Shown here: positions 1 through 64,000 of the stretch, in pieces
Layout: every line of letters starts with the position of its first letter
Numbering within the stretch: position 1 is the first letter of the stretch
NCBI GenBank assembly: GCA_963575745.1
Contig: CAUYUJ010000227.1
Coordinates: 1-64,000, forward strand
Length of the DNA stretch: 64,000 nt
Direction of reading: 5' to 3'
Source: Prorocentrum cordatum
Lineage: Eukaryota
The notes under the pieces: generated by a model
What the model saw: only the letters and a program-made list of their open reading frames with translations
What the model was told of the DNA's origin: nothing
Databases searched by the model: none
Translations under genes and position numbers: made by a program

Positions 1-1139
1 TCTCCTCCTCCTCCTCCTCCTCCTCCTCCCCCTTCTCCTCCTGCTCCTTTTCCTCCTCCTCCTCCTCCTCCTCCTCCTCGACGGGCCCTGTGGCTCTGTG
101 CGGAGCAGGGCCTCTGGTGCCCAGGCCAGGCGGGCCAGGCGGGCCGCGCCGGCGCGGCGGCGGTCCCGGGCGGGCAGCCCGCTCTCTCCCCTGCATCCCT
201 CCCTCCCTGCCTCCTGCCACGCTTGCTTTGGTCGAGAGAGACCCAGACCCCCTCGCGTTGCGAAAAAATACACGACGGGAGGTTTATCGCTATTTTCTGC
301 CTCTGGGGGCCCTCACTGGGCCCCGGGACCATCAAAAAAACGACTGGGGATGAAAAACCGGTCCCGGGGAATGGGTCGGGACCTCTGGGGGTCGTGCAAT
401 TGAATGAAAAAAATTAAAAGAAAAATCGGGGGTCTGGGGAGAGAGCGAGAGAGGAAGTAACATCGGGGAACAGACAATGACAAAAGCAGGAAGCTCGAAG
501 GCCCGCGCGGATTTCTTGGACGGGCGCTTGGTCCCCCCTGGCTGCGCCTCACTCCGCGCGCCAGGGAAGGGGGGTACAGCGCCGATCCGAGGAACCCGCG
601 CGGATCTCCGAGTCTTTCTGTCTATGCCACTGCTTGTTCCTTTTTGTTTTCCTATGGAAGTGACACCCCAGCGGAGGGACTGCCCCAAGCAGACTTGAGC
701 GGGCAGATGCGTAAGAAGGGAGGAGAAGAGAACGAGGGGGAATGCGCGGAAATTCGTTGTTACCCACTCTGTGGAGAGAGAAAGAGAGATGTTTATATAT
801 ATATATATGTGTAAATATATAAAGAAGGGAGAAAGAAAAACAGTGTGAGAGAGAGGGAAACAACAACAAAAAGAAAGTGAGAGAGGGTGACAGTGAACCC
901 CTAGCTTAAAGACTGCTTAAAGCAGATTTGAGTTGGCAGAGACGGAACAAAATGGAAGGAGCAAGGAACCAGGGGGAGGGGAGAGAAGAGATGGAATAGC
1001 AAGAGATGGTAGGCGGTGGTTCAAGTTTGTTTGGCTCACGCCATGTTGGTTCGAGCCGCAGTGCCGTGTCTTTTCGGATGCTGGGCATCGGTCAGTGGTC
1101 TCGGGAAGGCGTTATTCTCTTGCATAGGGTGTCTAGAGC

Positions 1140-2300
1140 TCCGACCACTTTACTTCGACACCGCACCGCCCCCCCATCCCGCGCGCCATCTCCGTATCAC
1201 CCCGCCCACCCCCCGCCCAAGAGCCAGCGCGCCCCCTCCGCCCTGACCTGTTTATTTCGGCACGGCACCGCCCCCCCCCATCCCGCACGCCCACTCCGCA
1301 TCACCCCACCCACCAACCAGCGCGCCCCCTCTGCCCCGACCTTTCGGCACGACACGGCCCCCCATCCCGAGCGCCCCCAATGCATCGCCCCACCCGCCAG
1401 CCAGCGCGCCCCCTCCGCCCCGACCCCTTTATTTCGGCACGGCACCGCATCCCCCATCCCGAGCGCCACCCCCATCACCCCATCCACCAGCCAGCGCGCC
1501 CCCTCCACCCCTACCCCTTTATTTCGACACGGTACAGCCCCCCTCCCATCCCGCGCGCCCTTTCCGCATCACCCCACCCACCAGCCAGCGCGCCCCCTCC
1601 GACCCAACTCGTTTTATTTCGGCACGGCACCGCCCCCCCCATCCCGCGCGCTTTCTCCGCATCACCCCGCCCACCAGCCAGCGCGCCCCCTCCACCCCGA
1701 CCCCTTTATTTCAGCACGGCACCGCCACCCCACCCCCCCCCCCGCACGCCCCTCCGCATCACCCCACCCACCACCAGCGCGCCCCCTCCGCCCCGACCTT
1801 TCGGCAGCACCGCTCCGCCCATCCCGACGCCCCCTCTGCTCGCCCCACCAGCCAGCGCGCCCCCTCTGCCCCGATCCTTTTATTTCGGCACGGCACGCCC
1901 CCCCCATCCCGAGCGCCACCTCCATCACCCCATCCACAGCCAGCGCGCCCCTCGCCCCGACCCCTTTATTTCGGCACGGCACCGCCCCCCTCCCATCCCG
2001 CGCGCCCCCTCTGCATCGCCCCATCCACCAGCCAGCGCGCCCCCTCCACCCCGACCCCTTTGTTTCACCAGCCCCCCACATCCCGCGCGCCCCCTGCGCA
2101 CACCCACCAGCCAGCGCGCCCCCTCCGCCCCGACCCCTTTATTTCGGCACGGCACCGCCCTCCCCATCCCGCGCACCCCCTTCCATCACCCAATCCACCA
2201 GCCAGCGTGCCCACTCCGCCCGGACCACTTTATTTCGGCACAGCGCCGCCCCCCTCCCATCCCGCGCGCCTCCTCCGCATCCCCCCACCCACCAGCCAGA
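1140..2300 (+). repeat. C-rich minisatellite, ~90-bp degenerate unit
   Basis: Recurrent TTTATTTCGGCACGGCACCGCCCC...CCAGCCAGCGCGCCCCCTCC. Confidence 0.9.
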
Positions 2301-2789
2301 GCGCCGCTCTTGGGCGCTACGGTGCCGGCGAGCGAAACGGCTCGGGCCGCAAGTTTGGTTTACGGGGGAAGCTTTTTACGTATTCGAGAGGCGCATACAA
2401 GTCCGCCAACCCCCAAGGATATGCCCGACAGACTCTGCACGCATAACGACTGCCCTGGACAAGCGTTCTCTGTGCAAGGCCGTAACATGTGGCACTTTGC
2501 ACTGCGAGCATCCAGCAGCTGGATCTGCTCCAGAGTTTCTTGGGGCCCTCCTTGGACCTTGGAGGCTTCTGGGAAGCTTTTTCAATGCCTTTTGCTGTCA
2601 ACGGGAGCCTTTTGAGACCATTTGTGGGCTTCTTGGATGTTTGTTGGAGGTCTCTTGGAAGCATGTTGCAGGTCTTTGAGGCCATCTTGTGGGGGACGGC
2701 CCTTAGCGCCTCCTCAAGCTCGCCCTCTGAAGCCCTTCTTGCAGCACTCTCTAAGCCCTCATCCTCTGATTTCTCGTCCCCTCTCCCCC

Positions 2790-2910
2790 CCCCTCCTCCA
2801 CATCCTCCTCCTCCTCCTCCTCCTCCTCCTCCTCCTCCTCCTCCTGCTCCTCCTCCTCCTCCTCCTCCTCCTCCTCCTCCTCCTCCTCCTCCTCCTCCTC
2901 CTCCCCCTTC
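2790..2910 (+). repeat. (CCT)n microsatellite
   Basis: Direct reading; a similar tract is at 1-80. Confidence 0.95.
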
Positions 2911-2929
2911 CTTTCTGTGCACGAGCCAT

Positions 2930-3310
2930 GGCACGCGTGCCACTCGTTTCCTTCGAGGCGTCGATCAAACACCGCGGTCAGACAAAACATGGGAGCGCAG
3001 CACTGCGGTTGCTCCGCGAGAAGGAATTCGAGCAGGTGCCCAGTTCGCCCCAAGCCAGTACGTTGCGACTGTCAGCGCATGCAGAAAAGACGGGCAATGG
3101 CAACGCGCGTCGTCAGTGCTCGGGAGGAGGCGAGGGAGGAGGAGGAGGAGGAGGAGGAGGAGGAGGAGGAGGAGGAGCCCCCAGACGAAGGAGGAGGAGG
3201 AGGAGGAGGAGGAGGAGCCCCCAGACGAAGGAGGAGGAGGAGAAGCGAAGCTGGAACCCGACGTCGTCTGTATCACAACGCCGGGGGTCGCGCGTGCCAG
3301 ATGGGGCGGG
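2930..3310 (+). pseudogene. Degenerate PPR-repeat fragment split by (GAG)n tracts
   Basis: QYVATVSACRKDGQWQRASSVL and EAKLEPDVV resemble dinoflagellate PPR repeats (Y.A.ISAC.K..QWQ.A..LL...EAKLEP); another EAKLEPN at ~4117-4145. Confidence 0.65.
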
Positions 3311-3461
3311 GGATCCAGAGGCCCCAAACCGGCCCCAGCTGGCCCCGGGGGGCTCCAGGACGACTTCCGCTTGGCATCGCTCGGACGTGTGCATTTGTCT
3401 TTCGGCGAGGACCATCGAGGAGCATCCTTGATCATTTGTCGAAAAAACAAGATGTATCTCT

Positions 3462-3770
3462 ATATAATATTATAATTATAATTATATTAATAATAATAAT
3501 AATGCTAATAATAATAAGAATAAGAATAAGAATAATAATAAGAATAAGAATAATAATAATAACAATAATAATCATAATAAGAATAGTAATAGTGATAGTA
3601 ATAATAACAATAATAATAATAGATTTATAATCATCATAATAATCATACTAATAATAATGATGATGATAATGATAATAGTAGTAATAATAATAATAATAAT
3701 AATACTAAGAATAATAATAATAAGGATGATGAGGATGATGCTGATAATACTAATATGTAAAACTCATAAT
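3462..3770 (+). repeat. (ATA)n degenerate microsatellite
   Basis: Direct reading. Confidence 0.95.
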
Positions 3771-4738
3771 AACAAAAAAACAAACAAAACAAAAAAAGAA
3801 AAACACAAAACAACAAAAAATAAAATAAAAACGCGCGACCCCCCCCCCCCCAAAAAAAAAGGGAATGGCCGTCCGAGCGATGGCCAGTCTGAGAGCCCCT
3901 AGGCGGTCAGAGATGGCCCAGGACGCCCCCAGACGGTCTAAGAGGTCGGCAGTACGACTTTCAGACTGCCCCACAGTGCCAAAATACGGCCCAGGAGGGC
4001 CCCAAGAGGCCTCCAAGATGGGCCCCGAGAGGCCAAAGTCATTGATTTCCCTGGGGTTGCTGAAGGGTTTCAGCGTTCTTGCCTTTTCGGAGCCTCCACG
4101 CTCCAAGCCAGCCCCAGGAAGCGAAGCTAGAGCCCAACGCCATCCACATTACAGTCAACCCGCATAGCAAGGATGGACAATTCTCCCAAGGGCACCCTTG
4201 CATCCTTGCCTCCTCGGTCCCTCCTTGGCCACTTTCGTTTGCCGCGCCCCGCCCTAAAAGCTTCGAAAGGGGCGCCCTAGGCCCTTGCGTCATTGTCGTG
4301 CGTCCTTATTCGGAAACTGGAGCACATACATAACCAGTGGCGGGCGGTATTTCAATCCCAGGACTTTTTTGAGGCACGGGGACGACGTCGGGGTGGTGTG
4401 GTGTATACTTTTTGTCCCTGGCCCCCTGGGAAGCAACGAAGGGCGTATACACCAGGACCCCACATACACCAGGATCCGCTCTCTCGTGAGAGGTTCAGCG
4501 CAGGGCCGGAAAGAGCGTGGGTGTATAGAGTTCGGCTCCTTACTTATGCTACGGGCCGACTGCACAGTTCGGGGAAGACCGCGTGCCGGAGGGGTCCACC
4601 AGCTGCGCCCGCGCGCCGGGCCCGCGGCGGCGGCGCCTCCGCGGGGGGCTCCGACGTCCTGACCCGCGAGGGGAGGCCCCGCGCGAACGGCCCGACGAGG
4701 CCCCCCAGAGCGCCCCCCCCTGAGATCCGACGTCTCTG

Positions 4739-4964
4739 GGCCTCCTAGATGGGGTCGGAGTAGGTGGGGTCGGAGGATCGCGCCGCATCGCCGATGCATC
4801 CTCGATGCGGCTCGATGTGGAGCCCGACTTGCTCCCCGTCGACGTCGCCGATGCACCGCCGACGTCGACGGTGCATCGCAGGGGAATCGCCGATACATCG
4901 CTGATGAATCGGCGATGCGGCGCGATCCTCCGACCCCATCTACTCCGACCCCATCTAGGAGGCC
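4739..4964. mobile_element. MITE-like fold-back element with ~62-bp terminal inverted repeats
   Basis: GGCCTCCTAGATGGGGTCGGAGTAG...CATCGCCGAT arm and its reverse complement, with 2 mismatches seen. Confidence 0.8.
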
Positions 4965-5263
4965 TCTAACGTTGCAATAAAGTTGCAACATCGCGAAAAT
5001 CGCGCCCGGAGGCCCAGACCTCATCTTTCTGCGTCATTTTTCGAGCCCGACCGATCTGTGAGGGTCCCGGGCCCGAAATCGAGCGAAGACGCTTGGTGCA
5101 AAATTACCTTGGCGACGTACCCAACCCTTGCGCAATGCGGGGCATAAGTACATCAGGATTGCTACAACGGGGGCGATGATGCAACATGGACGCATGTGAT
5201 TTTGCGAGCAGCAATCCGAAGGCTCGCGGGCCCCAGATCAAGATCTAAGGGCTACGTAATAAC

Positions 5264-5745
5264 AAATCACCCCCGTTGGCTGTGCCATGCGCCCGTTGCA
5301 CCCAACGTATCCCACAGCAGCTCTTGAGAGCCCCCGCGGGACACGTGTAGGCGCAACGTTATGGTCATCGCCCGGCAGATGGTCTGTTTCACAAATCACC
5401 CCCGTTGGCTGTGCCATGCGCCCGTTGCGCGTAACGTATCCCGCAGCAGCTCTCCAGAGCCCCCCCAGGGACGGCGAGGTCCCGCTCAGATCCCCGCGGT
5501 ACCTCACTCCGCACGACCCACCAGCAGCCCTCGAAAATGACGACAGTGTCGCAGATCGCAGCCCCCCAGGGACGGCGAGGTCCCCGCTCAGATCCCCGCG
5601 GTGCCTCACTCCGCAGGACCCAACAGCAGCCCTCGAAAGTAGCGACAGTGTCGCAGACCGCAGCCCCCGAGGGACGGCGAGGTCCCGCTCAGATCCCCGC
5701 GGTGCCTCACTCCGCAGGACCCACCAGCAGCCCTCGAAAGTGGCG
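5264..5745 (+). repeat. Local tandem duplications (~127-bp pair, then ~110-bp unit x3)
   Basis: ACAAATCACCCCCGTTGGCTGTGCCATGCG occurs twice; GGGACGGCGAGGTCCCGCTCAGATCCCCGCGGT occurs three times. Confidence 0.8.
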
Positions 5746-7229
5746 ACAAAAAATGCAGCGCCAGCCCCCCAGGGCCCTGCAGCGCAGAAGGGCTTCCAGA
5801 ATCTCCCAGACGGCCCGAGGAGGCCCTCACCAGGTTCCAGAAAGGCTCCCCAGAGATCCGCGGGTACAACGTTTTCAATCCTGCAGTTTTTCCTGGATTT
5901 CGGCCTCCGGCTCCCGTTATCGGGCCAGGGGACCATCAAAAATGGACCAAGGTCGAAAAAAACACCCCCGTGGAAGAGGTCGTGACCTCTGAGGCCGCGG
6001 ATTGAAAAAATCATATCGGCGGACGTTTGGGTCCCATCTGGTCTCCGAGATGGGCACGAGGACGAAAAATACTCTCGAGGATTACCCGTACTCTCTCCTA
6101 CGATCAATTCCCAGGCCAGAGCACGCCCAGCCCGCCAGAAGCCTCCCCAATGGTCCGGGGGGCACCCAGGGATCTCCCAAGAAAGCCCACGACGGCCCCG
6201 GAGACCCTCAAGTTGGCTGCAGGGACTCCCGAGATGGCCAAACGACTGCCCAATACGGCCCCAAGGGAGGCCCAACAGGGCCAACTCTGGAGCGTTCCCC
6301 CCCCCTTCCCGCTGCCCCCCCACCCATGGCCAGCAACCCCCCAAAGAAACCCCCCAGAGGCTGCCAGACGGCCGCTGGGACTCTCCCGCAGCTCCCTCGA
6401 AACTGCTCGGACATTTTCCGAAGCACCACACTCTATTGGAAACAACAGCAGCACCCCCGACGCCTTCTGGGACACCTCGCGCGGGAGGAGTCGCAGAGAG
6501 CAGTTATCCGATCCAGCGGCGTACATCCAGGAGCACTGTTTCTGCGACCCCCTCCGCCCCGAGCGTGTCCCACGGTGTGGTGTGTCTTTTCGTTCCTGCC
6601 ATATTGTGTTTCCTCCTTCTCGTCGCTCTCCTGCGCCACAGGAGCTCCTGCTGTTGCCGGTGGAGCTTCTGCCGCTGCTATTGGGGGCACGTCTGAAAAA
6701 GCGAGAAGTGGCAGTGGGAGCTGCGGGTGGCGGGTGAAGCACAGCAGAACACGTCCCGACAGGCGTCCAGCGACCGCCCTGCATGTCCTGCCTGCGGAGG
6801 GCTGCTGGGCTCGCTGAGTCGCTGACAGTTTGGCGGGGGACCCACCCCAGACTCCGCAGACGGGCAGCTCCGACACCACAGCCCGTGTGGCATGCAGGTC
6901 GCCCGCGCCAGTTCCCAAAGCATGTACGGAATCTCGGACGCTTTCCCGCGCGTGCCGGGGAAAGCCTGCGGCGGCTGCAAAGGCTGGCGAAATGCGCTCG
7001 AAAGAGGAAGAAAAGGACGGACAGGGCGGAGGAGAGGAGGGAGGGGATGGGGAATGGAGCGTGGAGCCGGGTATAAGTTCCCAACGCTAGCGTCGCAGGC
7101 TCTCTCGCGCACTCCCAACCCGCCCTCCCGCCACATCACTTGAGAGTCAACACAGGCAGAGGTCATTATCTGATGGACCGCGTTGTGGAATCAATGCAAG
7201 CCCCAGTAGGTAGGCTCAGGGGGGGGCAT

Positions 7230-7264
7230 CCTCGTCGTCGCCGTCGTCGTCATCGAGGTCGTCC

Positions 7265-7298
<34 letters not shown>

Positions 7299-7445
7299 GA
7301 TGGGCGTCGTCGGCACGGTCGTCGTCGGAATCGTCGCTATCGTCGTCGCCGAGATCGTCGAGATCCTCGTCATCGACATCGTCGCCGTCGTCGAGATCGT
7401 CGTCGTCGTCGAGGTCGTCGACGAGGACGTCGCCGAGGACGTCGG
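7230..7445 (+). repeat. (GTC)n degenerate microsatellite
   Basis: Direct reading; a similar tract is at 11838-11975. Confidence 0.9.
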
Positions 7446-8169
7446 GAGCGCGCGCGCCGGGAGGACGAGAGAGTCGGCGCCCTGGCGAGGCTATTCGAGG
7501 TGCAGCGGCGGGCTCGGGAGGGGCGGTCCGCGAGGCAGTGCGCGCAGCAGTAGCCGCCACGCCCTGCGGCGGAGCCTCCTTCGGCCTCTTCGGCGGCGAG
7601 CCCGGGGGGGAAGGCAGTTCGTGTTCGAGGTCTGAGGTTCGATGTCAGAGTGAGGTGGCCGAACGGTCATTCACTGTCCCTGGGTGTGTGGCTGAAATGG
7701 GATTCCGCGATGCGGATTCTTGAATTATGTACGAGTGCAGAATAATGGTTGTTGATCCCCCCCCTCCAGTGACTTTCGCTCTTTTCAATTGAAGTGTTTT
7801 CCCTGGGGCTCGCACCCTGCTTTTTAACAGGGACAGTCACTAGGCTCAAACTGGGCTGTTGGCCCACGGAATACAATAACAACGGCTCCCGCCGGAGACT
7901 TCCTCACAATTTAGCCATGACCCACGCTCCCGCCTGAGATTTCCTCGCATGTTACTCAGGAGTCGCGCTCTCGCTTGGGAATTCCTCACAATCTATTTAA
8001 GAGTAATTTTTCGGCGCTCTGGAGTCGCGCTCTCGCTGGGGACGCGCGTGCAATTTACTCAAGAATCGCGCTTTTGCGTTGGGATTCCCCGCGATGTACT
8101 CAAGCGCCGCGTTCCCGACACTCAGGCACCCAGGACTCGCGCTCACGTTTCGGATTCCCTCACAGCTTA

Positions 8170-9080
8170 TCGCTGCCCTTCGTGGCCCCGTTGCAGCCCT
8201 TCGTGGCCCCGTCGCTGCCCGTCGTGGCCCCCTTGCAGCCTTTCATGGCCCCCTCGCTGCCCTTCGTGGCCCCGTTGCAGCCCTTCGTGGCCACCTCGCT
8301 GCCATCCGCGGCCCCGTTGCAGCCCTTCGTGGCCCCCTGGCCTTCGTGGCCCCGACGCACCCCTTATATGCATGCGTTTCGTGGCCCCGTTGTCGCCCTT
8401 CGTGGCCCCCTCGGTGTCATTCTTGGCCCCGTTGCTGCCTTCAGTGGCCCCGTCCTTGCCCTCTGTGGCGCAATATACGTATGCCCTTCGTGGCCCCCGT
8501 TCGTTCACGCCCGTCGTGGCCCCATACAGTATGCATGTGTTTCGTGGCCCCGCTGTCGTCCTTTGTGGCCCCCTCGTTGTCCTACGTGGCCACGTTGCTA
8601 CCCTCACTGGCCCCGTCGTTGCCCTCTGTGGCCCCGCATTATATGCCCTTTGTGGCCCCCGTTCGTTCACGCCCGTCGTGGCCCCATACAGTATGCATGT
8701 GTTTCGTGGCCCCGCTGTCGTCCTTTGTGGCCCCCTCGTTGTCCTACGTGGCCACGTTGCTACCCTCACTGGCCCCGTCGTTGCCCTCTGTGGCCCCGCA
8801 TTATATGCCCTTTGTGGCCCCCGTTCGTTCACGCCCGTCGTGGCCCCATACAGTATGCATGTGTTTCGTGGCCCCGCTGTCGTCCTTTGTGGCCCCCTCG
8901 TTGTCCTACGTGGCCACGTTGCTACCCTCACTGGCCCCGTCGTTGCCCTCTGTGGCCCCGCATTATATGCCCTTTGTGGCCCCCGCTCGTTCGCGCCCTT
9001 CGTGGCCCCATACGCATGCCCTTCGTGGTCCCGCTGTAGCCCTTCGTGGCCCCCTTCCTGCCCTTCGTGGCCCCGCTGTC
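8170..9080 (+). repeat. GTGGCCCC-based ~20-bp minisatellite with a near-perfect 162-bp higher-order triplication
   Basis: CAGTATGCATGTG at 8527, 8689 and 8851. Confidence 0.9.
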
Positions 9081-9379
9081 GCTCTCGCTTTCGCTCGTCA
9101 TCGTCGTCGCCGTCGTTGTCATCGTCGTCGTCCTCGTCGTCGTCGTGGTCGGTCCCCTGTCCGTCCCTCTTGGGGTCGGGCTGCCGCCGGTCAGCGCTGC
9201 CGCTGGCCAGGCCGACGGCCCGCGGCCGCCCCGCCGCTTGCCAGGGCCCGGCCTGCAGGAACAAAAATATATTATCCCCAAAAGGAGTTCGATCGAAGAT
9301 GAATAGGGCGGGCATCGAGGGTTTGAGAAATACACGTTGCATGACATTCGAACAGACAAGAGCGAACAGCCTCATAATG

Positions 9380-9798
9380 ATTGTTGTTGTTGGTGGTGGT
9401 GGTTTTGTTGTTGTTTGTTTGTTTGTTTGTTTGTCTGTCTGTCTGTCTGTTTGTTTGTTTGTTTGTTTGTTTGTTTGTTTGTGTGTTTGTTTGTTTGTTT
9501 GTGTGTGTTTGTGTGTTTGTGTGTGTGTTTGTTTGTGTGTTTGTTTGTTTGTTTGTTTGTTGTGTGTTCGTTTGTTTGGTTGTGTGTTCGTTCGTTTGTT
9601 AGTGTTGTTGTTGGTGTTGTTGTTGTTGGTGGTGTTGGTGTTGTTGCTGGTGATTGTGCTGGTGATGTTGTTGACGTTGTTGTTGTTGTTGGTGGTGTTG
9701 GTGTTGTTGGTGTTGTTGTTGTTGTTTGTTGTTGTTGTTGGTGTTGTTGTTGTTGGTGGTGTTGTTGTTGTTGATGTTGATGTTGTTGATGTTGTTGA

Positions 9799-9836
<38 letters not shown>
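9380..9836 (+). repeat. (TTTG)n/(TG)n/(TTG)n compound microsatellite
   Basis: Direct reading. Confidence 0.95.
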
Positions 9837-10719
9837 GACGTCGTCAACCCGCGACCCGGCCCGCGACTCACCTGAGACCCACCCCGCGACCCGCCCGCGA
9901 CCCACCCACGTCGCGACCCACCCACGTCGCGACCCATTCGCGACCCACCCTCGACCAACCGCGACCCACCCGCCACCCGGCCCGCGACCCACCCGCGATC
10001 CACCCGCGACCCACCTGCGACCCACCCACATTGCTTTAGCGAAGGATCGGCGCCTGCGGCGGGCTCGCAGCATAATTTGGAAACATGAAGCGCCAGCGGC
10101 GGGCTTCTTCAGAGCCTCGCAGACTGCAGACGTCCCCGCCGCCCCCCTCACTCCTGTCCGCGACTGCGGGGTGCTACGTGTTCACCTGTGTTCGTCGGTC
10201 CTCGGCGGCTCGGCAGCCTCGGGCTGCTTTCCCCGGCAGCTGCGCCCCGCCGAGGGGCTTTCTCCGGGGGTGCCCGGATATCGCCCCGAGCGGACTCTGT
10301 GGAGGCCCGAGTGGTACGACCCAAGCGCCACCAGCAGAGGGGGCGGGCCTCCCCAGAAGGCTCGGAAGCCCCCCCGCCTTCTGAGAAGTTTTCTAAGCCT
10401 TCCCTGAGATCCTGGCGTTGCCATTTTTTCACAACGGGCGTCTTCGTTCAATGTCGGGCCCCGGGACCCTCACGGATCGATCCGGCTCGAAGAATGACGC
10501 AGAAAGATGGGGTCCGGGGCTCTGGGCGTATGTAATGTTTTGCGATGTCGATTTTTGCTTCCAACGTCGGATCTCACGGAAGCCTTCCCTCAAGACATTG
10601 AAAATTGTTCAGAAGTCCGTAGGGTTTATGATAAGCCCCGCCGCCTTCTGAGAAGACCTTGTCCTTCTCATTTCCCCCCTCGCTCGCCGCCGGATGTAGC
10701 TTTTTCACGGGCGTGCCAG

Positions 10720-11085
10720 CAGGAGGAGGAGGAGGAGGAGGAGGAGAACGAGGAGAACGAGGAGGAGTAGGCGAGCAATGATTTGGCTTCCCTTCAGATG
10801 CCCATGAATGAATGAATGAATGAATGAATGAATGCATGAATGAATGAATGAATGAATGAATGAATGAGGAGGGAGAGGAGGAGGAGGAGGAGGAGGAGGA
10901 GGAGGTGGAGGAGGAGGAGGAGGAGGAGGCGGGGGAGGAGGAAGACGACGCGGAGGAGGAGGAGGAGGAGGAGGAGGAGGAGGAGGCGGACGAGGAGGAG
11001 GGGGGGAGAGGGGGAGGAAGTAGAGAGGAGGAGGAGGAGGAGGAGGAGGAGGAGGAGGAGGAGGAGGAGGAGGAGGAGGAGGAGC
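10720..11085 (+). repeat. (GAG)n tracts with (GAAT)n at 10805-10866
   Basis: Direct reading. Confidence 0.95.
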
Positions 11086-11099
11086 GAGCCTCACAAGGG

Positions 11100-11592
11100 G
11101 AGTTGCTGTCCCTCCCGCCGCGGGGGGCCTGGCCTCCAGCTGAGGAGCCAGACCTCCCGACCGCGAACACGAGGCAGTCCACGGCTTTCACGGCTCCGAC
11201 GACGAGCAGCAACTCCTCGACGAGCCACGCGACGGCAACGACCGGCGCCACGAGCACCAAGAGCTGCTCCACGGCCACTATGGCCACTATGTACAGGCCG
11301 AGCTCGCCCACGAGCTCGGGGCAGCCAAGCAGCGCAGCGGCGCGCCAGGAGGCGGCGGGCGGGCCAGCACCAGGAGGTAACGCCGGGGCCACCTGCGGGG
11401 ACGCCGGAGCGACCCGCCGCAGGAGGTCGGCCGGCCCAACGACGACGCGGCGCCGCCAACGCGCGCGGGCCGCAGGCCAGCGCCCAGCGGCGCAGCAGCA
11501 GCAGGTCCGCGCCCGCCCAGGCGGCCAGGGCGCCGCCAAGGCGCTCGCGGCAGCGCGGCGCGGCGTGCGCCGGCCTCACGGGACTCCGCCAT
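11100..11592 (-). pseudogene. SL-capped retrocopy or first exon of an unknown hydrophobic protein gene, apparently frameshifted
   Basis: GC3-rich coding-like sequence shifts among frames: MAESREAG..., LGGALAAWAGADLLLLRRWALACG..., ELVGELGLYIVAIVAVEQLLVLVAPVVAVAWLVEELLLVVG. Possible AG|GT donor near 11153. Confidence 0.5.
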
Positions 11593-11627
11593 GCGGCGCC
11601 GTGGAGCAGCCCACGGCGGCGGGCGGC

Positions 11628-11649
11628 CTTGGGCCAAAATGGCTACGGA
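11628..11649 (-). other. Genomic relic of the dinoflagellate spliced leader
   Basis: Minus strand reads TCCGTAGCCATTTTGGCCCAAG, 21/22 identical to DCCGTAGCCATTTTGGCTCAAG; an ATG follows 35 nt downstream at 11592. Confidence 0.9.
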
Positions 11650-12329
11650 GGAGGGGGAGGAGGGAGATCCTGGAGGCTTCACGCGGCGCCCCATAGGTGT
11701 ACTATAGCTAGTCCGCACGTCCGCCCCGCAAGATATGTCACGACGTTCGCGCGCCGATGCTCTGGAATCCGACGTGCATCCGACGTACGCCCGAGGCAGT
11801 CCAGCGGGAGCCCAACGTGGCTCCGACGCGGATCCGCCGTCGTCGTCGTCGTCGTCGAGGTCGTCGAGGTCGTCGTCGTCGAGGTCGTCGTCATCGTCGT
11901 CGTCGTCGACATGGTCGTCGTCGGAGTCGTCGCCATCGTCGTCGTCGGGATCGTCGAGATCGTCGTCATCGAGATGCAGTCCGAAGGGAGCCCGACGTGA
12001 CTCCGATGTGAATCGGGCGCGAGGCGGGCTTCACGCTGCCGCGCGGGGCCCCCAGATGTTTTCTTCAGGACTTCCAGTCCTTCCCCCACCCCTCCCACCT
12101 TTTCCTCCCACCTTTGCACCGAGGAGGAGGAAGAGGAGAAGGGTGGAGGTGGAGGTCGAGGATGAGGAGGAGGAGGAGGAGGAGGAGGAGGAGGAGGAGG
12201 AGGATGTGGACGAGGTGGGGGAGCAGGAAGAGGAGGTGAAGCATGTGGGAGGAGCAGGCGGAGGAGGAGTAGGACGAGGACAAGGACGAGGAGGAGGACG
12301 AGGACGAGCAGGAGGTGATGTTTCAGACC

Positions 12330-13920
12330 TCCTCGCGTCGTGAACAAAGTCTCGACAGCTGTTGTTTTACAATTTGTCGGCCTCTGAGGGCCCCATGGGC
12401 CGCCAGACAGCGACGTGGGATGAGAAGCCGTTCCTGAAAGCTGTCGAGACTCGAGACCTTTTGGGGGCCCACGTTGCGAACAAACTGTTGCGACAGCTGG
12501 CTCTTTGAAATGTTAGGCCCCCGGGGGGCCCATGGACCGCCAGACGACGACTTGGGATGAGAAGCCGGTCTCTGCGAAGGGGTCGAGACTCGAGACCTCT
12601 GGGGGGCGCACGTTGCGAACATATCGCTGCGACGGCTAGCTCTCTGCAAATTTAGGCCCCCAGGGGGCCCATGGACCGCCAGACAACGGTTTGGGATGAG
12701 AAGCTGCTCCTGGAAGGCGTCGAGACTCGAGACCTTTGGGGGCCCGCGTTGCGAACGAATCGCCACGACGGCTGGCCCCTTGCAATCTTAGGCCCCCCGG
12801 CGGCCCATGGGCCGCCAGACAACGACTCGGGCTGAGAAGGCGGTCCTAGAAGCCGTCGAGACTCGAGACCTTTGGGAGCGCGCGTTGCGAACGAATCGCC
12901 GCGACGGCCGGCTCTTTCAATTTCAGGCCCTCGAGAGGCCCATGGACCGCCAGACAGCGACTTGAGCTGAAAAGCTGGCCCTAGAAGGCCTCGAGACTCG
13001 AGACCTCTGGGGGCCCGCGTTGCGAACAAATCGTTGCGACGGTTGGCTCTTTGTAATTTCAGGCCCCCGTGAGGCCCACGGACCACCGGACAACGACCTG
13101 GGACGAGAAGTCGCTCCTGGAAGGCGTCGAGACACGAGACCTCTGGGGGCCCGCGTTGCGAACGGATCGTCGCGACCGCTGGCTCTTTGCAAGTTTAGGC
13201 CCCCAGGCGACCCCTGGGCCGCCAGACAACGACTTGGGCTGAGAAGATGGTCCTAGAAGGCGTCGGAACTCGAGACGTTCGAGGGCCCACGTCGCGAACA
13301 AATCGTCGCGACGGTTGGCCCCCTGCAATTTTAGGCCCTCGAGAGGCCTGTGGACCGCCAGACAACGACTTGGGCTGAGAAGCTGCTCGCGGAAGGCGTC
13401 GAGGCTCGAGACCTTTGGGGGCCCGCGTTGCGAACAGATCGCTGCGACGGCTGGTTCTTTGCAATTTTATGCCCCTGGGCGGCCCATGGACCGCCAGACA
13501 GTGACTTGGGCCGAGAGGCCAGTCTCTGCGACGGGGTCGAGACTCGAGGCGTTTGGGGGGCCCGCGTTGCGAACCAGTCGCTGCGACGGCTGGCTTTTTT
13601 GGCCATTTGGTCCCTGGGGGCCCCATGGGCCGCCAGATGCCGACTCGGTAAGAGAGGCTGGTCCCTGCGAAGGGGTCGAGACTCGAGCTGGAAAAGACGA
13701 GGGCCAATGCAGGCGGGGTTTAGCCAGAGCGCCGGATCCTGCAGGATCCTGCAGAGCCAGGGTTGCATTGAGCCGGGGGCTGGCGCGCAGGATCCTGCAG
13801 GATCTTGCAGGATCTTGCAAAGCCTCACTGGCTCGGGTTGGCGTTGACCCGGGTCAGTAGAAGCCCGAGGGACTCGAGACCTCTAGCTCTGGGGGCCGAC
13901 GTTGCGAACAAATCGATGCG
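12330..13920 (+). repeat. ~136-bp tandem satellite, ~10-11 diverged copies
   Basis: TCGAGACTCGAGACC...GGGGCCCGCGTTGCGAAC recurs about every 136 bp; interrupted at ~13690-13860. Confidence 0.9.
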
Positions 13921-14159
13921 TCAGAGGTCGGGGGAGGATAGGGCTAGGAAGGAGGAGGAGGAGGAGAAGAAAAAGGGCGCACCTACCTCCCACCCACAAC
14001 ACCTCCTTCCAGACCACTCCGTTCCCTCGGCTCCGGCTCCTACCCCTCCTGCCTTTTTTCGCGCTCTCGTTCTTCTACTCCAGCATCGACCAGTCCAAGC
14101 CTCCCATTAGCGCTACGAATGTGGGTTTTGAGGTTTTTGTTCTTATCATGATCTCTATG

Positions 14160-14195
<36 letters not shown>

Positions 14196-14524
14196 GGTTT
14201 TTCGTTATCGTTCCCCCCCTCCCGCCACGAGCTGCATACGAGCCATGAGTACACATGCAAGCGCATGCGTGTACACGCGCACGTCTCTCCCTCTCTCTTT
14301 CCCTCTCTCTCTCTCTTTCTCTTTCATTCGCACTGTCTGCCCTACGGTCCCCCTGATCAACCTCCTCATCACCCCCGCCACCGACCTCCTCCAGCGTAAC
14401 CGAAGGAAGCTGTGTCAAGGACTCCCCCCCCCTTTCGACAAAAGAATACCACTTCCCGCACCTTGGAGACGTTACCTTGGCACCCTGGAGGAAAGGAGGG
14501 GAATTATTATTATCATTTGTTCAT

Positions 14525-14852
<328 letters not shown>

Positions 14853-14952
14853 NNNNNNNNNNNNNNNNNNNNNNNNNNNNNNNNNNNNNNNNNNNNNNNN
14901 NNNNNNNNNNNNNNNNNNNNNNNNNNNNNNNNNNNNNNNNNNNNNNNNNNNN
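14853..14952. other. Assembly gap (100 N)
   Basis: Run of N. Confidence 1.
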
Positions 14953-15794
14953 TGTGGCGGGATCGGCCGTTTCGAGTCATCTTGATATGCGCTGACGGTT
15001 TTCTGAACATAAATCGAGCTCTAGGGCAGCTACAGAGCTGGTAAGCACAGCTAACGCATGCAGAATGATCAGGCGCGTTCGCCTGTTCAATCCAGAGGTC
15101 TGAACTCGGTCTGTCAGCCGAGCTAGGTCTGCAAACCTGTTTGTATTATTCGAGTTAACTTGATACGCGTTATCGGTATTTTCTACTTAACTCGAGCTGT
15201 AGGACAGCTACAGTGCTGGTAAGCACTCCTACTGCACTCAGAATGATCAGACGCGTTCGCCTGTTGAATCCATAGGTCTAAACTCGGTCTGCTAGCCGAG
15301 CTAGGTCCGCAAACCTATTCGTATTATTTGAGTGAACTTGATACGCGTTGTCGGCATTTTCTGCTTAACTCGGGCTGTGGGGCAGCTACAGTGCTGGTAA
15401 GCACACCTACCGCACTCAGAATCATCAGGCGCGTTCGCCTGTTGAATCGAGAGCTCTGAACTCGGTCTGTTGCGCGATCCAGAATCACGAAACTGTTCGT
15501 ATTCTCCCAGTCATCTTGAGAGCTACTCTTGGCGTTCTGCACTTAATTCGGGCTGTAGGGAGGCTGCAGGGCGGGTAATCACAGAAATCGATTCGGAGAC
15601 ATCAGACGCGTCCGTCTGTCGCATTCAGAGGTCTCAACTCGGTCTGATACTCGAGTTTGGCTGAAAAACTATTCGTTCTCTGCATTTTTTTCCGACAGTA
15701 TATGTTGTCAGGAAGCTTTACGAGTCCCCCGGCGGTAACAAAGGTTGACGGTTTACCGCCGGCGCCCAGTAATTCTGGCGCGCCGGAGAGCTAG

Positions 15795-16891
15795 TAACTC
15801 GTAGAGCTTCCCTTAGCTAGTTATAGCTGGAAGCTAAGAGTAATTCCGGCGCGCTGGAGAGCTAGTTGGCAAGAAAAATCTCGACGGACCTTTTGGTGAC
15901 TTTTGGTCGGTTGAAAATTTTGTTCTCGAAATTTGACCATTCGTTAGAGCTCTAGTATTTTTTCCCATGATATTCGATCTTATTCCCGCTCGCCATCTTG
16001 ATCTCAGCTCGATCGGGTAACTTTGAAGGCCAAAAAGCAGGCAGGCGGGAACGGCCGTTTCGAGTCATCTTGATAGGCGCTGTCGGTTTTCTCAAGATAA
16101 CTCGAGCTTCAGGACACCTAGAGAGCTGGTCAGCACAGCTAATGCATTCAGAATGATCAGGCGCGTTCGCCTGTTAAATCCAGAGGTCTGAACTCGGTCT
16201 GCTAGCCGAGCTAGGGTCGTAAACCTATTCGTTTTATTCGAGTCATTGTAGCAGACGCTCTCGGTTTTTCGTACTTAACTCGATCTATAGGGCAGCCACA
16301 GAGCTCATACTAACAGAAATCGATTGAGCATTATCAGGCGCGTTCGTCTGTTGCATCAAAGCTCTGAAATCGGCCTTCTCCCCGAGCAAGGTTCGCGAAC
16401 CCATTCGTATTGTTCGAGTCATCTTGAAAAGTGCTCTTCGTTTTCTGTACACAAATCGTGCTGGGGGAGGGCTATAGCTCTGCTGGTCACAGGAATCGAT
16501 TTCGAGACATCAGGCGCGTCCGTTCGTCGAACCGATCGCTCGAAACTCGGTCTGCTGCTCGAACGAAATCTGCGAAACTGTTGTATTATTCGAGTCATCC
16601 TGAGAGGTACTCTCGGTTTTCTGCACTTAACTCATACTGTATGGGCTGCAGAGCTGGTAATCACAGAAATCGATCCGCAGACATGAGACACGTCCGCCTG
16701 TCGACTCGAGCTCGATTGGAAAACTGTTTGTTTGTTTTGTTAGAGTCATCTTTGGAGGTTCATAATCGCTTGGGCTGAAAAACTGAAAAACTGGTCGTTC
16801 TCTGAAATTCGTTTCCACATTATATATTGTCAGGAAGCTCTACGAGTCCCCCGGCGGTAAGAAAGGTTGACGGTTTACCGCCGGCGCCCAG
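15795..16891 (+). mobile_element. Family A element, complete
   Basis: Both termini present; removal restores host gagctag^ttgg. Confidence 0.85.
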
Positions 16892-16954
16892 TTGGAACAA
16901 AATCTCGACGGACCTTTTGATGACTTTTGGTCGGTTGAAAATTTTGTTTCGAAA

Positions 16955-18074
16955 TAACTCGTAGAGCTTCCCTTAGCAAGTTATTGCTGGAAGCTTAAGA
17001 GTAATTCCGGGGAGCTGGAGAGCTAGTTGGCAAGAAAAATCTCGACGGACCTTTTGGTGACTTTTGGTCGGTTGAAAATTTTGTTCTCAAAATTTGACCA
17101 TTCGTTAGAGCTCTAGTATTTTTTCCCATGATATTCGATCTTATTCCCGCTCGCCATCTTGATCTCAGCTCGATCGGGTAACTTTGAAGGCCAAAAAGCA
17201 GGGGGGCGGGAACGGCCGTTTCGAGTCATCTTGATACGCGCTGTCGGTTTTCTCAAGATAACCCGAGCTTCAGGACAACTACAGAGCTGGTCAGCACAGC
17301 TAATGCATTCAGAATGATCAGGCGCGTTCGCCTGTTGAATCCAGAGGTCTGAACTCGGTCTGCTAGCCGAGCTAGGGTCGCAAACCTATTCGTATTATTC
17401 GAGTCATTGTAGCAGACGCTCTCGGTTTTTCGTACTTAACTCGATCTGTAGGGCAGCCACAGAGCTGATAATCACAGAAATCGATTGAGAATTATCAGGC
17501 GCGTTCGTCTGTTGAATCAAGAGCTCTGAACTCGGCCTGCTCCCCGAGCTAGGTTCGCGAACCTATTGGTATTGTTCGAGTCATCTTGAGAAGTGCTCTC
17601 GGTTTTCTGTACTTGAATCGTTCTGGGGGAGGGCTACAGTGCTGCTGGTCACAGGAATCGATTTCGAGACACCAGGCGCGTCCGTTCGTCGAACCGAGAG
17701 CTCGGAACTCGGTCTGCTGCTCGAACGAGATCCGCGAAACTGTTGTATTATTCGAGTCATCCTAAAAGCTACTCTCGGTTTTCTGCACTTAACTCTGGCT
17801 GTATGGGGGGCTGCAGAGCTGGTAATCACAGGAATCGATCCGCAGACATCAGACGCGTCCGCCTGTCGCATTCAGAGGTCTGAACTCGGTTTCATACTCG
17901 AGCTCGATTGGAAAACTGTTCGTTTGTTTTGTTAGAGTCATCTTGAGAGGTCTATAATCGCTTGGGCTGAAAACTAGTCGTTCTCTGAAATTCTTTTCCA
18001 CATTATATATTGTCAGGAAGCTCTACGAGTCCCCCGGCGGTAAGAAAGGTTGACGGTTTACCGCCGGCGCCCAG
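16955..18074 (+). mobile_element. Family A element, complete
   Basis: Removal restores host cgaaa^tttgac exactly (A^T, no TSD). Confidence 0.85.
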
Positions 18075-19557
18075 TTTGACAATTCGTTAGAGCTGTAGTA
18101 TTTTTTCTCATGATATTCGATCTTATTCCCGCTCGCCATCTTGATCTCAGTTCGATCGGGTAACTTTGAAGGCCAAAAAGCAGGCAGGCGGGAACGGCCG
18201 TTTCGAGTCATCTTGATACGCGTTGTCGGTACTTTCTACTTAACTCGAGCTGTAGGGCAGCTACAGTGCTGGTGAGCACGCCTATCGCACTCAGAATCAT
18301 CAGGCGCGTTCGCCTGTTAAATCCATAGGTCTGAACTCGGTCTGCTAGCCGAGCTAGGCCCGCAAACCTATTCGTATTATTCGAGTCAACTTGATACGTC
18401 TCGTCGGTATTCTCTACTTAACTCGAGCTGTAGGGCAGCTACGGTGCTGGTAAGCACATCTAACGCTCTCAGAATCATCAGGCGCGTTCGCCTGTCGAAT
18501 CCATAGGTCTGAACTCAGTCTGTTAGCCGAGCTAGGTCCGGAAACTTATTCGTATTATCCGAATGAACTTGATACGCGTCGTCAGTATTCTCTACTGAAC
18601 TCGAGCTGTAGGGCAGCTACAGTGCTGGTAAGTACACCTATCTCACTCAGAATTATCACGCGCGTTCGCCTGTTGAATCCAGAGGTCTGAATTCGGCCTG
18701 CTAGCCGAGTTAGGTCCGCAAACCTATTCGTATTATTCGAGTCGTCTTGACAGACGCTCTCGGTTTTCTGTACTTAACTCGAGCTGCAGGACAGCTACAG
18801 GGCTCATTATCACAGAGGTCGATGGGGAATCATCAGTCGCGTTCGTCTACTGAAGCGAGAGCTCTAACGCCCGAGCTAGGTTCGCGAAACTATTCGTATT
18901 GTCCGGATGATCTTGAGAAGTGCTCTCTGTCTTCTGCACTGAACTCGTGTTTGGGGCCGGCTACAGTGCTGCGGGTCACATATATCGATTCGCACACATC
19001 AGGCGCGTTTGGCGGTCGATTCCAGAGCTCGGAACTCAGTCTGCTGCTCGAACTAGGTCCGCAAAACTTTTCTATTATTCGAGTCGATACTGTCGGTTTT
19101 CTGCACTTAACTCGGGCTGTAGGGGGGGCTGCAGGGCTGGGAATCACATGAGTGGATTCGGAGACGTCAGACGCGGCGGCCTGTCGCATTCAGAGGTCTG
19201 AAATCGGTTTGATACTCGAACTGGGTTGCGAAACTGTTTGTTTTTTGTTTGCGTTATCGAGAGGTCTGAAATCGTTTGGGCTGAAAAACTAGTCGTTCTT
19301 GGAGTTTTTTCTCACACTTTACATTTTCAGGAAGCTCTACGAGTCCCCCGGCGGTAAGAAAGGTTGACGGTTTACCGCCGGCGCCCAGTTTCCGAATACG
19401 CGTGGCTCCAGGGTGCGCGAAGCGCTGCGGCAGAGCTTCAGAAGAGCTTCGGCAGTTCTTCCAGGCTCCTAGGCAGATCTTCCTTGCGCGCTTTGCAGGG
19501 CCCCACGCATCGGAAACTGCGCCCCTGCAAGCGTCTCCTGCGAGGTTCCAGCGTTTC

Positions 19558-22218
19558 TACCTCGTAGAGCTCGTCGGCATCGATGAGCTAGAGGAATTCG
19601 GGCGCGGGGTGGAGCTAGTTGGCCCACCCGGCTGGGGCGGACAATGTGACAACTTTTGGGTGGTTTTGCTAATACCTCGTAGAGCTCTTCGGCATCGATG
19701 AGCTAGAGGAATTCCGGCGCGGGGTGGAGCTAGTTGGTCGACCCCACCAGAACGGACAATGTGGCAACTTTTCGGTGGTTTTGCGAATATTTGAAAGATA
19801 TTTGACCATTTATTTTGAGAAAGCAGATTTTTCGCATCTGTAGTGGGTTATGGCGCGTCCGCCAGTAAAATTTTCAGGTCCATAGATGCAGTATTACTAT
19901 CAAAACACTTGGCGGAACCGAGGTTGTATAAAAACAGAAAAACACGATTTTTCGATTTTTTCGTTTCTCGCCTCAGAAGCTTTCTCTATGTGTTCCGACG
20001 ATCGCTGTGCAAGAAAAGAGCTCTACGAGGTTCCCGGCGGTGACCAGGTTGACGGTTTACCGCCGGTTCCAGTATACCTCGTAGAGCTCTTCGGCAGCGA
20101 TGAGCTAGAGGAATTCCGACGCGGAGTAACTCGTAGAGCTTCCCTTAGCTAGTACCTCGTAGAGCTCTTCGCCGTCGATAAGCTAGAGGAATTCCGGCGC
20201 GGGGTGGAGCTAGTTGGCCGACCCGGCCTTAAGAGACAAAGTGATGATTTCGGGTCGGTTTTGCTAAGATTTGAAAGATATTTGACAATTCATTTTGAGA
20301 AACCATATTTTTCTCACGTATAGTGGATTATGACGCGGCTGCCAGTTAAATTATCAAGTCCGTGGCTGCAGTATTACTATCGAAAGACTTGCAGGAACCG
20401 ATTTTTGGGGAAACCGAGAATAACGTGATTTTTCGATTTTTCGGCTCTTGCTTCAGGAGCTATCTTGATGTCTTTCGAGGATCGATGTGCAAGAAAAGAG
20501 CTCTACGAGGTGCCCGGCGGTAACCTGGTTGACGGTTTACCGCCGGTTCCCAGTTATAGCTGGAAGCTAAGAGTAATTCCGGCGCGCTGGAGAGCTAGTT
20601 GGCAAGAAAAATCTCGACGGAACTTTTGATGACTTTTGGTCGGTTGAAAATTTGGTTCTCGAAATTTGACAATTCGTTAGAGCTCTAGTATTTTTTCCCG
20701 TGATATTCGATCTTATTCCCGCTCGCCATCTTGATCTCAGCTCGATCGGGTAACTTTGAAGGCCAAAAAGCACTCTGGCGGGATCGGCCGTTTCCAGTCA
20801 TCTTGATACGCGTTGTCGGTATTTTGTACTTAACTCGATCTGTAGGACAGCTACAGAGCTTGTAAGCACAGCTATCGTACTCAGAATCATCAGGCGCGTT
20901 TGCCTGTTCAATCCATAGGTCTGAACTCGGTCTGCTAGCCGAGCTAGGTCTGCAAACCTATTCGTATTATTCGAGTCAACCTGATACGCGTTGTCGGTAT
21001 GTTCTACTTAACTCGAGCTGTAGGGCAGCTACAGTGCTGGTAAGCACACCTATCGCACACAGAATCATCATGCGCGCTCGCCTGTTGAATCCATAGGTCT
21101 GAACTCGGTCTGCTAGCCGCGCTAGGTTCGCAAACCTATTCGTATTATTCGAGTCAACTTGATATGCGTTGTCGGTATTCTCTACTTATCTCGAGCTGTA
21201 GGCCAGCTACAGTGCTGGTAAGCACACCTATCACACTCAGAATGATCAGGTGCGTTCGCCTGTTGAATCCAGAGCTCTGAACTCGGTCTGCTGCGCGATC
21301 CAGAATCAAACTGTTCGTATTCTTCCAGTCATCTTGAGCTACTGTCGGCGTTCTGCACTCAACTCGGGCTGTAGGGGGGCTGCAGGGCGGTTAATTAATC
21401 ACAGGAATCGATTCGGAGACATCAGACGCGTCCGTCTGTCGCAGTCAGAGGTCCGAACTCTGTCTGATACTCGATGGGCTGAAAAACTATTCGTTCTCTG
21501 CATTTTTTGTCGACATTATATGTTGTCAGGAAGCTCTACGAGTCCCCCGGCGGTAACAAAGGTTGACGGTTTACCGCCGGCGCCCAGTGGAGCTAGTTGG
21601 CCGACCTGGCCTTAAGAGACAAAGTGGTGACTTTGGGTCGGTTTGCTAAGATTTGAAAGATATTCAACAATTCATTTTGAGAAACTAGATTTTTATCACG
21701 TGTAGTGGGTTATGACGCGTCTGCGAGTAAAATTTTCAGGTCCGTAGCTGCAATATTACTATCGAAACACTTGCAGGAACCGAATTGAGATGAAAACTGA
21801 AAAATCGTGATTTTTCGGATTTTTCGGCTCTCTCTTGAGAAGCTTCCTTGACGTGTTTCGAGAAGCGCTGGAACGAAAGAGCTCTACGAGGTGCCCGGCG
21901 GTAATCTGGTTGACGGTTTACCGCCGATTCCCAGTTTCAAAGATATTTGACAATTCATTTTGAGAAAGCAGATTTTTCGCACCTGTAGTGGGTTAAGACG
22001 CGTCTGCCAGTAAAATTTTTGAGGTCCGTAGGTGCAGTATTACAATCAAAACATTTGGGGGAACCGAAGTTGGAAAAAACAGAAAAACGTGATTTTTCGA
22101 TTTTTTCGTTTCTCACTCAAGAAGCTTACTCCCTGTGTTCTGAGAAGTGCGGTGTGAGAAAAGAGCTCTACGAGGATCCCTGCGGTAACCTGGTTGACGG
22201 TTCACCGCCGGTTGCCAG
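19558..22218 (+). mobile_element. Family B element hosting B 19673-20072 and B 20075-21934; the latter hosts A 20127-21587, which hosts B 20153-20553
   Basis: Each removal restores the consensus of the host copy. Confidence 0.8.
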
Positions 22219-22477
22219 TTTCAGGCGGCCTGGCAGAGGTCTCCGTGCGATGTTCTGCGCTTGGCTTCGCTATCCGGGTTTTGGACGCTTACAAGTTCCC
22301 GGATAGATCCTTGAGAGCAGAGGTTTCAGATAAGAAGCCGGCGGTGGGTGGTGAGGAGGACACGCCCACGCTCGCCGGTCCACGATCTCTGCAGCGACTC
22401 GCCGGGGCTTGCAGCGTGTTCGGGAGCGTTTCAGGCACGCGTGCAAGTACGCGTGGCTCGAGGGTGCGCGAAGCGCT

Positions 22478-24085
22478 TAACTCGTAGAGCTTCCCTTAGC
22501 TAGTTATTGCTGGAAACTAAGAATAATTCCGGCGCGCTGGAGAGCTAGTTGGCTCGAAAAAAAAACTGAAGTTTTCACAACTTTTGGTCGGTTGAAAATT
22601 TTGTTCTCGAAAATCAACAATTCGTTTGGGCTCTAGTATTTTTTCCCGTGATATTCGATCTTATTCCTGCTCGCCATCTTGATCTCAGCTCGATCGGGTA
22701 ACTTTGAAGGCCAAAAAGCACACTGGCGGGATCGACCGTTTCGAATCATCTTGATACGCGTTGTCGGTATTTTGTACTTAACTCGAGCTGTAGGGCAGCT
22801 ACAGAGCTGGTAAGCACAGCTATCGCACTCAGAATAATCAGGCGTCTTCGCTTGTCGAATCCATAGGTCTGAACTCGGTCTGCTAGCCGAGCTAGGTCCG
22901 CAAACCTATTCGTATTATTCGAGTCATCTTGATACGCGTTGTCGGACTTTCTTTTCGAGTACGGCAGCTACAGTGCTGGTAAGCACAGCTATCGCACTCA
23001 GAATCTTCAGGCGCGTTCGTCTGTTGACTCCATAGGTCTGAACTCGGTCTGCTAGTCGAGCTAGGTCCGCAAAACTATTCGTATTATTCGAGTCAACTTG
23101 ATACGCGTTGTCGGTATTTTGTAATTAATTCGAGCTGTAGGGCAGCTACAGTGCTGGTAAGCACACCTATCGCACTCAGAATTATCAGGCGCGTTCGCCT
23201 GTTGAATCCATAGATCTTAACTCGGTCTGCTAGCCGAGCTAGGTCCGCAAACCTATTCGTATTTTCCGAGTCAACTCGATACGCGTTGTCCGTATTTTGT
23301 ACTTAATTCGAGCTGCAGGGCAGCTACAGCGCTGATAAGCACGCCTATCGCACTCAGAATCATCAGGCGCGTTCGCCTGTCGAATCCATAGTCTGAACTC
23401 GGTCTGCTAGTCGAGCTAGGTCCGCAAACCTATTCGTATTATTGGAGTCATCTTGAGAAACACTCTCGGTATTGTACTTAACTCGAGCTGTAGGCAGCTA
23501 CAGAGCCTACAGTCACAGAAATCGATTGAAAATTATCGGGCGCGTTAGTCTGTTGTATCGAGAGCTCTGAACTCGGCCTGCTGCCCAAGCTAGGTTCGGG
23601 AAACTATTCGTATTGTCCGAATCATCGTGAAAAGTGCTCTCAATTTTCTGCACCTAACTCGTGCCGGGGGAGAGCTACAGAGCGGGTCATAGAAATCGAT
23701 TTGCACACATTGGGTGCGTTCGTTGGTCGATTCGAGAGCTCAGAACTTGGTGTGCTGCTCGAAACAGGTCTGTGAAACTATTATATTATTCGAGTCACTC
23801 TGAGAGATGCTGTCGGTTTTCTGCACTTAACTCGGGCTGTAGGGGGGCTGTAGGGCTGGTAATCACATGGGTCGATTCGCAGACATCAGACGCGTCCGCC
23901 TGTCGCATTGAGAGGTCTGAACTCGGTCTGATCAGACGCGTCCGCTTGTCGCATTCAGAGGTAAAAAAATATTCACTATGAGTCAGAACGTTGGTAGGTG
24001 TTCTCGGTTTTCTCAACGTCGAGCTTGGAAGCTCTACGAGTTCCCCGGGGGTAACCAAGGTTGACGGTTTACCGCCGGCGCCCAG
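22478..24085 (+). mobile_element. Family A element with expanded ~170-180-bp internal repeats
   Basis: Both termini present; host aagcgct^tcggcag. Confidence 0.8.
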
Positions 24086-24365
24086 TCGGCAGAGCTTCGG
24101 AAGAGCTTCGGCAGTTCTTCCAGGCTCCCAGGCAGATCTTCCTTGCGCGCTTTGCAGGGCCCCACGCATCGTAAACGGCGCCCTTGCAAGTGTCTCCTGC
24201 GAGGTTTCCAGCGTCCCGCGCATCGTTTCAGGCGGCCTGGCAGAGGTCCCCGTGCGGCATTCCGCGCTTGGCTTCGCTATCCGGGTTTTGGACGCTTACA
24301 AGTGGACGCTTAGAAGTGGACGCTACCAATGCGTCCAGCCCGCCGAGGCGGACAATGTGACAACT

Positions 24366-25397
24366 TGACTCGTAGAGCTTCCCTAAGCTAGTTGCTGGAA
24401 GCTTAAGAGTATTCCGGCGCGCTGGAGAGCTAGTTGGCACGAAAAATCTCGACGGGGTCGGTTGAAAATTTTGTTCTCGAAATTTGACCATTCGTTAGAG
24501 CTCTAGTATTTTTTTCCCATGATATGCGATCTTATTCCTGCTCGCCATCTTGATCTCAGCTCGATCGGGTAACTTTGCAGGCCAAAAAGCAGGCAGGCGG
24601 GAACGGCCGTTTCGAGTCATTTTGATACGCGCTGTCGGTATTTTGTACTTAACTCGAGCTGTAGGGCAGCTATAGAGCTGGTAAGCACAGCTATCGCACT
24701 CAGAATTATCACGCGCGTTCGCCTGTTGAACCCAGAGGTCTGAACTCGGCATGTGAGCCGAGCTAGGTCCGTAAACCTGTTCGTATTATTCGAGTCATCT
24801 TGACAGAAACTCGCGTTTTTCGGTATTCAACTCGAGCTGTAAGACCGCTACAGAGCTTATATTTACAGAAACTGATGCAGAATCGTCAGTTGCGTTTGTC
24901 TGTCGAATCTAGAGCTCTAAACTCGGTCTTCTGCTCGATCTAGAATCAAGACATTATTTGTATTGGTCGAGTCATCTTGAGAAGTGCTCTCGGTTTTCTT
25001 CATTCAACTTGCGCTGAGAGGGGGCTACAGTGCTGGTTGTCATACGAATCGATTTAAAGAGATCATGCGCGTCCGCCTGTCGAATGCAGAGCTCGGAACT
25101 CGGTCTGCTGCCCGAACTAGGTTCGCGAAACTATTCTATGTTTCGAGTCATCCTGAGAGATGCTGTCGGTTTTCTAGACTGACCTCGTACTGTAGGGGGG
25201 CTGCTGGGCTGGTAATGACAGCAGTCGATTCGCAGACATCAGACGCGTCCGCTTTTCGCATTCAGAGATCAAACACATATTCACTATGAGTCAGAATGTT
25301 GGTAGGTGCTGTCGGTTTTCTTAACTTTAGTCGAGCTTGGAAGCTCTACGAGTTCCCCTGCGGTAACCAAGGTTGACGGTTTACCTCCGGCGCCCAG
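24366..25397 (+). mobile_element. Family A element
   Basis: Both termini present; inserted in a family B sequence at gacaact^ttgggg. Confidence 0.75.
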
Positions 25398-26217
25398 TTG
25401 GGGTGGTTTTGCAAATATTTCAAAAAATATTTGACAATTGATTTTGAGAAAGCAGTTTTTTTGCATCTGTAAACGACTATGAGAGCCTCTGCTTAATATG
25501 AGCTCTCTAAGCGCACATTGATCGAAACACTTAGAGAAGCCAACTTCATCTCGACATGACAAACATACTGTTGAATTTCACGAGAAATGCCTTCAGAAGC
25601 TCTCTTTTTCGACTCTGAGCACTCTCACGCGTGGAAGGAGCTCTACGAGGTTCGCGATGGTGATCATGTTGACGGTTCATCGGCGGTACAAGTTGGACGC
25701 TACAAAAATTTCGCTCCTCTAAACGACTATGAGGGTCTTGCGTCAAAATACCTCGTAGAGCTCTGCGGCATCGATAAGCTAGAGGCATTCGGGCGCGGTG
25801 TGGAGCTAGTTCGCCGATCCGGCCCCGACGGAGAATGTGCGAACTTTGTGTCGCTTGGACGATCTTTCTAAGAGATTTGAACATTCGTTTTGAGAACCGG
25901 TATTTTCCGCACCCGTAGTGGGTTTTTGTCGCGTCCGCCGAGGTGCGTAGGCGTTGTATTACTATCTAACAACTTGGCGGAAGCGTCTTTGGATAGAAAT
26001 ATGAAAACGTGTTTTTTTCGAGTTTTTTGAGTCTCGCTGCAGACTCTTCCTAGATGTGCACTGGGAAGCGCCGTGCGATGAACGCGCTCTACGAGTGGCC
26101 CGGCGGTAACAATGATCAAAGGCAGTCCCGTTTTCGGCCAAGTGTAGGAGTTATATCACTCGGGTTCAGAGCATTCTCATTTATGGAAGTCAAGGTATTA
26201 GTTGGGACAGGGACTCC

Positions 26218-28158
26218 TTGCAGAGCCTGAATGTCTTTGAGGGAAATTGTCTTTACCAGATGACGTCACCCCAAAAGCCAGCCTCCGAAAGTTGGGTTGT
26301 TTGGAAGCCAGCTCGACTCAGAATTGCTAGACGGATGTTCTTTGAAGCAAAGTGCCAGAGTGCAGTGCAGAGAGTTCTTTATTCCTTGTGGCAGCTTGGA
26401 GCTGACATAGCATCATATTTTGGAGCTAATGTCGACAGCGGATATCAGATTCCTGAGTCGGAGCTGAGCCCAGGAATGGTCGCGGGCTCTCTAGTTACCA
26501 ATGGGATGGGGGAGGTCTCTTCAGTTACCAATGGGATGGGGGCTGTCTCTTCAGTTACTAGTGGGATGGGTGCAGTCTCTTCAGATATGAATGGGATGGG
26601 TGTGGTCTCTTCTGATATGCATGGGATGGTCTCTCCAGTTACCAGTGGGATGGATGTGGTCTCTTCAGTTACTGGTGGGATGGTGGGAGTCTCTTCAGTT
26701 ACCAGTGGGATGGGTGCTGTCTCTGATATGCATGGGATGGTCTCTCCAGTTACCAGTGGGATGGGTGTGGTCTCTTCAGTTACTAATGGGATGGTGGGAG
26801 TCTCTTCAGTTACCAGTGGGATGGGTGCTGTCTCTGCAGTTACTAATGGGATGGGCGCAGTCTCCTCAGATACGAATGGGATGGGCGCTGTCTCTTCAGA
26901 TATGCATGGGATGGTCTCTTCTGCTATGCCCTCTGATAGGGCCTCTTCTTCTCGAGATGTTGAAGTTCCCTGTGAGCGGGGGGGGCCTAGGGATTCCCCC
27001 AGGCCCCCCCCGAAACGTCGGAGGGTGGCTGTTCCTGGACCTGGACAACAGACGGTGTATCCTCGTGCGCATCGTGACGCACGCCGGCTTCTGATGTGCT
27101 GTACCCCGAGGTGGGAGGAGAAAAGGACACTGGAGTCAAAATATTGGCGTTCACAGTGGAAGTGGAAGGAGGCCTCGAAACTGACACGATTAGGCAGTAC
27201 TAAGGGGCAGGCGACGGGTGAACATCCTTGGTGTTTCATGTTCCAGACGATATTTCCCTCGTTTGTGAATCTGGAGGATCGGTGGTGGAGGGCGTGCTCT
27301 TTCTCTTACTCTGGCTTCGTTCAGTATTGCAGGCAGTTCCTGGAAGCTTGTACTTTGGGGTCTCTGTTTGACTTGTTTGTTGTCCGTGGAGGAACTGGAG
27401 GGAGAGGAGACTACATAAAGGAGAGGGGGGAGGAGATGTTGGCTCGTCCGTTGTCGGCGAAGGAGTCCGAGAAGCTGGCCCAGAGATTGGCCTCGAACAA
27501 TGAACAGGAGCCGACTTGGGATCTGAGTGATGATGGGATCGGTCTCGAGCTGACGGGCGATTCGCTTCTTATCTGTAACTGGATCAATGGTCTCTGGAAG
27601 GTTGAGGGAGGAGAAGGAGGAGATGGGGCTTCTTATCGTAGGCGGGTGGCAAATATTATTTCTCTTTTGGAAGAGTTGGAGGAGGAAGGAATACGACCCC
27701 CCTCATGGGGCAACGACTTCATTCGACACATATATCGAGAGAGTAACACAGTAGCTGATGAACTTACCCACTTAGCACGGGAAGGCCAGATATTCAGAGA
27801 GCTGTTCCACCACCATATCTTTCGTTCTGATGTCCGAGACAACTTTCGAGTTATTGGCCTCCGCGGATCCTTCGACGGCGGAGTGTGTGCCCAAGGTGTG
27901 GGCGTTGGCTGGTTTCTGCAGATTGGATATATTCCTCGATTCCATGACCCTTACCCTGACCCTGAGCATAGAGATAAGAGAGCTCGTGTAGTCTCCCTCT
28001 TCCCCCAAGCCTCCTCTCCTTGTCCAATCATATGGGAAATAGTAGGGCGTTGTGCACAGGCACTCCCCTCCCATAGCAGTATCACTGACGCTGAGCTTTC
28101 GGGTCTCGAGGGCCTCTTGCGGGCCGCAGTCCAGGTGGCCCAAGACCTCCAGCTGTAG
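26218..28158 (+). CDS. C-terminal part of a LINE ORF: RT-thumb-like region, 10-aa repeats, basic PPPKRRRV motif, permuted RNase H-like domain (646 aa; frame open from 26116)
   Basis: Uninterrupted ORF with RNase H1 motifs LELTGDS, RHIYRESNTVAD, RGSFDGG and ITDAEL. No RT catalytic YxDD motif is present, consistent with truncation. Confidence 0.75.
   Translation: MQSLNVFEGNCLYQMTSPQKPASESWVVWKPARLRIARRMFFEAKCQSAVQRVLYSLWQLGADIASYFGANVDSGYQIPESELSPGMVAGSLVTNGMGEVSSVTNGMGAVSSVTSGMGAVSSDMNGMGVVSSDMHGMVSPVTSGMDVVSSVTGGMVGVSSVTSGMGAVSDMHGMVSPVTSGMGVVSSVTNGMVGVSSVTSGMGAVSAVTNGMGAVSSDTNGMGAVSSDMHGMVSSAMPSDRASSSRDVEVPCERGGPRDSPRPPPKRRRVAVPGPGQQTVYPRAHRDARRLLMCCTPRWEEKRTLESKYWRSQWKWKEASKLTRLGSTKGQATGEHPWCFMFQTIFPSFVNLEDRWWRACSFSYSGFVQYCRQFLEACTLGSLFDLFVVRGGTGGRGDYIKERGEEMLARPLSAKESEKLAQRLASNNEQEPTWDLSDDGIGLELTGDSLLICNWINGLWKVEGGEGGDGASYRRRVANIISLLEELEEEGIRPPSWGNDFIRHIYRESNTVADELTHLAREGQIFRELFHHHIFRSDVRDNFRVIGLRGSFDGGVCAQGVGVGWFLQIGYIPRFHDPYPDPEHRDKRARVVSLFPQASSPCPIIWEIVGRCAQALPSHSSITDAELSGLEGLLRAAVQVAQDLQL
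26490..26925 (+). repeat. In-frame ~30-bp coding minisatellite (GMGAVSSVTN-like) within the LINE ORF
   Basis: Repeated gtctcttcagttacca(a/g)tgggatggg units; length variants are multiples of 3. Confidence 0.9.
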
Positions 28159-31100
28159 GCACTTAACGGGCGCTGGGGCGCTCGGTGCCTGGTCAGCCTC
28201 CCCAAAAAAAAACAATGATATTCGATCTAATTCCCGCTCGCCCTCTTGATCTGAGCTCGATCGGGTACCTTTTACTGCCAAAAAGCAGGCAGGCGGAATC
28301 GGCCGTTCCGAGTCATCTTGTCACGCGGTGTCGGTTTTCTCAATATAACTCGAGCTTCAGGGCAGCTACAGGGCCAGTGGGCACAGCTACAGGGCCAGTG
28401 GGCCAGTGGGCACAGCTGATCGGTTGAAAATTTTGTTTTCAAAATTCAACAATTCGTTAGAGATTTAGCAGTTTTTCCTGTGATATTCGATCTTATTCCC
28501 GCTCGCCATCTCCATCTCAGCTCGATCGGGTACCTTTTACTGCCAAAAAGCGTCCCGGCGGGATCGGTCGTTTCGGGTCATCTCGTCACGCGGTGACGGT
28601 TTTCTCAAGATAACTCGAACTTCAGAACAGCTACAGAGCTGGTAAGCACAGCTAATCGATCCAGAATGATCAGGCGCGTTCGCCTGTCGAACCCAGAGGT
28701 CTGAAATCGGTCTGCTAGCCGAGCTAGATTTAAAAACCTATTCGTATTATCCGAGTCATCTTCACAGACGCTCTCGGTATTTTGCTAAACTCGAGCTGTA
28801 GGGCAGCTACAGAGCTAGTCGCAGAAATCGATTGGGAATCATTAGGCTCTGAACTCGCCCTGCTGCCCGAGCTAGAATCGCGAAACTATTTCTATTGTTC
28901 GAATCATCTGAAGAGGTACTGTCGCGTTCTAAACTTCAGGCTACAGTGCTGCTGGGGACAGCAATCGATTTGGAGACATCAGGCGCGTCCGCCGGTGGAA
29001 GCCAGAGCTCAGAACTCGGCCTGCTGCCTGAACTCGGTCCGCGAATCTGTTCGTATTGTTCGAGTCATCCTGAAAGATGCTATCGGTTTTCTGCACTAAA
29101 CTCGAGCTGTAGGGGAGCTGCAGGGCTGGTAATCACAGGAATCGATTCGGAGACATCAGACGCGTCCGCCTGTCGCATTCAGAGGTCTGAACTCGGTCTG
29201 ATACTCGAGCTCGGTTTAGGAAACTATTCGTTTTGTTCGAGTTATCTTCAGAGGTGCTGTTGATTAGCGCACGTAACTCGGGCTGTAGCAGAGCTACAGA
29301 TCTCGTGCACAAGACAATCCAGAAGCATCAGGGGGCGTTCGGCTGTTGCATTGAGAGGTTCGAAATCGCTTGGGCTGAAAAACTATTCGTTCTCTGCAAT
29401 TTATTTTCTACATTATATATAGTCAGGAAGCTCTACGAGTCACCCGGCGGTAAGAAAGGTTGACGGTTTACCGCCGGCGCCCAGTAAAGGCTTTCTAGGC
29501 GCAGATTTACCATTGAAACACTTGGAGGAACCAACTGAGGGCTGGCGGTAAACCGTCAACCTTTGTTACCGCTGGGAGACTCGTAGATCCTGAGAATATA
29601 GAATATGAAAAATAAATTGCAGAGAACGAATAATTTTTCGCCCGAGCGATTTCATACCTCTCGATGCAACAACCCAACGTCCTCTGATGCTTCTGGATTC
29701 TCTTCTGTACGAACTCTGTAGCTCTGCTACAGCCCGAATTACGTGCGCTAATCAACAGCACCTCTGAAGGTGACTCAAACAAACGAATAGTTTCGTAAAC
29801 CCAGCTCGAGTAGCATACCGACCTCTGAATGCGACAGACGGACGCGTCTGATGTCTCCGAATTGATTTCTGTGATAACCAGCCCTGGAGCTCCCCTAGAG
29901 CCCGAGTTAAGTGCAGAAAACCGACAACATCTTTCAGGATGACTCGAACTAGTTCGGGCAGCAGACCGAGTTCCGAGCTCTGGATTCGACAGACGGACGC
30001 GCTTGATGTCTCCAAATCGATTGCTGTCGCCACCAGCACTGTAGCCCGCCTACAGCCTGAGTTAAGTGCAGGAAGCGACAGTACCTCTCAGATGACTCGA
30101 ACAAGTTTCGCGATCCTAGCTCGGGCAGCAGGGCAGGGCGAGTTCAGAGCTCTCAGTTCAACAGACGAACGGACCCGATGATTCCCAATCAATTTCTGTC
30201 CTATCAGACCGAGTTCAGACCTCTGGGTTCAACAGGCGAACGCACCTGATCATTCTGAATCGATAAGCTGTGCCTACCAGCTCTGTAGCTGTCCTGAAGC
30301 TCGAGTTATCTTGAGAAAACCGATAGCACGTATCATGACTCGAAACAGCTGATCCCGCCTGCCTGCTTTTTGGCAGTAAAAGGTACCCCCTGGAATTACT
30401 CTTAGCTTCCAGCAATAACTTGCTAAGGGAAGCTCTACGAGTTACTTCATTTCGACATGAAAAAAATCACTGTTCAATTTCTCGAGACCTCCAGAGGCTC
30501 TCTCTTCTGACTCTGAGCTCTCTCACGCGTGAAAGGAGCTCTACGAGGTTCCCTGCGGTGACCAGGTTGACGGTTCAACGCCGGCGCCAGTCTAGTTGTT
30601 TTTTTTTCATGTCGACATAAAGATGGTTCCGCCAAGTGTCCTGACAGTAAGAGAGCTCCTAGAGAGCTCATATTTAAACAGAGAGGCTCTCGTAGTCGTT
30701 TACAAGTGCGAAAAATCTGCTTTCTGAAAATAAATGGTCAAATCTCTTTCAAATACTGGGCGCTGGCGGTAAACCGTCAGCCTTTGTTACCGCCCGGGGA
30801 CTCGTAGAGCTTCCTGGCAATTTATAATTTCGAGAAAGATTGCAGAGAGCGAATAGTTTTTCAGCCCAAGCGATTTCAGACCTCTCGATGCAACAGCCAA
30901 ACGCCCCCCAATGCTTCTGGATTGTCTCTGTTGCTCTCTTACAGCCGAGTTACGTGCGTTAATCGAGAGCACCTCTCAAGATGAATCGAACAAAATCAAT
31001 CGTTTGGCAAACCCAGCTCGAGTATCAGACCGAGTTCAGACCTCTGAATGCGACAGGCTGACGCGTCTGATGCCTTCGCATCGATTCCTCTCATTACCAG

Positions 31101-33972
31101 CCCTGCAGCCCCCCTACAGCCCAAGTTAAGTGCAGAAAGCCGACAGCATCTTTCAGAATGACTCGAACAATACAAACAGTTTCGCGGACCTAGTTCGGGC
31201 AGCAGACCGAGTTCTGAGCTCGTACGAGCTCTGGAGCTCTGCTACAGCCCGAGTTACGTGCGCTAATCAACAGCACCTCTGAAGATAACTCGAACAAAAC
31301 GAATAGTTTCCTAAACCGAGCTCGAGTATCAGACCGAGTTCAGACCTCTGAATGCGGCAGGCGGGCGCGTCTGATGTCTCCGAATCGATTCCTGTGATTA
31401 CCAGCCCTGCAGCTCCCCTACAGCTCGAGTTAAGTGCAGAAAACCGATGGCGTCTTTCAGGATGACTCGAACAATACGAACAGATTCGCGGACCGAGTTC
31501 AGGCAGCAGGCCGAGTTCTGAGCTCTGGATTCTACAGGCACACGCGCCTGATGTCTCAAATCGATTGCTGTCACCGCCAGCAACATAGCCCCCTACAACC
31601 CGAGTTGAGTGAAAACCGATAGCACCTCTCAAGGTGACTCGAAGAACACGAACAGTTTCGCGATTCTGGATCGGGCAGCAGACAGAATTCAGAGCTCTGA
31701 ATTCAAAAGACAAACGCGACTGAGCATTCTGAATCGATTCCTGTACGTATCAGCTATGTGTCCTATAGCTCGAGTTAAGTACAGAATAATACGAATAGGT
31801 TTGCGGACCTAGCTCGGCCAGCAGACCGAGTTCAGACCTCTGAATGGAAGAGACGAGCGCGCCTGATCATTCTGAATCGATAAGGCGCGCTTACCAGCTC
31901 TGTAGCTGTCATATATCTCGAGTTCAGTCCAATGTACCGACAGCGCATATCAAGATGACTCGAAAGAGCCGATCCCGCCGCAGTGCTTTTTGGCAATAGA
32001 AGGTACCGATCGAGCTGAGATCAAGATGGCGAGCGGGAGTATGATCGAATATCACGGGAAACAGTGAACCGTCAACCTGGTCACCGCCGGAAACCTCGTA
32101 AAGCTCCTTTCATACGTAAGAGTGTTTAGAGTCGAAAGAGAGAGCTTCTGGAAGCATTTCTCGAAAAAGAGAAAATTCATTTTTTTCGTGTCGACGTGAA
32201 GATGGTTCCGCCAAGTGTTTTGATAGTAGCAGTGCGGCTATAGAGCTCATACTAAGACAGAACAGATACGACAAATCTTTCTCAAAATGAATTGTCAAAT
32301 ATCTTCAAAAATTTCAAAACCACCCAACTTGGTAGCGTCCAAAACCCGGAGAGCGAAAAGACCTCGGAAACTGAAGCCGGCGGTGAAGCGTCAACCTAGT
32401 TACCGCCGGAAACCTCGTCGAGCTCTTTCCACGTGTGAGAGAGCTGAGAGTCGAAAGAGAAGCTTCTCGAGGCAATTCCCGAAACATTTAACATTGATTT
32501 TTTTTAAGTCGAACCAAACTTAGTTCCCCGAAGTGTGTCGGTAGTGAAGTGCGCCCAGAGAGCTCATATCAAGACGCTGAGGTTCTTATCACCTTTTACA
32601 GGTGCGAAGAATCTGCTTTCTCAAAAAGAATTGTCAAACATCTTTCAAATTTTTGTAAAACCACCCAAAAGTTATCCCTTTGTCCTTTCTAGCCGAATCG
32701 GCCAACTAGCTCCACCCCGCGCCGGAACTTGGTAGCGTCCAAAACCCGGAGAGCAAAGAGGACACGCACTGAAAATCCTTCCTGGCAAGCCCACAGAAGC
32801 TCTCGGGAAGCTCTTCTGGGGCTCGGGGGGCCCTCCTGCAGCGTCTCTGAAACGCTGCCAGGGACGCTTCCACGGGTGCCTGCACGCGTGCAGGCACGCG
32901 TGGAAGCTTGCCGGAAGCTCTCCCGGACACGCTGCCGGGTCGGGCGAGTTGCTGCGAGGATCGTGGAGCGGCGGAGATGGGCTGCTGGCGGGCACCACCA
33001 CCGCCCGGCTTCTAATCTAAAGCCCTCTAGCTCTCAGAGAGCTCTCCGGGAATTCCCCTAGCTCATCGATGCCCACGAGCTCTACGAGTATAGGAAACTT
33101 GGTAGCTTCCCAAACCCGGAGAGCAAAGGGCAAACACAGAAGAAGGCTTCTCTGGCGAGCCCTCCAAAGCTCTCGGAAAGCTCTTCTGTCACTCTGGGAA
33201 GCTCCCCTGCAGCGCCGCTGACTCGCTGCCAGAACCGCTTCCATGCGTGCCTGCATGCGTGCAGGCACGCGTGAAAGCTTGTCGGAAGCTCTCCCGCACA
33301 CGTTGCCGGCTCAGGCGAGCTGCTGCGAGGATCGTGGAGCGGCAGAGATGGGCTGCTGGCGGGCACAACCACCGTCGCGCTTCTAATCTTAAACCCTTTG
33401 GGAAGCTCTGGGGGATTTTTCCAGGAGTTTTTCCTGGGAAGCTCTGGGGGGCTCCCCGGAAGTGCTTCTCAAGCGCTGCCAGGCACCCCCCCACGCGTGC
33501 CTGCCCACGTGCAGGCACGTGTGGACGCGTGCCGGAACCTCTCCCGGACCCGCTGCCGGGCCGAACGAACTTCTGCGAGGATTCTGGACCGGCGAGGATA
33601 GGCTGCTGGCAGGCACCACCACCGTCCGGCCTTTAATCTAAAACCCTATAGCTCTCAGAGAGCTCTCCGGGAATCTCGGGGACGGGAAATCTTTCCTGGA
33701 GAGCCTTGGGGGGGCCCCCTGGAGCGCTGCGGAGGCGCTGCCACAAGCGCTTCCATGCGTGCCTGCACGCATGCAGGCACGCGTGGAAGCTTGCCGGAAG
33801 CTCTCCCGGACGCCCTGCCGGGCCGCCGGAGTTTCTGTAAGGCCTGTGGACCGCCGTGGAGGAGCTCCTGGCGGGCACCGCCACCGTCCGGCTTCTAATC
33901 TTAAGCCCTTTAGCTCTCAGCGAGCTCTCCGGGAAAAGTTATCACTTTGTCCTTTCTGGCCGGGTCGACCAA

Positions 33973-35693
33973 CTGGGCGCCGGCGGTAAACCGTCAACCT
34001 TAGTTACCGCCGGGGGACTCGTAGAGCTTCCTGACAACATATAATGTCGAACAAAAATTGCACAGAAAAAATAGTTTTTCAGCCCAAGCAATTTCAGACC
34101 TCTCGGATGCAACAGCCGAACGCCCCCGATGCTTCTGGATTGTCTTCTGAGCTCTGTAGCTCTCCTACAGCCCGAGTTACGTGCGTAAATCGACAGCACC
34201 TCTCAAGATGACTCGAACAATACGAATAGTTTGGCAACCTAGCTCGAGTATCAGACCGAGTTCAGACCTCTGCTTGCGACAGACGGACGCGTCTGATGTC
34301 TCTGAATCAATTCCTGTGATTACCAGCCCTGCAGCCCCCCTACAGCCCGAGTTAAGTGCAGAAAACCGACAGCAGCTCTCAGGATAACTCGAATAATACA
34401 ATAGTTTTTGCGGACCTAGTTCGAGCAGCAGACCGAGTTCCGAGCTCTGGATTCGAAAGAAGGACGCGCCTGATGTCTTCAAAATGGATGTCTGTGACCA
34501 GCAGCACTGTAGCTCTCCCCCAGCACGAGTTAAGTGCAGAAAACCAAGAGCACTTCTCAAGATGTCTCGAACAACGAATAGTTTCGCGAACCTAGCTCGA
34601 GCAGCAGGCCGAGTTCAGCTCTCGATTGAACAGACGAACGCGTCTGATAATTCCCAATTGGTTTCTGTAAGTATGAGCTCTGTAGCTGCCCTACAGCTCG
34701 AGTTAAGCGAACCTAGCTCGGCTAGCAGACCGAGTTCAGACCTCTGGATTCAACAGGCGAACGCGCCTGATCATTCTGAATCGATTAGCTGTGCTTACAA
34801 GCTCTGAAACTGTCATAAAGCTCGAGTTATGTTCAGAAAACAGACATCGCGTGGTAAGTGCAGGAAACCGACAGCACCTCCCAGGATGACTCGAACAGTA
34901 CGAATAGTTTCGCGGAGCTCTAGTTTGGGCAGAACACAGAGTTCGGGCCCTCGATTCGAAAGGCGGACGCGCCTGATGTCTCCGAATCGATTACAGTGAT
35001 TACCAGCCATGCAGCCCCCCTACAGCCCGAGTTAAGTGCAGAGAACCGACAGCATCTCTCAAGATGACTCGAACAATACGAATAGTTTCGCGATTCTAGA
35101 TCGGGCAGCAGACCGAGTTCAGAGCTCTGGATTCAACAGACAACGGTCACTGATGATTCTGAATCAGATTCTGTACGTATCAGCTCTGTAGCTGTCCTGT
35201 AGCTCGAGTTAAGTAGAGAAAACCGAGAGCGTCTGTCAAGATGACTCGAATGATACGAATAGGTTTGCTAACCTAGCTCGGCAAGCAGACCGAGTTCAGA
35301 CCTCTGGGTTCAATACGCGAACGCGTCTGATCATTCTGAGTCGATTAGATATGCTTACCAGCTCTGTAGCTGTCCTGAAGTCCGAGTTATCTTGAGAAAA
35401 CCGTCACCGCGTGACGAGATGACTCGAAACGGCCGATCCCGCCGGGACGCTTTTTGGCAGTAAAAGGTACCCGATCGAGCTGAGATGAAGATGGCGAGCG
35501 GGAATAAGATCGAATATAACGGGAAAAAATATTAGAGCTCTAACGAATTGTTGAATTTTGAGAACAAAATTTTCAACCGACCAAAAGTCACCAAAAGGTC
35601 CGTCGAGATTTTTCTTGCCAACTAGCTCTCCAGCGCCTCGGAATTACTCTTAAGCTTCCAGCAATAACTTGCTAAGGGAAGCTCTACGAGTTA
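33973..35693 (-). mobile_element. Family A element, reverse orientation
   Basis: Reverse-complement termini; host gagctgg^ttgg on the minus strand. Confidence 0.8.
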
Positions 35694-36224
35694 CCAGCTC
35701 CACCCCGCGCCAGAATTCCCTTAGCTCATCGATGCCGAAGAGCTCTACGAGGTACAGGCTAGCTCCACCCCGCGCTGGAATTCCTCTAGCTCGTCCTTGC
35801 CGAAGAGCTCTACGCGGTATAACGAAGAGCTCTGCGAGGTACTAAAAGCCATGCGGTGGTGGTGCCCGCAGCAGCCCATCTCCGCGCGTCCACGACCCCC
35901 GCAGCGCCTCGCCCGAGGTCGCCGCGGGTCCGGGAGAGCTTCCGGCAAGCGTCCATGAGTGCCTGCACGCGTGCATGCACGCGTGGAAGCGTTCCTGGTA
36001 GCGCTTCGGAAGCGCTGCAGGGGAGCCCCCCGGAGCCCCGGAAGCGCTTCACGAGAGCTTCCGAGAGCTCGCCAGGGCAGCTGTCGGGTGTGTGTTCTCC
36101 TTTCTCCGGGTTTTGGATGCTGCCAATTCTCGGAGAGCTCTCTAAGAGCTGGAGGGTCATAGATGCCTCGTAGAGCTTTTCGGCTTCGCTGAGCTAGAGG
36201 AATTCTCGCGCGGGGTGGAGCTGG

Positions 36225-37428
36225 TAACTCGTAGAGCTTCCCTTAGCAAGTTATTGCTGGAAGCTTAAGAGTAATTCCGGGGCGCCGGAGAGCTAGTTGG
36301 CAAGAAAAATCTCGACGGACCTTTTGCTCACTTTTGGTCGGTTGAAAATTTTGTTTTCGAAATTCAACAATTCGTTAGAGCTCTAGTATTGTTTCCCGTG
36401 ATATTCGATCTTATTCCCGCTCGCCGTCTTGATCTCAGCTCGATCGGGTAACTTTTACTGCCAAAAAGCAGGCAGGCGGGATCGGCCGTTTCGAGTCATC
36501 TTGTCGCGCGGTGACGGTTTTATTAAGATAACTCGAGCTTCAGTACAGCTACAGAGCTGGTAAGCACAGCTAATCGATTCAGAATTTTCAGGCGCGTTCG
36601 CCTGTTGAGCCGAGAGGTCTGAACTCGGTCTGCTAGCCGAGCTAGGTCCGCAAACCTATTCGTATTATTCGAGTCATCTTGACAAGCGTTCTCGGTTTTC
36701 TCCACTTAACTCGAGCTAAAGGACAGCTACAGACCTGATGCGTACGGAATATGATTCATAATCACCATTGGCTGTTCTCTGTTGAATCCAGAGCTCTGAA
36801 CTCGGTCTGCTGCCCGATCTAGAATCGCGAAACTATTCGTATTGTTCAAGTCATCTTGAGAGGTGCTGTCGGTTCTCTGCACTTAACTCGGTCTGTAGGG
36901 GGGCTGCATGGCTGGTCATCACTGGAATCGATTCGGAGACATCAGGCGCGTCCGCCTTCCGAATCCAGAGTTCCAAACTAGATTCGCGAAACTATTCGTT
37001 TTGATTGAGTCATCGTGAGGGATGCTCTTGGTTTCCTGCGCTCAACTCGGGCTGTAGGGGGGGCTGCAGGGCTGGTAATCACAGGAATCGATTTGGAGAC
37101 ATCAGACGCGTCCGCCTGTCGCATGCAGAGGTCTGAACTCGGTCTGATACTTGAGTTGGGTTTGCCAAACTATTCGTATTGTTCGAGTCATCTTGAGAGG
37201 TGCTGTCGATTTACGCACGTAACTCGGGCTGTAGCAGCTACAGAGCTCGTAGAGAAGACAATCTAGAAGCATCGGGGGCGTTCGGCTGTTGCATCCGAGA
37301 GGTCTGAAATCGCTTGGGCTGAACAAAAATATTTTTTCGGTGTAATTTTTTTCGACATTATACGTTGTCAGGAAGCTCTACGAGTCCCCGGCGGTAACAA
37401 AGGTTGACCGAGAACCGCCGGCGCCCAG
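36225..37428 (+). mobile_element. Family A element
   Basis: Both termini present; host gagctgg^ttgg. Confidence 0.8.
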
Positions 37429-37825
37429 TTGGCCGACCCGGCCCGGGCGGACAATGTGACGACTTTGGGTCCGTTTTTTCCGGAGAGCTTGTTGAGAGCT
37501 GAAGGGTTTAAGATTAGAAGCCGGACGGTGGTGGTGCCCGCCAGGAACTCCTTTCCGTCGCTGCACAGTCCGCGCAGCGACTCCGGCGACCCGGCAACTG
37601 GTCCCGGAGAGCTTGGAGAGCTCCGGCGACCCGGCAGCTGGCACGCGTGCAGGCACGCATGGAAGGGTTTCTGCCAGCGCTTCGGCAGTGCTGCTGGGGA
37701 GCTCCCCAGAGCTCTTCAGGAAAGATTTCCCATTCCCAAAGGGTCTCTTCGCTCTCCAGGTTTTTACCTCGTAGAGCTCTTCGGCATCGATGAGCTAGAG
37801 GAATTCCGGCGCGGGGTGGAGCTAG

Positions 37826-38205
37826 TACCTCGTAGAGCTCTTCGGCATCGATGAGCTAGAGGAATTCGGGCGCGGGCTGGAGCTAGTTGGCCGACCCGGC
37901 TCCGACGGACAATGTGCGAACTTTGGGTCGGTTGGACGAACTTTGTGAGATTTGAACATCCGTTTTGAGATTTGGTATTTTTCGCACCTGTAGTGGGTTT
38001 TTTCGCGTCTGCCAATGAATTCTCAGGTCCGTAGCTGCAGTGTACTTATGAAAACACTTGGCGGAACTGTCGTTCGGTGACAACTAAAATCTCACTTTTC
38101 GAGTTTTGAGCTCGTGTATCAGGAAAAAAAGCAGCGCCGTGCGAGAAAAGAGCTCTACGAGGCTCGCGGCAGTAACCTGGTTGACGGTTTACCGCCGGCT
38201 CCCAG
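37826..38205 (+). mobile_element. Family B element (~380 bp) inside another B
   Basis: Both termini present; host gagctag^ttgg. Confidence 0.75.
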
Positions 38206-38387
38206 TTGGTCGACCCGGCCAGAAAGGACAAAGTGGTAACTTTTGGGTGGTTTTGCAATTTTTTCAAAGAAATTTGACAATTCATTTTAAGAAAACAGAA
38301 TTTTACTCCGAGCATTCGTATCTTAACTTGATTCAGAGCTTTTCGGCATCGATGAGCTAGAGGAATTCCGGCGCGGGGTGGAGCTAG

Positions 38388-39601
38388 TAACTCGTAGAGC
38401 TTCCCTTAGCAAGTTGTTGCTGGAAGCTTAAGAGTAATTCCGGGGCGCTGGAGAGTTAGTTGGCAAGAAAAATCTGGACGTACATTTTGGTGACTTTTGG
38501 TCGGTTGAAAATTTTGTTTTCGAAATTCAACAATTCGTTAGAGCTCTAGTATTTTTTCCCGTGGTATTCGATCTTATTCCCGCTCGCCATCTTGATCTCA
38601 GCTCGATCGGGTAATTTTTACTGCCAAAAAGGATTGTGGCCGGATCGACCGTTTCGGGTCATCTTGTCACGCGCTGTCGGTTTTTTCAAGATAACTCGAG
38701 CTTTAGGACAGCTACAGAGCTGGTTAGCACAGCTAATCGATTCAGAATGATCAGGCGCGTTCGACCGTTGAATCCAGAGGTGTGAAGTCGGTCTGCTAGC
38801 CGAGCTAGTTCCGTAAACCTATTCGTATTATTCGAGTCATCTTGACAGAGGCTCTCGATTTTCTGTACTTAACTCGAGCTAAAGGACAGCTACAGAGCTG
38901 ATGCGTACAGAATCTGATTCAGAACCATCAGTGGCCGTTATCTGATGAATCCAGAGCTCTTAACTCGGTCTGCTGCCCGATCTAGAATCGCGAAACTATT
39001 CGTGTTGTTCGAGTCATCTTTAGAGATGCTGTCGGTTCTCTGCACTGAACTCGGGCTCCGGGGCGCTCCATGGCTGGCAATCACTGGAATCGATTCGGAG
39101 ACATCAGGTGCGTCCGCCTTTCGAATCCAGAGCCCCGAACTCTGTCTGCTGCCCGAACTAGGTCCGCGAAACTATTCGTATTGTTCGAGTGATCCTGAGA
39201 GGTGCTGTCGGTTTCCTGCACTTAACTTGGGCTGTAGGGGGCTGCAGGGCTGGTCATCGCAGGAATCGATTCAGAGACATCAGACGCGTCCGCCTGTCGC
39301 ATGCAGAGGTCTGAACTCGGTCTGGTACTCGAGCTAGGTTCGCCAAACTATTCGTATTGTTCGAGTCATCTTGAGAGGTGCTGTCGATTTACGCACGTAA
39401 CTCGGGCTGTAGGATAGCTACAGTACAGAAGACAATCCAGAAGCATCGGGGGCAATCGGCTGTGACATCGGAGAGGTCTGAAATTGCTTGGGCAGAAAAA
39501 AATTTTTTTGTGTGAATTTTTTTTCGACATTATATGTTGTCAGGAAGCTCTACGAGTCCCCCGGCGGTAACGAAGGTTGACGGTTTACCGCCGGGGCCCA
39601 G
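38388..39601 (+). mobile_element. Family A element
   Basis: Both termini present; host gagctag^ttgg. Confidence 0.8.
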
Positions 39602-42114
39602 TTGGCCGACCCAGCCAGAAAGGACAACGTGACAACTTTTGGTGGTTTTGCGATTTTTTGAAAGATACTTGACCATTTATTTTGAGACAGCAGTTTTTTC
39701 GCACCTGTAGACGACTATGAGGGCCTCTACGTCTTGATATGAGCTCTCTAGATGCATTTTTACTATCAAAACACTTGGCGAAACCAACTTCATGTCGACA
39801 TGAAAAAAAACATGTTTTCTCTTTTTCGAGAAACGCTTCCAGAAGCCCTCTCTTCTGATGTTTACCGCGAGCGCCCAGTTTGAAGCTGGACGGTGGCGGT
39901 GCCCCCAGCAGCTCATTTCCGCCGGTCCAGGATCCTCGCAGCAAGCTGTAAAACAAACTGGGAACTTGCGGTAAACCGTCATTTTGGTTACCGCCAGGAA
40001 CTTCATAGAGCTCTCTCCTTGCATGGCGACCAGTGGAACACATGGAGAAAGCTTCTGGAGCAAGAAACAAAAAAATAGAAAAATCACGTTTGTCTGTTTT
40101 TATCCGTCGTCGGTTGCTGCAAGTGTTTTCATAATAATACTGCACTTACGCACCTGAGAATTTCACTGGCAGATACGGCATGACCCACTACAGATACAAA
40201 ACTCTGGTTTCGCAAAATGAATGGTCGAATATCTTTCAAATCTTAGCAAAACCGACCCAACATTTTCAAATACCTCGTAGAGCTTTTCGCCAAGATGAGC
40301 TAAGAGGAATTCGGGCGCAGGTGGGGCTAGTTGGCCGACCCGACTTTTCGAGACAATGTGACGACTTGGGGTCGGTTTTTCCATCTTTCTGCAAAATTTG
40401 AAATTTGTTTTGAGAACCGGTTTTTTTCCCATCTATGGCGGATTGTGCCGCGTCCGCCAGTCAAATTCTCAGGTCCGTAGCTGCAGTGTTACTATTCAAA
40501 GACTTGCTGGAACCGTCGGCCATTCCCAGTCATCCCGACATGCGTTGACGGTTTTCTGTATTTAACTCGAGATTCAGGATAGCTACAGAGCAGATGTTCA
40601 CAGGAACCGGTTTAGAATCATGAGAAGCGTTCGTCTCTTCCCTCGAGAGGTCCCAACTCGATCTGTTAATCGAGTTAGAGCCGCGAAACTATTCGTATTG
40701 TACAAGTGATCTTGACAGGTGCTGTCGGTATCCCTTAACTGAAGATTTAGAATAGCTAGAGAGATGGTACGCTCATGAAACAATCCAGTATCACCGGGCA
40801 CGTTCTTTTCTCGCATCGAGAGGTCTGAAGTCGGTCTGGCACCAAAGCTAGGTCCACGAAAGGAAGATACAAAATTAACTTGGTAGCGTCCAAAACCCGG
40901 AGAGCGAAGAAACCTTTCGGGGACGGGAAATCTTTCCTGGAGAGCTCTGGGAAGCTCCCCTGCAGCGCTGCCGCAGCGCTGGCAGAAGCGCACCCATGCG
41001 TGCCTGCACGCGTGCAGGCACGCGTGGAAGCTTGCCGGAAGCTCTCCCGGACCCGTTGCCGGGCCGAAAAAGCCGGAGCGACGGAAAGTAGCTCCTGGCG
41101 GGCACCACCACCGGATCCGGCTTCTAATCTTAAGCCCTTCAGCTCTCAGCGAGCTCTCCGGGGAAAAAAAGTATGTTTCGAGCTTTTTTTTCTTGGCGAT
41201 TGAGCTTTTTTCGTGTGCTCCGAGCAGCGCCGCGCAAGAACAGAGCTCTACAAGCCTCCCGGCGATTACCTGCTTGACGGTTTACCACGGGATGCCAGTT
41301 GTCCGCCCGGACCGGAACGGCCAACTAGATCCACCCCGCGCCAGAATTCCTCAACCTGTAGGACATCGCAGCGGGTCCGGGAGAGCTTTTGGCAAGCGTC
41401 GGCGCGTGCCTGCGCGCGTGCAGACACGCGTGGACGCGTTCCTGGCAGAGCTTCAGAAGGGCTACAGGGTGGCCCCAGAGCCCCAGAAGTGCTTCACGAG
41501 AGCGTCCGAGCGCTCGCCAGGAAAGCTTTGCGGTGTATATGTCTGTTCTCTTTGCTCTCCCGATTTTTCCCTGAGAGCTCTCTGAAAGCGAATGGGTTTT
41601 AGATGTGCAGCCAAACGGCGGTGGTACTCGGCAGGAGCTCGTCCTCGGCGGCCCACGTCCGCCGCAGCGCCTCGCCCGAGCCGGCAGCTGGTTTGGGGGC
41701 GCGTTCCACGTGGAAGCATTCCTGGCAGCGCTTCAGAAGCGCTGCAGGGGGGCCCCCCAGAGCTCTCTAGGAAATATTTCCCATTACCGAGGGTCTCTTA
41801 CCTCGTGGAGCTCTTCGTTATCGATGAGCTAGAGGAATTCCGGCGCGGGGTGGAGCTAGTTGACCCACTCGAGCAGAAAGGACAAAGTGATAATTTTTGG
41901 TCGGTTTTTCCCGGGGAGCTCTCTGAGAGCTAGAGGGATTTCGATTAGAAGCTGGACGGTGGTGGTGCCCGCCAGCAGCCCATCTCCGCCGGTCCACGAT
42001 CCCGCAGCGCCTCGCCCGGCCCGGCAGCGTGTCTGGGAGAGCTTCCGGCAAGCGTCTACGCGTGCCTGCACGCGTGCAGGCGCGCGTACTAGCGTTCCTG
42101 GCAGCGCTTCAGAA

Positions 42115-44445
42115 AAGATTGTTTAGACAAATCAGCATAACAGAGCTCTTGTGATTTCGAGGAGAGGTCTGTTGATGTACAACATAGAGTGGTATACACG
42201 TCGGGCTGCGTTGGCTGAAACCCTTCGCATACACGGCAACCGCGCACAAGCATCGTCGGGCAGAAGGCTCAGGGCAGGTGGAGACTCGATTGGACAGCGG
42301 AGCTGGCAACATCCTTACATCATAGCATTCTGTCCCCTGTGGTGGGAGGCGGTCTCGGGATCTTATCGTGCATTCTTGGAGGGGTGGCAAACCTTTCTGT
42401 GTTCATAACTCGTAGAGCTTCCCTTAGCTAGTTGCTGGAAGCTTAAGAGTAATTCCGGCGCGCTGGAGAGCTAGTTGGCAAGAAAAATCTCGACGGACCC
42501 TTTGCTGACTTTTGGTCGGTTAAAAATTTTGTTCTCGAAATTGAACAATTCGTTTGAGCTGTAGTATTTTTTCTGACCATATTCGATCTTATTCCCGCTC
42601 GCCATCTTAATCTCCGCTCGATCGGGTATATATTTCTGCAAAAAACATCGCGGCGGGATCGGCTGTTTCGAGTCATCTTGATACGCCTTGTCGGTATTTT
42701 GTACTAAACTCGAGCTGTAGGGCAGCTACAGAGCTGATTATTACAGAAATCGATTGCAAATCATCAGGCGCGTTCGTCTCTTCCATCTAGAGGTCTCAAC
42801 TCGGTCTGCTGCCCGAGCTAGGTTCGTGAAGCTGTTCGTGTTGTTGGAGTCATCTTGAGAGGTGCTGACAGTTTTCTGAGCTTAACTCTGGCTGTAGGGG
42901 GGCTACAGGGCTCGTGCTCACAGGATTCGATTCAGAGACATCAGGCGCGTCTGTCTGCCGCATCCAGAGCTCGGAACTCGGTGTGCTGCCCGAGCTAGGT
43001 CGCAAAACTGTTCGTATTCGTCGAGTCATCTTGAGAGGTGCTGTCCGTTTTCTGCACTTAACTCGAGCTGTAAGGGGGCTGCAGGGCTGGTAATCACTGG
43101 AATCGATTCGGAGATATCAGTCGCGTCCACCTGTCGCATTCAGAGCCCTGAACTCGGCCTGCTGCCCGAGCTAGGTCCGACTATTCGTATTGTTCGAGTC
43201 ATCTTCAGAGGTGCTGTCGATTTTCTGCACTTAACTCGGGGTGTAAGGGGGCTGTAGGGCTGGTAATCACAGCAATCGATTCGAAGACATCAGGCGCGCC
43301 CGCCTGTTGTATTCAGATGTCTGAACTCGGTCTGATACTCGAGCCAGATTTGCGAAACTATTTGTATTGTTCGAGTGATTTTGAGAGGTGCTGTCGACTT
43401 TTGCACGTAACTCGGGCTGTAGGATAGCTACGGAGCTCGGGCGCACAGAAAACGATCCAGAAGCATGAGGGGCGTTTGGCTGTTGCATCGAGAGGTCTGA
43501 AATTGTTTCGGATAAAAAACTATGCGTTCTCTGCAATTTTTCTCGACATTATATATGCTCAGGAAGCTCTACGAGTCCCCCGGCGGTAAGGAAGGTTGAC
43601 GGTTTACCGCCGGCGCCCAGTATAATAAAACATAGATATTTTATTACTTTGTGCAGAGCTGGAAGGGGATGCCGAGCCATTTCGCACCGCGAGTAGAGAT
43701 AGCAGACGTTGAGAGACCCGACACCAAAGGAGCAGGAAGAACTTGCCATGCGTTTGGCACGAATTGCCGAAAGACAAACCGTGAGGGACTTGGTCAGCCC
43801 TGGGATCGAAATTGAACTAAAGGGGGACAGCTTATTAATAAACTCATGGCTCAATGGGCGTTGGCGTTGTGACAACAAACTGTACTTGCAGTGAGTGGGG
43901 GGATGTATTGACTCAATGGAACAAGCCGTTGGGGGCTGGGGAGCACGTAGTTCTGGCCTGGGGATGGATATCTACATACATGACTAAAGGGTAGGTAGCA
44001 CGCGCGCGGACCAGCTAACCCACTTGGCCCGTGAGGGCCGCACATTCTATAACACGTTCAAGTTTCAATATGGTTTCGAGGACTTCCTTCAACCGATCGC
44101 CATCCGTGGGGCCTACGACGGAGGCGTGTGCAGCAAAGGAACGGGATGTGGTTTTTGGCTGCATATAGGCTTCGCCAACCGCCGATATGACCAATATTCT
44201 TATCATCCGTATTCTGTCTCCCCTTTTCCTCCTTCCTCCTCCTTCCATGTGTCATCCTCCACGCCTCTCGTTTGGAGGGGCGTTGCCGTAGCCGCGTGGA
44301 CTCTTGAAGAAGGGGCCGCAATCACTTTTGCCGAACTCTCTGCTGCTGAGGCACTCTCTAGTGCAGCCCGCATTTTTTTTTGCGGCAGCTTCACGCCTCT
44401 AGCTGAACACAGCTGGACCACAGGTGCGAAAACCCACAAAAAACA
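42115..44445 (+). pseudogene. Second, diverged and degenerate copy of the RNase H LINE, split by a Helitron-like element at 42406-43620
   Basis: Peptides RRGLLM...QHPY...WWEAVSGSY...F, KEQEELAMRLA...IELKGDSLLINSWLNGRW, ADQLTHLAREG, RGAYDGGVC and ITFAELS match the 26218 ORF in the same order. It has stops and frameshifts and an A-rich end at ~44438-44445. Confidence 0.8.
42406..43620 (+). mobile_element. Family A element inserted in the LINE pseudogene
   Basis: Both termini present; flanks gttca^tataat (A^T), no TSD. Confidence 0.85.
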
Positions 44446-45674
44446 TGGTTGACGGTTTACCGCACGCTCCAGTTTTGCCAGGATTCGGATGCGAAGGACG
44501 ACATGGTCCACAGCGCACTGGAACGCAGCACAGTTCAACACGGCACGGCGCAGTACAGTTCATCACAGCACGGATCAATCGCAATTTTTGCCAGCTTCGT
44601 GGCCCTGGGGGCGCACATCGCTGATTTTCGAAATGTCTTGGCCGTCGGAGTGCGGCTCCCTCGGGTGAGCCGAAACGTATGCAGTTCGTCCCAGTCTTGG
44701 TTCGGCTTGCCTTGATTTGATCAGGGTCGGCTCTCGTTGTTTCGTTTCTTTTCGTCGTGTTTCGATCCGTTCATTGTCGGTGCGTTTCGCCACGGTTCGG
44801 ATCCTCCCCCTCTTGGTTCGCACCGTTTTTGAATGGAATCGGATTTTTATCTCGAGCTGGTTGATCGTCCCGCTCGTTTCGATCGCTAATAGTTTTGGGC
44901 CAGCTATGCGTTCAGCCAGCTCTTGTGTCAGATCGAGGACAGTTTTGTCAGGATTCGGATGCCAAGGACGACGTGGCCCACAACGCAATATAGAGCACAA
45001 CAGTTCAGCGCGGCATGACACACCTCAATCCAGCCCAGCACGGCACAGCAGAGCCCCTGGACGGGTACTTCACTGCCGATACCCTCAGCATTGCAGTGTC
45101 CCGTTGTCCGGCCAGGTGTCTTCAACGCGTTCCCACGCTTCTTTCCACACACACACACGCACACTCCTTTCCGGGTCCGTGGGGATTCTGCTGCTTCTTG
45201 GGGCAGACTAGGGGCCCTTTGGGGCCGACTTGAGGGGGCCGTCTTGAGGCCGTCCTGAGGGTCTCTCCGCTCCTCGCGGGGCTCTTTGGCCTCCCCTGGG
45301 GCGCTCCAAGGGCTGCCGCGGGGGTTTAGAGGCCACCGCACAGGGAGAGCGTCGGCACCTCTGCGATACACACCTGCCGTGCCCTTGCTGGGGCCCTGCT
45401 GGGGTGCTTCCCTGCCGTGGCCCCCGTTCGGCCGCCACTCAGGGGCAGCATTCGGGGGAGACAGGCTCAGGGGCCTCAGGTTCGAGGTTCGAGGTTCGAG
45501 GTCTTCGGGGCGATGTGTTGGCTCTCTGGGGTGTCCTTGCTAGCCTCGGGATGCCTTCCAGCGGCCGCGCCTCGCCGAGAGCGATCTGGGTGCCCCAGGA
45601 TCGCTCCGAACGGCCGCGGGAGGCCCGAGTTGCGGCCCGAGAACAGGTCGGAAAGAGCGTGTTCTACCGCTGCT

Positions 45675-46740
45675 GGCGGAAAACCGGGGGGGGTCACTAC
45701 CGGTTCGAACCCCCTCCCCCCCGCGGAAAACCAGGGGGGGTCACTGCCGGTTCGAACCCCTCCCCCCCCCCCAGTCCATCATGAAAAGGGGGGGGTCACC
45801 TCCGGTTCGAACCCCCCCCCACCCCCCCTCCTCGAAAACCGGGGGGGTCACTGCCGGTTCGAACTCTCCCCCCCCCCCCGAAAACCGGGGTGGGGGTGCG
45901 GACAGTGGTGGGGGCGGTGGTGGTGGGGACAGTGGTGAGGGGACAGCGGGACAATGGTGGGGACAGTGGGACAGTGGTGGGGATGGTAGTGGTGGGGACA
46001 GTGGTGAGGACAATGGTGGGAACAGTGGGGACAGTGGGACAGTGGTGGGGACGGTGGTGGTGGGGACAGTGGTGTGGGGACAGTGGGAATGTGGTGGAAA
46101 CATGGGACAGTGGAGGGTACAGTGGTGGTGGGGACAGTGGTGAAGGCGGCGGCGAGGACGGCGGTGGGACAATGGGACAGAGGTACAGTGGGGACAGTGG
46201 TGGGGACAGTCGGGACAGTGGTGGGAACAGTGGGACAGCTCAGTGGGACAGCGGAGGAGTCAGTGGGACAGTGGGGACAGTGGGGATAGTCGGGCAGTGG
46301 TTGGGGCTGTGGAGAAAGTGGGGAGAGTGGAACCGTGGTGGGAACAGTGGTGGGACAGTGGGGACAGTGCGACAGTGGTGGGGGCACTGGTGGGGATAGT
46401 AGGGAGGGTGGTGGAACCAGTTGGGACAGTGGTGGTGAGGACAGTGTTGCTGGGAACACCAGTGGGGGATGTGGTGCGGACGGTGGTAGCGACCGGGAGT
46501 CGTTTGCCGGTGGTGAGGGGGGGGGGGGAGGGGTTCGAACTGGTAGTGACCCCCTTCCGGTTTTCGAGGGAATGGGGGGGCCGGTTTTCAAGGGGTGGGG
46601 GTGGGGGGGGGGGGTTAGGGGAGGGGGGGGGGTTTTGCCAGGGGGAGGGGAGGGGGGGGGAATCCAGCAGGGGGAGTGGGGATTTTCGGAGGGGGGGGAC
46701 CCCCGGGTTCCGGAGGAAAATGGGGGGGAATTTTTCACAG
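45675..46740. repeat. G-rich GGGACAGTGGTG minisatellite flanked by GGGGTCACTGCCGGTTCGAACCCC repeats (four direct copies left, one inverted copy right)
   Basis: Direct copies at 45685-45880; inverted copy at ~46518-46570. Confidence 0.85.
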
Positions 46741-48504
46741 TAAAGCGGCGGTGGATCACGCTCTATCACAGGTCGACGAAGATCCCTCAGGGTCAACGTT
46801 ACGAGGGGGATTCGCTATCGGTGCGTATTGCCGATCTATCGGCGATGTATCGCCGATTCCAGGTCAGTGTGTCTCGCTCACCTGCGAGCTAACGTTGCCC
46901 CTCACCCCCAGGGTCTGCCACGCGCGCGTGAACTTGCAATGTACAAGTCTTTTGAATTTCTTATCGGGGTTTTCAGAACGTTTTTAGCCCGTGGGGCTGG
47001 CGAATCTCGCGAAACCCAAACTGCATCTTGCCGTCCGTTTCTCTTTGTCCACGGACGGGGCAACCGCGGCACAACCGAGTGGAAATTGACCCCGGAGCCG
47101 GCGCGGGGCGACCGCAGGACAGCCGCGGGACAACCGCGAAGTGCCGGCGGGACATTTGTGGGACAACCGCGGGACAGGCGCAGGGTCACCACAACGACCA
47201 CAGGACGAACACATGACAATTCTAGGCCAACCACAGGGCAGCCGTGGGACGACCCTGGGGCACCGTTGAGGACCCCGAAAGCGGAGACATTTTGCCGAAG
47301 ATGCCTCGAGCTGGAGCTGGTCTTCGCTTTCCGCCCGCTCGCGCAGCTTCGCTTCTCCCGCGCTCTTCACGAGACGGGCGAACCGAAACCGATTTCCCAA
47401 TTTGGTCCATTCCGTTTGCGCTCCGAGGCTCTGACTCCAAGAGGGAACAATGTCATGGTATACGAAGCGATGCAACGTGACGCAAGGCAATTTGTAAACA
47501 ACGCATCGATTCATGGGGCCTTCCACAAGGAACAGGGGGGCGGTCCTCGGTGTCGGACTTCTGGGGATCTGGGAAGCGGGCCCGGCCACACCGTTGCCCA
47601 CAGGCCCGTGGCACAGCTCGCGGTTTTCCCTCGATTTTCTGCGATCGGTGGTACCCTTGAAGAGTCTCTGCGGCCACCGAGCCATGTTTGGGCCGTCCTG
47701 GGCTCTCACAGAGGCATGCTGGAGGCTACCTTGTACCAACTCGGGTGATCCTGCGCCATCTCGGATGGTGTCTTGCGCTATCTGGGGCCCTGATGAAGCC
47801 GCCTATGGTCCTCCTGGACGCTGCGACCCTCCGCGGACGCCCGTGGTCCAGATCCCCAGCAAGGGGCGTTCTGGGGGAAGAAAGGTGTTTTCTGGACGAG
47901 CTGAGGCTCAGGACCACCCTTCGACTCGGGGCTGGGCGTGAGGATCCACGCCAGGTTTGGCCTGGGCCGTTCCAAGGGCACATCGAGGGGCAGTGTCAGG
48001 GGCGGATAGGCGAAGGGGGCCAGAGCGCAGCGACCCCCAATCGCCTATTCGTCGCCGACGGGGGCCTGATGGCCCACCCCGCCCAGGAAACCACCGTTTC
48101 GCCATTGGGGGCCTGTCGCCGATCTATCGGCGATGTATCGCCGATTCAAGGTCGATGTTTCCCCCCCGAGCCAGTCCCCCCCCCACATCGTTCCCCCGCA
48201 GCACCGGTGCGCCTTCTCCTCCTCTTCTCCCCCTTTCCTCGTGGCCTGCGCCCCTCCTCCGCTGCCCTGTCCGTCCTCGCTGCGCGTCAGCCCCTCGAGC
48301 CGTCGAGGCAAGAGCGAAGAGCGCGGTCCGATCACGCGCCGCGACGAGGAGAACGAGGACGGGGAGAAGGAGTAAGCAGGAGGAGGACGTGGCGATCAGC
48401 CATCCGTTGCCAGCTCTGCTACAGTGGATTTTTTCGCTGGCTGTAGCCTTCCTGGGGCAGAGTTTTGCGTCTTGCTCGCTGCCACCCAGATCTTGTCCGG
48501 AGCC

Positions 48505-50587
48505 ATGGCGATGGTATTCCCCGCGAACCAAGCTATCGTCGTCGGCGGCGGCTTGGCAGGCGTGTCCGCAGCCAACACGGTTCTCGAGTGCGGGGGCAAG
48601 GTCGTTTTGGTAGACAAGTCCTCTTTTTGCGGCGGCAACTCGACAAAGGCGACCAGCGGCATCAATGGTGCGGAGACGAAGACGCAGAAGGCCAAGGGCA
48701 TCCAGGATTCCCGCGATCTCTTCACCAACGACACCTTGAAGGGTGGGGCCAAGCGTCCGGAGCTCGCTAAGATCCTTTGCTGGAACAGTGGCGCAGACGT
48801 GGACTGGCTTGTCGACAAGTTCGACCTGGACCTGTCTCTTGTGGCGCGCCTCGGTGGCCACTCGGCGCCGCGCACTCACCGTGGCGCGGAGCGCTTCCCC
48901 GGCATGACCATTACCTACGCCCTGATCCAGATGCTTGAGAAGGCTCTGGAGGGAAAGCTAGACAGAGACACAACAAAACTACGATTGCCGATAAAATATG
49001 GGGAACTCGCTGGGAAATTGAGGGGAAGATGAAACGTCAGAAGATATGACAAACTATGGGGAATTCGGGAAATTGCGTCTCTTTGCTCGTGTCTCCCTGG
49101 GCCCTGTAAAGGTTGCAGAGAAGACGGACCGTGCCCGCATCATCACCAAAGCCTGCGCCCACAAGCTGCTGACCAACACGTCGGGGGGCAAGCTCTCCGT
49201 AGTGGGCCTGGTCTATTCCAAGAACGGTGAGGATCTCGAAGAAGGAAAACATGAGTTTAATCCATAAGCTTTAGGAGGTCCGCCAAGATGTCTTGGCATT
49301 GTGCTGGGCCTCCCCCCCGGGCGCGCGGAGCGCGCCAGGGGCGGCTCCCGAGGCGCCGCCAGGGGGTCCAGCGCCGATCCAAGAAATCCGCGCGGAGCTC
49401 CGAACATTTGGTACGATGCCGTTACTTCTTTGTCCAGGATTTCAAGGAGTTCGGCCCCGTGATCTTGGCCAGCGGTGGCTTCGGCGCCGACTTCACCACG
49501 AACTCGCTGCTGGCGCAGTACCGCCCCGACCTGCTCCATCTGCCTACCACCAACGGCGAGCACTGCACTGGCGACGGAATCAAGATGGGCGAGGCAATCG
49601 GCGCGCGGACCATCGACCTGGAGTGGGTCCAGGTGCACCCGACGGGGCTGGTGAAGCCAGACGACCCCGATGCGAAGATCAAGTTCCTGGCTGCAGAGGC
49701 CCTGCGCGGCGTGGGCGGGCTGGTGTTCGACGCCAACGGCAAGCGCTTCGCGAACGAGCTGGGCCGCCGGGACTACGTGACCGGCGAGATGTGGAAGAAC
49801 AAGCCGCCCTTCCGCCTCTGCCTGAACAAGGCGGCCTCCGACGAGATCAGCTGGCACTCGGGGGCGAAACGCATATCCGTACCCGCGGCCTCGCGGGCTG
49901 GGATACGGGGCGCTTTTTCGCGGATGCCCGCGCAGAACTTATGCGTACGACCGCGTGTCCGCGGGATCGCGCCCCAGAATCCAGACCGCGAGGGCGCGGA
50001 TGCGGACATGTTCGCCGCTCGTGAGGCACTGCAAGCATTACACTGGCCGCGGCGTCATGAAGTTCTACGAGAATGGCGAGGCCCTCGCCAAGGACATGGG
50101 GATCCCGGTGTCTGTGCTCGAGGAGACCACTGAGCTGCACTACCAGGCGGCGAAAAAGACGGAGAAGGACCCGGATGGCGGCTCCTGGCCTGCCTACCCG
50201 TCCGGCAAGTCTTGGGACGAGCCCAGCGGCAAGACGGGCTCCGGCAAGAAGTTCTACCACAACATCATCCCGGGCTCCGCCGTGAAGACCCAGCCGTTCT
50301 ACGTCGCCATCATCACCCCCGTCATCCACTACTGCATGGGCGGCCTGGAGGTGGACGTCGACTCCGCGGTGCTGGACACGAAGAGCGGCAAGGCGATCCC
50401 AGGCCTGTACGCCGCGGGCGAGGTGGCTGGCGGCATCCATGGCAACAACCGCCTGGGCGGGAACTCCCTGTTGGACTGCGTCGTCTTCGGCCGCGTCGCT
50501 GCCAAGGCCGCGTGCAAGTACACGTTCGGTGCGGACGGCAAGTACCAGCTGTGCCCCGTCCCGAAGCAGATCAAGGATCTCGCGTAG
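48505..50587 (+). CDS. osm1: Soluble FAD-dependent fumarate reductase (Osm1/Frd1, flavocytochrome c flavin-domain family), copy 1; exons 48505-48942, 49112-49231, 49438-49853, 50026-50587 (511 aa)
   Basis: Spliced translation is open and has the family motifs GGGLAG (FAD), GGNSTKATSGING, RLGGHSAPRTH, ASGGF, QVHPT, AAEALRG, RFANELGRRD, HYCMGG and GEVAGGIHGNNRLGGNSL. Codons are strongly GC3-biased. Exon joins restore frame (LEK|VAEK, NGE|DFKE, SW|HCK). An alternative ATG is at 48511. Confidence 0.93.
48943..49111 (+). other. Intron 1 of copy 1, GC-AG (169 nt)
   Basis: AAG|gctctg...gtaaag|GTT; removal restores frame; AAGG occurs at both junctions. Confidence 0.85.
49232..49437 (+). other. Intron 2 of copy 1, GA-AG (206 nt), MITE-derived
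   Basis: GAG|gatctc...gtccag|GAT; AGGAT occurs at both junctions; the body is the inverted-repeat element also found outside the gene. Confidence 0.85.
49854..50025 (+). other. Intron 3 of copy 1, GC-AG (172 nt), long fold-back
   Basis: TG|gcactc...cgtgag|GCAC; GGCACT occurs at both junctions; ~65-70 nt imperfect inverted arms. Confidence 0.85.
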
Positions 50588-50673
50588 AGTGCTCGTGGCC
50601 GCGCGTGCCGCCCCAGTCATTGCCTCCTCGTTCCCTGATGTGTTCCCTCTGCCATCGTGGGAGAAAGAAGGAG

Positions 50674-50843
50674 CCGGCGTAAACATACACTTTCGGAGCT
50701 GCGCTCGGATCTCTTAGATATGCGCTGGGCCCCCTCGGCGACGCCTCTGGCGCCGCCCCTGGCGCGCTCCGCGCGCCAGGCAGTGGCGTCCAGCGCCGAC
50801 CCGAGAAACCCGCGCGGAGCTCCGACGGTTTATGGTTATGCGG
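50674..50843 (-). mobile_element. Free copy of the intron-2 MITE family
   Basis: Arms CATAAACTTTCGGAGCTCCGCGCGG-like; core GGCGCGCGGAGCGCGCC in reverse orientation; counterpart at 62129-62299. Confidence 0.75.
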
Positions 50844-51125
50844 TTGCTTCTCCCTCGGATCATATCCTCTTGTCCCTTCTTCTCTCTTCCCTCCTCCTCG
50901 TCCCCTTCCTCCACTGTGGCAGCCCTCTATGCACCAGTCGTGTCGGAGGGCATCGCTTCCGCGGTGAGTGAAGGCTCACTTGCTTCCACGATCGGACGTC
51001 CTCCGAGAGGAAAACAATCGGTCCCGCCGGCTACCTCGCGTTCCGGGCGTAGGCCTTCCAGTTCATTCAGCAGGCTTGCGCCATTCCCCCGGGCACCCGA
51101 GAGGTGGATGGGCGAGTTCGAAGTA

Positions 51126-51300
51126 TAAACATAAACTGTCGGAGTTCCGCGCGGATGTCTTGGAATTGTGCTGGGCCCCCCTCCCTGGCGCGCGGAGCGC
51201 GCCAGGTGCGGCTCTGGAGGCGCCGCCAGGGCGGCCCAGCGCCGATCCAAGAACTCCGCGGGGAGCTGCGAAAGTTTGTGTTCATGCCGCTTTTCCTGTC
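51126..51300 (+). mobile_element. Free copy of the intron-2 MITE family
   Basis: Same arms and core as intron 2; counterpart at ~62890-63080. Confidence 0.75.
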
Positions 51301-51799
51301 TCTACGACTGCAGCTCCCTCCGCTTTCGCTTTCCCTGCGGCCCGACCAGAAGCAATGCCCAGCATCTGGAGCATTGCCATTGGCACGGGGATGCCGACGG
51401 CAGTTCCTGCCCCTCTTCAGGCGGGCTCGCAGGCGGAATCTCGTTTGGGACGAAGGGCAGTGCTGTCGTGGTGTGAGGGGTTGGTGGTTGCTTCAATGCA
51501 CAAGTCAGCGCTACAGGATTATCTTATTCATTGTTTTGTCGATCGGCCCGGGCCCTCGCACCTCCCCTCCCCCTCGATGACATAGATCTTGGCTGTTTTT
51601 GGCACCTGTTTCAGACCGGTGGAGTCTCAGGCCCCCCCCATACGGCAATAGGACGGGCTTCTCGGGCCATCCTGCGGCACTCTGGGAGTTCGTCGTCCTC
51701 ATAGCACGTCCAGGACCTCCAGGACAGCCCAGCCAGAAGCCGAAAAGGTGTGCGAGGGCGCCCAGGAGTCCTGCGAGTTGGGGGTCTGGGCCCCTAAAG

Positions 51800-54608
51800 A
51801 TATGTACCAGAATGTAAGTGTTGAGGACTCGAAGGGACTAGATGATGCTCGAGTAAGTGCCTACAGCACGGTGGCAGATCTGATAGCTTCCTTGGTTGTT
51901 TCATGGGCAGACTCGCTTGTACTGGCTTTTAGCAATCGCCGTATTTTGTTCGATGACGTTGGTGATGGAGGCTGTTTTCCTACCGTTTTCAGCGTTGGCT
52001 TCTAAGAGCTTCGCGCACCTTTCTTGTTCCAAGTCTTTTGTCATTTGAGGTGGTTTGAGTGCTTTTGTATTGAGCGTCTTCTTAGGTTCGCTTTGTGTGG
52101 GGCTTCATAACGACCCAAGATGGCCCGAACAGGCACCAGAGAGGCCGAGAGGGCCAATCATGTCTCAGCATGTCGCTATGATTGTGCGTTGCGCAGCATT
52201 GGTCGTCCTTCTCCGCGGCCGTTTTCAAACCTCAAGGATATTCTTGCTGCGCCATCAGGGGCGCACGGACCGCCCCCCGCGGAAGTGGATGCTCATGGTC
52301 TGGCTCACTTCCACTGCCCCGCTGCAGGTGGCGACGATCAGCATGGTGACTGCCTTCTCCGCCTGGGTGGTCCGCGGCCTTTTCTCGGACGCAGGGGAGT
52401 CTGCGCGGGCCGCGGGCAAGGCGGAGGTCAGGTACCCAGAGATCCCCGACCCGGTGTGCCAATGTCATTGCGAGTGCGAAGCAATGCGGGGGTCACCAAA
52501 CTTGGCAGCTCATGTTTGGCCCAGTGATCTGCCTCGGCTGCTCGGGCGTGCAGGTGGGCGTCGCGTGCGTACAGGATGGAGCAGGTCGGGCTGCCGTTGC
52601 CGATGGGGTCGGAGCGATGCCGATTTTCCGGCGAGCGTTTGTGCAGTGAGCGGGCGCGAGCGGGGAGTTGTTGCACGAGCGGGTGTTTCTGAATGATGTG
52701 TCCGTAAGGTTTGTCACGATAGCGAGCCCAGATTGCGATGTACGACGAGGGCATGGGATATCAGGGGACTTTCGAGCTGGTACGGAGCGTTGGCGACAAC
52801 GGGGTGTTTTGGGCCCAGATTCGGGGGCGCTCAAGTTTACAGATTTTAAGGGCAACCGACAGATGCAGAGGTCGATAACTTGCTGGCGGAGGCGATCGGT
52901 GTCGTGGCGCTCAGGGGGCCAGCACGGCATCGGTGAGCTCATGACGATGCTTGCCGGTGCAGTGCAGGCGACTTGGCACGGGCTTACGCGTCTCCCTGAC
53001 ATCCAGGTCCCGAGGCCTGCTCTCGTCGGGCAGCTGAACAACTGCCAGGCGGAGATCGACACCTTCTGAGAGGAGTGGACCAAGTGGTGCCAGGCAGCGA
53101 CGGCGTCGAGCGCGAATGACCAGGTCTTGGGCGACGACATTGGCCGAGGACAGCTGAGTGGCATCGCCGGGGGGCCATCGAGATGTCGGAGGGGCCGCGG
53201 GCCCAACATCTGAAGTGGTTGGCGGATGAGAAGATCCCGGATGGAGACCGCTCGGCGTATGAGGACGCCAACCTGGCGCTGGTGCATGAGTTCGCGGTTA
53301 TCGCGCCGAGCTGCGAGGACGGGGCGCGCTTCATGGGCGACTGGGTGCGCGCCGGGGGCGCGTTGGGGGCCCCAGTGCTCTCGGCCAACGTGTCGGATCG
53401 GGTGTGGGAAGAGGCGGCCATCTCAAAGGAGCAGCGCAAGGCTCGCCCGTGCCTCGGTAATTTCCTTGAGGGCCAGGTGCAGCAGACGGGTGTCGAGCTG
53501 GGGATGACTTCCCCAGCTTGGCCGTTGATTCGAATTTTAGGAGGAGTTATGCCAGTGTCCGAAGACGCTGGTACTGCTCAGGAGCCCGAGAATGTCCCTG
53601 GCAGGTATCGTCACGTCATTCCTCTTCCCCGACTTGCAGCGGGGCGGAGAGGTATCCTTGCGGGGATGTGCCGTTCGACGGCGCGGCGCCTGGCGGGGGG
53701 GTGGGCCGCGGCTGCCGCGGTTAATTTTCTGTCGACGGGTGAGTTTCATGCGCTCTGGCGCTTGGCCTGCGCCTGCCCCTCCGGGCGCTTCTGACCTTCT
53801 AAGCCCGCCGCAGTGCCAGCGCGCTGCCTTCGCTCGTCGTGTCTGCCGTGTCCGCGAGCTGGGCCTCAAGCCTCCTGGTGTCACTCGTTCGGGCGCCCTT
53901 CATGAGCTGTGGGTTTTGAGCATGATTATGCAGGGGGCCTACATGCCACAGGGCCCCTGGGCCCCCGTGGTTCAGCACTACCTTGCGTTTTCTGGCGTGG
54001 GTCGTTCGCAAGTTGATTTGGGGTCAGTCTTGGTGGGCTTGCCCCGAGAGTGCTGTCATATTCATGAAGAGAAGATGCTCGCGGGGGCCAGCTGTCTGAC
54101 AAAGAGCCCCGAGTGCGTCCTACACGGGCCGGCTTTTGTGGGCGCCTTTTGGTTTTGCATATTGTGCCGCCGGGGTGGTTCGGCGCCCTGATTCTCGAAT
54201 CGGGGCGTTCGTGGTTTTGGAGAAGTCCGGAATGCGACGTCCCGTCTTCGACTGCGGTCAGTGTTATCTTAGGATTGCCCCTCTTCCTCATGCCGAACAT
54301 GGGCGCTGAAGTCCTCTTTGAGTAACCTGGGGGTCCAGGAAGGGCAGGCCCTGTAGTGGGTCCCAGGCGAGATTTATTCGTGCTAGCATTATGATGACTT
54401 TGCTTCGGAGTCTGTCGTGTTCGCGGGGAGTCTGGAGTTCGGCGTGTCGGGGGACGTCTTGAACATGTCAACATTTGATGAGGGAGCTTCGATGTGCTTG
54501 GTTGCCCCGCCCGCGGATGTACCTGGTCGTTCTGGGCGGCATATTGTGACAGCTGAATGCCGGTGTTGTTTCGCGCGAGGAACCTGGTGGCCTGCGCGAT
54601 GAGCGGCA

Positions 54609-54660
<52 letters not shown>

Positions 54661-56340
54661 CACGGCGGCTTCGCTATCCACGATGTCTCCGGGCCCTGCC
54701 TCGACGTCCACGCGCCGGGCTCGGTTCCCCGGTCTCGGGCGCCGTCGGCCCCGGTCCCGGCGGGCTTTGGAGCCTGGTCGTGGCGCTCGATTGGGCGAGC
54801 GCGGGGCCCTGTGTAGTGGCGCCGACCGTCGAGAGGCTTGACCGCGGCGCGCTGCCGTGCGCCGCCGCTCTCGCGGCGCCGGGGTGACCTCGTGGCGCAG
54901 AGCGACAAGCTTGAACTCCTCCCGCCGAGTCTCTGCGAATCGCGTCGGATCTGCCTCTCGCCGTTGCCGATCTCCGTCAAGAAGTGGAATCCCACTGCCG
55001 CCTGCAGGTGCCTCGCCTACCGGCCACGGCGTCTACTGGCGCTACCTCGAGGTTGACGACGCACGAAAGATTGGGGGGGGTGGATGGAGAGGTGGCGGTG
55101 CAAGCGCCTTGTGCTTAGTCAGTGGGTCCCAAGGTCTTGCTCGTCAGGCTTAGATCTCCAAGAAGGCCTCGCTACTGCCTTGGCGTGTCTGGGCTCCTGG
55201 GGCTGCTCGAGAGGGCCTTTGGGATGATTCTGGAGATTGGGGTTCCTTCAAGTATGGCGTGGACCCCGACTTCCCCGAAGTGTTGTTGAGCCGCATGGCG
55301 CAAGGGTCTTGCGATGCGCTTTTGTGCGTTACCTGGATTTTCCTCGGCGACAGTATGGCGCGTAAGGAAGGCAGGGCTGCTGTGCCAGCGCAGAGGCGGT
55401 TGTATCGGACTCAGCGTAGCTTTGGAGAGCGTCGCCTGCTGCTCGTTGACGACGTAATGTTATGCTTTTGCCTGTCGAGAAGGCGTGCCCGTTCGTGCGG
55501 TTTGCTCAGCTTTTGCCCGCGGGCGGGCGTGGTTCTGCTTGCGCCAGCATTCGCCTTGGGCCGCGCTGGGTCCCGAGCGAGTTCTACGTGGCAGACGAGC
55601 CTTCCAGGTGCGAGAGGCAGGCGCACCCTGGCGATGGGCCCTGCGGCCAGCCAGTGGGGCAAGGAGGTGGGTCAGCTCGCGGCGCAGAGCCGGACGTTCG
55701 GGGTCGGCTGGGGCCACGGCGTCGGCGCCGCTCGGCTCCTGGAGGCTCCGGGCTCGAGCGCTGGCGACATGGTTGTCAACCGCCAGGCAAAGCCCAAGGA
55801 GAAGATGTGCTTGACGTGGCTGGCGGAGGCGCCGAAGGACAGCCGCCCTTTGCCGCCGCTGGGCAGCCATGCGGCGCTCGACCTGGCGTCGAACAAGAGG
55901 ATGGCCGAGGAGGCGCTGGACCCGATCGGGAAGCGGCTCGACTGGTTGGGAACGAAATCTCGCCTCGAGGAGCTGGGCATCTCGGTTCGGATGAACCGCA
56001 ATCGCGACTTCCACCTGAGAGAGGTCAAGGACTTCTGCACTGATAACGGTTTACTCACAGACAGTTCGGCGCAGACGGACCTGCTGGTCGTGAGCTACTT
56101 TGACCAGAAGTTCAGAAGTTCTTGGACGGGTACGGTCCCTCTCTCGCTTCGGTGTCGGGGAAGACCATCGCGGCCGTGCAGTTTGCAGAGCCTCGGACGA
56201 AGAACGCGCAGGTGTGGCGCCTAGTCAGGGCCCAAAGTTTTTGAAAGGATCGAGGAAACTCGCTTTGGCCAGGCAACGGATAGCAGGTGGCGGGGGGCAG
56301 ACGGCGCGGGGGCGGCAGCAACGCAAACGGAAACCATCAG
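51800..56340 (+). mobile_element. Degenerate DIRS-like (tyrosine-recombinase) retrotransposon
   Basis: Fragmented peptides in the expected order: LHERVFL...SPDCD; EEAAISKEQRKAR; RHVIPLP; RT-like RGCTWSFWA (~54510); RNase H-like DFPEV, RRLLLVDD...LSRRRAR and RWVPSEFYVADEPSR (55561-55608); recombinase N-terminal-like LEELGIS...F...D..VVSYFD and LKGSRKL. Many frameshifts; boundaries approximate. Confidence 0.65.
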
Positions 56341-57089
56341 CGTAATCACGGGGTGTCAGGATGGAGGGCACCCCCAGGCGCCTTCCATCCTGCTTTCTCG
56401 TGCTCCTCCTGCTTCCTCCTCTTCCTCCTCGTCCTTCTCCTTCTCCTCCTCCTCCTCGTCCTCCTCCTCCTCCTCCTCCTCCTCCTCCTACTAATCCTTT
56501 TCCTCACCCGCCCTTCCTCCCTCCCTCCCTCCCAATGTCCATTTCCAGTCTCATCCCCATCTCCAGCCCCAATGCCGGGGTATCTTTGGACGGGGGAAGC
56601 AGAGAGCATGTAAAGGATGCCCATACGTAATCGAGGGATGCAGCGGCGCTTTTCTTCAAGGTCTGACCGCAGTCAGAATCCTCGACAACCGCTGGAGACC
56701 TCCACATTTCGGGGGCCGCTGGAGGCTCTCAGTATGCTTGCGTACAGGTTCGCAAACGGAGACTGGAGGAGGGAGTCGGAAGAGTCCAGAGGAGTGGGCG
56801 AGGGGAGGATGAGGGAATGTGGGAGACAGGGTGAGGGGACAAGGAGGGAGGTGGAAAGAGGGGGGGCACGCCTACGTAGGGGAAATGGGGGGGGGGTAGA
56901 GGCAGGAGGATTGCAAGGTGTAGATGTGAGGCTTGGACACGAGGGGGAGGAGGTTGGGTTGGACTACGCCATGTTGGGTAGCATCGCGCGACTGGGATTG
57001 TCCTTGGGTTCCTCGCATCTTTTGTTATCCAGCTGCCTGCGGGAGGTCCCGCCGCCATGCTAGCCTAGCACTTTGGATTGCGACTGTTT

Positions 57090-57522
57090 GCATGATGATG
57101 CTGATGCTGATGCTGATGCTGATTCTGCTGCTGATGATGAGGATGATGGTGATGCTGAGGCTGATGATGATGACGATGATGATGACGACGACGACAACGA
57201 GGATGATGCTGATGCTGCTGATGATGATGATGCTGATGGCGATGGTGCTGATCGTGATGATGGTGATGTTGATGATGCTGCTGCTGATGATGCTGATTTT
57301 CATGATGCTGATGGTGATGCTGATGATGCTGATGTTACTGACGATGCTGCTAACGATGACAATGATGATGCTGATGGTGGTGATGAACGTGATCATGATG
57401 ATGATGGCAATGACGTTGACGACGACGACGACAACGACGATGACGATGATGCTGATGCTGCTGATGATGATGATGAAGGTTATGCAGATGATGATGCGGA
57501 TTCAGCTGATGATGATGACGGC

Positions 57523-57559
<37 letters not shown>

Positions 57560-57752
57560 ATGATGATGATGATGATGTTGATGATGATGAACGTATTGAT
57601 GATGTTGCTGACGATGCTGATGATGGTGATTATGATGCTGATGCTGATGCTGCTGATGGTGATGCTGATGATGATGATGATTGTGATGCTGATGGTATGA
57701 TGGTGATGGTGATGCTGTTGCTGCTGATGATGATGATGGCGATTATTTTGCA

Positions 57753-57783
<31 letters not shown>

Positions 57784-57983
57784 CTGATGATGATGGTGCT
57801 GATGATGATGATGCTGATGACGATGACGATGACGATGATGCTGATGATGGTGGTGACGATGATGGTGCTGATGCTGATGCTGATGCTGATGCTGATGATA
57901 CTGATGCTGCTGCTGCTGAGGATGATGATGATTCTGATGATTACTATGATGATGCTGATGATGATGATGATGGTGGTGGTGGT

Positions 57984-58048
<65 letters not shown>

Positions 58049-58147
58049 TGATGATGATGATGATGATGACGATGATGATGATTATGATGATGGTTCTGAT
58101 GATGCTGATGATGACGACGATGATGATGATGATGATGATGATGATGC

Positions 58148-58197
<50 letters not shown>
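57090..58197 (+). repeat. (GAT/GCT/GAC)n degenerate trinucleotide tract
   Basis: Direct reading. Confidence 0.95.
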
Positions 58198-59508
58198 CAA
58201 GCCTGTCGCCCAGTGCCGTGTTCGGGGCAGGCCAGGTGGTGTTTCTTCGGTAAGTAGCCGAGTCGGGAATGATCAGCGGAATAATTTCTGATGATGTCTC
58301 GGGTGAAACGAACCCCTGTTTCATATAATTTGCAGAGGACGTCTAGCGAAACGCTTGCTTTCGTTTGTTGAGGATGTCTCGTGCGAGTCGCTGTTCTTCA
58401 GACTTTGTTCAGGATGTCTCATGCGAAGCGCTCGTTTTGTAGTGTTAAGAAGCCTGGACGCCACAGGACGCTCCAGGAGGCTTTGGGGCGCGGGGGCGCA
58501 CCCATCGGATCCTTGGAGCTGTCGCATTTGGAGGGGCCCCACGCGCGGGGGGAGGAGGAGGAGGAGGAGGAGGAGGAGGAGGAGGAGGAGGAGGAGGAGG
58601 AGGAGGAGGAGGAGGCGGAGGCCTGAACTTCTCGGATCCTCTTGGCGAGCTACGCGTTCAGCCAGCTCGTTCGCAGTACCCCCTGGGGCCGCGGCGGGGC
58701 GACCGCAGGAGGTGCTGGCGGGACATCCGTGGGACAACCGCGGGACAAGCACGGGGTAGCAGAAGAACAGCCACAGGACAAGCACAGGACAACTGCGGGC
58801 CAACCACAGGGCTGCTTCGGGGCGACCCCGGGGCACCGTCGAGGACCCCAAACATGGAAGCATGTTTGCCGACGCAGCCTCGAGCTGGAGCTGGTCGTCG
58901 CTTTTCGCCCACTCGCGCAGCTTCGCCTCTCCCGCACGCGCGGCACGAGACGGGCGAGCCGAAGCCGATTTCCGAATGTGGTCATTCCGTTCGCACTCCG
59001 AAGCGCTAAGTCGAAGAGGTAGCAATTCAATGCAATGGTGCACAAATCGATTCAAAGTAACGCAAGACAAAACAACACTATGCACAGCATCGATCTAGGG
59101 GCTTTCCGCAAGAAACAGGGGCCTGTCGCCGATCTATCGGCAATGTATCGCCGATTCAAGGTCGATGTTTCCCCTCCGAACCAGTCCCCCCCCCCACATC
59201 GTTCCCCCGCAGCACCGGTGCGCCTTCTCCTCTTCTCCCCCTTCCCTCGTGGCCTGCGCCCCTCTTCCGCTTCCCTGTCCGTCCTCGCTGCGCGTCAGCC
59301 CCTGGATCCGTCGAGACAAGAGTGAAGAGCGCCGCCCGATCACGCGCCGCGACGAGGAGAACGAGGACGGGGGGAAGGAGTAAGCAGGAGGAGGACGTGG
59401 CGATCAGCCATCCGTTGCCAGCTCTGCTACAGTGGATTTTTTCGCTGGCTGTAGCCCTCCTGTGGCAGAGTTTTGCGTCTCGCTGCCACCCAGATCTTGG
59501 TCGGAGCC

Positions 59509-62042
59509 ATGGCGATGGTATTCCCCGCGAACCAAGCTATCGTCGTCGGTGGCGGCTTGGCAGGCGTGTCCGCAGCCAACACGGTTCTCGAGTGCGGGGG
59601 CAAGGTCGTCTTGGTAGACAAGTCCTCTTTTTGCGGCGGCAACTCGACAAAGGCGACCAGCGGCATCAATGGTGCGGAGACGAAGACGCAGAAGGCCAAG
59701 GGCATCCAGGATTCCCGCGATCTCTTCACCAACGACACCTTGAAGGGTGGGGCCAAGCGTCCGGAGCTCGCTAAGATCCTTTGCTGGAACAGTGGCGCAG
59801 ACGTGGACTGGCTTGTCGACAAGTTCGACCTGGACCTGTCTCTTGTGGCGCGCCTCGGTGGCCACTCGGCGCCGCGCACTCACCGTGGCGCGGAGCGCTT
59901 TCCCGGCATGACCATTACCTACGCCCTGATCCAGATGCTTGAGAAGGCTCTGGAGGGAAAGCTAGACACAGACACAACAAAACTACGACTCCCGATCACA
60001 TATGGGAAACTCGCAGGGAAATTGAGGGGAAGACGAAACGTCAGAAGATACATCAGCCAACGTTGACTCCAAATAGATAGGAGGACAGGAGGAGGACGAG
60101 AGGAGGATGGCAGGAGGACGAAAGGAGGACGGGAGCAGGACGGGAGGAGGACCGGAGGAGCAAAATCAAGCAAACACAAGCGAGCAAGCGGAAGCAAGCA
60201 AGCGCAAGCGAGCAATAACAAGCAAGCAAGAGCCATCGATCAAGTGCAAGCAAGAAAAGGCAAGCAAGAGCAAGCAAGCAAGAGCAAGCACGCAAGCAAG
60301 AGAGCAAACAAGAGCAAGCATAGGACTCGCCGTTGGAAATAGCTGGGGGGTTCCATTGGAAATAACGGGGGTTGCCATTGAAAAAAGGTGGGGTGAGGGG
60401 GCGCCATTGGAAATAAGGGGGGCTGCCATTGGAAAAAAGGGGATTGGGTGCTAAAGATCAATTAATTGAGCTAGGACTCCTATAGGGCAAACCTGTTTGG
60501 ATAATGACAAACTATGGGGAATTCGGGAAATTGTGTCTTTTTGCTTGTGTCTCCCTGGGCCCTGTAAAGGTTGCAGAGAAGACTGACCGTGCCCGCATCA
60601 TCACCAAAGCCTGCGCCCACAAGCTGCTGACCAACACGTCGGGGGGCAAGCTCTCCGTAGTGGGCCTGATCTATTCCAAGAACGGTGAGGATCTCGAAGA
60701 CGGAACAAATGAGTTTAATCCATAAGCTTTAGGAGGTCCGCCAAGATGTCTTGGAATTGTGCTGGGCCCCCCTGGCGCGCGGAGCGCGCCAGGGGCGGCT
60801 CTGGAGGCGCCGCCAGGGGGTCCATCGCCGATTCAAGAAATCCGCGCGGAGCTCTGAACGTTTAGTGCGATGCCGTTACTTCTTTGTCCAGGATTTCAAG
60901 GAGTTCGGCCCCGTGATCTTGGCCAGCGGTGGCTTCGGCGCCGACTTCACCACGAACTCGCTGCTGGCGCAGTACCGCCCCGACCTGCTCCATCTGCCTA
61001 CCACCAACGGCGAGCACTGCACTGGCGACGGAATCAAGATGGGCGAGGCAATCGGCGCGCGGACCATCGACCTGGAGTGGGTCCAGGTGCACCCGACGGG
61101 GCTGGTGAAGCCAGACGACCCCGATGCGAAGATCAAGTTCCTGGCTGCAGAGGCCCTGCGCGGCGTGGGCGGGCTGGTGTTCGACGCCAACGGCAAGCGC
61201 TTCGCGAACGAGCTGGGCCGCCGGGACTACGTGACCGGCGAGATGTGGAAGAACAAGCCGCCCTTCCGCCTCTGCCTGAACAAGGCGGCCTCCGACGAGA
61301 TCAGCTGGCACTCGGGGGCGAAACGCATATCCGTACCCGCGGCCTCGCGGGCTGGGGATACGGGGCGCTTTTTCGCGGATGCCCGCGCAGAACTTATGCG
61401 TGCGACCGCGTGTCCGCGGGATCGCGCCCCAGAATCCAGACCGCGAGGGCGCGGATGCGGACATGTTCGCCGCTCGTGAGGCACTGCAAGCATTACACTG
61501 GCCGCGGCGTCATGAAGTTCTACGAGAATGGCGAGGCCCTCGCCAAGGACATGGGGATCCCGGTGTCTGTGCTCGAGGAGACCACTGAGCTGCACTACCA
61601 GGCGGCAAAAAAGACGGAGAAGGACCCGGATGGCGGCTCCTGGCCTGCCTACCCGTCCGGCAAGTCTTGGGACGAGCCCAGTGGCAAGACGGGCTCCGGC
61701 AAGAAGTTCTACCACAACATCATCCCGGGCTCCGCCGTGAAGACCCAGCCGTTCTACGTCGCCATCATCACCCCCGTCATCCACTACTGCATGGGCGGCC
61801 TGGAGGTGGACGTCGACTCCGCGGTGCTGGACACGAAGAGCGGCAAGGCGATCCCGGGCCTGTACGCCGCGGGCGAGGTGGCTGGCGGCATCCATGGCAA
61901 CAACCGCCTGGGCGGGAACTCCCTGTTGGACTGCGTCGTCTTCGGCCGCGTCGCTGCCAAGGCCGCGTGCAAGTACACGTTCGGTGCGGACGGCAAGTAC
62001 CAGCTGTGCCCCGTCCCGAAGCAGATCAAGGATCTCGCGTAG
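59509..62042 (+). CDS. osm1: Soluble FAD-dependent fumarate reductase, copy 2; exons 59509-59946, 60570-60689, 60892-61307, 61481-62042 (511 aa)
   Basis: Same exon lengths and motifs as copy 1. By eye there is one amino-acid difference (GLVYS/GLIYS) and about seven synonymous differences. Confidence 0.93.
59947..60569 (+). other. Intron 1 of copy 2, GC-AG (623 nt), with a 454-bp segment absent from copy 1
   Basis: Same ends as copy 1 intron 1; extra sequence at 60051-60504. Confidence 0.85.
60690..60891 (+). other. Intron 2 of copy 2, GA-AG (202 nt)
   Basis: Homologous to 49232-49437. Confidence 0.85.
61308..61480 (+). other. Intron 3 of copy 2, GC-AG (173 nt)
   Basis: Homologous to 49854-50025. 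Confidence 0.85.
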
Positions 62043-64000
62043 AGTGCTCGTGGCCGCGCGTGCCGCCCCAGTCATTGCCTCCTCGTTCCCTGTTGTGTTC
62101 CCTCTGCCATCGTGGGAGAAAGAAGGAGCCGGCATAAACATACACTTTCGGAGCTGCGCTCGGATCTCTTAGATATGCGCTGGGCCCCCTTGGCGACGCC
62201 TCTGGCGCCGCCCCTGGCGCGCTCCGCGCGCCAGGCAGGGGCGTCCAGCGCTGACCCGAGAAACCCGCGCGGAGCTCCGAAAGTTTATGGTTATGCGGTT
62301 GCTTCTCCCTCTGATCATATCCTCGTCCCTTCTTCTCTCTTCCCTTCTCCTTGTCCCCTTCCTCCACTGTGGCAGCCCTCTATGCACTAGTCGTGTTGGA
62401 GGGCATCACTTCCGCGGTGAGTGAAGGCTCACTTGCTTCCGCGATCGGACGTCCGAGGAGGGAAAAACATGCGCTACCGCCGGCTCCCTCGCGTCCCAGG
62501 AAGAGGCCGTCCAGTTCATTCAACTGGCTTGGAACAACCCCCAGCACCCGAGAGGTGCAACATTCGAGTCGGAGGGCATCACTTCTGCGGTGAGTGAAGC
62601 CTCACTTGCTTCCATGATCGGACGTCCGAGGAGGGAAAAGCAACCGCTCCCGCCTGCCACCTCGCGTTTCAGGCGCAGGCCGTCCAGTTCATTCAACAGG
62701 CTTGCGCCTTTCCCTAGCACCCGAGAGCTGAGTGGGCGAGTTCGCAGAAGGAGAATTCTTCCCGTCGGCGGCGAGGCGGCGAACTCCGCTCCAGCGAGAA
62801 GCTAGAAAGGGACACTAATTAGCGAATTGGCCGGCGGGCAACGAGAAGGGGGGGGGGACGGCCGAGAGGAAGAAGGGACGCTCAGACGCCGCAGAAGGAA
62901 AACGTGCGCAAACAGCAACTTTTGGAGCTCCGCGCGGATTTTCTTGGCGTTCTGCAGGGTCCCTGGCGCGCGGAGCGCGCCAGGGGCAATGCCAGAGGCG
63001 CCGCAAAGGGGGGCCCAGCGCCGATCCAGAAGATCCGCGCGGAGCTCCGAAGGTTCATGCTCATGCCGTCTTTCCTGTCTCTACGAGTGCAGCTCCCTCC
63101 GCTTAGGCTTCCCCAGCGGTCCGTCCAGCAACTGTGCCCAGGCTCTGGAGCATCGTCACTGGCACGGGGACGCGGACGGCAGTTCCTGCCCCTCTTGAGC
63201 CGGGCTCGCAGGCGGCATCTCGTATCGGACGAAGGGCAGTGCTTTCGTGTGTCGGGGTGTTGGTAGCTTCAATGAACGAGGCAGCGTTATAGATGAAGAG
63301 AATGCAGTGGCTTCAAGCAGGCCCTTTGTAGTACTCATTGGCCTTCGGCCCTGCCTGCCAGCGTTCCCAGGTCTTGGGCCAGGGGCCTCATGGAGTCTCT
63401 TGGGGGACCCCTTCGAGGCCTCTTGGAGGTCTCTTGGGGGCCTCATGGGAGCCTCTTGAAGCCTTCTTGGATGCCTCTTGGGTGCCTCCTGGGGCCTCTC
63501 GGGGAGCTGCTCGTCGTCTCGGCGGCCTTCGTACTTCATTCTTTAGGCCCCTAGTGGAGCCGCGTTGCAACCCTCCTGGGCCCCCCTTGAGGGGTTGGGG
63601 GCCGTGTTGGGGCAATCTTGTAAGATTTTTGGGCCGTCCTCGATGCTCTTAGTAGACTGGAGAAGGCGATAATGCTGAGCTCGTTGAACACAGGCATTTT
63701 TCAACGATTGCGGCCTCTTGGGCCCCCCCCCCCCTACGGCACCAGGACGGGCTTCTCGGGTCATCTTGCGGCACTCCCAGAGTTCGGCGTCCTCATAGCA
63801 CCTCCAGGGCCTCCAGGGCAGCCCAGCCAGAAGCCGAGGAGGTGTGCGAGGGCGCCCAGGAGTCCCGTGAGTTGGGGTTCTGGGCCCGTAATATGTATCA
63901 TAATTTCTGTTCAGGACTCGAAGGGACTTGAGTGGAGAACAGTCAAGGAAGTGCCTACGGCACGGTGGCAGATCTTACAGCTTCTTTTGTATTTCCATGC

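Follow-up and report, generated by a model that had tools for sequence, protein, structure and literature searches.

Helitron2 elements, as defined in the available portion of PMC3627910, carry a 3′ ATIR roughly 20–30 nt from the terminus, and the excerpt of PMC11417382 places insertion of HLE2 at T-T sites. The anatomy of HINEs/DINE-1, in which the element includes its terminal Ts, is given in the available part of PMC4067079. According to an excerpt of PMC8788227 (Heringer & Kuhn 2021), the dinoflagellate Symbiodinium microadriaticum has a Helitron2-like RepHel. We analysed a window of 64,000 nt (the whole stretch of DNA), in which about 30 kb, 14953..44472, consists nearly entirely of short transposons of rolling-circle type that encode no protein, one inside another. 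This nest very probably consists of non-autonomous rolling-circle elements of the Helitron2/Helentron group (HLE2), from at least six families, mutually inserted in a dinoflagellate-type genome.

Extent and composition of the nest

Position 14953 is the first base past a 100-N assembly gap, and the true left edge of the nest is not visible; on the right, 44472 is the G of a final ...TCCAG terminus followed by T. GC content is 46–57% in the nest vs 53–66% in the flanks (mostly above 59%), and the element families have 0 bp of matches in the window outside 14953–44472. At ≤1 mismatch the motif CTCGTAGAGCT occurs 51 times in the window vs 1.1 expected (maximum in shuffles, 5; 0/100 shuffles reach 51). 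All but two of these matches (49/51) fall within 15714–43575; the others, at 50061 and 61516, are 1-mismatch matches inside a duplicated coding gene. A dinoflagellate-type nuclear genome is indicated by the genes on either side and by a relic of a spliced leader, and the best named protein matches of the window are to Prorocentrum and Amphidinium.

The families, at least six and related to one another, are A (about 1.1–1.2 kb), B (about 0.4 kb), C (1.0–1.6 kb), D, E and F, repeat X being the body of F. Nesting reaches a depth of up to 4 (B 19558–22218 > B 20075–21934 > A 20127–21587 > B 20153–20553); by identity to the local consensus, inner copies were not shown to be younger than outer ones. 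The internal tandem repeats, which the original prediction names among the Helitron2/Helentron and DINE-1/HINE features, were found as 176–178-bp units in copies of A, C and E and are absent from B. Its statement that the window holds no Rep or helicase ORF also stands: Rep, helicase, transposase and RT domains occur in 0 of the 360 window ORFs (≥85 aa). The features are listed below, with edit counts comparing a filled site that has exactly one extra T (one-T) with the other models.

14953..15769 (+) A copy; 5′ part lost in the 100-N gap, 3′ end CCCAG at 15769; in A-host leader at AAGAG^TAATTC
15770..19388 (+) host A element; pieces 15770–15794, 16892–16954, 18075–19388, interrupted by three A copies; 5′ end hidden by the gap
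15795..16891 (+) A copy P1, 1097 bp; at host-leader GCTAG^TTGG; one-T best, 5 vs 6/6 edits
16955..18074 (+) A copy P2 (reference), 1120 bp; at CGAAA^TTTGAC; one-T 3 vs 4/4 edits
19389..19557 (.) repeat X piece, host of B element P7
19558..22218 (+) outer B element P7; pieces 19558–19672, 20073–20074, 21935–22218; two insertions 2 nt apart; without uninterrupted sister site
19673..20072 (+) B copy P3 (reference), 400 bp
20075..21934 (+) B copy P6; pieces 20075–20126, 21588–21934; host of A copy P5
20127..21587 (+) A copy P5; pieces 20127–20152, 20554–21587; at B-leader GGGG^TGGAGC; one-T 3 vs 4/4 edits
20153..20553 (+) B copy P4, the innermost, 401 bp; at the A 5′ hairpin's apical loop, GCTAG^TTATAGC; one-T needs 0 edits vs 1 for either 0 T or 2 T
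22219..22477 (.) repeat X piece
22478..24085 (+) C copy P8, 1608 bp; A-like 5′ 260 nt, 5 tandem units, own 3′ part (ttGGAAGCTCTACGAGTT); 0 T/1 T tie
24086..24365 (.) repeat X, then D-type host of P9, 5′-truncated, starting at about 24303
24366..25397 (+) C copy P9, 1032 bp; 5′ TGACTCG; 1 T/2 T tie
25398..25692 (+) remaining 3′ part of P9's D-type host; 3′ ATIR AGGAGCTCTACGAGGTT; terminus ...CAAG followed by T
25749..26109 (+) B-type element ending within the 3′ hairpin (first arm only), fused to a 5′-truncated A copy
26110..28219 (+) R1, not Helitron-like; 2096-bp insert 26117–28212 that contains an open frame of 680 codons and a run of 9 A (28204–28212), flanked by the 7-bp direct repeat CAATGAT (26110–16, 28213–19)
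28220..29484 (+) two 5′-truncated A pieces, reference positions about 172–348, then 111–1120; A 3′ end complete
29485–29534, 30445–30590: D-type host of M2, which lies in opposite orientation
29535..30444 (−) A copy M2, 910 bp; degenerate 3′ end CCTCAG; at minus-strand GAAG^TTGG; one-T 5 vs 6/6 edits
30756..32327 (−) second B::A-type chimera; 5′-truncated A 30756–32061 fused to B/D-type 32064–32327 truncated in the 3′ hairpin
32371..33091 (−) B-type element; 5′ end 33090/33091, 3′ end 32371; X-like sequence 32728–33048 inside
33092..33932 (−) array of X units (family F body) of about 200 bp
33973..35693 (−) A copy M1, 1721 bp; in F leader (33933–33972, 35694–35754) at GCTGG^TTGG; one-T 5 vs 6/6 edits
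35755..35841 (−) two further B-type leaders stacked 5′ of M1's host leader; 5′ T at 35819 and 35841
36164..37764 (+) F element, host of A copy P10; B-type leader 36164–36224, X body 37429–37764
36225..37428 (+) A copy P10, 1204 bp, with a disrupted 3′ hairpin; most closely related to M1 and P12; may not be an independent event
37765..38304 (+) B host of P11; pieces 37765–37825, 38206–38304
37826–38205 (+) B copy P11, 380 bp; at GCTAG^TTGG; one-T 3 vs 4/4 edits
38335..39878 (+) B/D host of P12; pieces 38335–38387, 39602–39878; internal deletion in the 3′ end
38388–39601 (+) A copy P12, 1214 bp; at GCTAG^TTGG; one-T 4 vs 5/5 edits
39958..41360 (−) B copy; pieces 39958–40270, 41299 to about 41360; contains E (P14) in opposite orientation
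40271..41298 (+) E copy P14, 1028 bp; ends resemble B, with A-like tandem units plus X-like sequence inside
41361..41798 (.) repeat X
41799..44472 (+) outermost right-edge element; F-type leader 41799–41908, X-like 41909–42114, 42115–42405 of no assigned family, then P13 and R2; the 3′ remnant comprises only a 3′ hairpin's second half and TCCAG followed by T (44445–44472)
42406..43620 (+) A copy P13, 1215 bp; without sister site for comparison
43621..44443 (+) R2, degenerate relative of R1 with stops and a 6-A run at its end (44438–44443); 38% protein identity to R1 residues 418–613 (E = 2e-28)

Element ends, hairpins and target sites

Elements had been described as beginning with T plus a motif and ending with its inverted copy, a 10-bp-stem hairpin and CCAG, and we located 24 such 5′ ends and 25 such 3′ ends in 14953–44472. 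The 5′ ends have the form T + A(A/C)CTCGTAGAGCT, with T preceding A(A/C)CTCG... in 24/24; variants are TG-A/TG-C at 24366 and 36164 and a 1-nt deletion at 33090 (−). The 3′ ends, 22 complete and three degenerate or partly deleted (29535 (−), 39878, 44472), consist of the inverted motif copy, the hairpin and then (C)CAG, with (C/A)AG in 25/25. The next base is T in all 25, in line with the original observation on the resolved cases (regional T content, 25.9%), and the second base past the end is also T in 17/25; T likewise follows a 26th 3′ end, at 39958 (−), whose inverted motif is diverged and which was read by eye.

The 3′ hairpin has a 10-bp stem, CCGGCGGTAA/TTACCGCCGG, that covaries round a near-invariant 14-nt loop, GGTTGACGG. 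Across 32 ends from three sequences, 87.5% of stem cells are paired vs 81.1% in shuffles (0/500 as high), and just 22–49% when the partners are slid out of register. Double-change cells number 18 vs 5.3 (0/500 shuffles), mostly in one family, so that they may represent few events. The 3′ ATIR lies 44–45 nt from the terminus. The 5′ ATIR is paired along its full length with a downstream partner 20–30 nt away, forming a 5′ hairpin with z −5.1 in A (−12.6 kcal/mol; 0/200 shuffles as good) and z −2.2 in C and short A; the B hairpin is weak by energy alone (z −1.6; 16/200 shuffles as good).

One family-specific word is present in three copies, as the 5′ ATIR, its fold-back partner and the 3′ ATIR: 5′ ACTCGTAGAGCTTCC accompanies 3′ GGAAGCTCTACGAGT in the A and C families, and 5′ ACCTCGTAGAGCTCTT accompanies 3′ AAGAGCTCTACGAGGT in B. 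A 3′ ATIR match of 12–17 nt with ≤1 mismatch exists for 30/30 5′ ends, and six distal words are found at both ends (TAGAGCTTCC, TAGAGCTCTT, AAGGGCAGGAG, TAGAGCAG, TAGATCTnGG and TAGATTG). The proposal that the inverted motifs co-vary between families was borne out, with agreement between the 5′ and 3′ words in all six families compared; four of these sit on two unrelated public contigs that carry the same superfamily. This match could reflect base pairing, or one protein reading the same word three times. Likeness among copies of A is 94.2% in the 3′ ATIR and onward to the terminus vs 75.8% immediately upstream (66 pairs), and 95.8% in the first 50 columns vs 89–91% deeper inside; the element termini are under constraint.

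On contigs L001 and L003, which hold relatives, the architecture is the same, as are the leader words (AAGAGTAAT, GCAGCTAGTTGG) and the stacking of 5′ ends; their leaders fold clearly better than shuffles in only 2/6. A scan of 185,579 prokaryotic genomes returned one 20-mer, a chance match, and two contigs that are short, poor in ORFs and probably mis-binned.

We tested 16 insertion events, of which 11 have an uninterrupted sister site within the window. A target-site duplication (TSD) of more than 1 bp is required in 0/11 comparisons, in agreement with the predicted lack of TSDs, which is refined here by one extra T: the one-T model is best in 9/11 and ties in 2/11. Read from the sequence, this T may be either the element's own, as reported for Helentrons/HINEs, or a 1-bp TSD. 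The 5′ flanks end in AG in 7/24 cases (CTAG in 4), and 3′ flanks read T followed by TGG in 8/25. The favoured target, CTAG^TTGG, is used in the A leader and in the B leader (2–4 times); the D target is AAG^TTGG on the opposite strand, and the insert there is correspondingly inverted. Target choice is strand-specific, with insert orientation tracking the strand of the target word. CTAG^T(T)GG is found at about nt 60–74 of the 5′ leader of the elements themselves and resembles their own terminus, CCAG^T; a terminus-like target inside the leader would explain the self-nesting. At position 62 of the B/F leader, the A copies (P10, P12 and M1) are mutual nearest relatives (87–94%) and may come from one composite, in which case the hot spot would represent about 4–5 independent events.

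Mobilisation and rival explanations

The Helitron2/HINE-type anatomy originally claimed was supported, as every published structural feature of non-autonomous HLE2 that we tested was found: (i) a 5′ ATIR within 1–2 nt of the end; (ii) a 5′ hairpin including the ATIR; (iii) a subterminal 3′ ATIR just upstream of the 3′ hairpin; (iv) T at the 5′ end and on both flanks; (v) absence of TSDs; and (vi) central tandem repeats. Judged by anatomy alone, the elements would be assigned to Helitrons. Following the mechanism described for Helitrons, we infer rolling-circle mobilisation in trans by a RepHel, an HUH nuclease combined with a helicase, whose gene would lie elsewhere. This partner would nick one strand beside the 5′ T and peel it off 5′ to 3′; the emerging 3′ ATIR and hairpin would be recognised as the end and the strand cut after ...CCAG, and the single strand would be pasted into a site cut beside a T. 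Siblings would be the best targets, through CTAG^T(T)GG in the leader, and the family would grow as a self-contained nest.

The bacterial HUH insertion sequences IS91 and IS200/IS605 also have subterminal hairpins and insert without TSD by a short word, at targets that mimic their ends; they are prokaryotic and use other enzymes, and are presumably alike the nest elements in working principle. Another single-strand HUH enzyme might move the elements, be it a Y1/Y2 nuclease of IS91-like or IS200/IS605-like type that lacks a fused helicase, or an entirely unknown enzyme, with a convergent likeness to Helitron2, and the absence of RepHel from the 360 ORFs of the window fits such an enzyme. This is unlikely, given that all Helitron2/HINE features tested were found, that the available part of PMC8788227 documents a Helitron2-like RepHel in a dinoflagellate, and that a eukaryotic IS91 or IS200-type transposase was not found in the literature searched.

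If a few composite units had been multiplied by segmental, tandem and inverted duplication, akin to satellite amplification, in place of many separate transpositions, this would account for the close likeness of P10, P12 and M1 with their leaders, for an inverted match (1053 bp at 85%) of leader plus A around 35.96 kb, and for the leader-X-leader-X periodicity; the two B::A chimeras may also share a common ancestor. However, complete elements with intact ends occupy at least 8 different host sites, uninterrupted sister sites are present in the same window, one site is occupied by inserts of different families, and insert orientation is set by the target-word strand. Duplication can add copies but not create such junctions, and we think it very improbable as the main source of the pattern. 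Short, non-coding and abundant elements with inverted terminal words also recall cut-and-paste MITEs of a DDE transposon whose inverted repeats have degenerated. That origin is scarcely credible here: the placing of the inverted words is asymmetric (at the very 5′ end, but 44–45 nt in from the 3′ end), the ends have no further resemblance to each other, a TSD of 2–10 bp appears at 0/11 testable sites, and a DDE domain is absent from the window.

Comparison with known systems

The elements of the nest share with non-autonomous Helitron2 short ATIRs, the 5′ one 0–2 nt from the end with its 3′ counterpart upstream of the 3′ hairpin, a 5′ hairpin including the 5′ ATIR, a first base T, TSD-less insertion and compensatory changes between related families. 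They differ in a 3′ ATIR 44–45 nt from the end (not about 20–30), a larger hairpin (10-bp stem, 14-nt loop), a target of R^T(T), often CTAG^TTGG, rather than TTTT^T/C, unrelated terminal sequences and a dinoflagellate host.

HINEs/DINE-1, the non-autonomous partners of Helentrons, whose proteins include an AP-endonuclease domain, are likewise similar as far as the excerpt of Thomas et al. 2014 (PMC4067079) describes them: subterminal inverted repeats some 13 bp long, a 3′ stem-loop, a second short inverted repeat just within the 5′ one, central tandem repeats of up to half the element, and a TT target, left unmodified, with boundary Ts belonging to the element. Unlike the HINEs of that excerpt, the nest elements have one T, not runs of 2–5, and lack a microsatellite and the DINE-1 core. 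The S. microadriaticum RepHel, in the available part of PMC8788227, matches in dinoflagellate host group and HLE2 branch; that element is autonomous and known from protein, and its likeness to the nest is not based on termini. Flank GC (53–66%) and the best named proteins (Prorocentrum, Amphidinium) suggest that the nest host is of a genus other than Symbiodinium.

Canonical Helitrons (HLE1), in the excerpts of PMC4067079 and PMC11417382, share one-strand TSD-less insertion and a 3′ hairpin near the end, and their usual terminus, CTRR then T, resembles both the nest terminus (CCAG then T) and the favourite target (CTAG then T); unlike the nest elements, they begin with 5′ TC, insert between A and T, and are without ATIRs or a 5′ hairpin. 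The kind of element (HLE2/Helitron2-HINE) is known, and the family is new, set apart from these known systems by their descriptions.

Element ends and the setting of the nest

The 11-nt core CTCGTAGAGCT, allowing one mismatch, occurs 51 times in the window, compared with a mean of 1.1 and a maximum of 5 in shuffled sequences (none of 100 shuffles reached 51). Forty-nine of these matches lie within 15714–43575, and the remaining two, each with one mismatch, fall inside a duplicated coding gene. In context the matches form two classes, the 5′ ends and the 3′ ends of elements. Counting variants (G replacing the first A at 24366 and 36164, and a 1-nt deletion at 33090 on the minus strand), all 24 5′ ends consist of T followed by A[A/C]CTCGTAGAGCT. 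The asymmetric terminal inverted repeat (ATIR) is 15–16 nt long and starts 1–2 nt past the T in every one of them, in keeping with the 8–15 bp and 0–2 nt of Helitron2. The 25 3′ ends, 22 complete and three degenerate or partly deleted, are composed of the inverted word, a spacer of 3–5 nt, the hairpin CCGGCGGTAA(14 nt)TTACCGCCGG and (C)CAG, and in all 22 complete ends the 3′ ATIR is located upstream of the hairpin, 44–45 nt from the terminus. T is the base directly after each of the 25, compared with 25.9% T in the region, and one further end, the 26th, identified by visual inspection at 39958 on the minus strand, behaves in the same way. T thus flanks 24 of 24 5′ ends and 25 of 25 3′ ends, as at T–T insertion sites. 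The original prediction, made from the sequence alone, of elements that begin with T plus a motif, end with its inverted copy, a hairpin and CCAG, and are followed by T is borne out by these ends.

The predicted span of the nest, 14953–44472, holds on the right, where 44472 is a true 3′ terminus; the left limit is merely the edge of a 100-N assembly gap (14853–14952). A (TAC)n microsatellite of 109 units (14525–14952) leads directly into this gap, which leaves the nest unassembled at its left edge. The GC content of the nest is 46–57%, compared with 53–66% in the flanks. Representative copies of the element families described below cover 24,567 of the 29,520 bp of the nest, a generous figure because the representatives of E and C hold sequence resembling a further repeat, X. 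Repeat X covers 3,656 bp, and the union, including the non-Helitron-like insert R1, is 27,860 bp. In the rest of the window, family sequences matched 0 bp.

A Pfam scan covered stop-to-stop ORFs of at least 85 aa: 110 from the nest (three more of its 113 overlap the N gap and were omitted), 102 from the left side and 148 from the right. Rep, helicase, transposase, integrase and reverse transcriptase domains were found in none of these 360 ORFs, in agreement with the prediction that the window holds no Rep/helicase ORF. Matches above the curated cut-offs were confined to the right flank and come from the two copies of one gene:

Gene copies in the right flank
48108–51106, plus strand: multi-exon FAD_binding_2 (fumarate-reductase-like) gene
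59118–62557, plus strand: its tandem duplicate, 96–97% identical, about 11.4 kb apart

One exon of this gene is 91–93% identical to proteins from Prorocentrum cordatum, Amphidinium carterae and a Gonyaulax transcriptome. At 11628–11648 (minus strand), 20 of 21 bases match the 21 fixed bases of the 22-nt dinoflagellate spliced leader (query from PMC6050394; 0 of 100 shuffles), a signature of retroposition, with the gene predicted to its left on the same strand. On the basis of the exon identity and the spliced-leader match, the window is most likely dinoflagellate nuclear DNA. The stretch 7880–9838 has a strong T-over-A skew (AT skew −0.56), long spurious frames on both strands and no Pfam match above cut-off, and is probably low-complexity sequence.

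Families, internal repeats and inserts

The six families are related through shared ends and leaders:

Element families of the nest
A: reference 16955–18074, 1120 bp; words ACTCGTAGAGCTTCC (5′ terminal) and GGAAGCTCTACGAGT (close to the 3′ end)
B: reference 19673–20072, 400 bp; words ACCTCGTAGAGCTCTT (5′) and AAGAGCTCTACGAGGT (3′)
C: first 260 nt 87–97% identical to A, last 135 nt only 57–70%
D: leader B-like, 3′ half its own
E: B-like ends joined to A-like repeats
F: B-type leader passing directly into repeat X

Three aligned F copies retain a mean column identity of 84% across the boundary between leader and X, and X is therefore the body of another family and not foreign host DNA. Families A, C and E carry tandem arrays with a period of 176–178 bp in 2.3–5.1 copies, comparable to the central repeats of HINE/DINE-1 elements, the non-autonomous partners of Helentrons. 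No tandem array is present in the B copies. Each 177-bp unit carries T-AACTCG in the element strand and, in the opposite one, T-GACTCG, echoing the first 7 nt of the element (e.g., 18202–18804), and TGACGGTTT, present in some units, echoes the 3′ loop. Termini and central repeats have only the short words TAACTCG, CGAGTCA and TGACGGTTT in common, with no wider similarity. An origin of the repeats from a head-to-tail junction of termini was rejected: five two-unit stretches aligned to coordinate-joined 3′ and 5′ ends scored 15–18, within the range of shuffled sequences (mean about 16.7, maximum 22–25). Rfam and tRNA scans of the window gave no matches, so the units are not 5S, spliced-leader or tRNA genes known to these tools.

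Two chimeras and two inserts of another kind were also found within the nest:

Chimeras and non-Helitron-like inserts
25749–26109 with 28220–29484: chimera
32327–30756, minus strand: chimera, breakpoint about 25 nt from that of the first
26110–28219: R1, an insert of 2096 bp whose 680-codon frame is intact, with a 9-A tail; the 7-bp direct repeat reads CAATGAT
43621–44443: R2, a degenerate R1 relative (38% amino-acid identity, E = 2e-28)

In each chimera a B/D-type element is broken inside its 3′ hairpin and fused to an A copy from about nt 160–172; the pair could go back to a single ancestor, followed by a deletion, or could have arisen through template switching that recurred at the hairpin. 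R1 looks retroposed because of its A tail and direct repeat. Its frame holds about 15 copies of a 30-nt repeat (26482–26914). The 680-aa product matched no Pfam family; a sequence search returned one unnamed 478-aa homologue (66% identity), and a protein-atlas search gave a sub-threshold RNase H-like lead (score 0.85). An ungapped search with up to three mismatches detected no spliced-leader relic at the R1 5′ end, where inspection by eye shows only a gapped likeness. R1 and R2 each adjoin half of a Helitron-like 3′ hairpin.

Terminal words, relatives and target sites

A single scan of 185,579 prokaryotic genomes (596 Gb) with a 20-mer of the hairpin returned three loci. One was rejected, being a lone 20-mer on a 46-kb Clostridia-labelled contig with no adjoining inverted motif, where about one chance match is expected in 596 Gb. 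The other two, DUZG01000080.1 (1–2900; L001) and DUZG01000102.1 (1–1801; L003), are short contigs of 40–48% GC with at least 11 related 3′ ends and seven related 5′ ends. Both have the T + [A/G/C][A/C]CTCG[T/A]AG start, the loop GGTTGACGG, which is nearly invariant among the 3′ hairpins, stacked 5′ ends and the leader words AAGAGTAAT and GCAGCTAGTTGG. In L001 the ORFs do not exceed 194 aa. The two are filed under a Nitrospinota metagenome-assembled genome (MAG) and are probably eukaryotic DNA mis-binned into it.

Both ends of the elements appear to be under constraint. Among 12 A copies (66 pairs), identity averages 94.2% over the stretch that starts with the 3′ word and closes the element, compared with 75.8% in the preceding 92 alignment columns, and the first 50 columns at the 5′ end are 95.8% identical, compared with 89–91% further in. 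The 5′ word also pairs back with a partner 20–30 nt downstream, forming a 5′ hairpin that includes the ATIR. Because the A and B loops differ in length and the 3′ arms could not be aligned in a joint alignment of 22 leaders, folds were compared singly. The A hairpin (−12.6 kcal/mol, z −5.1) was equalled by none of 200 shuffles, those of C and short A copies have z −2.2, and that of B is weaker still (z −1.6), 16 of 200 shuffles folding equally well.

Every element thus has the same word three times, two of them inverted, and all three sites change together between A and B, in line with the co-varying inverted motifs of the original prediction. Family A has A ahead of CTCG where B has C, and the two partner sites change to match (T and G, respectively); the position following GAGCT behaves likewise. 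The 5′ partner word covaries by family at two positions (A–T/T–A in A, C–G/C–G in B). All 30 5′ ends, including those of L001 and L003, have a 3′ word match of 12–17 nt with at most one mismatch, and six different distal words are common to both ends. In the 10-bp 3′ stem (32 3′ ends), 87.5% of cells are paired, compared with 81.1% after shuffling (0 of 500 as high) and 22–49% with slid partners. Double changes number 18 against 5.3 expected (0 of 500 as high), mostly in one family and so representing few independent events. Bao & Jurka proposed, in the available part of their account, that pairing of the 5′ and 3′ ATIRs sets the end point (PMC3627910). The three-word match would fit such pairing just as well as recognition of all three copies of the word by a protein.

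The nest itself supplies empty sites, namely the intact sister copies of elements that an insertion has split, offering a clean natural test of the T-flanked insertion without target-site duplication (TSD) expected in the Helitron2/Helentron group (HLE2). For 16 complete elements the site was rebuilt with zero, one or two flanking Ts and the closest window sequence was found by edit distance. Two events matched only themselves and three had no sister site (at least 9 edits in about 41 nt), leaving 11 comparable events. Exactly one T gave the best fit in nine of these and tied in two; for the innermost B element, 20153–20553, one T required 0 edits versus 1 and 1 for the other reconstructions. 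A filled site is thus the empty site plus the element plus one T. At none of the 11 sites with a sister copy in the window was a duplication of 2 bp or more needed, which sustains the earlier claim of no TSD. The sequence fits equally well with an extra T that opens the element, the Repbase convention for Helitron2, with one that closes it and with one produced by a 1-bp duplication. Helentrons posed this problem to Thomas et al. too, who judged the Ts to be the element's own (PMC4067079).

The deepest stack is B 19558–22218 > B 20075–21934 > A 20127–21587 > B 20153–20553, and 5′ ends are stacked four deep at 35841–35693 (minus strand). Identity to the local majority consensus is 86.8% for the innermost B and 92.2% for the outer B, and 96–97% for A inserts compared with 93.4% for their host, values in which subfamilies confound a reading of age.

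The base ahead of the 5′ T is G in 10, A in nine, T in four and C in one of the 24 ends; AG closes seven of these flanks, including four with CTAG. Past the 3′ T, a second T follows in 17 of 25 ends, and in eight the 3′ flank reads T|TGG. The word GCTAG^TTGG (the caret marks the insertion point) is located at about nt 60–74 of both the A leader and the B/F leader, where A elements have inserted into A (15795) and into B/F (38388, 36225 and 35693, the last on the minus strand) and a B element into B (37826). The apical loop of the A 5′ hairpin carries GCTAG^TTAT, which is occupied by B (20153), and an accordingly inverted A copy (29535–30444) occupies AAG^TTGG, read on the other strand of a D element. 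The three A copies in B/F leaders are mutual nearest relatives (87–94%), two of them facing each other across an 85% inverted match; they may derive from one event, later copied, and we therefore count about 4–5 independent insertions at GCTAG^TTGG. Inverted leader-plus-A composites at 33900–35752 and 36166–37512 face outward from about 35.96 kb (1053 bp, 85%) and may be an old inverted duplication.

The leader word GCTAG^TTGG resembles the element's own terminus, CCAG^T. From about 20 sites, some of them not independent, we infer that the enzyme may cut targets that resemble its terminator, and the empty sites of the window likewise suggest that target choice copies the terminator site. On this basis the elements would attract one another, since their leaders carry the terminator-like word. 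The idea is that the leader word GCTAGTTGG could be a decoy target of terminator cleavage; the decoy word is kept in the relatives from a second, low-GC source.

Mobilization and comparison with known elements

We read the elements as non-autonomous HLE2 members, putatively moved in trans by a RepHel (HUH nuclease plus helicase) of the Symbiodinium microadriaticum type, because their anatomy fits HLE2 and HINE elements and such a protein has been reported in a dinoflagellate. The available text of PMC8788227 describes the S. microadriaticum protein as Helitron2-like, lacking the AP-endonuclease domain that marks Helentrons in the strict sense, and branching before the Helitron2/Helentron split. 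Transposition would begin with a nick beside the 5′ T and proceed by strand displacement; the end would be recognized through the 3′ word and hairpin, and the strand, cut behind CCAG, would be transferred to a position beside a T within a terminator-like word. Sibling leaders and hairpin loops would then be the transposase's best targets. We tentatively propose, as a less likely extension, that the terminator decoy in the leader produces closed, self-feeding nests that spare host gene arrays, and that the elements are the non-autonomous cloud of a basal, endonuclease-less dinoflagellate RepHel lineage. If so, they would show what ancestral HLE2 ends looked like.

Convergence of Helitron2-like ends in elements moved by a different HUH enzyme is improbable. 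Duplication of composite units, with no transposition, would explain some of the copies and fails to explain the junctions, making it a still weaker candidate as the sole process. Least probable, and very nearly dismissed, is that these are miniature elements of a DDE transposase: such elements have symmetrical terminal repeats and a TSD of fixed length, and both features are contradicted by the asymmetric ends and the absence of a TSD longer than 1 bp.

Non-autonomous HLE2 members are a kind of element that is already known. The families are new by our literature search, with an earlier description in Repbase, Dfam or a supplement possible: the terminal words were not found as text in print, and titles and abstract openings yielded no non-autonomous HLE2 elements in dinoflagellates. 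Within the literature searched, as far as the available text extends, the Helentron/Helitron2 branch is linked to dinoflagellates by PMC8788227 alone, through a single protein. Dinoflagellate genomes are huge and their repeats poorly catalogued. The window yields complete, mutually confirming ends for six related non-autonomous families, together with a conserved 3′ loop word and a preferred target, which can serve as a search key for the autonomous partner, for repeat masking in dinoflagellate assemblies and for mis-binned eukaryotic contigs in bacterial MAGs. What deserves further attention is the self-targeting leader word, along with a possible connection to the basal RepHel lineage of dinoflagellates.

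Compared with canonical Helitrons (HLE1), which have 5′ TC, 3′ CTRR and A–T insertion, the elements have T-A[A/C]CTCG, CCAG and T/T flanks, although the leader word GCTAG^TTGG resembles the canonical CTRR-T terminus. They have all the structural features listed for Helitron2 in the available part of Bao & Jurka (PMC3627910), namely ATIRs, a 5′ hairpin that includes the 5′ ATIR, a 3′ hairpin and a 5′ T; the sole quantitative departure is the 3′ ATIR, about 20–30 nt from the end in Helitron2 and 44–45 nt here. They fit the HELIANO rule for HLE2, as given in the accessible text of PMC11417382, of inverted repeats plus a stem-loop at T–T sites. With HINE/DINE-1 elements, as described in the available portion of Thomas et al. 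[quoted passage not shown]

Follow-up and report, generated by a model that had tools for sequence, protein, structure and literature searches.

The window, i.e. the whole stretch of 64,000 nucleotides that was analysed, holds two copies of a coding sequence resembling the end of a non-LTR retrotransposon ORF2. The features of the two copies and their ends are as follows:

26109..26116, no strand: left copy of an 8-bp direct repeat, ACAATGAT, a putative target-site duplication
26116..28158, + strand: stop-to-stop frame with 680 codons and its stop codon, encoding the end of ORF2 (post-RT region, linker and predicted permuted RNase H)
26117..28211, + strand: 5'-truncated non-LTR retrotransposon fragment (copy 1), colinear with P0007 and with the local dispersed repeat on either side
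26482..26914, + strand: in-frame 30-bp minisatellite within the RT-RNase H linker, with approximately 15 copies of GMGAVSSVTN-type repeats
28156..28158, + strand: stop codon TAG, immediately after helix A
28159..28212, + strand: short 3' untranslated tail with a terminal A9 run at 28204-28212
28212..28219, no strand: right copy of the direct repeat, ACAATGAT
43637..44452, + strand: copy 2, decayed, with its halves in the order of copy 1

The frame of copy 1 matches residues 834-1446 of P0007, a 1455-aa ORF2 relative, colinearly; it begins at the position equivalent to P0007 residue 834 and has no RT. The hallmarks of target-primed reverse transcription are present, i.e. 5' truncation, a 3' A-run and a flanking direct repeat, and the element terminates 56 bases past the stop codon. 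The 8-mer ACAATGAT occurs three times in the window and two of these occurrences are at the insert junctions, while homology to the dispersed repeat stops at 26110 in the left flank and resumes at 28215 in the right flank. Elsewhere in the repeat array the flanks are approximately 650 bp apart and the pre-insertion site could therefore be reconstructed only in part. Copy 1 is dead, being a fragment that lacks both endonuclease and polymerase, but its RNase H frame is still intact. The minisatellite is missing from P0003, a relative that is 66% identical. The window as such is highly repetitive and includes a 100-N gap at 14853-14952, and searching it against Rfam gave no match.

For copy 2, positions 43637-44197 align with residues 418-613 of the copy 1 ORF at 38% identity (75/197; tblastn, E 2e-28), and since the aligned part has four in-frame stops copy 2 is a pseudogene. 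Its motifs read IELKGDS, ADQLTHLAREG and RGAYDGG, with AITFAEL in frame 43988..44452.

In copy 1 the order of the motifs in frame 26116-28158(+) is GDS, H..R-E-x-N..AD, FDGG and TDAEL, followed by the stop. The domain was mapped as listed below; here and throughout residues are numbered according to P0001, which corresponds to window positions 27307-28155, and helices and strands carry their RNase H names:

27457..27504, + strand: conserved helix leading into the domain, residues 51-66, beginning AKESEKLAQRLA (AlphaFold2 H51-66 and family alignment)
27517..27801, + strand: first half, corresponding to the canonical C-terminal RNase H half, with strand 4 and GDS, helices B and D, strand 5, and helix E with H141, R144, E145, N147 and D151 (profile against 3u3g, RVT_3, VIA and conservation)
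27559-27561, + strand: D85 in LELTGDS
27757-27759, + strand: D151 in HIYRESNTVAD, which also has H141 and N147
27802..27840, + strand: linker across the former termini, from helix E (C-terminal) to strand 1 (N-terminal), with a short strand and short helices (E163-166, H168-171 and H174-179; AlphaFold2)
27841..28155, + strand: second half, corresponding to the canonical N-terminal RNase H half, with strand 1 and FDGG, strands 2 and 3, and helix A with TDAEL (profiles, weak against chains; half model; conservation)
27874-27876, + strand: D190 in RGSFDGG
27937..28029, + strand: variable insertion between strands 2 and 3, residues ~211-241 (pLDDT <50 at 224-235)
28093-28095, + strand: E263 in ITDAEL

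The insertion between strands 2 and 3 is not present in P0005 and P0049 according to the family alignment. In the profile search the lead-in helix is matched to the part of 3u3g where helix A ends and the loop towards strand 4 follows.

Full-length relatives provide the context that copy 1 has lost. RVT_1 exceeded its 29.6-bit cut-off in P0007 (32.3 bits), P0011 (34.3), P0155 (41.8) and P0027 (50.1). Exo_endo_phos was detected below its cut-off of 24.5 bits in P0007 (residues 20-86 against profile positions 2-79, 13.8 bits) and P0155 (residues 197-253 against 175-225, 19.3 bits), and four of the five full-length relatives have the tripeptide SDH at residues 240-282, which may be the last motif of the endonuclease. 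P0007 gave no match when compared with solved structures. A regular-expression scan of the five full-length relatives revealed no CCHC motif upstream of the RNase H; the single match, in P0011, is inside the RNase H.

The original prediction had listed the motifs of copy 1 with their order and coordinates, had reported the same order in copy 2 and had considered the domain to be LINE-borne. The first was recovered as described in frame 26116..28158(+) and the second by tblastn (43637-44197) together with AITFAEL in 43988..44452. The assignment to a LINE agrees with the colinearity with P0007, which has RVT_1 and a weak N-terminal Exo_endo_phos, and with the A9 tail and the 8-bp repeat.

Order and conservation of the halves across the family

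Searching 1.84 billion representatives identified 130 relatives at E≤1e-3. Half-specific HMMs were applied to 134 family proteins with a significance threshold of i-Evalue ≤0.001; 133 had at least one significant half and 98 had both. The C-terminal-type half is ahead of the N-terminal-type half in 98/98 and the reverse, canonical RNase H order was found in none of them. The gap between the two matches has a median of 14 residues (range -3 to 46) and the tail beyond helix A a median of 11 residues, and in the full-length ORF2s among the relatives (1279-1491 aa) the domain constitutes the extreme C-terminus. With the half HMMs no second significant half was present in any of the 134 proteins, save for the 79-aa fragment P0059 in which the C-type half is split in two pieces. 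Likewise, no relic of a lost half was detected upstream of GDS, either with hhalign (probability 0.15%) or with the half HMMs over the 134 proteins. The arrangements that would have refuted the original prediction, with DG/AE ahead of GDS or a GDS half behind AE, occur in none of the full-length relatives.

Conservation was counted across representatives sharing 50% identity or less. Among the catalytic residues D190 is conserved in 102/102, E263 in 84/85, D85 in 98/103 and D151 in 115/117, and the same is true for G191 (103/103), N147 (117/118), R144 (115/119), S86 (97/103) and H141 (100/118). The four catalytic carboxylate positions, i.e. the D of strand 1, the E of helix A, the D after strand 4 and the D of helix E, are hence all present, where the equivalence is taken from the profile-structure alignments.

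A swapped order at one locus might be an artefact of a local rearrangement, of mis-assembly or of read-through between tandem copies of the element, and the repetitiveness of the window and its 100-N gap at 14853-14952 speak in favour of this. On the other hand, the same order appears in 98/98 relatives from independent assemblies, including full-length ORF2s, and copy 1 has a defined 3' end given by its A9 run and flanking direct repeat. We give this explanation practically no credence, and the search for relatives together with the order counts refutes it. Each half is homologous to the matching half of the parent fold and there is one copy of each in swapped order, as in a natural circular permutation; the swapped order is a real, family-wide circular permutation and not a one-off.

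Homology to RNase H and predicted structure

Among solved structures the family profile matched archaeal-type RNase HI, with E-values of 7.7e-07 for 3u3g, 1.4e-06 for 4e19, approximately 2.5e-05 for 3aly and 2ehg, and 3.6e-04 for 3hst. Profile positions 36-131 fall on the C-terminal half of the RNase HI chains (3u3g residues 52-137, E 7.7e-07) and positions 151-183 on the N-terminal strands, each of the latter matches being weak by itself (i-Evalue 46 to 1.2e+03, conditional E 2.6e-04 to 7e-03). RVT_3 was matched at E≤0.5 by 46 of 93 relatives, always over just half of the profile; the best stretch covers profile positions ~53-123 at the GDS..AD part in 42 of these and positions 2-62, downstream of that part, in the other four. 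Matches of the N-terminal type were seen to RVT_3 positions 2-57 in P0093, P0127 and P0132, and to RNase_H (PF00075) positions 6-56 in P0067. Six relatives (P0043, P0068, P0079, P0093, P0108 and P0127) are above the Pfam cut-off; for the 680-aa protein of the window Pfam yielded nothing above cut-off, RVT_3 reaching 13.6 bits where 21.6 are required. In NCBIfam the haloarchaeal RNase HI was matched over a half-domain alone and far below threshold, and in the Protein Atlas the nearest clusters are RVT_3/RNase_H with scores ≤0.90, to be regarded as a lead only. Moreover, R144 (115/119) aligns with the PRE arginine of 2ehg and 3aly, i.e. the arginine typical of archaea-like RNase H (aRNH), and H141 three residues earlier is also conserved (100/118).

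As judged from the sequences, these half matches in swapped order are not a chance coincidence of short motifs, since the halves separately match the corresponding halves of RNase H and the order is the same in 98/98. That two half-matches would appear in swapped order had been anticipated, and they were seen with the family profile against RNase HI chains as well as with RVT_3 and RNase_H. The claims that the order belongs to the family as a whole and is neither a one-off nor an assembly error, and that all four acidic residues are retained, are likewise borne out by the 98/98 count and by the conservation of D190, E263, D85 and D151 across the family.

AlphaFold2 modelled P0001 as a single, confident and compact domain (pLDDT 85.6, pTM 0.77), in which E78-84, H87-93, H107-126, E139-141, H148-158, E180-194, E197-210, E242-253 and H259-282 correspond to the RNase H elements in permuted order. 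The second half modelled alone had a pLDDT of 84.8, and its best VIA matches were residues 1-69 of 3u3g (Z 4.6, rmsd 2.5 Å, 67 aligned) and the first part of 4e19 (Z 4.6, rmsd 2.7 Å, 65 aligned). With the whole model the first half aligned to the last parts of RNase H chains with Z 3.2-3.5, and the top match was to RlmH-type proteins (Z 5.2). All VIA Z-scores are below 5.3, with RNase H tied with unrelated folds, and Z <8 may mean just a common arrangement. Because a sequential aligner cannot span both halves, the VIA result for the whole model neither supports nor refutes the fold. Foldseek with the whole model against PDB found no RNase H (best E 1.7e-03, PelC; TM 0.23-0.36), and for the isolated second half there was no match at E≤0.001, the RNase H entries appearing at E 1.3-2.0. 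A profile search of a 5.8-billion set for a deeper alignment gave four proteins, and mean-field coupling analysis of 69 sequences (effective number 67) returned gap artefacts alone.

Supplied as separate chains the two halves dock with a score of 0.77, to be compared with 0.24 for the best control; the mark used is attained by 51/78 solved complexes and 2/108 mismatched pairs. The runs, which were done without an alignment, share at least 43% of their contacts and have partner pLDDT values of at least 50 (51-56). The contacts include S86 with E263 and helix D (117-124) with helix A (264-275), which presumably represent the canonical packing of the RNase H core. That the halves pass may reflect likeness to solved RNase H structures. 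Strand 1 (182-193, including D190) is outside the confidently placed interface residues, and strand 4 touches strand 2 (83/84 with 202/203) where the canonical 3-2-1-4-5 sheet has strand 1 in between. Since strand 1 and D190 are without confident placement, the docking cannot prove a site made up of four residues.

That strand 1 is not confidently placed speaks in favour of a different reading of the family, according to which the two halves are tandem incomplete RNase H-like modules from a duplicated domain, the first having lost its front and the second its back. There would be no single active site, and the region would serve as a tail for nucleic-acid binding or for structure. In textbook schemes a circular permutation starts with a duplication. 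Retroviruses and Tat elements are known to have duplicated their RNase H, with subsequent decay of one of the copies (PMC4408406). The 95-100% conservation of the four catalytic residues together with S86, N147 and G191 is hard to explain without cooperating halves, and the missing halves leave no relic detectable by the half HMMs or hhalign (0.15%). Furthermore, AlphaFold2 packs the halves as one confident domain with a pTM of 0.77, and in the docking (0.77 against 0.24 for the best control) E263 touches S86. Taken together we regard tandem modules as very unlikely.

The success of the split-chain docking also makes it physically conceivable that halves of different ORF2 proteins complement each other in trans, such that the active site would exist in a domain-swapped dimer alone. 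Set against this is the linker joining helix E to strand 1, which is modelled confidently within one monomeric domain (pLDDT ≥90 at residues 161-210), and a dimer of this kind appears to us highly improbable.

Interpretation and comparison with known systems

Our preferred reading, which we consider well favoured by the sequence comparisons and the models, is that the C-terminal ORF2 domain of this 5'-truncated non-LTR retrotransposon, of the type with a putative apurinic-type endonuclease, is probably a circularly permuted archaeal-type (type 1, RVT_3-like) RNase H. The chain would run from strand 4 (G-D-S) through helices B and D, strand 5 and helix E (H..R-E-x-N..A-D), over a linker of ~15-25 residues, to strands 1-3 (F-D-G-G) and helix A (T-x-A-E-L), after which it stops. 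The two halves would reassemble into the usual five-stranded sheet, where D190, E263, D85 and D151 may make up one two-metal site, and in target-primed reverse transcription the domain might degrade the RNA strand in the RNA:DNA hybrid that the reverse transcriptase upstream of it produces.

Few folds have been studied as thoroughly as RNase H in enzymology, in protein folding and in the biology of retroelements. Full-text searches of the literature identified no description of a natural permuted RNase H; in the relevant passages of PMC5408684, PMC13524379 and PMC10830420 the word "permuted" refers to a scaffold, to label shuffling and to the RT thumb, respectively, and not to a permuted RNase H. 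We lean towards the view that the family offers the first example from nature of an RNase H whose catalytic domain is itself circularly permuted and catalytically competent, and that this form is fixed in a diverse non-LTR clade (at least 130 clusters at 50% identity) and missed by standard domain and fold searches, so that the elements have been scored as lacking RNase H. LINE surveys that score presence or absence of RNase H would miss the family, because Pfam gives half-domain and mostly sub-threshold matches and Foldseek gives no RNase H. As the copy in the window is a dead fragment, the value lies in the family rather than in the locus. The family would represent a third mode of retroelement RNase H remodelling, after acquisition and duplication, and a permutant that occurs in nature, with its new termini placed between helix A and strand 4, would be useful for folding and engineering studies. 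If the reading is true, the tethering of the nuclease to the reverse transcriptase is changed, and nature has provided a test of chain connectivity versus RNase H folding.

The cellular RNase HI enzymes, i.e. those of Sulfolobus tokodaii (2ehg/3aly) and Halobacterium (4e19), LC11-RNase H1 (3u3g) and the N-terminal domain of Mycobacterium tuberculosis Rv2228c (3hst), are the best sequence matches among solved structures and have the same catalytic residues. They are also the best structural matches of each half, with weak VIA Z-scores. The cellular enzymes are free-standing or differently fused, and their order differs in being strands 1-3, helix A, strand 4, helices B and D, strand 5 and helix E; whole-domain fold searches miss the relationship because no single alignment spans both permuted halves.

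A restructured retroelement RNase H is also seen in the dual RNase H that retroviruses share with Tat/Ty3 LTR elements, but according to Ustyantsev et al. 2015 (PMC4408406) it comprises two complete folds, one of which is decaying to a connection domain, whereas the permuted family has one copy of each half and no relic of a second copy detectable by the half HMMs or hhalign.

The closest known systems are the aRNH domains (RVT_3, PF13456) that end ORF2 in plant Ta11-type L1 and in oomycete L1/Utopia, as presented in the passages of Ustyantsev et al. 2017 (PMC5348765) drawn on here. According to the same passages the hallmark of aRNH is an arginine instead of a histidine at an active-site position, aRNH retrotransposons in Repbase are confined to plants and oomycetes, and a CCHC motif precedes the aRNH in plant and oomycete L1 (PMC5348765). 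The permuted family shares the probable archaeal type 1 character, its best Pfam and PDB matches being of that kind, as well as the hallmark arginine (R144 in 115/119) and the location at the very end of a non-LTR ORF2 with a putative N-terminal endonuclease and an RT. It differs from what these passages describe in that the upstream CCHC was not found in the five full-length relatives, and in that the plant and oomycete domains have the canonical order while the order is swapped in every member of the permuted family that has both halves.

The domain in two LINE fragments

The motifs run LELTGDS, HIYRESNTVAD, RGSFDGG, ITDAEL in the final 283 residues (P0001, 27307-28155 translated) of a 680-codon stop-to-stop frame on the + strand (26116..28158, copy 1), which agrees in motifs, order and coordinates with the original prediction. 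Residues are numbered in P0001:

27559-27561, + strand: D85 of LELTGDS
27757-27759, + strand: D151 of HIYRESNTVAD (also H141, R144, E145 and N147)
27874-27876, + strand: D190 of RGSFDGG
28093-28095, + strand: E263 of ITDAEL
28156-28158, + strand: TAG stop after the ITDAEL part

The second copy (copy 2, 43637-44452) aligns with copy 1 at 38% identity (75/197, E 2e-28) and, as had been claimed, keeps its order (IELKGDS, ADQLTHLAREG, RGAYDGG and AITFAEL); with four in-frame stops it is therefore a pseudogene.

The prediction that the domain is LINE-borne also holds, since the copy 1 frame is colinear with residues 834-1446 of P0007, a full-length ORF2 of 1455 aa (E 3e-110, 36% identity), and RVT_1 scores above its cut-off of 29.6 bits in P0007 (32.3 bits), P0011 (1306 aa; 34.3 bits) and P0155 (1491 aa; 41.8 bits). 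Two other long relatives, P0046 (1299 aa) and P0152 (1279 aa), carry RVT_1 as well; Exo_endo_phos matches at the N-terminus of the long relatives are weak, partial and below threshold. No reverse transcriptase was found upstream of copy 1 in the window, and copy 1 is therefore 5'-truncated; it is a dead LINE fragment. The match of the left flank to a local dispersed repeat stops at 26110 and that of the right flank begins at 28215, an A9 run forms the 3' end of the insert (28204-28212), and the direct repeat ACAATGAT, an 8-mer with only three occurrences in the whole 64 kb, lies on both sides (26109-26116 and 28212-28219). The element therefore ends 56 bases past the stop, which leaves no space for another half-domain. 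Elsewhere in the repeat array the two flanks are separated by approximately 650 bp, and the pre-insertion site was only partly reconstructed. Within the linker of the ORF, a 30-bp minisatellite (26482-26914, ~15 copies, 73% match) represents an in-frame expansion encoding GMGAVSSVTN-like repeats; its opposite strand is open too, and it is missing from P0003, a 66%-identical relative.

The middle of the window (~14971-43437) is full of a ~176-178-bp repeat, in arrays and scattered copies of both orientations (75-89% match), and both LINE fragments lie within this landscape. An inverted repeat within the repeat unit, CGGCGGTAA ... TTTACCGCCG, might fold into a hairpin, and the 5' junction of copy 1 is in its loop, directly past GGTAAC. 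On either side of copy 2 we observed GGTTGACGGTTTACCGC (~43591-43607 and ~44447-44463), which may reflect either an old target duplication of considerable length or two adjacent repeat units. Further features are:

14525-14850: (TAC)n microsatellite, ~109 copies
14853-14952: assembly gap of 100 N, directly 3' of the microsatellite
26097-26110: repeat unit at the copy 1 junction; homologous units at ~20028-20062, 20508-20542 and 21888-21922
45676-45895: C/G-rich tandem repeats of 47-107 bp with GGTTCGAACC cores
45900-46411: GGGGACAGTGGTGG-type repeats
49261-50584 and 59455-62039, both + strand: tandem FAD_binding_2 gene copies, ~10 kb apart, seen as Pfam pieces
57092-58197: imperfect (ATG)n tract, 1.1 kb, 368 copies

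The FAD_binding_2 genes are of the fumarate reductase/succinate dehydrogenase flavoprotein type (E 1e-19 to 1e-23), and the spread of the pieces over different frames suggests introns; the first domain part of the upstream copy was not found in the frames scanned.

Order and homology of the two halves

With P0001 as query, phmmer retrieved 130 proteins at E<=1e-3 from 1.84 billion representatives (44 at <=1e-10 and 7 at <=1e-30). Two half-specific HMMs (GDS..AD and DGG..AE) were made from the 46-row family alignment A1 and run on 134 proteins, 46 of which were themselves rows used to make the HMMs. At least one half was significant in 133 proteins and both in 98; those with the first half only (30) or the second only (5) are mostly short fragments. 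GDS..AD precedes DGG..AE in 98/98 two-half proteins and the reverse was seen in none (0/98), so that, as originally proposed, the swap belongs to the family as a whole and is not a one-off. Tandem domains in full-length copies, named in advance as evidence against the proposal, were not seen. No second significant copy of either half was found among the 134 proteins, the sole apparent "double" (P0059, a 79-aa fragment) being one half split into two reported pieces, and a profile-profile comparison of the stretch upstream of GDS did not bring out any remnant of an N-terminal-type half (probability 0.15%). The tail beyond helix A has a median of 11 residues, and in proteins of full length 9 to 18 residues separate the end of the domain from the C-terminus.

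Against solved structures the A1 profile matches archaeal-type RNase HI (3u3g, E 7.7e-07; 4e19, 1.4e-06; 3aly and 2ehg, ~2.5e-05; 3hst, 3.6e-04) in swapped order: positions 36-131 map to the C-terminal half of these chains and positions 151-183 (or 154-221) to the N-terminal strands, the latter stretch being weak alone (conditional E 2.6e-04 to 7e-03). Pfam RVT_3 matches 46 of 93 relatives at E<=0.5; the best stretch is ~53-123 of the profile, at the GDS..AD part, in 42 of these, and profile 2-62, downstream of that part, in the other four (P0083, P0093, P0127 and P0132). Of these four, P0127 scores 28.4 bits and P0093 21.8 bits (cut-off 21.6); the copy 1 protein itself reaches only 13.6 bits. 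With PF00075 (RNase_H), P0043 is matched over profile 66-140, and P0067 over profile 6-56.

Among representatives with at most 50% identity to each other, the four acidic residues are retained as predicted (D85, 98/103; D151, 115/117; D190, 102/102; E263, 84/85), together with S86 (97/103), H141 (100/118), R144 (115/119), E145 (112/119), N147 (117/118), A150 (117/118), G191 (103/103) and G201 (95/102). Such joint conservation across both halves is to be expected of a single composite active site, and at the sequence level it argues for a working enzyme in the family. Taken together, the order in 98/98 relatives, the half-by-half homology to RNase H and the conserved catalytic residues support the original reading: a clade of non-LTR retrotransposons carries an archaeal-type RNase H whose circular permutation is real and conserved.

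Predicted structure

The AlphaFold2 model built on A1 has pTM 0.77 and mean pLDDT 85.6, with pLDDT values of at least 90 in 193/283 residues and low confidence only at residues 27-43 and in the variable insertion 224-235. Past a lead-in helix (H51-66) the elements are E78-84, H87-93, H107-126, E139-141 and H148-158, and past a short linker E180-194, E197-210, E242-253 and H259-282; in the model these correspond to strand 4, helices B and D, strand 5, helix E, strands 1-3 and helix A, i.e. a predicted permuted RNase H. With the whole model, Foldseek gave no RNase H match in the PDB, and VIA-align placed RNase H chains on residues 67-164 only (3u3g, Z 3.5, rmsd 4.7 A, 82 aligned; 4e19, Z 3.4; 3aly, Z 3.2); weak matches are as expected, since a permuted domain is beyond the reach of sequential fold searches. 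For the second half folded alone (27823-28155, with its own alignment A2; pLDDT 84.8, pTM 0.73), the best VIA matches are 3u3g residues 1-69 (Z 4.6, rmsd 2.5 A, 67 aligned), the front portion of the domain in 4e19 (Z 4.6, rmsd 2.7 A, 65 aligned, 26% identity), and 3aly residues 1-70 (Z 4.1). RNase H titles account for 11/50 entries listed, and in each of these the alignment covers the domain's first 60-70 residues; the Z values are low, level with formyltransferases, and these model-based matches back the mapping, short of proof.

Residues 44-172 and 173-283 were folded by ESMFold2, without A1, as separate chains in the presence of two Mg ions. The halves scored 0.77 against 0.24 for the best control, a mark reached by 51/78 solved complexes and 2/108 mismatched pairs, which is a rough guide only as a small molecule was included. 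Contact agreement between runs was at least 43% and partner pLDDT at least 50. The surest contacts link S86 and L89 to E263 and helix D (114-124) to helix A (264-275), which we take to be the canonical RNase H core; the docking result may therefore mirror likeness to solved structures. The interface includes D85, N147 and D151. Against a single site count two observations: strand 1 (182-193, with D190) is outside the confidently placed residues, and strand 4 is placed in contact with strand 2 (83/84 with 202/203). The place of the fourth carboxylate in a common site is therefore putative.

Proposed role and comparison with known systems

In RNase H-bearing non-LTR elements the RNA template is removed from the RNA:DNA hybrid in target-primed reverse transcription, and by analogy the permuted domain most likely does the same. 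The permutation would put the chain ends in the helix A-strand 4 loop, so that the RT-side linker would join the fold at strand 4 via a conserved helix and helix A would come last. The usual origin of a circular permutation is a tandem duplication whose two ends are later trimmed; profile-profile comparison upstream of GDS gave no trace of this path.

We found no description of a natural permuted RNase H in the full-text literature, a scope that leaves most subscription journals and Repbase reports outside, and in the passages checked "permuted" refers to other things than RNase H order. The nearest described cases, in the parts of PMC5348765 that deal with them, are the archaea-like RNases H (aRNH) at the ORF2 end of plant Ta11 L1 and of oomycete L1 and Utopia elements. 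The R-E-x-N-x-x-A-D motif lines up with PRE..N..AD of Sulfolobus tokodaii RNase HI in the A1 profile alignment, and its arginine is the feature given there for aRNH, as opposed to the histidine type (PMC5348765). The plant and oomycete domains are described with a CCHC motif upstream (PMC5348765), whereas none was seen upstream of the present domain when five full-length relatives were scanned by pattern. Finally, the plant and oomycete aRNHs are presented in canonical order (PMC5348765) while the halves are swapped in the present family, and the domain is a new form of a known RNase H domain.

Follow-up and report, generated by a model that had tools for sequence, protein, structure and literature searches.

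The locus considered here raises the question of how an intron of a fumarate-reductase-like gene in the dinoflagellate Prorocentrum cordatum came into being: was it made by a mobile element that landed in a coding exon, or was an intron already present when the element arrived? The analysed stretch of DNA, called the window in the following, comprises 64,000 nucleotides (contig CAUYUJ010000227.1 of assembly GCA_963575745.1, positions 1 to 64,000, forward strand), and all coordinates refer to it. Comparison of the intron with homologous proteins and with related copies inside and outside the window indicates that intron 2 of the gene was quite probably made by insertion of a non-autonomous TIR transposon of about 200 bp (a MITE, Introner-like) into a continuous coding exon.

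Host gene and exon structure

A soluble fumarate-reductase-like flavoprotein is encoded twice in tandem in the window, by gene copy 1 at 48511-50587 and gene copy 2 at 59515-62042. The open stretches of copy 1 match the Pfam family FAD_binding_2 (PF00890), with exon 2 (40 codons) being too short to score. For exon 3 the closest database proteins are of dinoflagellate origin with 91-96% identity (source names Prorocentrum cordatum, Amphidinium carterae and Gonyaulax), none of them reaching 100%. The exon structure follows from comparison with protein P0028, which comprises 509 residues from a contig of 1847 nt and is thus effectively intron-free. All 509 residues are tiled by four pieces of the window in tblastn with no gap at the intron 2 junction, and this tiling fixes three introns at 48943-49111, 49232-49437 and 49854-50025. 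Identity to P0028 amounts to 91-95% for exons 1, 3 and 4; the exon 2 match is 87% identical and extends into the intron. The predicted gene model of copy 1 is as follows.

48511..48942, + strand: exon 1; PF00890 positions 2-154, E 3.9e-21; tblastn match of P0028 residues 1-144
48943..49111, + strand: intron 1, GC...AG then G; AAGG direct repeat at both junctions, short terminal inverted repeats
49112..49231, + strand: exon 2, 40 codons, 3' end AAC GGT GAG; tblastn match of P0028 residues 144-184
49232..49437, + strand: intron 2, 206 nt, GA...AG then G, phase 0; placed by the 206-nt removal giving SKNGEDFKEFGPV
49438..49853, + strand: exon 3; PF00890 positions 197-305, E 2.7e-23; tblastn match
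49854..50025, + strand: intron 3, GC...AG then G, GGCAC direct repeat; end-to-end hairpin, second dispersed repeat family
50026..50587, + strand: exon 4 with the stop codon TAG at 50585-50587; PF00890 positions 321-414; tblastn match

A further in-frame ATG is present at 48505, upstream of the exon 1 start at 48511.

Self-comparison of the window revealed a tandem duplication of 48108-51106 and 59118-62557 with 96-97% identity, followed by weaker similarity further downstream. All four exons are open in both gene copies and show exon-exon identities of 98.3-100%. Identity between the duplicates is 85-96% in the 5' flank, in introns 1 and 2 and past the element copy B described below; by exception, intron 3 reaches 99.4%, and the 63 nt that follow the stop codon reach 98.4%. 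Since the exons are open and better kept than most of the flanking and intronic DNA, the gene appears to be under selection and the 206 nt of intron 2 would have to be removed.

A Pfam scan of 66 further ORFs in the window gave no match, and no other recognisable gene, transposase or autonomous partner was found among them. The scan covered 66 of 132 high-complexity ORFs outside the satellite region, mostly the longer and a few of the shorter ones, including 335-916(-) over element copy D; ORFs over element copies A, B and C, those overlapping either gene copy and most overlapping shorter ORFs were left out. A satellite-like array fills much of 14.9-43.6 kb of the window. The G+C content around the gene is 60-63%; for the P. 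cordatum genome, the available text of PMC10666404 gives 59.7%.

Junctions of intron 2

To define the junctions, donors at 49190-49274 were combined with acceptors at 49395-49474, which resulted in 1261 in-frame, stop-free pairs keeping the frame of exon 3. The P0028 sequence SKNGEDFKEFGPV results from only six of these, all of which are equivalent registers of the same 206-nt deletion, and 49232-49437 is the single one of them with G-N as donor and AG as acceptor. The sequence at the junctions reads GA from 49232 and AG at 49436-49437, then G. If left unspliced, the frame runs into TAA at 49268. Removal of the 206 nt joins AAC GGT GAG and GAT TTC AAG to the conserved NGEDFK, a junction at which no residue is gained or lost in any homologue inspected. 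Homology thus strongly supports 49232-49437 as an intron of the gene and the removal of exactly these bases. Canonical GT-AG readings of intron 2 were considered as well and rejected; the respective pairs lie further upstream and would delete 5-9 conserved residues. The dinoflagellate splice pattern is described as GT, GC or GA donors with G-H after the acceptor (bioRxiv 10.1101/2020.10.14.339549), and in each of the three introns of the gene a G directly follows the acceptor on its 3' side.

Both splice junctions of intron 2 are held by a short direct repeat.

49230..49234, + strand: left AGGAT direct repeat, holding the 5' splice junction AG/GA; candidate target-site duplication
49436..49440, + strand: right AGGAT direct repeat, holding the 3' splice junction AG/GA

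The spacing of the two repeats equals the intron length, and both are kept in intron 2 of the second gene copy.

The element and its copies

Over its whole length intron 2 forms a hairpin of -100.2 kcal/mol. The 200 dinucleotide shuffles used for comparison gave -77.3 +/- 4.8 kcal/mol (z -4.76), and all of them were less stable. In this fold intron positions 6-13 pair with positions 194-201, with further stem pairing on the inner side around GGCGCGCGGAGCGCGCC, the palindromic core at 49320-49336. The core is unchanged in seven of eight aligned family copies and differs in copy D. Inverted arms can be aligned over about 60-90 nt in all eight copies, and 17 arms share an outward TCG-type terminus. 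The element terminus reads TCGAAGAAG..., and the element is bounded by TCG...CGA; we know of no nameable transposon superfamily that these termini fit. With the hairpin beginning 5 nt inside each intron end, the element covers 196-201 of the 206 nt of intron 2.

By BLAST and profile search, seven copies were found in the window. Copy sizes lie between 182 and 208 bp, with an element of about 200 bp and terminal inverted repeats.

49236..49436, + strand: MITE copy A1, TCGAAGAAGG...CTTCTTTGTCCA, from the 17-arm alignment, the family alignment and the hairpin fold; ends +/-3 nt
50655..50859, - strand: MITE copy B1, 67 nt 3' of the stop codon and inverted with respect to A1; nhmmer E 2e-65
51118..51307, + strand: MITE copy C1, in A1 orientation; BLAST 85% identity to the intron, nhmmer E 3.9e-64
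463..644, + strand: MITE copy D, diverged, core partly lost; nhmmer E 3.5e-43
60690..60891, + strand: MITE copy A2, intron 2 of gene copy 2; 93.6% identity to 49232-49437, located by tblastn, GA...AG and AGGAT kept
62110..62314, - strand: MITE copy B2, paralogue of B1 inside the duplicated block; 96.8% identity to B1
62742..63092, + strand: MITE copy C2, paralogue of C1; flanks match the C1 flanks

The inverted orientation of B1 and B2 relative to the intron copy is reflected in nhmmer scores of 215-225 bits on the minus strand vs 104-114 bits on the plus strand. The left end of C2 is split by a 147-nt insertion between CGCAGAAGGA repeats at 62743-62752 and 62890-62899. Since the gene and its downstream DNA were tandemly duplicated, each of A2, B2 and C2 is the paralogue of its counterpart A1, B1 or C1, and the seven copies represent four independent insertions: the intron, 50655-50859, 51118-51307 and 463-644. 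A small size with no Pfam match in the scanned ORF over copy D, terminal inverted repeats and multiple dispersed copies are as in a MITE.

An earlier note on this DNA had described 49232..49437 as a GA-AG intron nearly co-extensive with a MITE, with inverted arms around a core and an AGGAT direct repeat across the junctions. The homology-based removal that restores the frame, the pairing of the intron ends and the repeats in both gene copies bear this description out. The four copies which it had placed outside the CDS, in both orientations, are likewise all real (BLAST 72-86%, nhmmer E 1e-42 to 1e-68), but those at 62129 and 62890 are paralogues of those at 50674 and 51126 and not separate insertions, which leaves a window total of four instead of five. 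The second intron copy at 60690-60891 and the copy at 463-644 were absent from the note.

Dispersal of the family beyond the window

A scan of metagenome contigs with a 20-nt core returned at least 118 loci. Among the loci listed, at least two are true family members according to BLAST and nhmmer: L093 is a complete copy with about 80% identity to C1 and sharper inverted repeats, and L053 is a half copy. The other 116 share the GC-rich core alone in both comparisons and were discarded as chance matches. In viral contigs the core led to one locus (L119) lacking family similarity and the TIR pattern to none, giving no sign of a viral carrier in these contigs.

For a search at the protein level, seven copies were translated in the frame without stops in the majority of them, and the aligned peptides served as a profile. 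Among longer proteins the database search yielded 23 clusters, namely 8 P. cordatum gene models on contigs of seven different lengths, 12 from ENA assemblies and 3 EukProt entries labelled Pyramimonas_sp.AAC.1. Proteins of near length contributed 21 more (15 with the same EukProt label and 6 from ENA), for a total of 44. Twelve fetched proteins clearly carry the element peptide, e.g. ...LSE.RADFLD.RW.PLPGARSAPGAAPEAPPG..SADPRNPRG.... These protein clusters show that one Prorocentrum genome at least contains scattered copies of the family. Together with the G+C content around the gene, this points to Prorocentrum or a close relative as the source of the window. No convincing case of the MITE peptide interrupting a recognisable domain was seen among the 12 fetched proteins, P. 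cordatum gene models included, and no second gene using the family as an intron was found in the window or among these 12 proteins.

Candidate target-site duplication

A target-site duplication (TSD) is a plausible candidate source of the splice sites. With termini at 49236/49436 the flanks of A1 read GGATC and GGATT, a match at four of five positions; in an 8-nt register, TGAGGATC and CCAGGATT agree at five of eight. The same 5/8 match is obtained for the flanks of L093 in the 8-nt register (TACCCTAT vs TACCCGTA). Tallied by eye, C and D reach 4/8 each and B has no repeat. The longest words shared by left and right flanks have a mean length of 4.4 nt in the five independent copies compared to 3.9 nt in 20 cross pairs, a difference that is not significant. 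Words of 5 nt or longer were common to left and right flanks in 5 of the 20 cross-pair controls. Given this frequency, and since three of its five bases (AG/G) are demanded by the dinoflagellate splice consensus, AGGAT alone lies within chance.

Registers of 3, 5 and 8 nt each fit some of the copies within the +/-3 nt range of the termini, none of them significantly vs the cross pairs. A consistent TSD was not recovered from the other, older copies by arm and flank alignments. Junction repeats of 4-5 nt are present in all three introns of the gene (AAGG, AGGAT and GGCAC).

Origin of intron 2

In the mechanism that we propose, the MITE would have inserted between the codons GAG and GAT of a previously uninterrupted exon, with AACGGTGAGGATTTCAAG as the uninterrupted insertion site. 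The spliceosome would remove the element together with one copy of the flanking repeat, 206 nt in total, as a GA...AG intron, by which ...NGE/DFK... would be restored. Several properties of the inserted sequence may have favoured its immediate use as an intron. AG/GA on both sides, most simply a duplicated target, may help to make the insertion spliceable at once, and the pyrimidine-rich element terminus CTTCTTTGTCC just 5' of AG may aid immediate splicing. Additionally, the long hairpin, starting 5 nt inside each splice site, could draw both sites together. Since both gene copies carry the insertion, and A1 and A2 differ at 6.4% of the aligned sites, it is older than the tandem duplication.

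An insertion of the MITE into an intron that already existed at this site has to be weighed against intron gain. AGGAT would then represent the AG/G consensus plus two chance bases, in accordance with the fact that the repeat alone is not significant and that 4-5-nt junction repeats occur in all three introns, pointing to a general property of this gene. However, an element filling 196-201 of 206 nt restricts the prior intron to at most about 5-10 nt, unless a near-exact deletion back to the element ends took place. To our knowledge, 5-10 nt is below the size of any functional spliceosomal intron. We therefore regard the older intron as quite improbable, and with at most about 5-10 nt left over for it, gain by insertion is the sole comfortable reading. 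The earlier note had proposed exactly such a gain by MITE insertion, with the TSD supplying the splice sites; the gain is well supported, whereas the TSD performs no better than the cross-pair control. Intron creation by Introners and GA donors in dinoflagellates, on which that proposal drew, are documented, as are splice sites derived from a TSD (bioRxiv 10.1101/2020.10.14.339549).

The direction could also be reversed: the hairpin might originally have been an intron that reached its other sites through reverse splicing followed by reverse transcription, or through a different form of intron transposition, with no cut-and-paste transposon involved. No transposase was seen among the 66 scanned ORFs of the window and the flanking repeats are no better than the control, both of which speak for such an origin, and the available text of Farhat et al. 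(PMC7789003) doubts a general transposase-mediated route for the introners of Amoebophrya. Against this, no recognisable coding sequence contains copies B, C and D or the metagenome copies, and both orientations occur among them, whereas reverse splicing predicts one orientation on transcribed strands. Long terminal inverted repeats reaching up to the element ends are, moreover, a hallmark of TIR DNA transposons, and we consider a spread from intron to element improbable. If both gene copies were pseudogenes, the element could be an unspliced insertion and no intron at all. This is highly improbable: the four exons are open in both copies and 98.3-100% identical vs mostly 85-96% for the surrounding DNA, the exons 3' of the insertion are still 91-94% identical in protein to P0028, and the GA and AG junctions are kept in both copies. 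Transposition into the exon is thus what we infer as the probable origin of intron 2.

Introns 1 and 3

The end-to-end hairpin of intron 3 is stronger than that of intron 2 (-106.5 kcal/mol, z -6.57). The translation of intron 3 matches four unrelated database proteins (P0166-P0169, E 1e-8 to 7e-4), which points to a second dispersed family, distinct from the intron 2 element. P0165 was dropped as a match to this family, being an unrelated repetitive protein. For intron 1 the overall fold is no better than shuffles (z 0.11), though terminal inverted repeats are present.

It is conceivable, if rather doubtful, that all three introns were built by hairpin transposons and that the splice position is set by the end-to-end hairpin instead of the donor sequence. 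Hairpins with such a role would explain working GA and GC donors, and genes of this kind would lend themselves to testing structure-guided choice of splice sites in dinoflagellates.

Comparison with known introner systems

In every feature tested, intron 2 appears to match the published kind of dinoflagellate introner; judged from its sequence, the mechanism would be one already known, to which a delineated family is added. Our understanding of how introns are created is left unchanged by this case. Its value lies in a single-locus picture of a probably transposon-made intron, in which the element, the restored frame and non-intronic sister copies stand side by side in a large, GC-rich dinoflagellate genome. 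Two of the three introns of one housekeeping-type gene would stem from different mobile families. The locus further offers a test case for splicing from GA donors and for dating intron gain against a tandem gene duplication.

The closest likeness is to the dinoflagellate Introner-like elements, for which TSDs of 3, 4, 5 and 8 nt were described (Roy et al., bioRxiv 10.1101/2020.10.14.339549; Curr Biol 2023). Class 14 takes both splice sites from an AGGH target, classes 3, 6, 8 and 10 have 8-nt TSDs, some classes function irrespective of their orientation, and recently gained introns are particularly rich in GA donors (bioRxiv 10.1101/2020.10.14.339549). Similar to intron 2, these introns coincide with non-autonomous TIR elements and show short direct repeats at their junctions, GA donors and AG followed by G-H; the AGGH target predicts phase 0, as found here. 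This likeness rests on the published descriptions of the families and not on sequence comparison. In Polarella and Symbiodinium, the introns from which Roy et al. defined their families number in the hundreds to thousands. In contrast, the present family is seen at one intron position (in two paralogues), with its other known copies being non-intronic.

In the available text of Farhat et al. on Amoebophrya (PMC7789003), introner elements are defined by two kinds of repeat, inverted ones of 8-20 nt and direct ones of 3-5 nt that overlap the boundaries between exon and intron. Dougan et al. sought those repeats within 30 nt of intron ends and found 2.4% of the P. cordatum introns positive, according to the available text of their study (PMC10666404). 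Introns 2 and 3 of the present gene fall under the IE+ definition of the two studies, which includes a hairpin formed by the intron, as far as that text sets it out (PMC10666404, PMC7789003). Both papers, in their available portions, report pattern counts and not sequence families, whereas a delineated family with non-intronic copies is described here (PMC10666404, PMC7789003). A concrete sequence family is thereby supplied where the P. cordatum paper, in its available text, gave a pattern count (PMC10666404). The available main text of Gozashti et al. 2025 (PMC12130899) makes no mention of Prorocentrum.

A further point of comparison is provided by algae outside the dinoflagellates. In the Introner Elements of Aureococcus and Micromonas, attributed to Huff, Zilberman and Roy 2016, insertion of a DNA transposon is said to give an immediate intron by way of a splice site in the TSD, and the introns are reportedly canonical GT-AG. 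One splice site is carried by these elements and the other is taken from the TSD, as described in bioRxiv 10.1101/2020.10.14.339549. In comparison, both splice sites of intron 2 appear to lie inside the repeat, and its donor is GA.

Intron 3 and the duplicated gene

A second repeat family was encountered in intron 3 of the soluble fumarate-reductase-like flavoprotein gene. This intron has GC...AG ends, the motif GGCAC is repeated at its junctions, and its sequence folds into an end-to-end hairpin (z -6.57). Since its translation also matches four unrelated database proteins, intron 3 is a member of a second dispersed palindromic repeat family. It is probably another transposon-made intron.

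Features of the duplicated locus
49854-50025, intron 3, gene copy 1
61308-61480, intron 3, gene copy 2
48108-51905 versus 58691-63999, tandemly duplicated gene with flanks

Identity between the duplicates is very uneven. From exon 3 through the 3' flank (49438-50650) it amounts to 98.4-100%, compared with 92-96% in the 5' flank as well as in introns 1 and 2, and 85-90% in the downstream DNA. This pattern resembles a gene-conversion tract.

Additional insertions occur in the second duplicate. In gene copy 2, intron 1 is enlarged by an insertion of ~454 nt (60051-60504), absent from copy 1 and composed of GGAGGAC-like, GCAAGCAAG-like and GCCATTGGAAA-like simple repeats. Further downstream, the left end of C2, a copy of the ~200-bp terminal-inverted-repeat element (MITE), is split by 147 nt (62743-62899) with a perfect 10-nt direct repeat, CGCAGAAGGA, on either side (62743-62752 and 62890-62899); this has the appearance of a further insertion bounded by a clear TSD.

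MITE copy B (50655-50859) starts only 67 nt past the stop codon, so a location within the gene's 3' UTR is likely. Its identity between the two gene copies is 96.8%.

Surrounding sequence and database matches

A satellite-like array of ~29 kb (14953-43622, ~50% G+C), immediately preceded by a 100-N gap (14853-14952), consists of units of roughly 0.2-1 kb in both orientations with 65-90% identity. Apart from this array there are several tandem or low-complexity repeat blocks, of which those at 45.5-46.7 kb contain long stop-free frames on both strands, rich in proline and glycine.

Tandem or low-complexity repeat blocks
1138-2305
8172-9078
12334-13687
45900-46430
57092-58198

The translated MITE was found in 44 protein clusters, 18 of which (P0125, P0135, P0140, P0144-P0149, P0155-P0160, P0162-P0164) bear the EukProt label 'Pyramimonas_sp.AAC.1', a green alga. 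These matches could stem from a wrong label or from contamination of the dataset, or the element could be shared; outside these 18 clusters, the MITE appears in Prorocentrum.
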